In this document: in pieces, positions 1 to 43,102 of the stretch
How positions within the stretch are numbered: position 1 is the first letter of the stretch
Layout: each line of letters begins with the position of its first letter
IMG/VR virus record: IMGVR_UViG_3300032335_000697
Coordinates: 1 to 43,102 of that record
DNA: 43,102 bases
DNA from: a virus
Lineage: Duplodnaviria; Caudoviricetes
Reading direction: 5' to 3' (one strand)
Notes under the pieces: model-generated
What the model was told of the DNA's origin: nothing
The model's input: the letters and a program-made list of their open reading frames with translations, nothing else
The model's database searches: none
Made by a program: the position numbers and the translations under genes

Positions 1-209
1 AAAATACCAACAGCATCGGTTGCAGTAGTTGTGGTTGAAACACGGCTCAAAGTACCACCTGTGTTCAGACGTACAACGTCACCAAAGAAAATGGCGGTTG
101 TAGAACCTGAAGCGATGGGAATTTGACGAGTTGCACCAGCAAATACCTGACCACCGATCAAATTGATCGGTCTGAACCCATAGGGTCCGTCTACGGTAGG
201 ATAAGCCAT
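1..209 (-). CDS. Head-associated virion protein (probable capsid decoration/minor head protein), 5' part only; runs off the window
   Basis: ATG at 209 with AGGAG SD. Translates MAYPTVDGPYGFRPINLIGGQVFAGATRQIPIASG... with no stop. Follows the portal/scaffold genes. Confidence 0.6.
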   Translation of the reverse strand, partial: MAYPTVDGPYGFRPINLIGGQVFAGATRQIPIASGSTTAIFFGDVVRLNTGGTLSRVSTTTTATDAVGI

Positions 210-228
210 TTAAAACTCCTAATTAAGT

Positions 229-678
229 TTAGTTACCTTTTCCAAAAGTCACCGTGGATTTTTTCTCATTAAAGAGGGGCATCCTTGGGTCATTCTGGCG
301 CATTAAGCTATTGTCTACAGCATCCATCTGACTTTCTGCTTGAATTCGGTAATGTTTATTACGTTGTTCAACAAAATCTTCTGGAGTTTTGCAAAGCAAT
401 AACCCGCCAATCTCAATGTTGTCCTTAAAACGACTATTGGGATCAACTAGCAGTTGAAATTTCGGCTGTTCCTCAAGTGCTACTGGTTCCCATCCCTCCC
501 TTAGTTTTCCAGAGAGATTGCGTGGATCCAATTGATTCAAAGTCGAAACCCTAATCCATCGATACGCATACCCAGCCTGTTTATCAGGCTCAGGAAGCAA
601 TTCTGCTGGCGCCCACTGCTTAGGACGTTCGCTTGTTGCTCGTGTATCTACTTCACGTTGTAATCTAGTGTTTGCCAT
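229..678 (-). CDS. Conserved phage head-module protein (149 aa)
   Basis: ORF track; GGAG SD; YRWIR...LREGWEPV...GGLLLCK motif; position between the scaffold and head genes. Confidence 0.7.
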   Translation of the reverse strand: MANTRLQREVDTRATSERPKQWAPAELLPEPDKQAGYAYRWIRVSTLNQLDPRNLSGKLREGWEPVALEEQPKFQLLVDPNSRFKDNIEIGGLLLCKTPEDFVEQRNKHYRIQAESQMDAVDNSLMRQNDPRMPLFNEKKSTVTFGKGN

Positions 679-679
679 T

Positions 680-1609
680 TTAAGACTCCATTTTTAAAAG
701 TTCACGGGCGTATTGCTCAGGCGTTAGTCCTAACTTCTTCGCTATAGATAATTGGGATGTATTCAATCTTATCTTCTTTGAAGAGGTACTTCTACTCGCA
801 GGAGCAACAACTGTACTCGGCTTTACCCGATCAGTCGGTTTAGTGTCATCTACCACGTCCTGAAAATTCTCAGGGAACCTTTTACGCATTGTGTCATCTA
901 TGCGTCTGTAATACTCATCAGTCGTAGCGTAAGCCATACCGTTTTCTTTTACTAGCTTTTCATGTAAGCCTAAAGCTAGACTGGTCATTTCGTCATCCTG
1001 ACCAAACCAAGAATTACGTTCTTGCCAAGCAGTTGCTTTTGCATCACGAGTCGGCTCTTGATACGTCTGTTGTGGTATTTTTACTTCATTTTCTCTTTCT
1101 TGTAAAGAGGCACGTTGATTTATATTTTCAGCGTAGTTTGAAGCCTTTTCGACTTTCATCTTAGCGGACGTCATTTTTTCCTGAGCGTCTACTAGTTTTT
1201 CAGAGTCTCCAGCCTCATACGCCTCCCTATATTCCCGCTTTGCCATTTCTAATTCACGCTCTGCGGAATCCTTAAAGGAGTCAACGGCTACCTTTTCACT
1301 GGTATTGACCTTGCCTTTTAAGGCTTTATTTTCCTCGTAGAGCTTTTGGGCTAAAGCAACAGCCTCTTGCTGTTCTCGCAAGGCTTTTTCTTTTTCCCGC
1401 CTTTCATCGTGATAAACACGTCTAAATTGAGCTAGTTTTTCCTTAGCCTCGCTGGAGTACTCGTCCAGTTCGTCTCGATCAAGCTGCTCTACGGTTTCTT
1501 TGGGGAGGGGTTCTTTATCTTTATCGACTTCTGGGATGTCATCTTCGATTTCAATTTGAACCTGCTCTGCGTCTACTTCGTGTGGGAACTTATACTCGGT
1601 GTTTTCCAT
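680..1609 (-). CDS. Probable capsid scaffolding protein (309 aa)
   Basis: Acidic coiled coil; C-terminal helix (IAKKLGLTPEQYA); AGGAG SD; synteny after the portal. Confidence 0.65.
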   Translation of the reverse strand: MENTEYKFPHEVDAEQVQIEIEDDIPEVDKDKEPLPKETVEQLDRDELDEYSSEAKEKLAQFRRVYHDERREKEKALREQQEAVALAQKLYEENKALKGKVNTSEKVAVDSFKDSAERELEMAKREYREAYEAGDSEKLVDAQEKMTSAKMKVEKASNYAENINQRASLQERENEVKIPQQTYQEPTRDAKATAWQERNSWFGQDDEMTSLALGLHEKLVKENGMAYATTDEYYRRIDDTMRKRFPENFQDVVDDTKPTDRVKPSTVVAPASRSTSSKKIRLNTSQLSIAKKLGLTPEQYARELLKMES

Positions 1610-1617
1610 ATTTGCTC

Positions 1618-2022
1618 CTATTTACGTTTAATACCACGGGGGTCGTCTACTACCGCTTCCACTGAATCGTCATTAATAATGCGGAAATCCCGCCCATGAA
1701 TGACTAATCGGCTGCCAGCATTTGGTCTTACAAGGATAAAATCGCCTTTTTTACACCAAGCACCATTTGGAAAGCGGGCTGGATCTTTATAGCAATCTGG
1801 TCCTAAATCCACAACGAACAATACGGTTGTCAACAATTCGTCATATCTTAGGGTTTCATCTGCCTTAATAATCCCGCCATCATGCTCCTTTTCCACCTCT
1901 GGAATGGCACATAGTATTCTGTACCCCGAAGGTTTAGGGAGTTGTGTAGCTTTTTCTTCGTTTGACTTATTTAGCAGTTGTGTCAGATCCACTGCCCTGT
2001 CTAAGTCTAGAGTTTCACTCAT
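1618..2022 (-). CDS. groES: GroES/Cpn10-like co-chaperonin
   Basis: PSGYRILC, GGIIK mobile loop, VVDLGPD, KKGDFIL, RIINDDSVEAVV pattern. Confidence 0.85.
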   Translation of the reverse strand: MSETLDLDRAVDLTQLLNKSNEEKATQLPKPSGYRILCAIPEVEKEHDGGIIKADETLRYDELLTTVLFVVDLGPDCYKDPARFPNGAWCKKGDFILVRPNAGSRLVIHGRDFRIINDDSVEAVVDDPRGIKRK

Positions 2023-2200
2023 TCATTCTCTCCATTTTGTCTTTGAGGTCTAATATGTAACCCTTTGCGACTAGCAGACCTCGAATCTCCCCGCAAACTC
2101 GTTGATACTGTATGTGATCCATGTTTCCGACCACTACAGCATTCTTTAATTGGTCAGCTTTGTCATCTATCTGACCCATTAAAACGTCAATTTCTGTCAT
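2015..2200 (-). CDS. Small hypothetical head-module protein (61 aa)
   Basis: Overlaps the portal stop and the groES start; Y..VCGEIRGL motif. Confidence 0.7.
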   Translation of the reverse strand: MTEIDVLMGQIDDKADQLKNAVVVGNMDHIQYQRVCGEIRGLLVAKGYILDLKDKMERMNE

Positions 2201-4677
2201 TTTTTAGTTTTCTCCATCATTTGGGATAGGACTTGAGCCTTTTGAACATTGGTTTGGTCTTTTTTATGTGCCATTTCGATGCCCATTCTGGTTCCTTCTA
2301 TCTGTTCTTTGCGATCTAGCTCGTCTTTTTCCTTGGAAATCTTAGCTCCAAGCTTAGTTCCCTCTAGTTCGCCTTGAATCATGATGCGTTCACGCTCAAT
2401 ATCCAACTGTTCCTGCTTGAGAGCGACATCGGCTTGATCCTTCTGCATCTTGCGTTGAACGTCCTGCTGCTTAATTTGGAGTTCTTGCATCTGCATCTGG
2501 ATAATTGGGTCTTGAGCCTGCTGGGCAGCCTGTTGTTGAGCCGCCTGAGCTTGATTTTGCTGAAGAAGCTGGGTAGAAGCCTGAGCCACCAGACGAGAAA
2601 TCTGTACTTCGTATTCTTCTGGGATAGTTTCTTCATCGTCCTTGAGGTATGGCAGAGGCGCACCCAACTGTTGCTCAATCATCTGGCGGTACTTAAAGCC
2701 AAAATGCTCGGCAATATGAGCCTGTAAGGCAGCGGTCATCATCTGAGCCTGTGGATTCTGACCAATAACGGCTGCGGTAGTCGGATCCTGTAAGAAGTTA
2801 GTATGAGCCATGATATGAGCGTCTTGATCTTGATAGATAAAGGCTTTTAAAGGCTTATTGGACAATACGTCCATGTTCTCCGTGATGGGATCCTTGGGTT
2901 TTTGGTCGTCTTGTAAGGGAATAAGCTTCTGAGCGTTGCGGATTCCCAACACATCTAGCATTTGACGGTGTAGTTGCGGTAGGTTGTAGATCTGAGGCGC
3001 ATTTTGAGCCAGTTGGAGTACTGCTTGGTACTGTACGATCTTCTGCGCCATCGTTGCCGCATTCGGATCCGACACTGGAATAACCGTAACCATGTCATAG
3101 TCACTCTTCTTTGCCTTGCGGCTGCCCTCTTCAGGCTCATAGTTGTACTCTTCAGGCGTGTAGTCACGAATAATATCCTTTAAAAGACTTAATTCCTGCT
3201 TCATGGAGTAGTGAATACGGGCTTGTACCGCACTCATCACTTTGAGAGTCCGCTCTAGAATCGCCAGAGTCGTTCCGACTGGGGCGTTAGCAGACATATC
3301 AGCGACCTTCATGTCGCCAGCGGAAGCGAATCTGCGACCCTCTTCTACGATTGTTCCTAGGAGGGAATATAAGACTTGGCTGGGTTCCTTGTAGGGCAGG
3401 GTCATTAAGTTATCCTTAATGGCTCCCGAAGGGACGTCTACGTCTCTAAACTCACCTGGCGAGATGGGGGTGTCGTCTCCCTTAACTCGCAGACCTCTGG
3501 TTTTGAAACCGCCTGGCAGATTCGATAATGTACCAGCATCGACAAGTTGTCGGATAAGAGAAGTACCAGACTTAGCAAAAGCACCGACAAGGTGGATAAG
3601 CCCAAAACAATAAAAACCAAAGCCTGGCACGTATCCATAATGGACGAAATGATTCCGCTTTTGTTTGGTTTCATCTTCGGGTCTCCAGTTTCTACGGATT
3701 GATAGGACTTTCTGAGTCCCTTTTTCAATCGTTATAACATACGGTAGGGCGATGCCAGTCTCTTTCCCGTCTTCCTTGTCTTCGTAACCAGGCAGGTCTA
3801 GGTCTACGTGCATTTCCAAAAGTTTGTAGCGGTCGTCTGAAGTCGCTCTGAAACCCATTTTCTCGGCAATTTTCTTTTCGACTTCGTCCAAAGCCCCGCT
3901 AGGTTCTTGAAGTTCTACGTCTCGGTAAAAACCAGCAAACTGAAGTCGTTTAACTTCGTTCTCGGTCTTTCTCATGACGTGTGTAACACGAGGAGACGAC
4001 TGAAGGCTAGAGGCTCCATAAGGCACTACGATGTCCTCAGCGGGGATAAACATCGAGACTTGACGATCTAGTGCTGGATCAAAATAAACCTTCTTAAAAG
4101 CGTTTCCTGCAAGTCCCAGACCCCAGATCATTCTTTCATGTTCTGGGCGGTATTCGACCATAACGTCCGTTAATTGGTAGTTCATGTCGTCTTGAACCCG
4201 CTGGGCAGCGTCTTTCTTCTCAGGAGTCTCTTTACCGATCATTACGGTCTTGACAGGACCTGCCGCAGGGAAGGTCTCCATAATGGTCTCGGATTGAAAC
4301 TTAACGAGGGCTTCGGAGAGGAGGGGATGGTAGACTCCGCAAGCTCCTTCCCACGGTTCTGTCCGCTCTTCGATCTTCATTCCTAAAAGCTCTAGTCCAT
4401 CTACATAGGTCTGGATCCAGTCTTTTCTGGCACTAATATCGTCTTCAAAGTCGCCTATTAAATCGCCAGCTATCTCTGTTAGTTCGCCCTCGCTCATGTA
4501 TTCGGCAAGGTTGGCATCGAAGTCTTCGGCTGTTTCTTTGCTAGGTTCTATTTCAATCTCTAGCCCGTCAATACCGATAGTCACTGATTCAGGGTCTACA
4601 ATCTCAATTTCAATAGGTTCTTCAACAATAGAATCCAATCCGACAGGGGCTTGGTATAGACTTTTTTCAATTGACAT
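2197..4677 (-). CDS. Portal protein (826 aa)
   Basis: Follows terL; PWEGACGVYHPLL and GFGFYCFGLIH motifs; Q-rich coiled C-terminus like P22-type portals. Confidence 0.85.
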   Translation of the reverse strand: MSIEKSLYQAPVGLDSIVEEPIEIEIVDPESVTIGIDGLEIEIEPSKETAEDFDANLAEYMSEGELTEIAGDLIGDFEDDISARKDWIQTYVDGLELLGMKIEERTEPWEGACGVYHPLLSEALVKFQSETIMETFPAAGPVKTVMIGKETPEKKDAAQRVQDDMNYQLTDVMVEYRPEHERMIWGLGLAGNAFKKVYFDPALDRQVSMFIPAEDIVVPYGASSLQSSPRVTHVMRKTENEVKRLQFAGFYRDVELQEPSGALDEVEKKIAEKMGFRATSDDRYKLLEMHVDLDLPGYEDKEDGKETGIALPYVITIEKGTQKVLSIRRNWRPEDETKQKRNHFVHYGYVPGFGFYCFGLIHLVGAFAKSGTSLIRQLVDAGTLSNLPGGFKTRGLRVKGDDTPISPGEFRDVDVPSGAIKDNLMTLPYKEPSQVLYSLLGTIVEEGRRFASAGDMKVADMSANAPVGTTLAILERTLKVMSAVQARIHYSMKQELSLLKDIIRDYTPEEYNYEPEEGSRKAKKSDYDMVTVIPVSDPNAATMAQKIVQYQAVLQLAQNAPQIYNLPQLHRQMLDVLGIRNAQKLIPLQDDQKPKDPITENMDVLSNKPLKAFIYQDQDAHIMAHTNFLQDPTTAAVIGQNPQAQMMTAALQAHIAEHFGFKYRQMIEQQLGAPLPYLKDDEETIPEEYEVQISRLVAQASTQLLQQNQAQAAQQQAAQQAQDPIIQMQMQELQIKQQDVQRKMQKDQADVALKQEQLDIERERIMIQGELEGTKLGAKISKEKDELDRKEQIEGTRMGIEMAHKKDQTNVQKAQVLSQMMEKTKK

Positions 4678-4686
4678 AGCGTGTCC

Positions 4687-6186
4687 TTAGTAATACGCCA
4701 CTTTTTTGCGTGGCATAAATTGATCTTCTTCATCCGAGTTTAAACGGATAAATCCTCCCTGACGAAATCTTAACAAGGCTTGACTGGTGGAGTCCACAAG
4801 GTCGTCATGCTCGCCATTGGGAAAAGAAGCACATTCTTCCATCACCTCTTCCGCCCAACGCTTGTTAGGACACCAGACAAAACCTGAAGCAAACAGATCA
4901 GATATAGCGTTTACACGGGCTATCTTATCAGAGCCTTTGCTTGGTGTATATTCCTGTAATGGTATTCCCATCCTACGCATCTCATAGATGAGGGGCGCTC
5001 CTGCCGCCTTTTTCTCCACAATCAGGGCATCGGGCGTCCAATCCTTGTAAAGCTCTTGTGCTTTTTTCTTTAGTTCAGGGAACTCTAGACGGTCTTTAAA
5101 TGCGTCCAAAAGGATGATGTGGGTCGTGTCAAAACCATCGGAGTCCGTTTTATAGAAGACCCCCCATGTCGTACAGGCGGAGTAGTCCGCCCTGTTGTTC
5201 TTTTCAAAAGCCGTGTCCCAAGATTGGATAATGAACTCACAGACTGGCGGTTCGTCCTTCTCCCAGATCTGCCACATATCCCGTTTAATAATCGCCCCTT
5301 CTTCGGAGGTCGGGTTCTGCTGGTACTGGGCTTCCCATTTACTGACTGGGATCTCGTTTTTGATGGCTTCTAACTCTTTTTTGCTCCAGAACTCACTCCA
5401 TAAAGGTTTGCCTGAGGGCATGAGAGCAGGAAACTCAATCTGCTCCCAGTCGTCTCCCTCTCGTTTGATGGAGTTATTAAGGATTTGTCCTGTTAAGTCC
5501 CGCTTAGACCAGCGGGTCATCACAATAATGATGGATCCGCCAGGCTGTAGACGTTGACGAGGACCAGAAGAATACCATTCGTAGACCCTGTCGAAGACCG
5601 CAGGATTGCCTTGCATCGCCTCCTGCTCGGAATGGGGGTCGTCAATGATGAGGACATCCGCACCTTTACCCGTAACAGCACCGCCAACACCAATAGCGAA
5701 GTAATCCCCGCCTTTGTTAGTGTTCCACCGTCCCGCAGCCTTGCTGTCTGAGGATAGTTTTGTGGGAAAGAGGGCTTGGTAGTCTGGGGTCGCTACAAGG
5801 TTCCTGACCTTACGACCGAAGTTTGTCGCCAATTCTGCTGTATGGGCAGTCTGAATGATTTTCTTATGTGGAAACTTCCCTAGATACCAAGCGGGAAACA
5901 GATAGGAAGCAAACTCCGACTTAGTATGGCGGGGAGGCATATTGATGATCAGTCGCTTTAAAGACCCATTAGCGACTCGTTCAAAGGCGTCCGCCATGTC
6001 TTTATGATGTTTCCCAGCAATAAAGGCAGACCACATCTCTTTGACAAAGGGCATGAAGTTTTGCCTGCATTTCTCCTTCTTGTCCTCTTCTAAAAGCTTT
6101 TTAATCTTAGGGATCTGAGGGGAGCCTTCAGGCAGGTGATCCAATAGATTACGATACTTCCTAATTTCTTCTTCAGTAAGAATCAC
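4687..6186 (-). CDS. terL: Terminase large subunit
   Basis: MPPRHTKS Walker A, LIIDDP Walker B, QSWDTA and HDDLVDS nuclease motifs. Confidence 0.95.
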   Translation of the reverse strand: MILTEEEIRKYRNLLDHLPEGSPQIPKIKKLLEEDKKEKCRQNFMPFVKEMWSAFIAGKHHKDMADAFERVANGSLKRLIINMPPRHTKSEFASYLFPAWYLGKFPHKKIIQTAHTAELATNFGRKVRNLVATPDYQALFPTKLSSDSKAAGRWNTNKGGDYFAIGVGGAVTGKGADVLIIDDPHSEQEAMQGNPAVFDRVYEWYSSGPRQRLQPGGSIIIVMTRWSKRDLTGQILNNSIKREGDDWEQIEFPALMPSGKPLWSEFWSKKELEAIKNEIPVSKWEAQYQQNPTSEEGAIIKRDMWQIWEKDEPPVCEFIIQSWDTAFEKNNRADYSACTTWGVFYKTDSDGFDTTHIILLDAFKDRLEFPELKKKAQELYKDWTPDALIVEKKAAGAPLIYEMRRMGIPLQEYTPSKGSDKIARVNAISDLFASGFVWCPNKRWAEEVMEECASFPNGEHDDLVDSTSQALLRFRQGGFIRLNSDEEDQFMPRKKVAYY

Positions 6187-6413
6187 AGGGAGGTCATCTT
6201 TTGAATGGTTTTATCGATAGGCTCAACAGACCTGACTTTGTGGGGGTCAAGCTTTAAGAAACCCATGTCTTTTAGTCTATGGACTAGTCTATGGATATTG
6301 GCTTTACTCTTCAGGTTCAATCCTGTGGCTATGTCCACATAACTAGGGGAAAACCCTTTGACCTTGATGAAGTCCTCAATGTACCGCAACACTTCCATCT
6401 GACGTTCTGTCAC
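6183..6413 (-). CDS. LexA-type winged-helix DNA-binding protein, N-terminal domain only
   Basis: MTERQMEVLRYI...GFSPSYVDIA...LKSKANIHRLVHRLKDMGFL...RSV matches the LexA N-domain; no peptidase domain. Confidence 0.8.
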   Translation of the reverse strand: MTERQMEVLRYIEDFIKVKGFSPSYVDIATGLNLKSKANIHRLVHRLKDMGFLKLDPHKVRSVEPIDKTIQKMTSL

Positions 6414-6658
6414 AGTCGTTCCTCCTGTGGCTTCTTAAACAATTCTAAAAAAACGGGAGTGGACTCGCCTACGTAAGCTCCTAGCATATTGTAGGAATAG
6501 TAGTCCCATGCCTCTTCTTCTGTCATATCTTTCATAAGGATCTCTATGACCTTATGGGTGTCATAGCAGATAGCCTGAAGACCTATCCTTTGTACGACTC
6601 CCACAATCGCCTCATCAAATCCGTCCATCTTTAGTAGGTCTGGATACTCTTCAATCAT
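6410..6658 (-). CDS. Conserved phage hypothetical protein (82 aa)
   Basis: ORF track; ATGA-coupled; DGFDEAIVG...GAYVGESTP. Confidence 0.75.
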   Translation of the reverse strand: MIEEYPDLLKMDGFDEAIVGVVQRIGLQAICYDTHKVIEILMKDMTEEEAWDYYSYNMLGAYVGESTPVFLELFKKPQEERL

Positions 6659-6873
6659 TTGAGCTTCTCCATTGCTTTTCTAAGACTAGCTATGGCTGCA
6701 CTCAAATGCTCTTTCTCACCGCCACGCAATTCAGCCTCTACCGCCATGAGACTTAATATCAAATTCTTTAACTTGCTTATTACCAACTGGTTTTTCAATT
6801 TTATATATACCCCCATAGGAACAAATAGAAAACGTTCTGGGGGTAGTTTGCTATAGTGTTTAAACAATGTCAA
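6655..6873 (-). CDS. Hypothetical protein; true start uncertain
   Basis: Stop overlaps the next ATG; helical C-terminal half. Confidence 0.45.
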   Translation of the reverse strand: MTLFKHYSKLPPERFLFVPMGVYIKLKNQLVISKLKNLILSLMAVEAELRGGEKEHLSAAIASLRKAMEKLK

Positions 6874-6896
6874 CTGGAAATTTGCATAGGGGGGGA

Positions 6897-6912
6897 TGTT
6901 TCACGTGGAACA
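6897..6912. promoter_or_regulatory. parS: parS centromere-like site
   Basis: TGTTTCACGTGGAACA (reverse complement TGTTCCACGTGAAACA) fits the chromosomal parS consensus TGTTNCACGTGAAACA exactly; intergenic. Confidence 0.8.
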
Positions 6913-7151
6913 ACTGCAACACAAGTTGGGGTAATCACACACCGTATGTGAAGCGTGAAAACGTGCTTTCCCCCGTTTCATTATACATAGAGAACGTTCG
7001 TATTGGTATATGAGTGTAGAGGAATGTGTGGATCACAGTGTAAGTACACGTAGGACGCATACACGCAAACAGCGGGGGTCGGGTGCGGTGGGGTCGAGCA
7101 AGGCACGTTTAAACAAGGGGCAGGCATCGAGCCAGTTCTCTACGCAAGACG

Positions 7152-7814
7152 TCAGTGCTTACGCTTGTTCGCATTCTCTAGCAGTGTCAGTGATGACTCC
7201 AGTTCTTTCTTCAATGCATCTACGTCAATCACCTCGTTGACCTGTTCCACCTTATCGCTAAACATTCCTACCGCCTTGCCCATTAGTTCCAGTGAGCGTA
7301 GTTTCATACTGATTGGAGTGTCTTCGTCTTCTGCGTGGTCATACAGTTGAGACATGATGTGATGACGTGCAATGCGTTCATCTGTAAGGATCATTTCTTT
7401 TCTAGCGTGCATGAGAGGCTCTAGGAGTAAAGTAACTCTAGGATCCCGCATTAGTTTGTTCGCATTGCTTGTGATTGTTGCGTGGCTTGAGTTCTCGCAG
7501 TTGTAACTCTTCATGTAAGCATTGATCGGTGTGTGACCATTGATCAGGTAATGAGCAAACATCGTAGCCCTTGGTGACAGTCTTTTGTCTCTGCCATTAG
7601 GTTCTACACCATTCTCTACTTTCACTCCATGAGGCTTACCATTCTTCTTTACCTTTATCTCTTGCTCTTCTATTGCTTTCCTATAATCCCTTGGCTGATC
7701 GCCTTTGGCATTCATTCCCTCGCCTGTACTGATAGCATCGTTCTTATTTTCTGTGCTAATACTCAGACTGTCGCATTCATTGTGTTTTTTGCTGGTCTTC
7801 ATCGCTGGTCTCAT
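7152..7814 (-). CDS. terS: Terminase small subunit
   Basis: LSPRATMFA...NAYMKSY...ANKLMRDPRV HTH region and KLRSLELMGKAVGMF tail; upstream of terL. Confidence 0.8.
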   Translation of the reverse strand: MRPAMKTSKKHNECDSLSISTENKNDAISTGEGMNAKGDQPRDYRKAIEEQEIKVKKNGKPHGVKVENGVEPNGRDKRLSPRATMFAHYLINGHTPINAYMKSYNCENSSHATITSNANKLMRDPRVTLLLEPLMHARKEMILTDERIARHHIMSQLYDHAEDEDTPISMKLRSLELMGKAVGMFSDKVEQVNEVIDVDALKKELESSLTLLENANKRKH

Positions 7815-7836
7815 CCTCGTTTAAACTTCGATCACT

Positions 7837-8009
7837 GGCTCACATGATGAGCCTGTTCCATTTTGATGTCAATATCGTTTCCTGACTGTTCTCTATTTCA
7901 CCTGTCACTGGCTCACTGCATGAGCCTCTACTATCTCTATCAGTCACCAGTGAATCGCTACCTATTTATCTGACTGTCGCACTTCGTGCTAAGGCTCACG
8001 TGATGAGCC
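7837..8009. repeat. Three palindromic sites GGCTCA-N5-TGAGCC
   Basis: 7837-7853, 7910-7926, 7993-8009. Confidence 0.85.
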
Positions 8010-8054
8010 ACCCGATTCTTAAAATGAATCCCAGTTGTGACCGAGACCGCTCAG

Positions 8055-8072
8055 TACTGTATATCCATACAT
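8055..8072. promoter_or_regulatory. Near-consensus SOS (LexA) box
   Basis: TACTGTATATCCATACAT = CTGT-N8-ACAT, one mismatch from CTGT-N8-ACAG. Confidence 0.35.
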
Positions 8073-8295
8073 GGGGTTTAAACCGCATTAGAGGGGTCTA
8101 GAAGACGTTAATGCAATTGTTGGAGCAAGTGGGTGTGCTAGCACGTGATCGTTCAATGGTGAGCCTCACCCTTATAGAACAAGGCTTGGCGGGGAGGGTT
8201 TTTTGGGTCTTGTATAAGACCTAAAACTGGGCGATAGATAGTCTTATATAGAGGGTAATACCTGAGTGAAGTGTGGGGGATTAACTACATGATGC

Positions 8296-8325
8296 TTGCA
8301 CCTGTTTAAACATTAATGCTAACAT
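8296..8325 (+). promoter_or_regulatory. Sigma70-like early promoter
   Basis: TTGCAC-18 nt-TAACAT with extended -10 TGn; the spacer contains GTTTAAAC. Confidence 0.6.
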
Positions 8326-8344
8326 CTAGCCTGTTGTTGCAGTT

Positions 8345-8715
8345 GTAGTAAATCGGTGAATAACCACCGACACGTGCGAGCCGAGAGCGTGAATAAATAA
8401 ATGCGGTGATCGATTCAAATTGCTTAACTGCCTATCGATCTAAAACAATGGGCGAGACGTATCAAGTCTATAACTGTGCGGGAAAGGCTAGTAGCCACAT
8501 GGTCTCTGACAATAGTATTCAAAAATTGTCAGTGCGTGGTGAACGAGATGGCACCGAGACCGCTTTGACCCACGAGGTGATAGTCGTGGCGAGTGCTAGA
8601 TCAGGTAGCGATACCTAGTTCTTTTGAGATTTAATCTCATTGGATTCAGACTAAACACCCACCTATCCTATCGGGGTTTGACTTGAGTCCAAGAGGATGC
8701 AATCTCGCATCTCTT
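8345..8715 (+). ncRNA. Candidate long structured leader or non-coding RNA
   Basis: About 9 consecutive stems, including a three-way junction and a GCGA tetraloop, between the promoter and the first RBS-bearing ORF. Confidence 0.5.
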
Positions 8716-8726
8716 ATGGAGGCTTT

Positions 8727-8885
8727 ATGCAAAATCAATTCCCAGTAGTGCGTGTTGAGATCGTTAATCGCTTTGCCCATTACGGCAATGATGTCGATTC
8801 ATTTAGAACAGTTTATTTTGATGAGCCGTATCAGCCTGATACCAAGGTTGGTGCTATTCCTAATAACTTCTTCTTTTCACTCTAA
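8727..8885 (+). CDS. Small early hypothetical protein (52 aa)
   Basis: GGAGGCTTT-ATG at 8727; in frame with track ORF 8697-8885. Confidence 0.55.
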   Translation: MQNQFPVVRVEIVNRFAHYGNDVDSFRTVYFDEPYQPDTKVGAIPNNFFFSL

Positions 8886-8899
8886 CCAAAGGGGGCTTT

Positions 8900-9154
8900 A
8901 TGAGTTCATTAGTACGTTATGTTGCAGAGCAAAATACGTGGAATGCCATATTCGGCAAACCACCCTATGACCTGTCTGTTCCCGCTGATCGGGTTCGATT
9001 GGCACGTAGGATCGATGGCGAACTATCGCCTGAGAACCTGACCTGTGATGGCGAGTTGTCTAGGTCTCAGGTCAGTCGTAAGTACAACCAATTAATCCGA
9101 GTCGCTGAGGAATTGCAGAGTCTCGATCCATCAATTCAATTTTCGGAGGTGTGA
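8900..9154 (+). CDS. Early hypothetical protein (84 aa)
   Basis: AGGGGGCTTT-ATG; LSPENLTCDGE motif. Confidence 0.75.
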   Translation: MSSLVRYVAEQNTWNAIFGKPPYDLSVPADRVRLARRIDGELSPENLTCDGELSRSQVSRKYNQLIRVAEELQSLDPSIQFSEV

Positions 9155-9155
9155 T

Positions 9156-9374
9156 ATGCGAATTAAAGATCCAGTACTGGTATCAAAAGAAGTCTTCACC
9201 AAGTACCTCGTTGACGTAGAGGGCAAGAAGATCGAGGTCACCTATTGGTATTCCCTTGATGAAGAGGGCAAGGGTGGTTGGGATTGGGATCTGTCACCTT
9301 GTTATGAGGGGTTGACAGAGGAAGAAATAGAAGACCTTGATGCCGAGTTTGAGAGTGTCATCGAGGAGTTGTAA
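9156..9374 (+). CDS. Acidic early hypothetical protein (72 aa)
   Basis: GGAGGTG SD; ORF track. Confidence 0.7.
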   Translation: MRIKDPVLVSKEVFTKYLVDVEGKKIEVTYWYSLDEEGKGGWDWDLSPCYEGLTEEEIEDLDAEFESVIEEL

Positions 9375-9436
9375 GACCTATCCTTATGCCCTTTGGGGCA
9401 TAGGGATGTGCCTTATAACTTTTAACAGGAGGGCTT

Positions 9437-9550
9437 ATGCCTATCAGAAACTTCGTAGCAAAACACGCAAAGCGTTGTGGTGCGGGTAGTCATACCGCCC
9501 GCAAGTACAGTCGTAAAACTAAACACAAGGGGGTGAAACATGGCTATTAA
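9437..9550 (+). CDS. Small basic peptide (37 aa)
   Basis: GGAGGGCTT-ATG; MPIRNFVAKHAKRCGAGSHTARKYSRKTKHKGVKHGY; below the ORF-track cutoff. Confidence 0.55.
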   Translation: MPIRNFVAKHAKRCGAGSHTARKYSRKTKHKGVKHGY

Positions 9551-10130
9551 TCGTGAAGAGTGGTTGAACGAGGCGGTATCAGAATTACGTGGCATTTTCG
9601 ATGCCAATGGTTTTCCTATTCCCGCCAATGTCAGGGTGACTTGTGGCTTTCCCAGTAAACACGCACGTAGTCGGAATCGTGCTATTGGCGAGTACCACAA
9701 AGCATCGGCATCGGCTGATGGTACGCATGAGATCCTGATCTCGCCTGTGGTTGCCGATCCCTACGAGGTATTCGGGATCTTGGTTCATGAGTTGTCGCAT
9801 TCGGCTACTCCTGACTGTGGTCATCGTGGTCGGTTTGAGCAGTGCATTCGCAAGGTGTGGCTTGAGGGCAAGCCTAGTTCCACTGTGATTGGCGAGACCT
9901 TTCGCCAAAATTTTGGCGGTTTGATCGAGGGCTTGGGTGCGTATCCTCATGCCCCTTTAAACGTTGAGGCTGACCGCAAGGTTCAGGGTACTCGGATGCT
10001 CAAGGCATCTTGCCCGCATTGCAATTACACCATCCGACTGACCAGTAAATGGGCAAACGTTAGAAAGCCTGATGGTTCGTTGGCGGGTCTTCCAGTTTGC
10101 CCAGTTGATGGGCATCAGTTATCACTTTAA
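9540..10130 (+). CDS. SprT-like zinc metalloprotease with C-terminal zinc ribbon
   Basis: ILVHELSH (HExxH), GHRGRF, CPHC...CPVD. Confidence 0.75.
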   Translation: MAINREEWLNEAVSELRGIFDANGFPIPANVRVTCGFPSKHARSRNRAIGEYHKASASADGTHEILISPVVADPYEVFGILVHELSHSATPDCGHRGRFEQCIRKVWLEGKPSSTVIGETFRQNFGGLIEGLGAYPHAPLNVEADRKVQGTRMLKASCPHCNYTIRLTSKWANVRKPDGSLAGLPVCPVDGHQLSL

Positions 10131-10148
10131 TTTTTATAGGGGCTTAAA

Positions 10149-11618
10149 TTGAACAATCTTAATATCGAAAAGCAAGTACCACTCATCCCTCTCGCACAAT
10201 TGAATGGTGTGCTTGAGCATCATGGTCTCGTAGGCTTTGCACCACGTGACAAGGCACAGGCTATCGCTCAGGTCATTGCCTTGATCAATGCGGGTAAGGT
10301 GACCATCGATCAGGTCAAGGCTACCAAACCATCGGTTGCCACTGGCTTGCCAACTGACGTTGCCGATCAAATCACCAAGGCACAGGCTCAGATTAATGAG
10401 AGCCTGTCCAAGGTTGAGAAAGTGCGTGAGGTTGCGAATCGTTCGCTCGATCAGTTGCTGATTCAGTCTACCGCTATCGAAAAGAAGTTCGATGACCTGA
10501 CTGCCCGTTTAAACGTCAAGGTAGATGCAATCGAAAAGCCTGATGCCAAACTGATTGCCGATACCCTACGTGCTGAGGTGTCCAAGCAGTTCGAGAAGTT
10601 CCGCAAAGCCACCCCAGTGGAGGTCATTGCTGAGGTTGCTCAGACTGTGGCGGTCACTCGTAAGGTCAAGGTCAAGGACGTGTTCGATGGTGTCCTGTCC
10701 TATGAATACAATGGCGAGACGATTGATTTCTCCGAGTTGGAGATCGAGGTGTTCGATGACCCATCCGCTCCCGCTCGTGTCGCTGACTACGTGTTTGCAC
10801 CACGTCACTTGCACCAAGCCTTGGTTGCACTGGACGATGCTCTGCCTGATAACACATGGCTTGCGGGTGAGCGTGGCACTGGCAAGACCGAGTTCGTTAC
10901 CCAGTTAGCCTCACGTCTCGGACGTAGATTGTTTCGTGTGAATTTTGACGAGGCGATTGAGCGTGCCGACTTCATCGGTGCTAACAGTATCGAGAATGGC
11001 AGTGTCGTGTGGAAAGCGGGTGTCATCACTCAAGCGATCCAGTACACAGGTGCTATCGTTTTAGTTGACGAGGTTGGCTTTGCCCGCCCGCAGTCAATTG
11101 CGATTCTGCATTCCCTCTGTGAGCGTAGCCCGCATCGTTCGATTGTGATCAGCGAGACAGGTCAACGCATCCCTGTTGCTAGTCATGTTGCGTTCTTCTG
11201 TGCTGACAATAGCAATGGTCATGGTGATACGTCAGGTAACTTTGCGGGTGTGCGTGATCAGAACACTGCGTTCATTGATCGGTTCGGTTACACGCTCCGC
11301 TTTGAGTACTTGCCTGAGAATCAGGAAGTTGCACTGGTATCGAGTCGCACTGGTTTAAACATCGATGCATCTACTGTGCTGATTCGCTTTGCCAATGTGG
11401 CTCGTGAGAAAGCACGTGCGGGTGTGCTGACTCAGCCACCTAGTCTTCGCCAGTTGTTTGCTTGGGCTAGAGCAGTGAGCAAGGGCGTGCCAGTTGGTAT
11501 CGCCTTTGAGAATGCGATCATCAATAAGTTTCCCGCTGATTGCGAGGCTGAGTTACGTGGTGTGTTTTCTGCGGTGATCGATGTCGCTAATTTCAAATCT
11601 TTTTTGGGAGGTAAGTAA
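10149..11618 (+). CDS. MoxR/CobS-like AAA+ ATPase with N-terminal coiled coil
   Basis: GERGTGKT Walker A, VLVDE Walker B, NTAFIDRF, SLRQL; TTG start with AGGGGCTTA. Confidence 0.88.
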   Translation: MNNLNIEKQVPLIPLAQLNGVLEHHGLVGFAPRDKAQAIAQVIALINAGKVTIDQVKATKPSVATGLPTDVADQITKAQAQINESLSKVEKVREVANRSLDQLLIQSTAIEKKFDDLTARLNVKVDAIEKPDAKLIADTLRAEVSKQFEKFRKATPVEVIAEVAQTVAVTRKVKVKDVFDGVLSYEYNGETIDFSELEIEVFDDPSAPARVADYVFAPRHLHQALVALDDALPDNTWLAGERGTGKTEFVTQLASRLGRRLFRVNFDEAIERADFIGANSIENGSVVWKAGVITQAIQYTGAIVLVDEVGFARPQSIAILHSLCERSPHRSIVISETGQRIPVASHVAFFCADNSNGHGDTSGNFAGVRDQNTAFIDRFGYTLRFEYLPENQEVALVSSRTGLNIDASTVLIRFANVAREKARAGVLTQPPSLRQLFAWARAVSKGVPVGIAFENAIINKFPADCEAELRGVFSAVIDVANFKSFLGGK

Positions 11619-12643
11619 TGCTTGCAATCAATGCTAAACGTGGTGTCGAATCCACACTGGAGCGTGTGTTCAAGAATGCGGGCGGTCAATTTGATCGCCT
11701 CGACTTCGTGTGGTCAGGTACTACTGCGGGCATCATCTTTGAACGTGGTCAACGTGGTGTCGATGCTAAGATCCTGTTCCCCGCAATCAACGAGGCATCC
11801 GACATCCCTCGTGCCAAGTTCAATAACCTAATCGGTTATGCCTTGCATGAGTTGGGTCACGCTTGGTTTACCGATAACGATCCTTGGGATAACGCTCGTA
11901 GAGAGCATGGCGGGTTCGTTGCTAACTTAATTAATGGTCTTGAAGATCCTCGCATCGAACTCAAGGTTATCGAATCAGGTTACGCACCAAACAGTCGTGC
12001 CTTGTTTGAAGACCTTACCAATTCTGTCTTGAAGAAGAATGGTTACGTTGAGGCAGACGATCTTAAAAACGTACCATTCCTACTCGCCATCGAGGGTAGA
12101 CGTTTAAACGGCTATCACATCAACGTGCCAAGCATTATCGATGATGCACCTTGGGCTAGTGATTTGCACTGGGCATTGGGTGAGGCACAGTTAGCCACCA
12201 ACACTCAGCGTATCGCTGAGATTGCAATCGAGTTGTATAAGCGTTTGCAACAAGAGACTCAGGGCGATAAGCCTACCGATAAGCCTGAGCCACCTGATGA
12301 TCAAGAGCCACCAGTTGGCGGTCAGCCTTGTGATGATGGTGAACCTACTGAGGGTGGAGATCAGCCTAGTGATGAACAGGGTGAGGGCGGTACTCAAGGT
12401 GACAAGCCCGCTGATAAGGGTGACGATCAGGGTGGTGACGAGGGCGGTAAGGGTGGCGATAAGCCTACCGACAAGCCCTCTGACAAACCATTAAAGGGTC
12501 GTGGCAAGGGTGACTTTGAGGGTGGTCGTGATCCTGAGCCATCTGATTTCATTGAGGGTGAGTTCGGTGAGTCTGATGTAGAAAGCGGTGGCGATATTCC
12601 TAATGTTGCTAAACCAAAGTTTGAGAAATTTACTTGGAGGTAA
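11618..12643 (+). CDS. CobT-N-like protein with HExxH motif and acidic G/D/P-rich tail
   Basis: YALHELGH...NGLEDPRIE; DKPTDKP low-complexity repeats. Confidence 0.75.
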   Translation: MLAINAKRGVESTLERVFKNAGGQFDRLDFVWSGTTAGIIFERGQRGVDAKILFPAINEASDIPRAKFNNLIGYALHELGHAWFTDNDPWDNARREHGGFVANLINGLEDPRIELKVIESGYAPNSRALFEDLTNSVLKKNGYVEADDLKNVPFLLAIEGRRLNGYHINVPSIIDDAPWASDLHWALGEAQLATNTQRIAEIAIELYKRLQQETQGDKPTDKPEPPDDQEPPVGGQPCDDGEPTEGGDQPSDEQGEGGTQGDKPADKGDDQGGDEGGKGGDKPTDKPSDKPLKGRGKGDFEGGRDPEPSDFIEGEFGESDVESGGDIPNVAKPKFEKFTWR

Positions 12644-12644
12644 T

Positions 12645-13448
12645 ATGATCTTTAACAAAGCAGAATGTGAGAGCAAGTTCTCTTACCTGTTCAATACTCA
12701 GCATGGCGGTCTAGGCGGTGTACGTGCAAACATCATTCGCCTACTTCGCTCGGTTGATTTGGTTGGTTGGTCAACGCATGAAGAGAATGGACGTCTTGAT
12801 CGCAGAGCGTTTACACGCTTTGCGGTTGGCAGTACATCAATCTTCAGCAGACGTCAGCACGTTGAGGCTACCAAGTCTGCGGTGTCTGTGTTGATTGATT
12901 GCTCAGGTTCGATGGGCGATCAGGGCGGTGAGCGTATCAAAACTGCACAGGAGATTGCTATTCAGTTGGGCAAGATCCTTGACAAGGCTGATGTGTCGTT
13001 CAGTGTTACTGGCTTTCAAGGTAAGTCTGACTGTGATGGTTACAGAAGTCGTGATACTTATTCAACAGTCATTACAGAGTACACCACGTTCATTCCATTC
13101 AAGACGTGGAAAGAATCATTGTCAAAGGCATCTGTCAAGATGGGTGCGATTGATCAGTGTGCAAGACATGGCACACCTGACTACGCATCGCTCACGTTAG
13201 CACTGGAGGATTTGTCCAAACAGGAAGAGCAACGCAAGATCCTGTTCCTGTTGACTGATGCTGATGGTTACAACGTTGATCGCATGAAGAAAGTTCAATC
13301 TCTTGCTGACAAATTAAACATCAAGATTATTGCAATCGGTATCGGTAACACCAAGGTTGCTAAATGTTTTGATGTGGCACAGAATGTAAGGAATGTCAGC
13401 GGTCTTGCATCGGCATCCTTTGGCAAGTTGCTCAAGGAGTTACGTTAA
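12645..13448 (+). CDS. vWA-domain protein (CobT C-terminal-like)
   Basis: GRLDRR, LIDCSGSM MIDAS, HGTPD, FLLTDADG, IAIGIG; GGAGG SD before the ATG at 12645. Confidence 0.85.
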   Translation: MIFNKAECESKFSYLFNTQHGGLGGVRANIIRLLRSVDLVGWSTHEENGRLDRRAFTRFAVGSTSIFSRRQHVEATKSAVSVLIDCSGSMGDQGGERIKTAQEIAIQLGKILDKADVSFSVTGFQGKSDCDGYRSRDTYSTVITEYTTFIPFKTWKESLSKASVKMGAIDQCARHGTPDYASLTLALEDLSKQEEQRKILFLLTDADGYNVDRMKKVQSLADKLNIKIIAIGIGNTKVAKCFDVAQNVRNVSGLASASFGKLLKELR

Positions 13449-13449
13449 C

Positions 13450-13475
13450 ACAGGGGGGGGTGACCCCCTGTTTTT
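13450..13475 (+). terminator. Intrinsic terminator
   Basis: ACAGGGGG/CCCCCTGT stem followed by a T-run. Confidence 0.65.
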
Positions 13476-13489
13476 AAATTGGAGAAACC

Positions 13490-13642
13490 ATGAAATCAGA
13501 ATACAAACGTTATACCTGTGTTGGTACTGGCGGTATCAATTGCAGATGTTGTTGCAATCGTGGTGGCAAGCCTACTGTTAAACGTCAAGCAAAGAGACGT
13601 TATGCACAGGCAGTTAACAAATTAATTAAGAGCGAGGTTTAA
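13490..13642 (+). CDS. Small Cys/Arg-rich protein (50 aa)
   Basis: GGAG SD; MKSEYKRYTCVGTGGINCRCCCNRGGKP... Confidence 0.55.
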   Translation: MKSEYKRYTCVGTGGINCRCCCNRGGKPTVKRQAKRRYAQAVNKLIKSEV

Positions 13643-13643
13643 T

Positions 13644-13877
13644 ATGAAATACGATTCGAGCCAGTTCTCTTCGCTAATCATTGCAATTAGAGATGCGTGC
13701 GACAAAAAAGATTTTGAATTAATTTCTGATGCACTGGCGGTATCACTTGCCAACACTGGTATTTCGCATAACGTTGAATACGAAAAATTTCTATTTAGAG
13801 TTTTGCAAATCATCGCACACGTTTATGCAATCAATGACATCAACACAAACAGTGATGGTGTAGATCCTATTCACTAA
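13644..13877 (+). CDS. Hypothetical protein (77 aa)
   Basis: GAGG SD; ORF track. Confidence 0.6.
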   Translation: MKYDSSQFSSLIIAIRDACDKKDFELISDALAVSLANTGISHNVEYEKFLFRVLQIIAHVYAINDINTNSDGVDPIH

Positions 13878-13898
13878 TCGTTTAAACAAGGGGGGCTT

Positions 13899-14189
13899 AT
13901 GTACGCAGTAAATTTATATTTTGTAGATCGTGCTTTTGGTGGACGTGAAGAGGGCGGTTGGTACTATGACTATGGTCAGCCTGAGTTGCACCCACTTAAT
14001 CGTGTCTTTGAAAACAAAGACAATGCTTATGCTTATTTAAATGAGCAATGCTTGCCTGTAGAGACAGAATTGAATCAAGGCAGACCATCGATTCACTCTG
14101 TTTTATCTCAGGGTCAGTATCGTTTTATCGTTGGTGCAAAAGATGCATTACCCGCACCATTCCCAACAGAACGTCCACACTATGAATAA
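13899..14189 (+). CDS. Hypothetical protein with GGxEEGGWYY motif
   Basis: GGGGGGCTT-ATG; DRAFGGREEGGWYY...RPHYE. Confidence 0.75.
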   Translation: MYAVNLYFVDRAFGGREEGGWYYDYGQPELHPLNRVFENKDNAYAYLNEQCLPVETELNQGRPSIHSVLSQGQYRFIVGAKDALPAPFPTERPHYE

Positions 14190-14198
14190 GGGGCTTAT

Positions 14199-14354
14199 AT
14201 GAATAAAGTTTGTATGTTTTTAGAGCAAGAGTTGTATCCATTCAAAGTCGCACAGAATATCCATTCGTTCGGTTACAAGTATGCGTACTGGATTCTTCGG
14301 CACAAAGGTGCGACACGCTACCAAGCGTTACGTGCCATCTTCTTTGCAATTTAA
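14199..14354 (+). CDS. Small hypothetical protein (51 aa)
   Basis: AGGGGCTTAT-ATG; translated by hand. Confidence 0.55.
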   Translation: MNKVCMFLEQELYPFKVAQNIHSFGYKYAYWILRHKGATRYQALRAIFFAI

Positions 14355-14370
14355 ATAAAGGAATTTAATT

Positions 14371-14580
14371 ATGACAACAATTCGTGTTTCAGTTTTAATC
14401 GATACAAAAAGTACAGTAGTTGATCTTGATAGCATCAGAGAAGATCTCTTAGAAACAGTTGAAAAAATGACTAGACATAGTCCTGATCATTTCTTGCTTA
14501 AAGAATTAGATCAGAACGATGAGTCTGATTGGCAAGAGATTGATGAGCATGATGAAGTAATTACAGTTATAAACATTTAA
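14371..14580 (+). CDS. Acidic hypothetical protein (69 aa)
   Basis: AAGGA SD; ORF track. Confidence 0.6.
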   Translation: MTTIRVSVLIDTKSTVVDLDSIREDLLETVEKMTRHSPDHFLLKELDQNDESDWQEIDEHDEVITVINI

Positions 14581-14594
14581 ACGTAGGGGGGCTT

Positions 14595-14684
14595 ATGAAA
14601 AATTTCGTTGATCGCTTGTTTGATGTTGCGTTGTATTTGATGTTGATTGCATTCGTTGCTAACTTAATTAGGGGGGCTATATGA
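14595..14684 (+). CDS. Small membrane peptide (29 aa)
   Basis: GGGGGGCTT-ATG; hydrophobic VALYLMLIAFVANLI; ATGA overlap with the next gene. Confidence 0.5.
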   Translation: MKNFVDRLFDVALYLMLIAFVANLIRGAI

Positions 14685-14836
14685 AAGTATTGGTTGCGTT
14701 TGAATTTGAGGGTGTTGATCCCGATGGTGAGCAAGCAGACCAAATCGTTGATGAGATTGGTAAGGCTTGCGAAAAAATGGGCATAGCCTTTGATGCCAAT
14801 AGTTGTTATGTTGACGATTGTAAAGGGGATGCCTGA
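14681..14836 (+). CDS. Small acidic protein (51 aa)
   Basis: GGGGGGCTAT-ATG; TGATG coupling to the next gene. Confidence 0.55.
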   Translation: MKVLVAFEFEGVDPDGEQADQIVDEIGKACEKMGIAFDANSCYVDDCKGDA

Positions 14837-15033
14837 TGGGTACACCAGTGTATGGACGTAAGCCACCTTATCAGCAAGGCTATGAAGATGGCACTGCCGA
14901 TGCAAAAGATGGCACGTTTGATCGCTCGATCTATGACCATGACGAGTACAACGATGACGATGGTAGTCGTGATCGTTTGCATTATGAAGAGGGCTACGAG
15001 GATGGCATGAATGGTAAGCCGTTTAAACAATGA
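14836..15033 (+). CDS. Acidic protein with two YxxGYEDG repeats
   Basis: YQQGYEDG and YEEGYEDG. Confidence 0.65.
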   Translation: MGTPVYGRKPPYQQGYEDGTADAKDGTFDRSIYDHDEYNDDDGSRDRLHYEEGYEDGMNGKPFKQ

Positions 15034-15170
15034 CAGTCGAACGTAAGCCACCAGTAGCAAAAGTTGTACGCAGAGAACACCAACGTGAGGGCTACAAAAA
15101 GTCTTCACGTTGGATGTTATTTAAACAAATACTTGAGCGTGAAATAAAGGAACGCAAAAATGACTTATGA
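15030..15170 (+). CDS. Small basic protein (46 aa)
   Basis: ATGA overlap with the upstream gene; translated by hand. Confidence 0.45.
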   Translation: MTVERKPPVAKVVRREHQREGYKKSSRWMLFKQILEREIKERKNDL

Positions 15171-15324
15171 ACAATTGAAAGACTTGGTTGGTGATGACAA
15201 TGCAATTAGGATTTATGACTACTTCGTTGGATTCACTGTTGATAATCTTGTGCAGTTGGTATTGGATGGCTACACACCTAGCCAATTAATTAATTTAGCA
15301 AAGGAGTTGAACGATGAATCCTGA
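15160..15324 (+). CDS. Small hypothetical protein (54 aa)
   Basis: AAGGA SD; MTYEQLKDLVGDD... Confidence 0.55.
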   Translation: MTYEQLKDLVGDDNAIRIYDYFVGFTVDNLVQLVLDGYTPSQLINLAKELNDES

Positions 15325-15595
15325 TCGTTGGTTACAAAGTTGTGCAGAGGATTACATGGATGAAGAGGGCGATCATCACGAGATGCGTGATCAAGAACGC
15401 TCTGTGTTGTTAAAAGAGATTGGCAGTGGGATGGTCACACCCGATGAGTTTGAGATTTTTGAAAGACTCTTCGATGACCAATCCGATTTGCTAAAAGCAC
15501 TCGCTCGTAACGATGACAAAGCAGTCCTTGCAATTCTTCGTAAGCGGTTCGATGAGGGTGTCGAATCAATTGTTGAATCTAGATTGGAGTATTAA
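15314..15595 (+). CDS. Acidic hypothetical protein (93 aa)
   Basis: AAGGAG SD; ORF track. Confidence 0.7.
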   Translation: MNPDRWLQSCAEDYMDEEGDHHEMRDQERSVLLKEIGSGMVTPDEFEIFERLFDDQSDLLKALARNDDKAVLAILRKRFDEGVESIVESRLEY

Positions 15596-15818
15596 ATTGG
15601 ATATACAAACCCAAATGCGTTTGAATCAAACTGTCCTCAACGTAATGGTAGTTGAGCATTTATTGAAAGAAGATAAGATTGGCAAGGTCAAGGCTTTGAA
15701 AGATTTAAACAAAGCCTTTGATGCCTTGGTTGAGATTCGGGATGCCAATCCTGATGAACCGATCCATGCCTATGTGGAGCGGGTGTTTGATCGTATCGCT
15801 GATCTGACCATGCATTAA
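15596..15818 (+). CDS. Hypothetical protein; start near 15596-15615 uncertain
   Basis: 3' part of track ORF 15513-15818; GGAG upstream; ends just before the terminator. Confidence 0.5.
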
Positions 15819-15823
15819 TAATT

Positions 15824-15859
15824 AACCCCCTTTGACTTCGGTCATTGGGGGTTTTTTTT
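15824..15859 (+). terminator. Intrinsic terminator of the early operon
   Basis: AACCCCC..TGAC-TTCG-GTCA..GGGGGTT followed by a T-run. Confidence 0.85.
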
Positions 15860-15955
15860 CGTCCTCAGATTCACCACTTATGATGCATTGAGCGTTTAAA
15901 CGGGCAGTCATCTGCCAGATGTTACCTGCATTCTGGCGTTGGATTTTGTTTAAAC

Positions 15956-17641
15956 CTAGAATGCCTCTTGTTCAAAGTACGTACCTGTGACCTTGTCGTA
16001 ACCCAAAGCAGTTTCCCCTTGAGTACCCACCCACCGATAGCGACACTTCCAAACCGCAATCTCTACGTTCTCCTTGGTGCGATGCACTGTGATCCCGCAG
16101 TCTGCCTTTGCCCACCATGCCATAGATCCTGATATAGCCATGCCATCAGGACGTGGTAAATCCATCCCTGAGCGTGTTATTTTGCTTGGATGGGCTACGA
16201 ACCATACATGAACCCCATAAGCCTTAGCAAACGCTTGTATGCGGGTCAACATCCCCGATATAAATTCTGTCTCTGCCTGACCGCCTTTGTTGTCGATGTA
16301 GTTGTAAGGATCGATAACAAGACCTCGGATTCCCATGCGAACCACCGCAACCTTTGCCCGCTCCAAGATTGATTCAATCGTGGCGGGTTCAACCCCCTCG
16401 GAATCTAAGAAGAGGAAATGCTCTTCCACCCATTTAAATGCCTCGTCCTTCTCGTCCTGAGTCATTCGCTTTGTGCCATCAAAGAACCGCTTTTCCTTGT
16501 AGATCTCCATAAGGCGGGAGATATGGATCTCAGGCTGATTCTCAAACGAGCAGACCGCAAACTTCCAATCGTGATTCCTTCCCAAGTTGACCATCATCTG
16601 ATCCACAAAGTTGGACTTACCGCATGATGGGTATCCAGTGACGATGGTTAGTTGACCTTGAGCCACTGTGTAAATACCATCCACGTTGGAGTACCCAGTA
16701 GACAAGCCCTTCCCCGTCCCCTTCCCCCATAGGTCGTTTAAACGATCAGCAAACTTACTGGCGGACGATAAACCCGCAACAGGGTAAGGCTCTGCATCTT
16801 CGATAATCTTTATGACCAGTTCCCTCCCCTGATCAAGGAATGCCTCGTTCAAATCTTTGTACGTAAATTTGGCGATTCGGCATTTGTCCTTCCCGATCCT
16901 ACGTGCCAACTCCTCAGCCAAAGCCTGACCCGCAGAGTCGGTGTCAGTCGCTATGGTGACGTGAGGTACTTTCTCAAGCACGTCAAACGCATTCCACACA
17001 AAAGAAAACTTCTTATCCTCCGAGGCATCAATCTTTCCATCCGAGACCTTCATGGGTGCGCCACTTGGCACAGAAAGCACGTTGGTCAAGCCACACTCAA
17101 GCAAGGTCAAGGCATCAATCTCACCCTCAACAATGATTACTGGCTTGGTCGTATCAATATGGTCTATGCCGAAAAAGTCGTTTGCACCGCCCACGTCTTG
17201 CGTAAAGTCCTTCGCCTCGATACTCCGATACTTGGCAGACACGTAGACCCCGTTACGGAAATATGGGAAGCCGATTGCGTCTGTCTTCTTGTTTAAACGC
17301 TGAAAGTATTTTTCGGCAGGGAACAACTGCATCTTCTCTGCCGTGTTGGCAGAAATACCACGAGATTTTAAAAAGTCAAAATGTTTGTTTTCTAGTTTTG
17401 TTGTTTCTAAATTTCTAATGGGATGCACATTACTCTCCGAGTGTCTGTAAGATTTTGTTTTAAATGGAACCGCCCCGCTGATTTGGCAGTGTTGGCAGTA
17501 ATAGACCAAAGCATCTTCCTTGCGGTCAATGTTTAGTTCTTTTAAATGAGATTTTTTTCTGTCCTGAGAACAATTCGGACATATGGTACGTAGATGATTA
17601 TCCACGTGCAATGAAGACACAAACTCCGCTACCGCATTCAT
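15956..17641 (-). CDS. T7 gp4/Twinkle-like primase-helicase
   Basis: CPNC...YCQHC zinc finger; TOPRIM (VEGEIDAL, DTDSAG); TGYPSCGKS Walker A; VIDPY, VAHP. Confidence 0.92.
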   Translation of the reverse strand: MNAVAEFVSSLHVDNHLRTICPNCSQDRKKSHLKELNIDRKEDALVYYCQHCQISGAVPFKTKSYRHSESNVHPIRNLETTKLENKHFDFLKSRGISANTAEKMQLFPAEKYFQRLNKKTDAIGFPYFRNGVYVSAKYRSIEAKDFTQDVGGANDFFGIDHIDTTKPVIIVEGEIDALTLLECGLTNVLSVPSGAPMKVSDGKIDASEDKKFSFVWNAFDVLEKVPHVTIATDTDSAGQALAEELARRIGKDKCRIAKFTYKDLNEAFLDQGRELVIKIIEDAEPYPVAGLSSASKFADRLNDLWGKGTGKGLSTGYSNVDGIYTVAQGQLTIVTGYPSCGKSNFVDQMMVNLGRNHDWKFAVCSFENQPEIHISRLMEIYKEKRFFDGTKRMTQDEKDEAFKWVEEHFLFLDSEGVEPATIESILERAKVAVVRMGIRGLVIDPYNYIDNKGGQAETEFISGMLTRIQAFAKAYGVHVWFVAHPSKITRSGMDLPRPDGMAISGSMAWWAKADCGITVHRTKENVEIAVWKCRYRWVGTQGETALGYDKVTGTYFEQEAF

Positions 17642-17661
17642 ATTTTAAGCCCCTCTAAGTT

Positions 17662-17937
17662 TTACTTCTTTGGTTTGTTTATTTTAACAGTGTGATTGCT
17701 ATTCCGTGTAAAAGATCGATTTGATTTTGGTGATTTCAATTTCAAATTTTTGCTTGAGTTAGTTCCTCCTTTTGAGAGCGGGATTACGTGATCAATGTCT
17801 TTCCCTGTCCTATCTACTCCACGCTTATCCATGTCATACCTAGCCCTCGCCCTTGCGTTTCGAGATGGTTGCTCATCTCTAGACTTTTGTTGGGTGTATT
17901 CTTTTTTATAAGGACGTGGTTTGTTAACGTATGGCAT
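17662..17937 (-). CDS. HNH endonuclease-like protein
   Basis: DIDHVIPLSKGGTN...NL...N. Confidence 0.8.
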   Translation of the reverse strand: MPYVNKPRPYKKEYTQQKSRDEQPSRNARARARYDMDKRGVDRTGKDIDHVIPLSKGGTNSSKNLKLKSPKSNRSFTRNSNHTVKINKPKK

Positions 17938-18174
17938 AAAAATAATCTTTTTCTATATATATATACATACTGCCCTCTTGGGGAGGGCAGACCTAGCCTA
18001 AACTGGTCTGCCTTCACAACCTATGCCCACATTGGTATCGGTTGACCCGAAAGACTTTTCGTGCAAAGGGTTCTTTCTTCGCCACCCTTTTCTGATCTCT
18101 AATGCACTAACCCTAGTATCAGCAATCCACGTCTCACCCCTAGTGTTTTTCATCGCTGAGTGAAACAGGGTTCA

Positions 18175-18203
18175 ATATTAAATTTATAAAAAATAAATTG
18201 CAA
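18175..18203 (-). promoter_or_regulatory. Sigma70-like leftward promoter for HNH/primase
   Basis: TTGCAA-17 nt-TAATAT on the minus strand. Confidence 0.7.
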
Positions 18204-18338
18204 GGTGTTTTGATGCAAGTACGTGTAAATCCTAATCATGTGTTTAAACAAATAATCCGTGCCTGGCTGAAGCGCTGAATTTGCCTGGCTGTCTGGCTGC
18301 CAGTCGCTCGTTTAAACGGGCTAAGGTACTTAATGCCG

Positions 18339-18367
18339 AAAAAAACGGGGGAGTCGGATTCTCCCCC
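18339..18367 (-). terminator. Intrinsic terminator, minus strand
   Basis: GGGGGAG-aatccga-CTCCCCC-G followed by a T-run on the minus strand. Confidence 0.7.
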
Positions 18368-18437
18368 AAAGTTCACCTCACATGAACACCAATAATTTTC
18401 CTTAAAAGCCGTAGCAAAACAAGGAGAACGTTACTGT

Positions 18438-18467
18438 TTGACAAACATTTTTCATGTGGTGTAATAT
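18438..18467 (+). promoter_or_regulatory. Sigma70 promoter of the small RNA
   Basis: Perfect TTGACA at 18438; TGTAAT (16-nt spacer, TGn) or TAATAT (18-nt spacer). Confidence 0.7.
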
Positions 18468-18470
18468 ATC

Positions 18471-18546
18471 CCTGTGTTCATGGACTAAGCCCCCTATACA
18501 CAGACCAGTAGGTCGGAAAGCCACCCTTAAAAAGGTGGCTTTTTTT
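18471..18546 (+). ncRNA. Candidate trans-acting antisense sRNA (anti-RBS/anti-start codon)
   Basis: Bounded by promoter and terminator, no ORF. CTGTGT/ACACAG stem with loop TCATGGACTAAGCCCCCTAT, complementary to the recurrent AGGGGCTTA..ATGA initiation regions. Confidence 0.65.
18517..18546 (+). terminator. Intrinsic terminator, possibly bidirectional with rusA
   Basis: AAAGCCACC-loop-GGTGGCTTTTTTT. Confidence 0.85.
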
Positions 18547-18901
18547 ATGCTAGTGCGGATACTTCTATCTCACACCTAGGGTTCTCCTTATCCAACCCCC
18601 AGTAGATGTGTTTCTCTTTGACCTGTCGGTCGTTCTTATATGCCACTTCCTGTAGCAAATCCAGTATCAAACTTTCGTCTAAATCAGGTCTACGTGATGC
18701 GTACCAAATGCGAATGGTTACCGCCACGTCACATTCAAAAACTTCGCTTGGAGCGATAACGCATTGCTGTTTAAACGCTTTAGCATATGCCAATGCCTTT
18801 GCAGACTTGATAAACATTGGCTTTCCACGCACGTAGACCATTTTCCGTGAGTTAGCCTTACTTGCGGGTTCACCAAATATTTTTAAAAATAGTGTTTGCA
18901 T
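18545..18901 (-). CDS. rusA: RusA-family Holliday junction resolvase
   Basis: GEPASKAN, RPDLDE, NDRQV, PRCEIEV. Confidence 0.8.
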   Translation of the reverse strand: MQTLFLKIFGEPASKANSRKMVYVRGKPMFIKSAKALAYAKAFKQQCVIAPSEVFECDVAVTIRIWYASRRPDLDESLILDLLQEVAYKNDRQVKEKHIYWGLDKENPRCEIEVSALA

Positions 18902-18924
18902 TTATGAAATAGTTGTATTAGTAT
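18896..18924 (+). promoter_or_regulatory. Sigma70-like promoter of the recombination operon
   Basis: TTGCAT-17 nt-TAGTAT. Confidence 0.6.
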
Positions 18925-18944
18925 TTAGTCATAGGAGGGCTTAA

Positions 18945-19826
18945 ATGAAGATCACAAACAAATTCAATGTACCAGAAACATTAGTCGCACTCGCTACTAG
19001 AGACTACTATAGCAAGGGCAAGTCAGACTACTCAGTCACAGAAATCATCTCCCCGCCTCGCATACAGAGGCTCAGACGAAAGCATTTTGAAGAGATAGAG
19101 CAAGATGTATCCGATATGCTTTGGATGCTCCTAGGCACCGCTTTGCACGTTGTAGCCGAACGTTCTGAGGTGTCGGGTCATACCAATGAGGAACGTCTCT
19201 CTGCGGGCATCGATGGCATCATCCTGTCGGGAGCGATTGACCTCCAAAAGGACGAGGCAGATGGCATCACCATTACAGACTATAAGTTCACGTCCGCATG
19301 GGCATTAATGAACGACAAGCCTGAGTGGGAACAACAACAGAATATCTATAAGTACTTGGTCGAGCGGGTCAAGAAAAAGCCTGTCAAGGGTTTGAAGATC
19401 TGTGCCTTGATCCGAGATTGGTCTAGGCGGGATGCTCAAAACAAGCCTGACTATCCACAGGCACCTATCCAAATAGTTGACATACCAATGTGGACATTTG
19501 ATCGTACCGAGGCTTTTATCAAAGAACGAGTCGAGATGCACAGGGATTCCAAGGTCAGTGCCGATTGGGGCGAGGAATTGCCCCCTTGTACTGATGAGGA
19601 GCGTTGGGTTAGACCAACCACGTATGCGGTCAAAAAGGATGGTCGTAAGACTGCAATTCGTGTGTTTGATACACAAGACGAGGCAGATGCCTTGTTAAAA
19701 GAAATGCCTGAGAAAGACAAAGGCTTTATAGAGATCCGTAAGGGTGAGGCAGTACGTTGTACAGGAAACTTCTGCGGAGTATCGCAGTGGTGTAGTCAAT
19801 TTCAAAACCAAAAGGAGCAGTCATGA
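18945..19826 (+). CDS. PD-(D/E)XK exonuclease (RecB/Cas4-like)
   Basis: GTALH, SGAIDL, TDYK, QQNIY; C-terminal Cys cluster. Confidence 0.8.
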   Translation: MKITNKFNVPETLVALATRDYYSKGKSDYSVTEIISPPRIQRLRRKHFEEIEQDVSDMLWMLLGTALHVVAERSEVSGHTNEERLSAGIDGIILSGAIDLQKDEADGITITDYKFTSAWALMNDKPEWEQQQNIYKYLVERVKKKPVKGLKICALIRDWSRRDAQNKPDYPQAPIQIVDIPMWTFDRTEAFIKERVEMHRDSKVSADWGEELPPCTDEERWVRPTTYAVKKDGRKTAIRVFDTQDEADALLKEMPEKDKGFIEIRKGEAVRCTGNFCGVSQWCSQFQNQKEQS

Positions 19827-19966
19827 AAAAAGCAATTGCGTTAGTTTTTGTAGCATTTTTATCCACTGGTGTAATGGCACAGACCAAGTGTGTGCCTGAT
19901 GGTAAGGGCGGAATGTGTTGTTGGGATGTAGGCAGTCAAGGTCCGTTTAAACCAATTGGTTGTTAA
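19823..19966 (+). CDS. Small secreted Cys-rich peptide (47 aa)
   Basis: AAGGAG SD, ATGA overlap; signal peptide MKKAIALVFVAFLSTGVMA followed by a 28-aa peptide with 4 Cys. Confidence 0.65.
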   Translation: MKKAIALVFVAFLSTGVMAQTKCVPDGKGGMCCWDVGSQGPFKPIGC

Positions 19967-20187
19967 GAACAAATATGGTTAAGAAAAAACAACCCGCCTT
20001 AAAAAGTATCCCCCTAGTAACAGGGCAAGTAAGCGAAGAACTTGGCATCACTATTAGCAAAGAATTTATTATTCGGAAACTTAAAGTAAAACCTATGCTT
20101 ACCACTAAAACAAGTGCGTATTGGGATGACATCAGCCTAATAAAGGCTCGTTTAGGGGCTTACTTCACAAAAGCATCAAAACTTTAA
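19960..20187 (+). CDS. Basic hypothetical protein (start probably ATG at 19975)
   Basis: ORF track; fills the operon gap. Confidence 0.5.
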   Translation: MLRTNMVKKKQPALKSIPLVTGQVSEELGITISKEFIIRKLKVKPMLTTKTSAYWDDISLIKARLGAYFTKASKL

Positions 20188-20201
20188 AGAAAGGGGCTTA
20201 C

Positions 20202-20816
20202 TTGAAAGTCTGTAGAAAACTAGTCGAGGTTCGTAACGAACTTCAAACAATGCCACTAAGCAAATCAGGTCATAACAAATTTGCGGGATATAAATACTTT
20301 GAATTGGGTGACTTCTTGCCCGCCATTCAAGGTTTATTTAAAAAGCATGGCTTATGCGATGTGATCTCGTTTACACAAGACCTTGCAACGATGGTGGTGT
20401 ATGACATCGAAGATGGTAGCAGTGTAACGTTCACCTCACCTATGGGTTCTGCCCAGTTAAAGGGATGTCACGAAGTGCAAAACATTGGTGCGGTAGAGAC
20501 GTATCAGCGTAGGTATCTGTACGTCACTGCCTTAGCCATTGTTGAGCATGATGCATTGGATGCCGTAACAGGGTCGCAACCAGTAGAAAGCAAGCCTGTT
20601 GAAGTTAAGGCAAAGCCCCAAGAGCCTGAGCAAAGCCTAGATGCCCTCGCAGAAGTACTTATTACCTTTGGTGATACGTGCGAGAGCCTTAAGGAACTCA
20701 GCAGTTTTTGGAAGAAGAATCAATCAGGCATCGATCAGATGAAGATCAGCAATCCTGATTTGTTCAAACAAGTGCAGTCTGCGTTTGCACAGTACAAATC
20801 TAAATTTAAGGAGTAG
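20202..20816 (+). CDS. erf: ERF-family single-strand annealing protein
   Basis: KSGHNKFAGYKYFEL and GAVETYQRRY motifs. Confidence 0.85.
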   Translation: MKVCRKLVEVRNELQTMPLSKSGHNKFAGYKYFELGDFLPAIQGLFKKHGLCDVISFTQDLATMVVYDIEDGSSVTFTSPMGSAQLKGCHEVQNIGAVETYQRRYLYVTALAIVEHDALDAVTGSQPVESKPVEVKAKPQEPEQSLDALAEVLITFGDTCESLKELSSFWKKNQSGIDQMKISNPDLFKQVQSAFAQYKSKFKE

Positions 20817-20819
20817 ATT

Positions 20820-21101
20820 ATGGATTACAAAAAACCATACGAAGAAAAACCTAACACAGGTTCTTTCTTTGCCAACAAAACAAAGACCAATCCTAAAGCA
20901 CCCGACTATCGTGGAAAGATTTTGCTTGATCTAAGCACCTACGACATTGTCGATGGCAAGGTTGCCGTGGAGTTGGCGGGATGGAAAATGACTGCCAAGT
21001 CAGGTCTCAGTTACCTTCAATTAAAGGCACAAAAGCCAAGAGAAGAACAATCCAGTAAACCAGTAAAACAGGAGATTCAAGATGACGACATCGAATTCTA
21101 A
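20820..21101 (+). CDS. Putative ssDNA-binding protein
   Basis: K.PDYRG...AGW...YLQL core and acidic DDDIEF tail; follows erf. Confidence 0.6.
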   Translation: MDYKKPYEEKPNTGSFFANKTKTNPKAPDYRGKILLDLSTYDIVDGKVAVELAGWKMTAKSGLSYLQLKAQKPREEQSSKPVKQEIQDDDIEF

Positions 21102-21321
21102 AAAACGTGGCAGACCAGTTGGTTCTAAAAACAAAGCGAAGCGTGGCAGACCAGCTAAGACGTTTAAACAGTTTGATGTAGAGAGTCGAGCATTAGCCAA
21201 GATTGTTGAGTTGGAAAAGATTCGTGAAAACTTGCACAACATGATCGACAACCTTGAACATCAAGCAGTTCAGTACAAAGCAGTTATTAGTTATCTTGAA
21301 AACAAACTGGAGAACAGATGA
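21082..21321 (+). CDS. Double AT-hook plus coiled-coil DNA-binding protein
   Basis: KKRGRPVGSKNK and KRGRPAK. Confidence 0.7.
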   Translation: MTTSNSKKRGRPVGSKNKAKRGRPAKTFKQFDVESRALAKIVELEKIRENLHNMIDNLEHQAVQYKAVISYLENKLENR

Positions 21322-21731
21322 ACGCTCTTCAGTTTGAGGCAGTGAAAGTTGCTCTTAAACAAGATCGCACTGGGTTTGTTTTAACACTTAGTATCCATCC
21401 TGACGAAGCCCCCGAAGAGTTATTGCGGGACTTTGTTGGGGCTAGATATGGTGTCGCAATGGTGCGTATCCAAGATAACGAGACCGCAACGCATTATGAC
21501 AATCGATTAAAAAAATCGGGGATGTTAGGTCGCAGTACAAAATTCCATTTGTGGTTAAAAAAAGCAAATGGTTTAGCAATTGATGGGGAGGCTGATGCAG
21601 TAGAGGCAATCCATCAAATCTGTGGCATTCAATCCCGAACTGAACTCAATGGCAACAAAGATGCCCAAAAATTATTTGATGAAATGGTAGAAGATTATGA
21701 GCGATGGATTGAAGAAGACGAGCCGTTTTAA
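21318..21731 (+). CDS. Hypothetical protein (137 aa)
   Basis: ORF track; ATGA coupling. Confidence 0.75.
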   Translation: MNALQFEAVKVALKQDRTGFVLTLSIHPDEAPEELLRDFVGARYGVAMVRIQDNETATHYDNRLKKSGMLGRSTKFHLWLKKANGLAIDGEADAVEAIHQICGIQSRTELNGNKDAQKLFDEMVEDYERWIEEDEPF

Positions 21732-22017
21732 AACTGTTGTCCCGCTAATGGTTTATCTTGATCCCAAAGAGCGTGAGAGTGTAAAGGTTTTCTCTAAAAA
21801 AGAAAACATGAGCGTTAGCCAACTATCAAGGGAGGCATTTCAGATGCGAATGTCTGATTCAAGCGATTTATTTAACTCAGGATTCAATGCGGGTCTAAAC
21901 GAGGCAATGAAGATTGTTAACAATTGCCAAGGTGCAACCATGATGTTCCCATCAGGCAAGTCGTTCGCAAGAGTGGTTTGTGATGACATTGAAAAATTCC
22001 TAAGAGATAAAAAATGA
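21697..22017 (+). CDS. Putative ribbon-helix-helix DNA-binding protein
   Basis: LMVYLDPKERESVKVFSKKENMSVSQLSREA pattern. Confidence 0.55.
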   Translation: MSDGLKKTSRFKTVVPLMVYLDPKERESVKVFSKKENMSVSQLSREAFQMRMSDSSDLFNSGFNAGLNEAMKIVNNCQGATMMFPSGKSFARVVCDDIEKFLRDKK

Positions 22018-22208
22018 CCAATCAAGATAGGGAGTATCTGCGTGATTTGCTTGCGGGATTTGCTCTGACTGGACTATTAATGCGTGGCAATAATAAGCTA
22101 GAAGAGTTAGCGGTTGGTGCTTACTCTTTGGCTGACGATATGCTTGAGGCACGTAAACCACGTGAAGAAGGCATTGTTGCCATTAAAAGAAGAGTCAAAC
22201 CAAAATGA
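22014..22208 (+). CDS. Conserved small phage protein
   Basis: LRDLLAGFALTGL...AYSLADDMLEAR. Confidence 0.7.
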   Translation: MTNQDREYLRDLLAGFALTGLLMRGNNKLEELAVGAYSLADDMLEARKPREEGIVAIKRRVKPK

Positions 22209-23281
22209 ATCAAATTCAATTTGGCGACTGCCGAACTATCATGGATCAGTGGATCTCTGAAGGGGTGAAGGTACAGACTTGTGTCACCTCTCCCCCCTAC
22301 TTTGGTCTACGAGACTATGGTACGTCTACATGGCTTGGAGGAGATGCCAATTGCCAACACGAAGGTGTGCCAATTGGTAATAACCGAAACTTTATTAATG
22401 AAGGCGGTAGGCTTGGGAACAACAAGGCTCTGTCTCATGGTAACTGTGTAAAGTGCGGTGCGGTTAGACAGGATAGCCAAATAGGATTGGAGAAAACAGT
22501 TGGCGACTACGTGGCGGCTATCGTTGGGGTGTTTAAACGGGTTAAGGATTTGCTGTCGGATGACGGGACGCTGTGGCTAAATCTTGGGGATAGTTACTAC
22601 AATTACCGAGGCGGAAAGGGGCAGTCATTGGTTAAACAAACTGTCTCCAATAACCTCCAAGACTTACCGCAAGTCTGTGCTAGGCGGGGAAACAAGCAAG
22701 AAGGTCTAAAGGAAAAAGACCTCATAGGCATCCCTTGGCGGGTCGCCTTTGCCCTACAGGAGGATGGTTGGTATCTACGTCAGGACATCATTTGGCACAA
22801 GCCTAATCCCATGCCTGAGTCTGTCAAAGATCGATGCACGAAGAGCCACGAATACATCTTTTTGCTAACCAAGAACCCCAAATATTACTTTGATAACGAG
22901 GCAATCAAAGAGCCTGTTAAGGAAGATTGGGGTACTAGGGACAGGACAGATGGCAAGTACCATAACGAAGGTACAGGACTTAGCCCCCACTCAGGGCTAG
23001 AGAAGTCATACGAAATGGCTAACAAGCGGTCTGTATGGACTGTTACCACCAAGCCTTTTCATGGCGCACACTTTGCCACTTTCCCAATGGATTTGATTGA
23101 GCCTTGCATCCTTGCGGGTAGTCGCCCCAGAGATATTGTGTTTGATCCGTTCATGGGTTCTGGAACCAGCGCTGCCGTAGCTCAACGTTTAAACAGGCAA
23201 TACTTGGGCTGCGAGCTGAATACGGAGTACAAGAAGTTACAAGATGCACGTCTGTCGCAACAGTCACTGGAGTTGTTATGA
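22205..23281 (+). CDS. Beta-class amino DNA methyltransferase (SPPY, probably N4-C)
   Basis: VTSPPY motif IV before DPFMGSGT motif I; HFATFP. Confidence 0.9.
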   Translation: MNQIQFGDCRTIMDQWISEGVKVQTCVTSPPYFGLRDYGTSTWLGGDANCQHEGVPIGNNRNFINEGGRLGNNKALSHGNCVKCGAVRQDSQIGLEKTVGDYVAAIVGVFKRVKDLLSDDGTLWLNLGDSYYNYRGGKGQSLVKQTVSNNLQDLPQVCARRGNKQEGLKEKDLIGIPWRVAFALQEDGWYLRQDIIWHKPNPMPESVKDRCTKSHEYIFLLTKNPKYYFDNEAIKEPVKEDWGTRDRTDGKYHNEGTGLSPHSGLEKSYEMANKRSVWTVTTKPFHGAHFATFPMDLIEPCILAGSRPRDIVFDPFMGSGTSAAVAQRLNRQYLGCELNTEYKKLQDARLSQQSLELL

Positions 23282-23730
23282 CATTTCAAGAAGATCTAGA
23301 ACGTGGTTTTGAAGTTGAGTATGCAGTGCTTGAGATCATCCGTAAGAAGTACCCATCAGCAAGCCTGATCAATGCCTATAAAGGCTACGACATATGGGTT
23401 CCTGAGTTGCACAAGTCGGTCGAAGTTAAGTACGATCCTATGAGCAACGAAACTGGAAACATTGTCATAGAGATAGAAATGAATGGGAAGTTATCAGCCC
23501 TAAGCACCACCACCGCAGATTATTGGGTATTCCATGATGACCACGTATTTATCATTATGAAGCCAATGAGCATCGTTAATTGCATTTTTCAAAACAAGTT
23601 GCAATACGTAGAATTTGTTGGCGATGGAGACCGTGCCAGCAAAAAAGCATTTTTAGTTCCAAAGGAGTTATTGTTTAAACATGGTAAAAGATTAGGAGAA
23701 GCTGATGCTAAAAACAACACCAATACGTAA
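23278..23730 (+). CDS. PD-(D/E)XK nuclease-fold protein
   Basis: YDIWV...VEVKYD...TGNIVIE. Confidence 0.65.
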   Translation: MTFQEDLERGFEVEYAVLEIIRKKYPSASLINAYKGYDIWVPELHKSVEVKYDPMSNETGNIVIEIEMNGKLSALSTTTADYWVFHDDHVFIIMKPMSIVNCIFQNKLQYVEFVGDGDRASKKAFLVPKELLFKHGKRLGEADAKNNTNT

Positions 23731-24055
23731 GTCTATGGATGGGATGGTAGCCATGACTAATAGTTGCTTTCCTGTTGGACCGAAGAGTTCCACAAAAAAA
23801 GCGTGGATTGCCGACAGGGAACTTTACCTTGGTCACATTGGCGATATAGAAAGAATAGTAACCCCAGTTTATATATCCACCGATATGCATAAAATCACGT
23901 ACCTTATGGATGCCATAACAGGCACTCTGTATCGCCAAAAAGATGGTAAATGCATGACATCTGACAGGTTAGTTTTGAATAAGTATGAGAAGGCAGAAGA
24001 CCTTGACAAGCGTTTAATGAAAACTAAGAGTGAACATTTTGCGGAGAGTGAATAA
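23705..24055 (+). CDS. Hypothetical protein (116 aa)
   Basis: AGGAG SD; MDAITGTLY motif. Confidence 0.65.
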   Translation: MLKTTPIRKSMDGMVAMTNSCFPVGPKSSTKKAWIADRELYLGHIGDIERIVTPVYISTDMHKITYLMDAITGTLYRQKDGKCMTSDRLVLNKYEKAEDLDKRLMKTKSEHFAESE

Positions 24056-24276
24056 TGAAAACAACCCCATACAACAATGGCAAGATAAAGATTGGCAATG
24101 AAGTTTATTTAAACAAGCTAGTAAACCCGCCATATGTAGAGCGTGACGATGATATGTTGGAGTTGCAAAGCTACCTTATCCAAGATCCACGCATTCTTAA
24201 TAAAGAGTATTGGTTTAAACGACTTTACATTGCATTTCTTCTATTTGTTTTGACTGTACTCTTAATGGCAAATTAA
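24055..24276 (+). CDS. Hypothetical protein with C-terminal TM helix
   Basis: ORF track. Confidence 0.65.
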   Translation: MKTTPYNNGKIKIGNEVYLNKLVNPPYVERDDDMLELQSYLIQDPRILNKEYWFKRLYIAFLLFVLTVLLMAN

Positions 24277-24277
24277 T

Positions 24278-24451
24278 ATGATTGTCACGATACTAAATAT
24301 AATTGCACTGTTTTTGGCTACCTTTGCGGTGCTGATATTTGTGGCAGTATTTAGCTTTTTCCTTTTCATTATGTATGCCTGTATACACATTGGTTGGAGA
24401 GAGATTAAAGGGATGCCGTTGTCTGAGTTATGGGAGAAGATTCAGAAATGA
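24278..24451 (+). CDS. Small membrane protein (57 aa)
   Basis: Translated by hand; hydrophobic N-terminal half; ATGA coupling. Confidence 0.55.
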   Translation: MIVTILNIIALFLATFAVLIFVAVFSFFLFIMYACIHIGWREIKGMPLSELWEKIQK

Positions 24452-24678
24452 ACAATGAACCAGTAGCGTGGATGAAGACACTACCTGATGGAACAATCTA
24501 TGGATTTGGGCAAACAAAAACTAACGATGAGTTTGATATTCCACTCTACACCCATCCAGCAAAGACACTAACAGATGAGGAAATAAAAGACTTTATCGCA
24601 ACATTCCCTATTATATTTACACCTGATGATTTAGTTATTTTTGCTAGAGCAATACTAAGAAAGGCACAAGAGAAATGA
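24448..24678 (+). CDS. Hypothetical protein (EPVAW...PLYTHP...LRKAQEK type)
   Basis: In frame with track ORF 24430; start at the ATGA overlap. Confidence 0.7.
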   Translation: MNNEPVAWMKTLPDGTIYGFGQTKTNDEFDIPLYTHPAKTLTDEEIKDFIATFPIIFTPDDLVIFARAILRKAQEK

Positions 24679-24833
24679 GAAAGGTGAGCATACGAACAGT
24701 TGAAAATACTATTGGGCTGGCACGTAGTGTTGCTAATGGAACAACCAAATTTCCTTTTATGGGCTATTGCGCAGACCTGATGGAAAAGATGCTAGAAGAG
24801 ATTAAACAGGCAAGAAAGGCACAAAAGAAATGA
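24675..24833 (+). CDS. Small hypothetical protein (52 aa) ending RKAQKK
   Basis: Translated by hand; lies between junction repeats. Confidence 0.6.
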   Translation: MRKVSIRTVENTIGLARSVANGTTKFPFMGYCADLMEKMLEEIKQARKAQKK

Positions 24834-25012
24834 CAGCGTTTAAAGAGTTTCCTGTTGGCACTTTTGTCATGCGGTTTTATAAGACCGACCATGTGTGGAC
24901 TTGCACAGTCACAGAAGATATGTTGGATGAAGTAATCAAGATAGCCAAGCCGTTATCAGAAGAATACATTGAATCGGAATGGGCTAGATTAAGAAAGGCA
25001 CAAGAGAAATGA
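24830..25012 (+). CDS. Small hypothetical protein (60 aa) ending LRKAQEK
   Basis: ORF track; lies between junction repeats. Confidence 0.65.
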   Translation: MTAFKEFPVGTFVMRFYKTDHVWTCTVTEDMLDEVIKIAKPLSEEYIESEWARLRKAQEK

Positions 25013-25644
25013 CATTTCTTGTAGCCAATATACCCCCCGTCAAGTGCTTTGTGCGTAAAGAGTTTCTCTACAACCACGAGAAGGGTCATGGGGAACTTGA
25101 GCCATGTGTATGGATGACTGCTAAGGCAATCAAGGGTCAAGCGTTTCGTATCGAGTCAATGCTGACCAACTACGGGGCGTTGTACGACAAGCTACCAATC
25201 CATGCCTATGTATGGAAAGAAGTAGCCGAGCCGTTGCCGTTAGACCACCTACAAATATGGGACTGCCTGTCTTACGACATGGCGGTGATTGAGAAGTCAA
25301 ACTTACGGGGTCTGAAGGTTAAGTTCTTTGGCAAGGATAAACAGTTTCACTTTGGTAATTACCTGTTTACTATTGATTTTGCAAGCCCTGACACTAACCG
25401 CTTAGATACCAGTTTTAGCGAGGGGGTCGAGGAGCATAAATCGTATAACTTTATTAAGCTAGATAACGGACAGTTTGCCTGCCAGCCCAATAACCGATGC
25501 CTTTGGTACGATGTATCACTAGTACCTGCTGTCTTAAAAACTCCTGACTTCCGCATACCCACCGAGGTATATAGCGTTGAGAATCACGCTAAGTGGAGTG
25601 CTAAGGACGAATGGTTTTATAACTTTGAGGAGATTAAAACATGA
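25009..25644 (+). CDS. Conserved phage protein of unknown function (211 aa)
   Basis: ORF track; LQIWDC, YLFTID, EHK...LDNGQFACQPNNR motifs. Confidence 0.75.
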   Translation: MTFLVANIPPVKCFVRKEFLYNHEKGHGELEPCVWMTAKAIKGQAFRIESMLTNYGALYDKLPIHAYVWKEVAEPLPLDHLQIWDCLSYDMAVIEKSNLRGLKVKFFGKDKQFHFGNYLFTIDFASPDTNRLDTSFSEGVEEHKSYNFIKLDNGQFACQPNNRCLWYDVSLVPAVLKTPDFRIPTEVYSVENHAKWSAKDEWFYNFEEIKT

Positions 25645-25913
25645 CCACTTTTACGACTGAAGATAGAGAGAACTCATCACCCCCACACATTGTAAATAGT
25701 GGTGCTAGTCATCAAACCTTGGGCGAGTTTATTGCCCATAAGAAGATGGTCAATGAATTACTTGAAGAGATTGACGTTCAAAAGAAAGTTATTCAGTCTT
25801 TGAGCGAAACAGGGCAGAGACTATATGACGAGAACCGACATCTAAAAGAATCCCTTAGAAGCATCAGCAACCAACTGACCAACATGATGGAGCTTTGGGA
25901 GTTTAAACGGTGA
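25641..25913 (+). CDS. Coiled-coil hypothetical protein
   Basis: GAGGAG SD; MTTFTTEDR start. Confidence 0.65.
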   Translation: MTTFTTEDRENSSPPHIVNSGASHQTLGEFIAHKKMVNELLEEIDVQKKVIQSLSETGQRLYDENRHLKESLRSISNQLTNMMELWEFKR

Positions 25914-26011
25914 TTACATTTTTCCTTATACTTTTTGCTGGCATTGGTCTAATGCTTTGTATTTTTCTTTTTGTTGTTTTTTTACTTATTTATCTTGGAG
26001 ATCGTAAATGA
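25910..26011 (+). CDS. Small membrane peptide (33 aa)
   Basis: GTGA and ATGA overlaps on both sides; fully hydrophobic. Confidence 0.45.
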   Translation: MITFFLILFAGIGLMLCIFLFVVFLLIYLGDRK

Positions 26012-26274
26012 ATGAACCAATACCATTTGCTGGGTGGGTGCAGTACAGTGATGACACCGTTATGAAAAAAGAAGACTTAGTGAACCATCCTAAGCATTAC
26101 ACGTCACACCCATCAGGGGTGGAATGCATTCAGGTCACAGAACATATGGGTTTTAACCTTGGTAATGCCGTGAAATACATATGGCGGGCAGACGAAAAAG
26201 GCAACGCAGTCGAAGACTTACGTAAGGCTGTTTGGTACATCAACCGTGAAATAGCGAAGCGGATCAAAGTTTAA
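26008..26274 (+). CDS. DUF3310 (SaV/T7 gp1.7-like) protein
   Basis: VNHPKHY...ECI...GNAVKYIWRA...EDLRKAVWY. Confidence 0.85.
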   Translation: MNEPIPFAGWVQYSDDTVMKKEDLVNHPKHYTSHPSGVECIQVTEHMGFNLGNAVKYIWRADEKGNAVEDLRKAVWYINREIAKRIKV

Positions 26275-26276
26275 AC

Positions 26277-26552
26277 ATGGCTACCAAGGCGGAGAAAGAG
26301 CGGTATGGAAAAATGGCAAGACTCGGATGCATCCTGTGTTGGCATCTTGGATACGAAGGAACACCCGCAGAAATACATCACATTAGAAGAGGTGGTAGAC
26401 GAGACAATGCTCCTGTTATCCCGCTATGTCCTGAACACCACCGAGGAAATACTGGTATTCACGGACTTGGACGCAAAGCATTTGAAGCGAAGTATGAGTT
26501 ATCTGAGGAGGACTTATCCGTATTCACGGAACATCTCCTAACGAATGCCTAA
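26277..26552 (+). CDS. Ref/DUF968-like zinc HNH nuclease
   Basis: GCILC...AEIHH...IPLCPEHHRG...GIH. Confidence 0.75.
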   Translation: MATKAEKERYGKMARLGCILCWHLGYEGTPAEIHHIRRGGRRDNAPVIPLCPEHHRGNTGIHGLGRKAFEAKYELSEEDLSVFTEHLLTNA

Positions 26553-29500
26553 CTTATCTGCCGCTTTAACCCCTTGTTGGGCAATGATGTTGTACTGTGC
26601 CGTCAGTTTATTGATAAGTTCCCTACGCTCTTCAGGGGTTCTGCTTTGGTCACCCTTAACAATTTCAATCTGTCTACGAACCTTAGTCATGTTCTCGCTG
26701 AACTTTCTAAGGGTTGGTGCTGAGGCGATGAGCATCTTCTTCTCCTCGTCCTCCACCATTTCTCTAGCCTCTTCCAAGCGACCTGAGTTCTTCAGTTCGT
26801 TAAATCCTTGGGCGGTACGGTTGGCAGTCTGCTGAATGTCGAAGAAGTTAGCTACCGCTTTATCTGCGTTAGGGTCAGTCATAAACGCTTTGAAGAATGG
26901 CTGTTTCTCTAAATTTTTGGCAGCACCTTCTGTTCCTTGGAGCGTGTAAACGAGTTGATCAGCCAGACCAAACATAAACGTACCAGCTTCAGCAAAGTAG
27001 CCTTGGACTAAGTTATCAATCTTAGATGGGGACAGACCAACAAATCCGAGTCCAGCCCCGCTGAGGAACTTAGCCGTTTCACTAGCGTTACGTCCACGCA
27101 TCTCTACAGGAAGTCTAGATTCGCCAATACTTTCTACTGGGTTACCAGTAAAGAAGGAGTAGTTAACAATCGTCTCTAGGGCGGGTTTAATAGCCTGTGG
27201 CACTGGTACACCGCCTGTTGGGAGGTTATGTAACAAGCCATCTTTATAGGCTTTAATCATCTCTTTGCCGTTGTCATTGCCGTAGGCATAGCGTAGGGCT
27301 ACCTCTGGAACGACTTTGAATAGGAAGCCAACCTCGTATGGGACAGGAACTTTAAGAAATCCTTCTGAAATTGGGTTCTTGATTAACCAATTGTTATCTT
27401 TAACGTAGTTAGGTTGTTTTTGATACTCCTCATCATCTTGCATCAACATAGCGTAGGCGACTGAAGAGCCAAACATTAACGCAGCTCGCTGTTTAAACAG
27501 CTTCTTAGCTGCTTCTTTCTCCGAAGCTGGCAAGTTGTAACCTGTCGCTGCACGATATACGGTATCCAAGGAAGTGATGGATGCCGACAAGAATGGGATC
27601 ATTTGACGAGCGGCATTCAGGATCTTGGAGTTTCCGTGTACTAGGAAGTTAATAGCCTCACGAGACTTCATAACCGCATAATTAACTGCCTCTTCTTCAG
27701 TCATGCCTTTATTCAAAGCGGACTGCTTTTCCTTCTTGAAAATAGCTACACGGGTTGCCGCATCGGATGCCTCATGCATCAGCATTAGCTTGTGGAACAG
27801 CTTCTGAACGTTGCTTGGGTCAACCTTTTCTGTGCCAACTTGCTCAAGGAATGTTTGGAGATCAAGGGTGCTGTCGTACTGTCCAATAACCCCACGGGAG
27901 GCAAGAATCTTAGCCTCTTCCGAGTTCTTACGTAGGACGTTGATGTATTCCTTAGCAGAGTGGAATGGAGTAACAATACCGCCATTAGCTACGATGCTGG
28001 CATGGATTGGATCACGGATTAACTGACGTATCCAGAACATGGGGTTCAACAAAGCACCCGCACGGAGAACGTTAGTAGCCCCGCCAAAGAACTTTAAGAC
28101 AGGTCCAAGCTCATAATGCATGGACTCAAAGGCGGCAAGGTCAGTAGCGTTATCCACAACAACGTGAACCACACCCTTTGAATCTGCTAAAGGATTGGTA
28201 GGATCTTTGTAACGTAGATTAATTCCTTGGGCATCAGGATTGCCTACATCAACACCATTGCGTTTTTTGGTAGGTATTCTGGCGGCACCAGCATCAATTA
28301 ACTGAGTAATAGCGACTTTACGGACTTGGTTTTGGTAAGCACCCGCTAACATAGAAGCATATTGTTTATCAATATTTTCCCAAATATTGCGTTGTAATGG
28401 AACAGGATTGCCTTCTTCATCCAAAACAACTTTACCGCTCTTATCACGCAAGTACTCAGCACCCTCTAGTTTATGGACTTTAGGGGTAGACTTTAGACCA
28501 GACGCAGTAAAGCCTAGCTGACGCTCCATCATGGTGTCTAAATCGGTATTAGAAGCCGCTAAAGAAACGTAGAACTTCTTGGCACGATAGGTATCAGCCT
28601 CTGCCTTATCAAGTAGTCCTACGTTCTCCCAGAGGTTTATAAGCCCTGTATTGACCTTCTTCCAAATATCAAAGACTTCCTGTATTTCTGGAACATCCTT
28701 TAACTGTTGCTCTGCCCATTTAATCTGCTCTTGGGTAACCTGTTTCTCACGATTCCTGTTTTCCCCAGTCTTTGCGTTATGGATACGGTCTTCTTCCATA
28801 ATTTCTTTGCCACGCAAAGCACGAGCCACTTCAGCCACAAAGCCACGACCGCTTAGACCAGAGCCTTTGACATAGTAATTGTCGTTTAAACGGTCAGCCA
28901 GCACCTGGCTGTTGGCTAAGTTGTTAACTTCGTCTATTTCAATAATCAGGGAGCCGTCTGAATTAACGGTTGGGATACCAGTTTGCAAACCATTACGGAT
29001 TAGGTTGATGGTCTGGGCTTTAGCTCTAGCCAATAGGTCGCCACGTAGTACTCCGTTGGTATAGATTTCTTCGTTTTGCAAACGTTTTGCAAGACCAGAG
29101 TTAGGATCTATAAAGGCAATACGAGTCTTAATCCGCTCTTCAGGGTCTTTAAACATCTTAATGACACTGTTGATGGAGTCGGTAAGTCGTTTACCAGCCG
29201 TGTTGGCAGACTCTAACTTGGTATGGTTTTCTGGAGGAGCGTTAAAGGAATAGCGGATGTCCTTAGATTCTGCGGTAGGAGCAACGTTAAACGCAGACTT
29301 GATCTGACTTGAGTCATAGACCGCAAGGTTCTTTTGACCGCCTTCTTTTACATAAAAAGCATCAAAACCAGCGGCTTTAATTGCTTTTTGGAAGCGTGGT
29401 TTTTCAATTTCTGACCAATTGCCATTTCTTAAAGCACGTCTATCCAATTCAACTGCCAATGATTCAGTTTCAAGATTATTTAAAACCTCTTCAACATCGT

Positions 29501-32500
29501 TATCATTTTCAAAATCAAACGGTTTTCTAGAATAAACATATGTTGGAATGATATTGGCACGGCTAGGCAACTGCTCTCTTAATACTCTAGCCATCTCCTC
29601 CTCTGGAAGATCACCGCTTTTCTTAGCCCGTTTATCAGCTTCTTTTGCAAGTTTTTGCAACTCTTCGCTAGACAATATTTTTTTTAATTCCTTAACCATG
29701 TAGGCTTCGCTGGCATCAGTGAAACCTTCAGCAAAACGAGGGTTATCAGTTAAGAAAATAGCATTCGCTTGCTTAGGTTTAAACTCCGTAATATCACGGG
29801 CAGTGCCGTGATACATGATTTTTGGATTGCCATTCTCATCAACAATCTTAGACTTGCCTTCTATGCGGTTCATAAAGGCATCAACCTCTGGGGTGTCAGG
29901 AGCCTTTAAAGACATCTTTTTCTTAAGCGACAGAGTTCCTTTTGTTGGCTCTACTTTCTTTTCTGCCTCTGCTTCTATTTGATTTGGGTTAAGGACACGC
30001 TTTACCTTAACGCCAACAGGCTTAGGCTCAACACGACCTTCTTTGCTGGCTTGTACCAGAATGCCACGTTGCTTCTCTTCAAACTTCTTAGCCTCTGGCG
30101 GTTGTATATTCTTACCAGACCATAACGCATTGCCGTATTTGGTAGGAATACGAGCATCACTGTACATACTTTGTACTTCGTAATGATCCGCTAGTTGTTT
30201 TACAAACATAGCATCGTCTGTTAATGGATCGTAAAGAACCAACTGAGGTCCGCTGCGGTATACCCGTTTAAACCGCTTGCCAAGATCCTCGATATGCAAA
30301 ATCAGGTCTTCTAAACGCTCTTTGGTAACTTCAGCGGGTCTGCGTTTAACGTCAGTCTGCATCCTTCTAAGGATGTGGTTGGCTCCATAGCCTTGATCAC
30401 TAATGTCGTCATGCGTACCAACAGGTAGGCGGATAGGGTATTTAGCAAATGGTGCGGAACCTGGCATAAACGCTAGGTTGCCTGTGTTGTTGGGGTTTTT
30501 CTCTGAGACTAAGAACGTGGTTGGGTCTATGTTGCCCAACGCTAGAGAATACTTACTTTCAGGGGCTACTTCTTCTGCTCTAAAAGAAAATTTACCGATG
30601 GATTTAGCCTGTTCATCAATTCCTTGATCGTATTCTTTAACTTTTACACCGTCTGTTTTTGTTGGTGCCTTGTTATAGGTTGGGTCATAGACCATGAAAA
30701 CAACATCAGGCTCCCCTTTGTTAAAAGGAAGAAACACTTCTTTATCCCAGTTATCTGGTTTATATTCATCATTCCAGCCTAAACGAGCAACAATCTTGAA
30801 ACCATTGTTGTAATACAAATCTGGCAATACAGTATCAAACGCATCTAATCTTCTACCGCCTTCTTGTACTGCCAACTGCATAATTCCGTTAACGCCACCA
30901 ACGTATGGTTCTGTAGAAAATACAGAAACAATATCATCACCCTTTAAGGCAAAACCAGCTTTTCCATCTTTGGTAAGGAATGTACGCATATTTGCGTATT
31001 CTTCCTCTGGGTATACATAAACTGCCGCCCCAAATTGGGTACCTTTTTTTGATGAAGCAATAGATTTTTGAAATAATTCAGCACCGCTTGGATCTAATTC
31101 ATAAAAAGTTGGGGTATCTACATCGGCAGTTAAAAGAGCGTTTTTAAAACGAATAACAGGTTTAAATTCTGCAATTGCTTTTTGTCCTAAAACCCGAAAT
31201 CCTTTGCCATCTGTTCCGCCATTTCTCTTGTAAGCATTGGGTGTCTCTTCATTGCGTTCTCTATAGGATCGTATGATTCCCCTTGTGATGAAGTGTTTGC
31301 GTTCTTTTCCAGCAAAGCCAACATCTCTTCCTTCGGAGCCAATTTTAGAGGGGTACTTTCCAAAATCTCGTTGTATTGCTGCTGTTCTGTCTGCATATTC
31401 TTTCTCCGTAGTTGCTTCTACATCTTTAATTTTTGACTCAGGTATGCCGTTTAAACGGGCTAGTTTGGCTGCTGCGTTGGAATAGTCTGGTGCTTCATCA
31501 TCAGTATAACCTTCGCTGACATTACTTTCTTTTGCTGCATCGTACAAACGCCTTTCTGGATACCATAACAAAGCCTGCAAATCAGACATTGTCATGTTTG
31601 GGTAGCCACGTTTACGTATGCCGTCTAATATTCCTGAGAAAACCTCACGAATGTAATTTCTTTCAGCAGGACCTGCTGGTGCTTCTTTTTGTGCATCAAT
31701 GTAACCAACAAGACTATTAGATGTTTTGCGAATTGTTTGCCCAAGATCGCTTTTATTAAAAATTGATCTATTTGCGGGCTTGATTGAAGCCTTGTTAATT
31801 GCAGTAGCTAAAGCATCAATTGCTGTGTCGTTTGCAAAATCTTTTTCTGTAATGGTTTTGTTAATAACTTGTTCAAAACGTTCACGAGTTTGTTTGTTTT
31901 TTGATTCAACCAATCCTTGGATCAAATCGTTCATCTCACCACGTTTGTTACTAATGAGACGTGCGTTGTCTTCAATTAAAGAACCAGTCCAACGACCCCA
32001 AGTACGCATTAACCAACGATCCATCGTTAGTTGATCAAAAATACCGTTTAAATTAGAGAAGAAACCATTGCCAATCTTTGGTCCAAGGATGGATGCACCC
32101 AATACTCTTGTGTCAGCAAATTCACCGCCTACTTCTAAATTTGTAATTCTTTCAATTTGTTTGACCGTAAACTCAGTAGCCATGAATTTACGCATATTAT
32201 CAATGCCGTACTTCTCGGTCATCAAATTAAATAACTCTAAACTGTTATTAATGGCTTGTTGTGCTTCTCCAGCACTAAGATTGGTTGGCATCTTCCCTGT
32301 TTTTTTGTAAGCTTTGTAAGCTTGCTCTGCTAACTGGAAGTTCTTGTCAACTTTTATACCGTTAGATGTAACAGCTAATGCCCAAGTAAATGCAAATTTT
32401 GCATCTGGATCGGTTTTAATCTCTGGATGCATTAAAGCAATAACATTTAAGGCTTTGGCTACGGTTTTATCGTACCAACCTACTGCATTTGCATTGCTTT

Positions 32501-35500
32501 TTAATGCATAAATAGCATCATCTATACCAGCTTTAACTAAGTGTTTGGTAGTTTCGTCTTCTGTAGATGAGAGATCAATGCCTTCTTTTTCGGCAGCAGC
32601 CAATACTTGATCTTGAATGGCAATTTTTAAATCACGGTTGCGTTTAAACTTATCGCTGTTGTCACGGGCAAATTTAAAAATATTTTCTAAAGAAGATGTT
32701 TCCAACAATGGCTTTTCTTCTGCACGTAATGAATACTTAAACTGTGATTTAGGTGCATATACCGCATTTTTAGCCAGCACGAGCGGACCAATCTGAATTA
32801 CTTCATCGGCAGAAACAACAGGTTCGGTTGTTTTACGGTCATAGAAATAGCTATGACGCTCTGGATCCATACCAACCTGTGTCCATGCTGGGTCGTTTAA
32901 AGCCTCTTCTGCTCTTGCAACCGCTTCTTTTTCACTAATCTTTTTGTAGCTACCTTTAATGGTGGCAATTGTGCCTTTTGGCTTTCCACCAGCAATACTT
33001 GCGGCAGCTTTTTCAGACATACCAAATGTGGCATTAGTTACTGAGGCTACGCTTTCATGTCCAATCTTCTTGCCAGCACCAAATCCTGATGCTTGTTCAT
33101 GGATGGTAGGAACCCATACCCCATAACGGCTATATGCTGGAATATCTAGTCTTAAGCCAACTGGGTGACCATTCTTTAATGTCTTAGATGGAACACCATA
33201 GGTCTCTTTGTCTTCAATAGCACCTATAGCTTCTGCTTTTGTAGCTGGTTTTGGAACAAAATCATACGGCATGATTGTTTTGTACTTATTAACCAACTTG
33301 TCGTACTGTTTGGCGGTTATCTCTCCAGCCTCAAGCTTTGCCATTCCCTCTTGTAGCTCAGGAATACGCTCGGTAACCTGTTTAAAGTCCATATCAATAC
33401 GTCTTGTTTTGTCGTATTTAATGCCTTTTTCAGTTTTAACAGGCTCAAGAGTTTTAATACCACCTTCTTCAACTTTGGCAAATATTTCATTGGCGGTAGT
33501 AAAGCCTAGTTTGTTAAGGGAGTTACGTAGGGCTTCAAAGAACTTCTGTAGGCGGTAAATGATGTTGCCAATCATGCCTGCTGGCAGTTTGTTCTTGCTA
33601 TAGAAACGGAAAGCCTCGGCAATAGCCTCTTCTTGAATGTATTCGTCAAAACCTTTTAGGCTACCGTAGTCCTGTTTGTATTGATCTTGATAGCGTTTAA
33701 ACAGCCCACGATCAGTGATGAACTTTTGAATCCACTCGGACTTAGCCTTGTTTGTTAGGACTTTCCATTCGGCATCGGTAAACCCGCCAAGCTCTTTAAT
33801 AGCATGGATGGACTCATGGCGAAGTGTTCCCATGACATCTTTGGCATCTAGAGCCAATGTAATTAAGTTTTTAACGTAAGAACCGTCTGCTTTGCCGTTT
33901 TCAATGCTATCGACAATGTTTAAACCAATCTTTTCCAAACCAAAACGCTTAAGAGTTGGCATTAAAGACTTGCGGAAAGCATCTATATTCTCTGTTAGCT
34001 TCTCTTGTGCTTCTTTTTTAACAAGACCAAGCTTTTCTAAACGTTCTTCAGCACCTTCTAACCCCTGTTTGGTGGTAATTTCAATGCCTTCAGGCTTCTT
34101 ACCAGTGCGGGAGTCTAGTTCTTTTTGGGCTAGGTCTACGTAACGTTTTACTCTGCCTGTTTGCTTTTGAGTTGGAGCAGAATCAATGATCTGCTGCAAT
34201 GTCTGGTCGTTTAAACGGCTTATGCCATATGCTTCAGCCTGTTCTTCGCTGTCAAACTTAACGGTTGGCTTACCTTTTTCATAATAGGTAAACTTGTTTT
34301 GGGTCAAAGCTCTAGTACCAACAGGCACTATTCTGACTGGCTGAGTAAGTTTTTGCTGTTGTTGCCGTAATGTTGCTATTTTTTGATTAGCTTCTTGATC
34401 TTTACTATAGGCTTTGGCTGAATCAATAAAAAATTGATCTTCCGTGTCTTCTCCTAAAGACCTAGCCTTAAGCAGTGCATTTTCTCGTTGCTGAATGCCA
34501 GCCTGCAAACTGTTAATTTGTTTCTCCAAATCAACAATCTTTGCCTGACGATTTCTTTCATGTATGACCAGTTCCTCTTCTGCTTCCTCAGCAGTTTCTT
34601 TCTGGTTGATCACTCGACTGCCAGAACGAATTTCATAGAAATCAGGGGCATCTCCCTGTTTAAACGTCTCTTTACGGATGTCCATGCCGCCAGGCAGCTC
34701 TTTTCTTGGAGTGGGTTTCTGGATCATCTCTACATTCTTTTCCACACCATTGACGTTCCGAACCTCAACGATACGCTCCAAGTCACCGCTAAGGAGGGCT
34801 TGGTCTAAAAGACGTTGCTGGTCTTTCCTTCTTGTTAGACCACTATATTTCTCAATCTGCTTTAGTACGCTTTCTCTGCCGTTAGGTTTATCGCCTACTT
34901 CTGCAAACTCTTTATTGATCCCGCCTAGAGTCTTTGTATATTGCTCAGGGGTATAGTGTTTAACCGTAGTAATGCCAGCTTGTAGGACTTGGGACTCAGA
35001 CCCTACGGGAATGTTATCTAGTGCCTGCTTAACCGCCAAACGCTGGGGAGCAGACATATCCTCCAAATTACTGGTTCCAGTGGTTCTTTCTAGGAAGTCT
35101 CTAAAGCCTTGAGTATCTGTAGCAATACCACGCTGCTGGGCGGCTAAATTCAATACGTTAGGGGGTATATCGTTTTCTGCTTGAAAACCTGTCCTAGAGG
35201 CTACTAAGCGTCCTAGGACACCTTCTGCGGTCTTACTCTCCTCTGGGGTAAAGACGTCAGCCAAGTCCTCAATAGAGAAGGTCTTGCCAATACGAGCCTT
35301 ACCCATTGCCTGTCTGCGTTTATTAATCTCTGCAATTTCCTTGGCACTAAGGTCAGTGGTTTGGAATCGACCCAAAGGATTGAATAAAGGATCGTCCTCG
35401 GAAGGCTCTACGTACTTCTTGTCTGGTGCGGGTAAGGCTAGAGTCTCAGGAACACCTAATTGTTGCCGAGTTTCTTGTATCTGTTGACGTTGCTCTAAGG

Positions 35501-36458
35501 CGGCTTTTTGCTGGGCTTCTTGTTCGGCTCTTTGACGATCAAGCATAGCCTGTCGTTTCTGCTCCTGTTCCATCTGGCTACCCTGACGGACAATGGCTCC
35601 ACGCTCTAAGTAGGTGCCAGGTACGGCTAATGTACCGCCAAGTACTGCACCGCCAATAAAGCTATCAAAGTATTCGTCTCTGGCTTGTTGGTCTGAGATG
35701 TTTAAACCAGCCTGTAGACGCTCTAAGAACTGTTGCCCTACTTCAGTAGCACCCTCAATACCAGCCAGCTTGGCTGAACCAGCACCATAAGCGGCAGTGG
35801 TTCTAAGCATCCCTTGCTCGGCAATCTTCTTAGCTAGTTCTGGAGTGACTTCCTTGCCAGCCGCACCAAATAGCTTACCAACCGCTGGGATCATTCGTAA
35901 TGAAATAAGGTCTAATGCAGTTTGGGGAGCAGCCGCAGCAGCAGCTTTACCTAGACTAGTTTCTTCTAGGGTTTTGCCTGTCTCCATCTGGCGGGCAAGG
36001 TTAGATCCTGTAAACTGGCTTAAAGAGGCAAGTCCAGCGCCACCAAGACCAACTGCTGCACCAAGACCAAGAGCTTTGGCTCCAACACCAGCAACTAATG
36101 GAGCTGCCATGTATGGTACAGAACCGCCTAATGTTTCTCTAAACTTTAAGAATGGAGCCTGAGACCAACCTTCTTCTGTTGGTTTAAACATCTTTTCGGC
36201 TAATATGTCTTTTTCCCTCTTATAACGTTCAGCATCTTCTAGACTCATTAGTCCAGTTTTGCCAGCTAAAAGGGCTATATCACCCTTTAAACGCTCTTTA
36301 CCTGCGGAAAAAGCACCAGTAAATCCTGTGTCTTGTTTAATTTTTTCTGGACGATACATCATCTGAGCATAGGCTGCCACCTGCTCATTAGTAGCCCCTT
36401 CAGGAGCTTCTATTTCCAGAATTTTGCCGTCTGGTGCGGCTACTTCATAGATAGGCAT
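26538..36458 (-). CDS. Giant polyvalent ejection protein (3306 aa)
   Basis: HESIH zincin; HhH-glycosylase-like, GNAT-like, GxGxxHI nuclease-like and YHGT..QIKS ART-like segments; LPD38-like C-terminus. Confidence 0.85.
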   Translation of the reverse strand: MPIYEVAAPDGKILEIEAPEGATNEQVAAYAQMMYRPEKIKQDTGFTGAFSAGKERLKGDIALLAGKTGLMSLEDAERYKREKDILAEKMFKPTEEGWSQAPFLKFRETLGGSVPYMAAPLVAGVGAKALGLGAAVGLGGAGLASLSQFTGSNLARQMETGKTLEETSLGKAAAAAAPQTALDLISLRMIPAVGKLFGAAGKEVTPELAKKIAEQGMLRTTAAYGAGSAKLAGIEGATEVGQQFLERLQAGLNISDQQARDEYFDSFIGGAVLGGTLAVPGTYLERGAIVRQGSQMEQEQKRQAMLDRQRAEQEAQQKAALEQRQQIQETRQQLGVPETLALPAPDKKYVEPSEDDPLFNPLGRFQTTDLSAKEIAEINKRRQAMGKARIGKTFSIEDLADVFTPEESKTAEGVLGRLVASRTGFQAENDIPPNVLNLAAQQRGIATDTQGFRDFLERTTGTSNLEDMSAPQRLAVKQALDNIPVGSESQVLQAGITTVKHYTPEQYTKTLGGINKEFAEVGDKPNGRESVLKQIEKYSGLTRRKDQQRLLDQALLSGDLERIVEVRNVNGVEKNVEMIQKPTPRKELPGGMDIRKETFKQGDAPDFYEIRSGSRVINQKETAEEAEEELVIHERNRQAKIVDLEKQINSLQAGIQQRENALLKARSLGEDTEDQFFIDSAKAYSKDQEANQKIATLRQQQQKLTQPVRIVPVGTRALTQNKFTYYEKGKPTVKFDSEEQAEAYGISRLNDQTLQQIIDSAPTQKQTGRVKRYVDLAQKELDSRTGKKPEGIEITTKQGLEGAEERLEKLGLVKKEAQEKLTENIDAFRKSLMPTLKRFGLEKIGLNIVDSIENGKADGSYVKNLITLALDAKDVMGTLRHESIHAIKELGGFTDAEWKVLTNKAKSEWIQKFITDRGLFKRYQDQYKQDYGSLKGFDEYIQEEAIAEAFRFYSKNKLPAGMIGNIIYRLQKFFEALRNSLNKLGFTTANEIFAKVEEGGIKTLEPVKTEKGIKYDKTRRIDMDFKQVTERIPELQEGMAKLEAGEITAKQYDKLVNKYKTIMPYDFVPKPATKAEAIGAIEDKETYGVPSKTLKNGHPVGLRLDIPAYSRYGVWVPTIHEQASGFGAGKKIGHESVASVTNATFGMSEKAAASIAGGKPKGTIATIKGSYKKISEKEAVARAEEALNDPAWTQVGMDPERHSYFYDRKTTEPVVSADEVIQIGPLVLAKNAVYAPKSQFKYSLRAEEKPLLETSSLENIFKFARDNSDKFKRNRDLKIAIQDQVLAAAEKEGIDLSSTEDETTKHLVKAGIDDAIYALKSNANAVGWYDKTVAKALNVIALMHPEIKTDPDAKFAFTWALAVTSNGIKVDKNFQLAEQAYKAYKKTGKMPTNLSAGEAQQAINNSLELFNLMTEKYGIDNMRKFMATEFTVKQIERITNLEVGGEFADTRVLGASILGPKIGNGFFSNLNGIFDQLTMDRWLMRTWGRWTGSLIEDNARLISNKRGEMNDLIQGLVESKNKQTRERFEQVINKTITEKDFANDTAIDALATAINKASIKPANRSIFNKSDLGQTIRKTSNSLVGYIDAQKEAPAGPAERNYIREVFSGILDGIRKRGYPNMTMSDLQALLWYPERRLYDAAKESNVSEGYTDDEAPDYSNAAAKLARLNGIPESKIKDVEATTEKEYADRTAAIQRDFGKYPSKIGSEGRDVGFAGKERKHFITRGIIRSYRERNEETPNAYKRNGGTDGKGFRVLGQKAIAEFKPVIRFKNALLTADVDTPTFYELDPSGAELFQKSIASSKKGTQFGAAVYVYPEEEYANMRTFLTKDGKAGFALKGDDIVSVFSTEPYVGGVNGIMQLAVQEGGRRLDAFDTVLPDLYYNNGFKIVARLGWNDEYKPDNWDKEVFLPFNKGEPDVVFMVYDPTYNKAPTKTDGVKVKEYDQGIDEQAKSIGKFSFRAEEVAPESKYSLALGNIDPTTFLVSEKNPNNTGNLAFMPGSAPFAKYPIRLPVGTHDDISDQGYGANHILRRMQTDVKRRPAEVTKERLEDLILHIEDLGKRFKRVYRSGPQLVLYDPLTDDAMFVKQLADHYEVQSMYSDARIPTKYGNALWSGKNIQPPEAKKFEEKQRGILVQASKEGRVEPKPVGVKVKRVLNPNQIEAEAEKKVEPTKGTLSLKKKMSLKAPDTPEVDAFMNRIEGKSKIVDENGNPKIMYHGTARDITEFKPKQANAIFLTDNPRFAEGFTDASEAYMVKELKKILSSEELQKLAKEADKRAKKSGDLPEEEMARVLREQLPSRANIIPTYVYSRKPFDFENDNDVEEVLNNLETESLAVELDRRALRNGNWSEIEKPRFQKAIKAAGFDAFYVKEGGQKNLAVYDSSQIKSAFNVAPTAESKDIRYSFNAPPENHTKLESANTAGKRLTDSINSVIKMFKDPEERIKTRIAFIDPNSGLAKRLQNEEIYTNGVLRGDLLARAKAQTINLIRNGLQTGIPTVNSDGSLIIEIDEVNNLANSQVLADRLNDNYYVKGSGLSGRGFVAEVARALRGKEIMEEDRIHNAKTGENRNREKQVTQEQIKWAEQQLKDVPEIQEVFDIWKKVNTGLINLWENVGLLDKAEADTYRAKKFYVSLAASNTDLDTMMERQLGFTASGLKSTPKVHKLEGAEYLRDKSGKVVLDEEGNPVPLQRNIWENIDKQYASMLAGAYQNQVRKVAITQLIDAGAARIPTKKRNGVDVGNPDAQGINLRYKDPTNPLADSKGVVHVVVDNATDLAAFESMHYELGPVLKFFGGATNVLRAGALLNPMFWIRQLIRDPIHASIVANGGIVTPFHSAKEYINVLRKNSEEAKILASRGVIGQYDSTLDLQTFLEQVGTEKVDPSNVQKLFHKLMLMHEASDAATRVAIFKKEKQSALNKGMTEEEAVNYAVMKSREAINFLVHGNSKILNAARQMIPFLSASITSLDTVYRAATGYNLPASEKEAAKKLFKQRAALMFGSSVAYAMLMQDDEEYQKQPNYVKDNNWLIKNPISEGFLKVPVPYEVGFLFKVVPEVALRYAYGNDNGKEMIKAYKDGLLHNLPTGGVPVPQAIKPALETIVNYSFFTGNPVESIGESRLPVEMRGRNASETAKFLSGAGLGFVGLSPSKIDNLVQGYFAEAGTFMFGLADQLVYTLQGTEGAAKNLEKQPFFKAFMTDPNADKAVANFFDIQQTANRTAQGFNELKNSGRLEEAREMVEDEEKKMLIASAPTLRKFSENMTKVRRQIEIVKGDQSRTPEERRELINKLTAQYNIIAQQGVKAADKLGIR
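31187..31396 (-). CDS. Possible nested out-of-frame gene (69 aa)
   Basis: GGAG-7 nt-ATG; protein-like helical sequence; lies in an interdomain linker of the giant ORF. Confidence 0.4.
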   Translation of the reverse strand: MQTEQQQYNEILESTPLKLAPKEEMLALLEKNANTSSQGESYDPIENAMKRHPMLTREMAEQMAKDFGF

Positions 36459-38272
36459 TAGCTACCTTTTTTCTCTTTTTGCCCAAGAACCTTAAATCCA
36501 GAAAAATCGCCTGGTCCTATATTGTATTCAAAACCATGTAACCCTTGATACATTTTTTTGTAAGCTGGGTCTTTAGCTAATATTTGATTAGCAAATTGAG
36601 CTACAGAGGTTGGATCTTCTGCATTAAACCCAGCCATAGGATTGGCTTTTAAGTAAGCAACAGCTTGTGCATTTGCTAGTCTTTCTTTTTCAGCAACCCC
36701 TCTTTGTAAGACTTGTTGCTGTTGAAGGGCTAATTTTTCTTCTTTGCTTGCAATGCCACTCTTATAGTAGTCACCAATATTTTGATAGTGCATTGCAGCA
36801 ATTCGGTTTTTGTCTAATGCAGCCTGTTGTGCTGCTCTTTGTTTATTTGTTTCTGAAAGATAAGAAACTCCAGACAATCCGCCTTGACCAATATTAGCAA
36901 ACGCATAAGGAGAAGTACCACCCATCATTCCAAGACCAGCAGCTAATAAAGCCATGTTTCTGTCTTCTGAACGTTGTTTACCAAGAGCCTCTCTATCTGC
37001 GGCATTTTGTTCTAAAAACAATTCCATTGGAGTTTTTGGCGTTACTTCTGGTGCTTTTGTCTGAGTAACGGCTGATGCTTTGTTGTCTATAGTTGGAACA
37101 TTGTCTACATCAGGTGTTTTTTTAGTTTCAACAGGAGTTTCTTTTTTGATAGTTTCTTTCTTTTTAGATGGTTTTCCATATCCACTAAATAACTTTTGAC
37201 CAGTCATTGGATCAATAGTGTATTCGTCAATTTCTGAAATTAATGGAACACCAATATCTGTATAAGAGTTATCAAATCCGCTCATGGTGCTACCACCATA
37301 TTGAAAATGTTTAACTTCTCCGCCACTAGCCATACGCACGTAGTTCTGCGTTTCCCTTGGCAATCCCATTATTCCTTGCCCGCTCTTTAAAGCTTTATCT
37401 AACCGACCAGGACCAGCATTGTAAGCAGCCAAAGCAAGGGTAGGATCTTGATACTTGTCATACATTTGTTTGAGATACGTTACACCGCCACGAATGTTTT
37501 CTTCTGGGTTTAATGGATCTACGCCAAGACCTTTAGCAGTCTTAGGCATTAATTGCATTACACCAATAGCACCAGCTTTAGAACGTGCTGTTTCAGGATC
37601 TTTTAAATTGCCTGTTTCTTTATACAAAACATGAACGGCTAAGTTAGGGTCTATACCTAAACGTTGAGCTTCTTGAATAACCATGCTTTCATATTTATGA
37701 CCACCACGCTTTGGAACATCTGTTGGTGGCATTACATAGTCACCTTTTTTAGGTCCGTCAATCATCATTTTTCGGACAGAAGCAGGTGTTTGACCTTTTT
37801 CGGCTAGGGCAGATTCATAACTTTGTGGAAAAATAGACCTGCCAACTGGCATTGAATTGGCTCTTTGAGCAAAAGCAGCGGCTTTGGCATAGTCATCGTA
37901 TGGGTCTATTTCGTCATCATCGTCATTACTTATTAAACTGCCTCTAGAAAACGCAATAATCCCACCGCCAGCATACTCTCGCTCTGGTACTGGAAGCTGG
38001 GCAACACCTGTATTTTCCATTTCAGGCTGTTCTGCCATAGCATTTGTAGCCATGACTTGTTCTAAGACAGATGGTGGAGTTTGATTATTACCTTGTAGGG
38101 CTTGCATACGGGCTATAGCATCAGCCATTTCTGCTTTACGCCCAAGAATAGGGGCAAGCATATCTTCACGAATCTGACCCTTCTGAGCCATTTGCATAAT
38201 CATGGCTTGTGGGAGTTTAGCTAAGTCATCAATAGACTCAGTTTGCCGTTTAAGTGCGCCTAATATGCTCAT
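36458..38272 (-). CDS. Internal virion protein with SLT lytic transglycosylase domain
   Basis: KETG...AIGVMQLMP...AAYNAGPG...ETQNYV. Confidence 0.88.
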   Translation of the reverse strand: MSILGALKRQTESIDDLAKLPQAMIMQMAQKGQIREDMLAPILGRKAEMADAIARMQALQGNNQTPPSVLEQVMATNAMAEQPEMENTGVAQLPVPEREYAGGGIIAFSRGSLISNDDDDEIDPYDDYAKAAAFAQRANSMPVGRSIFPQSYESALAEKGQTPASVRKMMIDGPKKGDYVMPPTDVPKRGGHKYESMVIQEAQRLGIDPNLAVHVLYKETGNLKDPETARSKAGAIGVMQLMPKTAKGLGVDPLNPEENIRGGVTYLKQMYDKYQDPTLALAAYNAGPGRLDKALKSGQGIMGLPRETQNYVRMASGGEVKHFQYGGSTMSGFDNSYTDIGVPLISEIDEYTIDPMTGQKLFSGYGKPSKKKETIKKETPVETKKTPDVDNVPTIDNKASAVTQTKAPEVTPKTPMELFLEQNAADREALGKQRSEDRNMALLAAGLGMMGGTSPYAFANIGQGGLSGVSYLSETNKQRAAQQAALDKNRIAAMHYQNIGDYYKSGIASKEEKLALQQQQVLQRGVAEKERLANAQAVAYLKANPMAGFNAEDPTSVAQFANQILAKDPAYKKMYQGLHGFEYNIGPGDFSGFKVLGQKEKKGS

Positions 38273-39210
38273 TATTTATTCCCAAACATATTGTATAAAG
38301 ACAGTCCTGTTAGTCCCATACCAGCTAATTGGCTTGCAAAACTAGGCGGAGGCGTAGTCTGGGAACCAGAGGTTGCGGTCTGTGTTAATGGTACACCACG
38401 AGCTAAGTTGCTCATAGTCTCAATGCTTGTTAATGGGTAGTTTAATTTAGCCATTACATCTTGATACTGGGCATCTAATTGTTGCTGTTGCAGACCACGC
38501 TGTAAGTCGCCATATGCACCCTGAGTTTTAATACGGTCAATGTCTGAAGCCTGTTGAGCAGTACCCAAAGCACCGTAAGTTTGACCTAGTTGACCATACG
38601 TTTGACCTAGTTGACCGTAACCAGCAGCTTGAGCCAATTGTGCTTTTTGAGCCGCCTCAAAAGCATTTTGTAATCCAGTTGCTTGAATGTTGCCTAATTT
38701 TGTCTGTAAGTTACGTTCTTGTTCAGTTTGTGCTAATAACTGTCTAGCACCACCATAGGTTCCTTGACGAGCTGCGGCTAAATTACCAGACAATAAACCT
38801 TTTTGGGCATCTCTTAGGGCTTCTGCTTTATTGACATCAATGACATTTTGAGCGTAAGGAGACATATACATAGCAGTCTGCTCAGGACTTAACATAGAAC
38901 CCAAAGCACCTAAACCTAAAGCAGTTGATCCTACGCCCAATTGAGCAGCACCTGTACCAGAACCAAACTGAGTTGGTGTAGTCATTTGTCCTAACTGGGT
39001 ACCTATTTGTTGCTGCATAGGTGATAGACCAGCCACTCGACCAGACCCTGCTAGACCAGCCGCTTTTAATGGATCTCCATAAGTGGTAGCGTAGTCTTTA
39101 GATAAAAGAGTCTGTGCGGTAGGAAGAACACCACCAGGACCCGTAATATAGGGACGTAAGACCTCTGGGACATCTGTTAGTGCTGTTTGTATTGAGGTAG
39201 AAGTTGCCAT
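38272..39210 (-). CDS. Gly/Gln/Ala-rich DNA ejection (pilot) protein
   Basis: Composition; YMSPY...GTYGGARQ motif; synteny. Confidence 0.65.
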   Translation of the reverse strand: MATSTSIQTALTDVPEVLRPYITGPGGVLPTAQTLLSKDYATTYGDPLKAAGLAGSGRVAGLSPMQQQIGTQLGQMTTPTQFGSGTGAAQLGVGSTALGLGALGSMLSPEQTAMYMSPYAQNVIDVNKAEALRDAQKGLLSGNLAAARQGTYGGARQLLAQTEQERNLQTKLGNIQATGLQNAFEAAQKAQLAQAAGYGQLGQTYGQLGQTYGALGTAQQASDIDRIKTQGAYGDLQRGLQQQQLDAQYQDVMAKLNYPLTSIETMSNLARGVPLTQTATSGSQTTPPPSFASQLAGMGLTGLSLYNMFGNK

Positions 39211-39219
39211 ATCAGTCCT

Positions 39220-40818
39220 TTACGCAGGCATATATTTGCGTGGGTTAATTTGTTTACCCTGTTTAGGGTTTCCAGTGCGAGCTTTTCGCACCTTATCCAT
39301 CATGGAATATAACTGTTTTGCACCAGCCTTGGAAGATCCGTTTCCTAAATGACTTACTACATCGGCAGGAATAACAAACTCGCCATCTGCTAGACGAGCT
39401 GGTTGATTGTCATTAATAGTGGCTTTTATAGAATCTGACATTCCGTCTCCACCGCCTGATAAAAATCGTGGCATACCACCAGCGGCATATCCAAGACCAA
39501 ACAAGCCTTTTTGAAGATTACCCTGATCCATACCCATAGCGGAGTAATCACCGCCTAGTTCATCATCTACTTGTCCGCCCATAGCGTATAAAGAGCTTGT
39601 TGGGTCTAACGTACGAGCATAGAAGTTTTCATCTCCACCAGTGCGACCGTAAAAAGTATCTCCAATAGATACATCACGGTTTGGATTAGGATTAAATTGA
39701 TTTCTGCTTACTACATCAGCGGCATAGTCACGCTGGCGGTTAATTTCTCCAAGAGCTGCATCATACTCAGCTTGGCTAATAGCATTTGCTCGTTTGGATT
39801 CTTCTAAATATTTACGTTGTTCATCTAAACCAGCAAGGCTAGTTTCTCCATAAAGAGCTAATCCAGCCATTGGTAAAGCTTTTATGCCAGTTTTAGCTGC
39901 TTGGGCTGCTGCTTCTTTAGCAGTTACATTACCAAAACCAGTTAAATTTTTAATGCCTGATAGGGTATCGCCTGCTGTAGAAACTCCAGTTGTAGGAATT
40001 TCAGTAATAAATTTAGCAGCATTTTGTATAGCAGATGGCGGAGGAAGAGGTGGAGTATAAGCTTGTGCCATACCTGCTGTTGGATCACTTAAAGAACCAG
40101 CAAAATCACCTACTGATGGTGGTGGAGGCGTTACTCTAACTCCATCAACTATTGATTGTGAGTAGTCTGTTATTGGAGCAGCTTCTCTTGCTACCGCCTC
40201 TGTCAATCCTTCTTTGCCTGCTTCGATTGCTGAATCTGAAGCACCCCGCATATAATCGCCTAATTCTGCCGTAGCATAAGCAGTTGCACCACCAATTACA
40301 GCACCTTGAAGATTAAAGTTACCGCCTTTACGCATTACTCCAGAACCTCTTGCTGCACCATAACCTATTTGAAGTGGCATTGGGGCGCCCATTGCTGAAA
40401 GAGCTATTGAACCAACTGTCCCCCATCCGCCTGGAATAGTGTTTCCTACGGCTTTATCAAAATCTGCTAACCCACGGCTAACAGGTTGAACAATGGCTTT
40501 TTCTATAGGTTGAAAGATTTGAGTGCCTAATTTATTGGCAGCTTTATTAACATCACCAACAATTGGAATTTGATTAATCCCTTTATTTAAACCGCTGCCA
40601 GGATTAAATGGGTTAACAAAAGCAGCCGCTTGTTGTACTGGTTTAAATACATTTTTAATTTTAATGTATTCGGGTAAACCCGTATGTGGGTTTCTTGTTC
40701 CTGATCCACCCAAGGCTTTTAAAATGCCTGCTTCTTGAGGATTTATATGGGCAAGAATAGTATCGCCATAGCGACCTTTGCTTTGAAGTTCTTTAGCGAG
40801 TGTTTTTAAGCCTGCCAT
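39220..40818 (-). CDS. Internal virion protein (532 aa)
   Basis: LAHINPQEA...NPHTGLPEY and GDGMSDSI...LADGEFVIPADVV motifs; synteny. Confidence 0.7.
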   Translation of the reverse strand: MAGLKTLAKELQSKGRYGDTILAHINPQEAGILKALGGSGTRNPHTGLPEYIKIKNVFKPVQQAAAFVNPFNPGSGLNKGINQIPIVGDVNKAANKLGTQIFQPIEKAIVQPVSRGLADFDKAVGNTIPGGWGTVGSIALSAMGAPMPLQIGYGAARGSGVMRKGGNFNLQGAVIGGATAYATAELGDYMRGASDSAIEAGKEGLTEAVAREAAPITDYSQSIVDGVRVTPPPPSVGDFAGSLSDPTAGMAQAYTPPLPPPSAIQNAAKFITEIPTTGVSTAGDTLSGIKNLTGFGNVTAKEAAAQAAKTGIKALPMAGLALYGETSLAGLDEQRKYLEESKRANAISQAEYDAALGEINRQRDYAADVVSRNQFNPNPNRDVSIGDTFYGRTGGDENFYARTLDPTSSLYAMGGQVDDELGGDYSAMGMDQGNLQKGLFGLGYAAGGMPRFLSGGGDGMSDSIKATINDNQPARLADGEFVIPADVVSHLGNGSSKAGAKQLYSMMDKVRKARTGNPKQGKQINPRKYMPA

Positions 40819-40840
40819 ACAAGCCTCTTAGGGTTAAAGT

Positions 40841-41140
40841 TCATATAATAGTTACCGTTACTGTTCCTACACTAGCTGTTCCCGAAACGCCTTCTAAATA
40901 AGCATAATTTGGCAGGACTACTTTTAAGTACTCTCCATCCCGAAAGACTGTGCCTTCTTGCAAATTGTACCCCGATGTTGGCAAATTTAATAGCCGTAAG
41001 CCATCCATCTGTAAAGGCACGTTTGAGTCTAATTGGTTGAAATAAAGCCGTAAAACACCAATAAGCTGAGATAGCTGTTGTTGGTCGTATTCTGGCGGAG
41101 CCAAAGGTAAGGCTGGCGCACGGAACCGTTGCATTCCCAT
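40841..41140 (-). CDS. Small tail-module protein (99 aa)
   Basis: TAATG coupling; PALPLAPPEYD...LRLYFNQLD. Confidence 0.7.
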   Translation of the reverse strand: MGMQRFRAPALPLAPPEYDQQQLSQLIGVLRLYFNQLDSNVPLQMDGLRLLNLPTSGYNLQEGTVFRDGEYLKVVLPNYAYLEGVSGTASVGTVTVTII

Positions 41141-42990
41141 TATCTACGCCCATCTGGTCTACCATCTAAACGAGGACTACCTAACTGCCATTGGACATTT
41201 AAGTCTGTGGACTGAATCTGGATTGCCATCTGTCTAGCCCTAGCCCGCAAGAATATCTGCTCGGTGTATATATCAACCGAGGTTTCAATGACATTTCCTG
41301 ACTCTATATTGCTATAGGCGTTGCCAGGGAAGTTCCTAGGCTTGATATACATCGTGACTGTCGGGGTAGCGGCAGTAGAGCCTTGGAAGTTAATATCAGG
41401 GATAATCCGCTTAGTCAGGATAAACTGATCCCCGTCTACAAGGTCAAAGTCCGAAGAGGATATATAAGAGGTCATTGGCAACAAATCGTCATTCGCACCA
41501 CGCTCATGGTCATAGATATAGTAACCGCCAACCGCTTGAGGGTATTCCCTTAGTGAAGAGTCATTCCATGCAGTACGTCCAATTGTGCCGTAGTACCAGA
41601 TCTTTTCTAGGTGGTTATAGACTACATAAGCGTTATTAATATCACTATTAGCCGTTGGGTAGAACCACCAGATCTCATTCCAGCCTTCATTCGTTCCACA
41701 GATAATCTGGTCTGCTTGGTTGTAATTGAGGTTAGTAAAGACGTGGTTTCTTAAAGTAGACGGAAGTGTTTCAACTCGTCCAGAATAGGCATAGAACTTA
41801 TCATGCCCCATCCAATAAGCCGTGTTATTAACGACTGCCACGCAACGGGGGCTAAGGATTGAGATGTTATCGGAAAGTTCTTGAATACCAAAGACGTCTG
41901 TAGTTCCTAAATATTGGAGTGAGCTAAGGGTTCCTTCAGTGAAAACCAGAATCTCTTGGCGGGTGGCAACAGCACAGACAATCTGTGAACCACGGGAAAC
42001 TCGTAAGAATCCTGCTGAATTTGTGACTAACGGAGTCCAGACATTAGGCTGATCTTGGGTCGCCCAACGGATTAATAGGGGGTCAAACTGCCCACCACCA
42101 TAAGGAGTAGCACCAAAGGCTAGGAGATGCTTGTCGTTTTGAGAGACCAGAATCTGCGTAGCTTCGCTAGGAACATCTGAAGGAGCAATACCATTTATGG
42201 TGGTAGCGGACAAAAGGGTGGCACGGGTCGTGAAAGCACTGTCGTAAGTCCAATAGTAAATAGCCCCGTTGCGGATGTTCATCGCAAGGTCGTTATCAAA
42301 GTTATTGAAGAACCAATCCCGCTGGATGTCTACCACAGGGGTCAAAGCACCATCACCCCATCCTAGACGGCTCCAAGCCCCTGCACTCCAGCCGTAACCA
42401 ATAGCGGCTATATCGTTACCAATATTGATTTGGAAGGCTGCCACAATAGCCGTTCCGCCCTGATTGCTGGTAGTAGAAGTAGCCGAAGTCGTGGTGGTAA
42501 TCTTAAAGTTATCGGCATCAGTAATACTGGTAATCTCAAACTCGGTATTAAACTCAGCTTGTGGGATTCCACCAATTGGTCCAACCACGCCCGAAAAGGT
42601 TACAAAACTACCTGCCGTAGCCCCATGTCCAACAATATTGACATTAACCAGATTTAAACCAATCGTGGTGTCAAAGCAGTTATTGGTAGCTGGGCTTACA
42701 AATGTAGCTCGAATCGGGGTAATGTCGGTTAAAAAGCCTCCACCTTCTAGATAGACTTTCTTGCTGGTGCCAAGGGCTAATAGGTTATCGGAGAAGCTCG
42801 TGATCCAATTAAACATCTGCCGACAGATGCCTTTGAGCGTAATGTCGCCAAAGCGTAGCCAGCCACCCAGTTTCTGAGGATAGCCAGAACGAAAGCGGAT
42901 TTTGTCGCACTCGTAGAAACCACCCTCGTTTGTATAGTTGGTTTGGTCTCGGTTGACACCTGGTTTGAACTGTAGTTTCTGTAGTGGCAT
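41140..42990 (-). CDS. Tail nozzle/stabilisation-type protein (616 aa)
   Basis: Beta-rich; EIWWFYP and WYYGT motifs; sits before the ejection proteins. Confidence 0.7.
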   Translation of the reverse strand: MPLQKLQFKPGVNRDQTNYTNEGGFYECDKIRFRSGYPQKLGGWLRFGDITLKGICRQMFNWITSFSDNLLALGTSKKVYLEGGGFLTDITPIRATFVSPATNNCFDTTIGLNLVNVNIVGHGATAGSFVTFSGVVGPIGGIPQAEFNTEFEITSITDADNFKITTTTSATSTTSNQGGTAIVAAFQINIGNDIAAIGYGWSAGAWSRLGWGDGALTPVVDIQRDWFFNNFDNDLAMNIRNGAIYYWTYDSAFTTRATLLSATTINGIAPSDVPSEATQILVSQNDKHLLAFGATPYGGGQFDPLLIRWATQDQPNVWTPLVTNSAGFLRVSRGSQIVCAVATRQEILVFTEGTLSSLQYLGTTDVFGIQELSDNISILSPRCVAVVNNTAYWMGHDKFYAYSGRVETLPSTLRNHVFTNLNYNQADQIICGTNEGWNEIWWFYPTANSDINNAYVVYNHLEKIWYYGTIGRTAWNDSSLREYPQAVGGYYIYDHERGANDDLLPMTSYISSSDFDLVDGDQFILTKRIIPDINFQGSTAATPTVTMYIKPRNFPGNAYSNIESGNVIETSVDIYTEQIFLRARARQMAIQIQSTDLNVQWQLGSPRLDGRPDGRR

Positions 42991-42991
42991 A

Positions 42992-43102
42992 TTAGCTTAA
43001 AAATAAGGCACGTTCATCGTTCCTGCGGGTTACTAGACCTTTCAGTACTTTACCCCCAGCCAGCGTATATTTCAAGAACTCTTCTGCCGCTTCTTCCATT
43101 TC
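42992..43102 (-). CDS. GH24 lysozyme/endolysin, 3' end
   Basis: AAEEFLKYTLAGGKVLKGLVTRRNDERALFLS*. Confidence 0.8.
   Translation of the reverse strand, partial: EMEEAAEEFLKYTLAGGKVLKGLVTRRNDERALFLS

What the first reader, a model, noticed from the sequence alone, without database searches (positions are those of the whole stretch)
4738..36189. GTTTAAAC palindrome heavily over-represented (HIP1-like genome marking)
Counted by eye at 4738, 6858, 7107, 7819, 8076, 8304, 10507, 11353, 12102, 13880, 15021, 15894, 15948, 16736, 17291, 18242, 18310, 18769, 19945, 21162, 22531, 23187, 23673, 24213, 25901, 26269, 27491, 28884, 29777, 30266, 31449, 32642, 33695, 33918, 34209, 34658, 35700 and 36182 (38 copies). 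A rough base-composition estimate gives about 1. In 30 of 38 the preceding base is a pyrimidine. It occurs in genes in different frames (RLN, FK) and between genes. Phages usually avoid palindromes. Inference: a binding site for a DNA-organising or protecting protein, or a methylation-linked motif. Candidate readers are the AT-hook protein and the methyltransferase/nuclease pair.
Basis: partly seen in the sequence, partly recalled or inferred. Interest (0 to 1): 0.8.

Follow-up and report, generated by a model that had tools for sequence, protein, structure and literature searches.

The report
Phage DNA address for zinc-tail protein
This freshwater phage carries 38 copies of the eight-letter word GTTTAAAC where about one is expected, and across unrelated phages and plasmids the word appears together with a small zinc-binding tail on a protease-like gene, which likely binds it and would coat the element's own DNA, probably as a shield against host proteins.

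Summary
All 38 copies are real (1.2 expected; 26 in genes against 4 under synonymous shuffling) and evenly spaced. Sites turn over between relatives and change amino acids. The proposed readers fail: the methyltransferase and nuclease are missing from 6 of 6 near-complete relatives holding 21-54 sites, the AT-hook gene from 4 of 6. The word is not host-wide in 201 Burkholderiaceae genomes (host unknown). It tracks the SprT-like gene at 9540-10130, as earlier notes of this scan found on other DNA; I tested that here. New here: the likely reader is its ~50-residue C-terminal zinc tail (Q-x-T-R). Of 19 named phages and plasmids with a homolog, the 12 with that tail hold 4-41 GTTTA[A/C]AC sites; the 7 without hold 0-1, some on the same host strain. 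Contigs picked by the word alone carry the gene in 20 of 25 enriched cases. One phage group keeps only the tail, or a dead protease, and has the densest arrays. Binding and purpose are untested. Most likely a self-addressed DNA shield; a stoperator-like repressor is the main rival. No description found in print.

The parts
4738..36189 (.). Array of 38 exact GTTTAAAC palindromes, mean spacing 850 bp, 26 inside listed genes and 12 not fully inside one
7107..8311 (.). Four sites (7107, 7819, 8076, 8304) flanking the terminase small subunit gene and in the divergent region before the rightward early operon that holds the SprT-like gene
   Evidence: early-operon and genome-end roles are inferred from gene order
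9540..10130 (+). SprT-like gene (196 aa; PHROG 6361, unknown function): the inferred reader of the word
9540..9950 (+). N-terminal zinc-metalloprotease domain; H83-E84-x-x-H87 plus H95 invariant in 70 homologs; model closest to SPRTN (6MDX, Z 8.4, rmsd 3.1, 95 aligned)
9975..10130 (+). C-terminal tail (residues 146-196): K-x-Q-x-T-R strand, Cys knuckle, strand, short helix, second Cys knuckle; inferred sequence-reading module; no family match
36190..43102 (.). Site-free stretch over ejection and virion genes (with 1-4737 over scaffold and portal); relatives have sparse, not zero, sites in their structural genes
22205..23730 (+). N6/N4 methyltransferase and neighbouring nuclease-like gene: tested and rejected as reader or writer
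21082..21321 (+). AT-hook-like small protein (Pfam AT_hook E 0.019, under the cut-off): not supported as reader

Best explanation
The word GTTTA[A/C]AC is a selected, dispersed DNA mark that co-occurs with the C-terminal zinc tail of the phage's SprT-like protein, which likely binds it and would thereby coat the phage's own DNA at intervals, probably to keep host DNA-binding or DNA-translocating defence proteins off it. Shown: enrichment, regular spacing, positional turnover, and co-occurrence with the tail rather than with the protease. Inferred: direct binding (about 0.9). Inferred with less support: the purpose (about 0.5). The gene sits near the start of the early operon, so its product would load first on the densely marked early half. 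Where the HExxH protease is intact it would be tethered to the DNA and could cut host proteins that arrive there; where it is dead or missing, occupancy alone would have to do, which may be why those genomes pack 3-4 sites per kb locally.
For: Tail and word go together. Named records with a Q-x-[T/I/V]-R tail: 12 of 12 carry 4-41 sites (Crosby 41, Yang 20, Magnetospira plasmid 18, Percival 16, Pan1 16, 4A 14, R5C 10 in 50 of 78 kb, Mica 7, HeidiAbel 6, Caulobacter plasmid 6, pUT1 5, Persinger 4); 7 of 7 homologs with an altered tail but intact HExxH carry 0-1. Percival (16) and Dismas, Quenya, BAjuniper, Armstrong (0) are recorded on the same host strain. Reverse test: 21 of 28 enriched against 2 of 51 non-enriched loci carry the gene; 20 of 25 distinct enriched contigs after follow-up; 0 of 5 non-enriched whole records. 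Protease dispensable: 44 stand-alone tails and 12 dead proteases among 56 loci, about 2.9 sites per kb downstream. For coverage rather than fixed operators: 66 distinct site positions in 10 conserved genes; spacing CV 0.40-0.63 with P<0.01 in the window, Yang, Percival, Crosby, Pan1 and R5C; both orientations of the asymmetric variant; presence on 3 plasmids. Analogy: ArdC, a DNA-binding metalloprotease whose anti-restriction activity does not need the protease (PMC7213743, passages).
Against: No binding, proteolysis or protection was measured; the target is unknown. The tail-less negatives are only two lineages and the protease-less forms one lineage with many near-copies, so the density argument rests on one case. 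Whole-genome spacing is not regular in the six near-complete relatives (CV 0.81-1.44), and sites thin out over structural genes (deciles 41,47,31,29,18,17,7,13,12,21), which a uniform shield does not predict. Sites are enriched outside genes (12 of 38 vs 12% expected; Yang 8 of 20 vs 8%) and lie just upstream of the gene in several phages, which suits a repressor. An N-terminally truncated homolog goes with clear rather than turbid plaques in Liebe vs Maureen (10.1101/2025.05.26.655371, section 14). Named records were hand-picked (16 of 164 phages, 3 of 73 plasmids).
Confidence: 0.5

Rival explanations
1. Same reader, different purpose: the tail is a repressor or roadblock. It binds its own promoter and many sites along the early region to shut early transcription down (a timer in lytic phages, immunity in temperate ones), like a stoperator system.
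For: In the protease-less group the array starts within 1 kb upstream of the gene (3.5 per kb, against 0-0.09 at 1-6 kb upstream) and fades by 9-10 kb downstream. A site lies 16-81 bp upstream of the gene in Mica, HeidiAbel, Persinger, Yang, the Magnetospira plasmid and Pan1. Intergenic excess. Cluster AZ phages have no identified immunity repressor and the Liebe truncation gives clear plaques.
Against: Orientation of GTTTACAC is mixed (Yang 14/6, Percival 9/5 on almost single-strand gene maps; Crosby 20/21), whereas stoperators are polar (PMC9283540, passages). Most sites are inside genes, 12 of them in the late 3306-aa gene of the window. In L251 density falls with distance from the contig's early end even inside one opposite-strand gene run. 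The window has no site within 1.2 kb upstream of the gene.
Confidence: 0.3
2. Same reader acting as a ratchet or organiser for DNA entry or compaction: the first-made protein binds sites on the entering DNA and helps draw in or fold the genome.
For: Polar gradient from the early end in two unrelated phage groups; regular spacing.
Against: Three plasmids carry gene and sites; Crosby, Yang, Pan1 and R5C have sites along the whole length examined. The physical genome end of the window's phage was not determined.
Confidence: 0.1
3. The word mirrors a host-wide motif or a methylation target (HIP1-like), or is read by the window's methyltransferase, nuclease or AT-hook protein.
For: The window encodes an N6/N4 methyltransferase and avoids many restriction-type palindromes; its host is unknown.
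Against: Methyltransferase and nuclease in 0 of 6 near-complete relatives with 21-54 sites; at most 103 sites in 2.4 Mb among 201 Burkholderiaceae genomes; presence and absence on one host strain follow the tail; records name hosts from Actinobacteria to Alpha-, Beta- and Gammaproteobacteria.
Confidence: 0.05

Closest known systems
SPRTN/Spartan and Wss1 DNA-dependent metalloproteases
   Same: HExxH zinc-protease fold (model vs 6MDX Z 8.4, rmsd 3.1, 95 aligned; Wss1 5XBN Z 6.8, rmsd 3.8, 102 aligned) followed by a small zinc-binding, basic module.
   Different: SPRTN is described as DNA-structure-specific (PMC7534798, search listing only); here the tail tracks one 8-bp sequence, and it occurs alone or with a dead protease.
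ArdC of plasmid R388 (PMC7213743)
   Same: Mobile-element protein joining a DNA-binding part to a metalloprotease; anti-restriction works without the protease (passages).
   Different: ArdC binds single-stranded DNA non-specifically through an N-terminal domain; no ArdC-type Pfam match here; no cognate genome-wide word is described in the passages read.
Stoperators of Cluster A mycobacteriophages (PMC9283540)
   Same: Twenty or more sites dispersed through the phage's own genome for one phage protein.
   Different: Those are 13-bp asymmetric, oriented with transcription, in promoters and short intergenic gaps, bound by an HTH repressor; here 8 bp, both orientations, mostly in genes, no HTH.
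HIP1 of cyanobacteria (PMC5861425, PMC4390886)
   Same: 8-bp palindrome, strongly over-represented, inside and between genes, under selection.
   Different: HIP1 is chromosome-wide in the host and contains the targets of two orphan methyltransferases; this word is specific to mobile elements and independent of a methyltransferase.
SprT-like protease of Arthrobacter Cluster AZ phages (10.1101/2025.05.26.655371)
   Same: [quoted passage not shown]
   Different: No recognition sequence is named in the passages and section read ('tttac' and 'stoperator' occur 0 times in the main text).

Membership tests
HIP1-type iterated palindrome | 8-bp palindrome over-represented 15-fold or more, in and between genes | tested here: met
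   38 vs 1.24; 26 vs 4.0 in genes
HIP1-type iterated palindrome | Abundant across the host chromosome | tested here: inconclusive
   Host unknown; not enriched in 201 Burkholderiaceae genomes or two other MAGs; present or absent in phages of one host strain
HIP1-type iterated palindrome | Linked to a cognate methyltransferase | tested here: not met
   Window methyltransferase in 0 of 6 near-complete relatives with 21-54 sites; other methyltransferases were not surveyed
HIP1-type iterated palindrome | Sites methylated in vivo | not testable with these tools
   No modification data available
Stoperator/repressor system | More than twenty sites dispersed through the phage genome | tested here: met
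   38 in the window; 21-54 in relatives
Stoperator/repressor system | Asymmetric site oriented with transcription | tested here: not met
   Palindrome in the window; asymmetric variant in both orientations (Yang 14/6, Percival 9/5, Crosby 20/21)
Stoperator/repressor system | Sites mainly in promoters and short intergenic gaps | tested here: not met
   12 of 38, 8 of 20, 5 of 16 outside genes: enriched but a minority
Stoperator/repressor system | Binding blocks transcription and confers immunity | not testable with these tools
   Only the Liebe/Maureen plaque observation in a preprint
SprT/SPRTN/Wss1 metalloproteases | HExxH motif with a third His and the SprT-type fold | tested here: met
   H83, E84, H87, H95 invariant in 70 homologs; top structural match 6MDX
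SprT/SPRTN/Wss1 metalloproteases | Pfam SprT-like (PF10263) match | tested here: inconclusive
   No hit for the window protein at E<0.5; homologs score around the cut-off
SprT/SPRTN/Wss1 metalloproteases | DNA-activated proteolysis of DNA-protein crosslinks | not testable with these tools
   Needs biochemistry
ArdC anti-restriction proteins | N-terminal ssDNA-binding domain plus C-terminal metalloprotease | tested here: not met
   Domain order is reversed (protease first, zinc tail last) and no such Pfam match
ArdC anti-restriction proteins | Protects the element against restriction | not testable with these tools
   Needs plating or conjugation assays

The most novel reading that the evidence does not exclude
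Phages and plasmids across several bacterial phyla write their own 8-bp address along their DNA so that a 50-residue zinc domain of a new kind parks a SPRTN-like protease every few kilobases, destroying or blocking host defence proteins that scan the DNA: a sequence-addressed, self-only anti-defence system.
Probability: 0.4. Interest if true: 0.92.

Novelty: categorically new. Interest (0 to 1): 0.8.

Why it matters
Phages usually lose palindromes, and this one has lost GGCC, CCGG and CGCG completely, yet it gains one palindrome even at the cost of amino-acid changes. The same word and reader span freshwater phages, cultured E. coli, Arthrobacter, Microbacterium, Streptomyces and Dinoroseobacter phages and alphaproteobacterial plasmids. 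That gives a direct, testable role to hundreds of 'SprT-like protease' annotations, bears on the missing immunity repressor of Cluster AZ phages, and points to a very small domain that may read eight base pairs, of use as a DNA-targeting module.

Tried and rejected
Methyltransferase, nuclease and AT-hook readers. Codon or amino-acid bias. Host mirror in Burkholderiaceae; the host link is one 1.9-kb contig in a MAG and is weak. Fixed-position operators. Homodimer prediction gave no verdict (score 0.29, mark 0.42). The tail has no significant match in PDB sequences, Pfam, NCBIfam or the ESM Atlas, and the fold search barely covered it, so its fold is not excluded from known zinc ribbons. No search of the 50%-representative library, of metagenome contigs or by Foldseek was obtained, so other fusions of the tail may exist; the 120 best longer hits were mostly 170-240 aa and the longer ones read (306-357 aa) were the same protein with N-terminal extensions. 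Literature searches listed no paper linking GTTTAAAC or GTTTACAC to a phage protein; most subscription papers are not in the library, and the supplements of the Cluster AZ preprint were not seen.

Full report
Observation. The window is a 43,102-bp virus record with terminase, portal, primase-helicase, a CobS/CobT-like pair and a 3306-aa LPD38 protein. Its terminase is 52-59% identical to those of HTVC023P-type phages, and the runs that hold half or more of a 5-kb test stretch are labelled freshwater, lake or plain metagenome. GTTTAAAC occurs 38 times at the listed places against 1.24 expected, while GGCC, CCGG and CGCG occur 0 times. 26 copies lie in listed genes against 4.0 in synonymous shuffles (max 12 of 1000); host tripeptides are in excess (19 vs 9.0, 19 vs 6.2); the near miss TTTTAAAC is absent. 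Spacing between 4738 and 36182 is more even than random (CV 0.63, P about 0.002), and 12 of 38 sites are not fully inside a gene against 12% expected.

Clade-wide and turning over. 78 of 80 terminase-related IMG/VR loci hold at least one copy. Six near-complete relatives hold 21-54 copies against 0.25-1.8 expected; counted from 2.5 kb upstream of the SprT-like gene the deciles run 41, 47, 31, 29, 18, 17, 7, 13, 12, 21, so the early half is dense and the structural half sparse. Whole-genome spacing in these six is therefore not regular (CV 0.81-1.44). Over 153 loci (with duplicates) the sites fall on 66 distinct positions in ten conserved genes, a few of them alignment offsets; at terminase residue 424, 119 loci read RVNA and the two site carriers read RLNA. 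The one-letter variant GTTTACAC is also enriched in the six relatives (87 vs 11.2), as are ATTTAAAC (58 vs 13.3) and CTTTAAAC (48 vs 19.0) to a lesser degree.

The proposed readers and the host. The methyltransferase and its nuclease-like neighbour match in 0 of 6 near-complete relatives, the AT-hook gene in 2 of 6. The host is unknown; a terminase relative sits on a 1.9-kb contig of a Burkholderiaceae MAG. Among 201 genomes of that family the highest count is 103 in 2.4 Mb, and most are below the reversed-pattern control. Four cultured terminase relatives have 0-3 GTTTAMAC sites and no match to the SprT profile (the same profile found 5 of 5).

The SprT-like gene. Earlier notes of this scan on other genomes pointed to a SprT-like gene; I took that as a lead. 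The window has one at 9540-10130, with H83-E84-x-x-H87 and H95 invariant in 70 homologs. The AlphaFold model (pLDDT 90, pTM 0.73) matches SPRTN best (Z 8.4, rmsd 3.1, 95 aligned, residues 2-117). All 85 IMG/VR loci fetched with it are enriched (890 vs 15.6), but they are one clade. For independence I picked 16 of 164 phage records and 3 of 73 plasmid records with a homolog. Nine phages and three plasmids have a tail with Q-x-[T/I/V]-R and a later R-x-[T/S/A]-x-x-W; all twelve hold 4-41 sites, against expectations of 0.7 or less where computed (none computed for Mica and 4A, whose reversed controls gave 0-1). Actinobacterial phages use mostly GTTTACAC. Seven homologs keep HExxH but have a different tail, and hold 0-1 sites. 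They form two well-supported groups among site-bearing rows in a tree of 27 protease domains. Four of them share the recorded host strain with Percival, which has 16 sites.

Reverse test. A scan for two words 20-50 bp apart read 4 of 64 parts of IMG/VR and gave 126 loci; 47 under 4 kb were dropped. After removing the two seed sites, 28 of 79 were enriched; 21 of these carry the gene against 2 of 51 others, and those two have 4 and 5 sites. The 28 are 25 contigs, 18 with the gene in view; two more have it elsewhere in the record; the other five are fragments of 10-12 kb without it. Five non-enriched records, three of them complete, have none.

The tail without the protease. Several of these contigs belong to an unrelated group that looks actinobacterial (a WhiB-like frame in L251, recognised from recall). 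Their homologs have lost HExxH or consist of a 55-60-aa tail as the first gene of a rightward run. Of 57 loci fetched with one such tail, 56 were scored: 44 stand-alone, 12 dead protease, 0 with HExxH; 2.9-3.0 sites per kb downstream; 0-0.09 per kb at 1-6 kb upstream, 3.5-4.2 from -1 to +3 kb, 0.13 at 9-10 kb. Five near-complete genomes hold 32-58 sites. So protease without tail goes with no word, and tail without protease with the densest arrays. This places the reading function in the tail by inference. The tail matches no known family.

Mechanism. Even spacing in the window and five cultured phages, turnover, mixed orientation and presence on plasmids suggest that coverage is what is selected. 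I favour a self-addressed shield: the early-made protein would occupy its own DNA at intervals and hinder or cut host proteins acting along it. ArdC is a precedent for a DNA-binding metalloprotease that counters restriction without needing its active site (PMC7213743; abstract start and passages). The rival is repression: sites cluster upstream of the gene, are enriched between genes, and a truncated homolog goes with clear plaques in Liebe, which differs from Maureen by three further changes (10.1101/2025.05.26.655371; passages and section 14). Stoperators differ in polarity and placement (PMC9283540; passages). HIP1 is host-wide and methylase-linked (PMC5861425, abstract; PMC4390886, listing and a term search). 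PMC12363180 and PMC8758107 (passages) mention phage SprT-like proteins without a DNA site; PMC12315714 (abstract) shows phages can be selected for host Chi sites, a different case because Chi is read by a host enzyme.

Novelty and verdict. Eight searches found no paper on this pairing. The scan has noted word and gene together before; the mapping to the tail, the tail-less negatives and the protease-less forms were not in the notes I saw. Observation confirmed; reader inferred with high odds; purpose open between shield (0.5) and repressor (0.3). Interest 0.8.

Noticed in passing
window 1-43102: Extreme avoidance of restriction-type sites: GGCC, CCGG, CGCG and CGNCG absent, 25 of 64 six-base palindromes absent; the set avoided differs among relatives (some lack GATC instead), hinting at different host restriction sets.
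   Followed up: partly
window 1-43102: GCGG/CCGC is twice its expectation (290 vs 142), mostly as GGCGG; perhaps compensation for avoided words, perhaps a second signal.
   Followed up: partly
window 26538-36458 (-): 3306-aa polyvalent protein with LPD38 and ART-PolyVal domains at the end of the ejection-protein run; it holds 12 of the 38 sites.
   Followed up: no
window 10149-13448 (+): CobS-like AAA ATPase followed by a CobT-like protein in two overlapping frames (N-terminal part, then vWA part); the split is shared by relatives and always follows the SprT-like gene.
   Followed up: no
window 6183-6413 (-) and 1618-2022 (-): A lone LexA DNA-binding domain directly before the terminase and a GroES-like gene between portal and scaffold, both kept in 6 of 6 near-complete relatives.
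   Followed up: no
L088 14585-16520 (G002): This complete relative lacks the window's primase-helicase and has a different pair of replication-type frames at that place.
   Followed up: no
L271 5794-5961, L274, L284, L370-L425: Freshwater phage group with the zinc tail alone or on a dead protease as first early gene, followed by amidoligase-like and glutamine-amidotransferase-like frames (recognised from recall), with an 8-10 kb block of 3-4 sites per kb.
   Followed up: yes
L223, L225 (plasmids NZ_CP114873.1, NC_014005.1): The SprT-like gene sits directly upstream of parA and a ribbon-helix-helix gene; record NZ_CP114873.1 is one 13.9-kb unit present twice.
   Followed up: no
L149, L106, L107; window 8717-8730 and 9426-9440: A GGAGGCT-type word is the top 8-mer in some relatives (AGGAGGCT 14 vs 0.22 in L149); similar strings precede early frames in the window, probably strong ribosome-binding sites.
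   Followed up: no

Follow-up and report, generated by a model that had tools for sequence, protein, structure and literature searches.

A conserved predicted RNA of freshwater phages with a loop complementary to tagged ribosome-binding sites of the phages' own early genes

The window, i.e. the whole stretch of 43,102 nt analyzed here, is a 43-kb phage record with a completeness of about 69%. The terminase, the portal and a polyvalent protein are encoded on its minus strand, the last of these (26538-36458, 3306 aa) carrying LPD38 and ART-PolyVal domains. AAA ATPase and VWA proteins make up an early block at 8.4-15.8 kb, and a divergent replication region contains the primase-helicase, an HNH gene, rusA, an exonuclease and an ERF gene. 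BLASTN against cultured phages returned one 69-nt match in ERF and nothing else. Since the sole related primases, in a search of 185,579 genomes, sit on two betaproteobacterial MAG contigs, one of them labelled Burkholderiaceae, the host of the phage family is probably a freshwater betaproteobacterium, judging from these two contigs. Hfq is encoded by all 16 genomes of the putative host genus. Three further features of these genomes were recorded. The palindrome GTTTAAAC is present in 38 copies in the window, as against about 2.6 expected, and in 6-47 copies in five relatives, and looks like a highly iterated site, possibly host-mimicking or linked to methylation. An upstream repeat, AAGAAAGGCACAAGAGAA-ATG, is common to three consecutive small genes (24675, 24830 and 25009; window 24655-25008), and the virion-gene region of G001, a complete relative, includes a gene for a beta-ketoacyl synthase (L211:17151-18272).

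At 18438-18546, abutting the convergent rusA gene, lies a predicted RNA unit with the following parts:

18426-18432, no strand assigned: GAACGTT, an operator-like near-palindrome just 5′ of the -35 element
18438-18467, plus strand: sigma70-type promoter (-35 TTGACA at 18438-18443, 18-nt spacer, -10 TAATAT at 18462-18467)
18473-18546, plus strand: predicted non-coding RNA of ~74 nt, from the fold and the covariance model
18473-18502, plus strand: hairpin 1, which displays the seed (predicted stem 18473-77/18498-502)
18486-18495, plus strand: seed TAAGCCCCCT, with AGCCYCC as its core in the family; antisense to the tagged ribosome-binding sites (RBSs)
18503-18514, plus strand: hairpin 2, GACC-AGTA-GGTC (84% of cells paired; two-sided change in 2 of 4 pairs)
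18517-18546, plus strand: intrinsic terminator hairpin and U-tract (97% paired; two-sided change in 6 of 8 pairs)

A preliminary description of the locus had spoken of a perfect TTGACA promoter, which is right for the -35 element at 18438, but the -10 element agrees with the consensus at only four of six positions. Moreover, a promoter scan of the window gave 17 sites as against 33.5 in shuffled sequences, i.e. fewer than chance, so that a single promoter match is weak by itself. The weight of the promoter rests rather on conservation, because a sigma70-like pair, with its -10 ending 17-34 nt before the seed, is held by 47/47 distinct homologous upstream regions (in a best-match search of unshuffled sequences), while the promoter sequences themselves diverge. 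A match of the GAACGTT/CGAACG type is present in 30 of the 47 homologous promoter regions, compared with 5% of random 77-nt windows, making it a possible transcription-factor site. From the position of the -10 element, the RNA would start at about 18473-18475. The view of the unit as an ORF-free transcript of ~75 nt ending in a terminator holds up: the predicted RNA is ~74 nt long, and the segment 18470-18548 folds into three hairpins (-26.8 kcal/mol, z = -3.77), with none of 200 shuffles being equally stable. The terminator, whose stem (18520-25/18534-39) is followed by seven T up to 18546, is evident by eye and overlaps the stop codon of rusA (18545-18901, minus strand); it was absent from the output of a simple terminator scan. 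Six RNA runs were examined, all as unstranded Logan assembled contigs, in which relatives' sequence covers parts of the region; such contigs cannot show ends, strand or level, and both the X1 contig, which ends at 18495, and the X8 contig, which spans 18489-18690, are uninformative.

Two other elements lie close by. Betaproteobacteria-1 RNA (RF02932, 68 bits), the only Rfam hit in the window, is found at 18045-18167 on the minus strand, upstream of the HNH and primase genes and about 300 nt from the predicted sRNA; it is present in 5 of 18 related loci and may be a phage replication-region RNA. That the predicted sRNA is itself Betaproteobacteria-1 RNA was ruled out, as RF02932 matches this separate element. 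The sRNA unit is without an Rfam hit at the gathering threshold, so that the Rfam check of novelty proposed in the preliminary description found no family for it. A second short unit (18340-18410, minus strand; hairpin and terminator at 18368-18346) is divergent from the sRNA promoter and lies back to back with it. Its sequence in relatives is often GCAGTTGCC-TCTCC, and in distant relatives a similar unit stands alone beside rusA.

The seed is complementary to a tag, GG[A/G]GG plus CT[T/C/A]A, which is found at early-gene starts in three transcription directions and whose 3′ half lacks complementarity to the canonical 16S rRNA end. The sites are:

8718-8725, plus strand: RBS GGAGGCTT of a 52-aa gene (8727), 5-nt match, net -1.8 kcal/mol
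8890-8898, plus strand: tagged RBS of an 84-aa early gene (8900), 9-nt match
9427-9436, plus strand: tagged RBS of a 37-aa early gene (9437), 7-nt match
10139-10146, plus strand: tagged RBS GGGGCTTA of the MoxR/CbbQ-type AAA ATPase (10149-11618), class matched in 29/31 loci
13890-13898, plus strand: tagged RBS of a 96-aa early gene (13899), 9-nt match
14190-14197, plus strand: tagged RBS of a 51-aa early gene (14199), 8-nt match
14587-14594, plus strand: tagged RBS of a 29-aa early gene (14595), 9-nt match
14672-14678, plus strand: tagged RBS of a 51-aa early gene (14681), 7-nt match
17646-17653, minus strand: tagged RBS GGGGCTTA of the primase-helicase (15956-17641), the best-conserved target, predicted net binding -13.8 kcal/mol
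18933-18944, plus strand: RBS AGGAGGGCTTAA of the PD-(D/E)XK exonuclease (18945-19826), 7-nt match, a weaker target
20193-20200, plus strand: tagged RBS of the ERF recombinase (20202-20816), lineage-specific

The start-region sequences quoted in the preliminary description are all correct, and ten of the eleven starts listed there have 7-9 nt of perfect complement; the start at 8727 has only 5 nt, and it is a doubtful target, GGAGGCTT being the variant of relatives, mismatched to the seed of this genome. A perfect complement of at least 7 nt to the 20-nt loop was found at 10 of 25 early/replication starts and at 0 of 32 middle/late starts (Fisher p = 7.6e-5), counting hand-listed gene starts that were grouped by genome position and PHROG/Pfam annotation after the motif was known. 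Only 7 of 5000 shuffled loops attain 10 matched starts. In a sliding 20-mer control, AT-rich words prevailed (a score of at least 12, like that of the loop, was reached at 82 of about 86,000 positions), and the control was excluded from the support. The sequence GGGGCTTA occurs eight times on both strands, compared with about 1.1 expected; six copies are at gene starts, one is the RNA itself and one is intragenic. The intragenic copy (20155-20162) lies within the gene before ERF, 38 nt 5′ of the ERF tag, and has no start codon after it. In the predicted duplexes the Shine-Dalgarno core is paired, and so, in many cases in this genome, is the AUG. With opening costs included, the predicted net energies range from -5 to -14 kcal/mol among the ten starts that have a match, and the net binding predicted for 8727, 20202, 18945 and 9437 is weak (-1.8 to -7.5 kcal/mol).

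Searches with the exonuclease and the primase yielded 80 and 79 viral loci, respectively, which together with one pattern scan gave 129 merged contig stretches, including the window. Homologous loci, which the preliminary description had suggested looking for, do exist: the RNA unit was identified, once per genome, in 54 related phage loci, 49 by an iterated profile and 5 by inspection, and a covariance model, R1, detects a single copy in every one of 43 sources, of which 38 had served to train it. The weakest member is L062 (E 0.51). In the inspected loci the unit adjoins a convergent rusA, either at its stop or, in some, 100-200 nt away, and one homologue is on a betaproteobacterial MAG contig, together with a matching primase tag. 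Broader scans were less productive. An exact 16-mer scan of viral contigs gave 30 loci, of which 28 are unrelated GGGGG-ACTAAG-CCCCC hairpins and only 2 are homologues; a loose promoter-plus-seed pattern gave 120 mostly chance loci, with 3 clear homologues, one of them new, among the 80 scored; and a pattern scan of metagenomes was too loose, none of 80 scored loci being homologous. The GGGGG-ACTAAG-CCCCC hairpin recurs between genes in unrelated freshwater phages (most of L003-L030) and is probably a terminator family. In one unrelated phage (L264:5176-5288) a promoter, GATTAGCCTCC and a terminator are similarly ordered, with only one tagged start nearby; it is a weak look-alike (E 0.066). 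Within the family, L133 has a second ATGAGCCTCC copy about 80 nt 5′ of the seed, upstream of the promoter and beside GAGAACGTTCTC, which is possibly a duplicated seed.

The homologues fit a structured RNA read from the plus strand. Hairpin 2 and the terminator together show 33 two-sided covarying cells, a count that none of 500 shuffles reaches, and G-U variants of the stems (9 GU at one terminator pair) are consistent with the plus strand; RNAalifold on a MAFFT alignment recovered the terminator alone. The stem of hairpin 1 is highly variable in sequence, yet it re-forms: expected pairs enclosing the seed amount to 5.05, as against 3.42 when 5′ arms are exchanged between homologues, and are higher in 32 of 44. 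Within the loop, the seed positions A, G, C, C, -, C, C are invariant (38 sequences), and nothing else is. The seed is predicted to be more than 0.7 unpaired in 29 of 44 homologues, and its mean openness of 0.70 exceeds the 0.61-0.66 of controls by a small margin. It has to be considered whether the element could simply be a favored Shine-Dalgarno sequence copied by chance, or the RBS of a minus-strand mini-gene starting at 18481, since on the minus strand of this genome the tag is followed, after 4 nt, by an ATG that opens a frame of 9 codons. Of the 54 homologues, however, 28 have no start codon at that place and the other 26 would encode unrelated peptides of 2-48 aa, so that the mini-ORF alternative named in the preliminary description fails. 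As for a favored Shine-Dalgarno sequence, the CT[T/C/A]A half of the tag mismatches the canonical 16S end of the putative host family. Host ribosome preference fails to explain the tag, because the canonical CACCTCCT end is present in 15 of 26 genomes of that family (the 16S end is absent from both MAGs with related primases), and GGGGGCTT-N0-6-ATG occurs there only about 1.7 times per Mb (119 in about 71 Mb); the same pattern is found at 3 gene starts within the 43-kb window. We regard both versions of this explanation as scarcely credible.

Loop and tags vary in concert across the family. The seeds fall into four classes, with the complements GAGGCTT, GAGGCTC, GAGGCTA and GGGGCTT, and the primase RBS, about 0.8 kb away and on the opposite strand, bears the matching class in 46 of 50 loci (22/25, 7/7, 8/9 and 9/9 when split by seed class). 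The four misses are L178, which has a G-U-compatible variant, L063, with a shortened tag comprising little beyond AGGCTAA, the tagless L064, and L182, which was counted as a miss owing to a mis-picked start although a matching tag is present. The AAA ATPase RBS, 6.5-8.3 kb away, matches the class in 29 of 31 loci, the misses being L063 and L132, and in no case does it carry another class. Some matches extend well beyond the core, e.g. GAGGCTAATCAA at the AAA start of class-A phages. Co-variation between loop and RBS motifs, a test named in the preliminary description, is thus found for both genes. Among the targets named there, the primase-helicase and the AAA ATPase are firm and conserved, but the exonuclease site matches the class exactly in only 25 of 52 loci, mostly keeping the GAGGCT core, and the ERF tag is limited to this genome and one or two close relatives. 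Similarly, the loop had been described as antisense to both the RBS and the start codon; this holds for the RBS tag, whereas the start-codon pairing (TCAT here) is not kept in the family, 28 of the 54 homologues lacking an anti-start codon in that register.

On a primase tree of 46 rows, built in quick mode, the seed changes 7 times, the primase RBS 8 times and the AAA RBS 5 times. The independent pairs agree in direction (2 for class C, 4 for class A and 1 for class G), each alone falling short of p < 0.05. Over all called starts, 8-nt matches amount to 14.7% with the cognate RNA, 8.3% with non-cognate RNAs and 0.95% in RNA-less relatives; the matrix of cognate and non-cognate classes is diagonal, with an accompanying permutation test that ignores relatedness. 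A tag at the primase, AAA or exonuclease gene is present in 46/46 RNA-bearing primase rows and in 0/20 chosen RNA-less rows. The RNA-less lineages nest among RNA-bearing ones, and RNA presence and tag presence each change 4 times on the quick-mode tree, with independent pairs too few for p < 0.05. For two of the class switches there is a path by way of G-U intermediates, along which the RNA and its targets could drift while control is maintained.

Covariation of the sites alone cannot tell RNA-RNA pairing from a site shared by a protein, and the motif might accordingly be the site of a phage protein, either a DNA operator or the target of an RNA-binding regulator, with the reverse copy serving as an operator or as a minus-strand decoy. 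Such a possibility has a parallel in the SAS repeats of mycobacteriophages (see below), for which the authors leave RNA or protein open in the part of their paper available (PMC3203893), and the window does contain a DUF3310 gene (26008-26274), a family speculated, in the accessible text of PMC11373665, to act on the SAS genes of phage Adephagia. Nevertheless, the sense copies are found at the Shine-Dalgarno position only and in coding orientation, and the lone reverse copy is in a hairpin loop between a conserved plus-strand promoter and a plus-strand U-tract. The wobble variants of the stems also fit the plus strand, and unit and tags are lost together. We therefore consider a protein site improbable, because it would not predict a reverse loop copy inside a promoter-terminator unit.

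Taken together, the comparative sequence data argue strongly for a conserved, previously undescribed phage RNA gene whose product pairs with a self-tagged early regulon, and the multi-target antisense reading given in the preliminary description is supported at that level. It appears fairly probable that this sRNA pairs with the tagged RBSs of about ten of the phage's own early genes and blocks their translation jointly, damping them as infection advances. The RNA would be made by the host sigma70 polymerase early in infection, would accumulate, possibly with Hfq, and would outcompete the 30S subunit on tagged mRNAs only, sparing the ordinary GGAG sites of late and host genes; the tag would give one RNA access to chosen genes across several operons. 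Repression is the likely outcome, and a block of initiation is presumed because the duplexes cover the Shine-Dalgarno core, as in established sRNA biology. A delay would need accumulation or regulation of the RNA, because a strong sigma70 promoter fires simultaneously with the targets. Speculatively, the timing could be set by a factor binding GAACGTT(C), perhaps a small LexA-type protein. Pairing with the tags might instead activate or stabilize the messages, e.g. by opening structure or shielding a cleavage site, and some tagged sites do pair poorly with the 16S end (the AAA ATPase, which has a TTG start, at -5.6 kcal/mol); the phage sRNA PreS, for its part, both represses and activates host genes, according to the available portion of 10.1101/2024.10.31.621285. 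We hold this to be very unlikely, as the predicted duplexes sit on the Shine-Dalgarno core and often on the start codon, where the established sRNA mechanism is a block of initiation.

The same pairing could also serve immunity or dormancy, in that a resident prophage or carrier-state genome would constitutively make the RNA, hold the primase and other early genes silent and block superinfection by phages of the same class, the seed classes being immunity groups. The promoter looks constitutive, the seeds form four discrete classes with reduced cross-matching, and a homologue with a matching primase tag is found on the betaproteobacterial MAG contig. A precedent would be c4 of P1 versus P7, as described in the accessible part of PMC12197685. 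The preliminary description had remarked that no full-length CI-type repressor is visible, and indeed the S24 domain of such repressors was found in none of 31 related records, although the window does encode a 76-aa protein with a LexA DNA-binding domain and no peptidase domain, just before the terminase large subunit (6183-6413, minus strand). Sites of the GAACGTTC type (6831, 6992) are present in the gap upstream of the LexA-type gene, and the same type flanks the sRNA promoter; a link between the protein and the GAACGTT sites at that promoter would be speculation. A tyrosine integrase is encoded by 2 of 31 RNA-bearing records (G005 and G022) and by 0 of 14 RNA-less ones. The 29 without it include two complete genomes, most of the others being fragments; among the five RNA-bearing records at least 90% complete, two have an integrase, and neither complete terminal-repeat genome does. 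In the complete G001, Pfam found no recombinase or partition family among 82 ORFs (those not exceeding 1200 aa and not crossing stretch joins). In addition, the common GGAGGCT core would cross-repress between classes, which speaks against immunity. Damping or timing of the lytic program is clearly preferred over lysogenic immunity, since integrase is rare, no S24 domain was found in the 31 records, and the ORFs scanned in G001 gave no recombinase or partition family; we consider immunity an unlikely, if not negligible, purpose for the pairing.

More distant relatives do not have the sRNA. The same spot is occupied by another short unit, which has CUCUCC and a terminator, and many early starts of these phages read GGAGAG. 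Across 26 loci, the CUCUCC unit matches cognate and non-cognate starts at 12.6% versus 7.6% (8 nt) and 2.4% versus 0.9% (10 nt), a signal of less weight, given how near the motif is to an ordinary Shine-Dalgarno sequence. From these sequences, the unit may be a second anti-RBS RNA, directed against GGAGAG starts. In the window, GCAGTTG followed by CCCCCCCTATG was observed at 6880-6920 on the minus strand, in the late-operon gap after the terminase small subunit, and CCCCCCCTATG could be a second tract complementary to G-runs, pairing with GGGGG early sites.

If the proposed regulation is true, one RNA acting over about ten phage genes would be a protein-free master regulator and would represent a new route to developmental timing or immunity, and the natural seed classes would offer near-orthogonal RNA/RBS pairs for multi-gene translational control. 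At the sequence level, and as is usual for an sRNA, the predicted RNA has its own promoter and intrinsic terminator and no conserved ORF, and its seed covaries with distant sites. The closest phage counterpart is the c4 antisense RNA of P1 and P7, which, in the available text of PMC12197685, displays its pairing sequence in a loop, acts at the RBS of one target, the ant mRNA, and has sequence variants linked to heteroimmunity. Like c4, the present RNA is phage-encoded, is predicted to act in trans and to pair by a loop around an RBS of the phage's own mRNA, and exists in sequence variants, but while c4 controls one mRNA and works via an antirepressor, a single seed loop would here have about ten direct targets in separate operons, primase and an AAA ATPase among them. 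The Rfam C4 models gave no hit at E up to 5 on the element and none in 18 related loci, and no antirepressor family was found among 63 window proteins. Other base-pairing phage sRNAs include PreS of lambda, which acts mainly on host mRNAs (10.1101/2024.10.31.621285, in the portion available). VpdS of VP882 alters host and phage mRNA levels via Hfq, and sar of P22 and OOP of lambda each act on one phage gene, as far as the accessible accounts go. To our knowledge, the phage antisense RNAs described so far target one phage gene or host genes. The literature within our scope, which takes in few subscription papers, contains no description of this RNA or of any phage multi-target anti-RBS RNA. In Staphylococcus aureus, RNAIII and RsaE occlude several RBSs by means of a pyrimidine-rich loop, both being chromosomal regulators of diverse host genes. 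The present RNA resembles them in having one C-rich anti-Shine-Dalgarno loop for several RBSs, and differs from them in being encoded by a phage and in co-evolving with a private tag that marks its own regulon.

The nearest parallel to the tags themselves is SAS (Start-Associated Sequences), a conserved extended RBS that precedes 10-19 non-structural genes (11-19 copies in cluster K), includes some bases that cannot pair with 16S rRNA, has 17-bp inverted repeats (ESAS) upstream at a subset of sites, and is known from cluster K mycobacteriophages and cluster EF Microbacterium phages, cluster K1 having in addition a single reverse copy away from gene starts; its role was stated to be unknown in 2011 and again in 2024, and no antisense RNA is proposed in the accessible parts of these papers (PMC3203893, PMC7302621, PMC11373665). 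In Adephagia (58682) and Anaya (59870) we found the lone reverse SAS to be the 10-nt loop of a long predicted hairpin, which is located in an intergenic gap right after another strong hairpin (L229 and L230, respectively). The two systems, as far as SAS is described in these sources, thus share a repeated extended RBS limited to non-structural genes and a single reverse copy, but differ in sequence, host phylum and hairpin context; in the present family one can also see a promoter, a terminator and covariation of seed and targets. The tag is a different motif from the 13-bp SAS consensus, and the likeness is best regarded as analogy and not homology, because model R1 detected nothing in the stretches from Adephagia and Anaya at E up to 1. 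There seems to be an even chance that many phages run their early regulon in this protein-free manner, by a private RBS tag and one loop RNA, that the sister clade does so with CUCUCC and GGAGAG, and that this would explain the SAS repeats, the SAS puzzle being cheaply testable in cultured mycobacteriophages.
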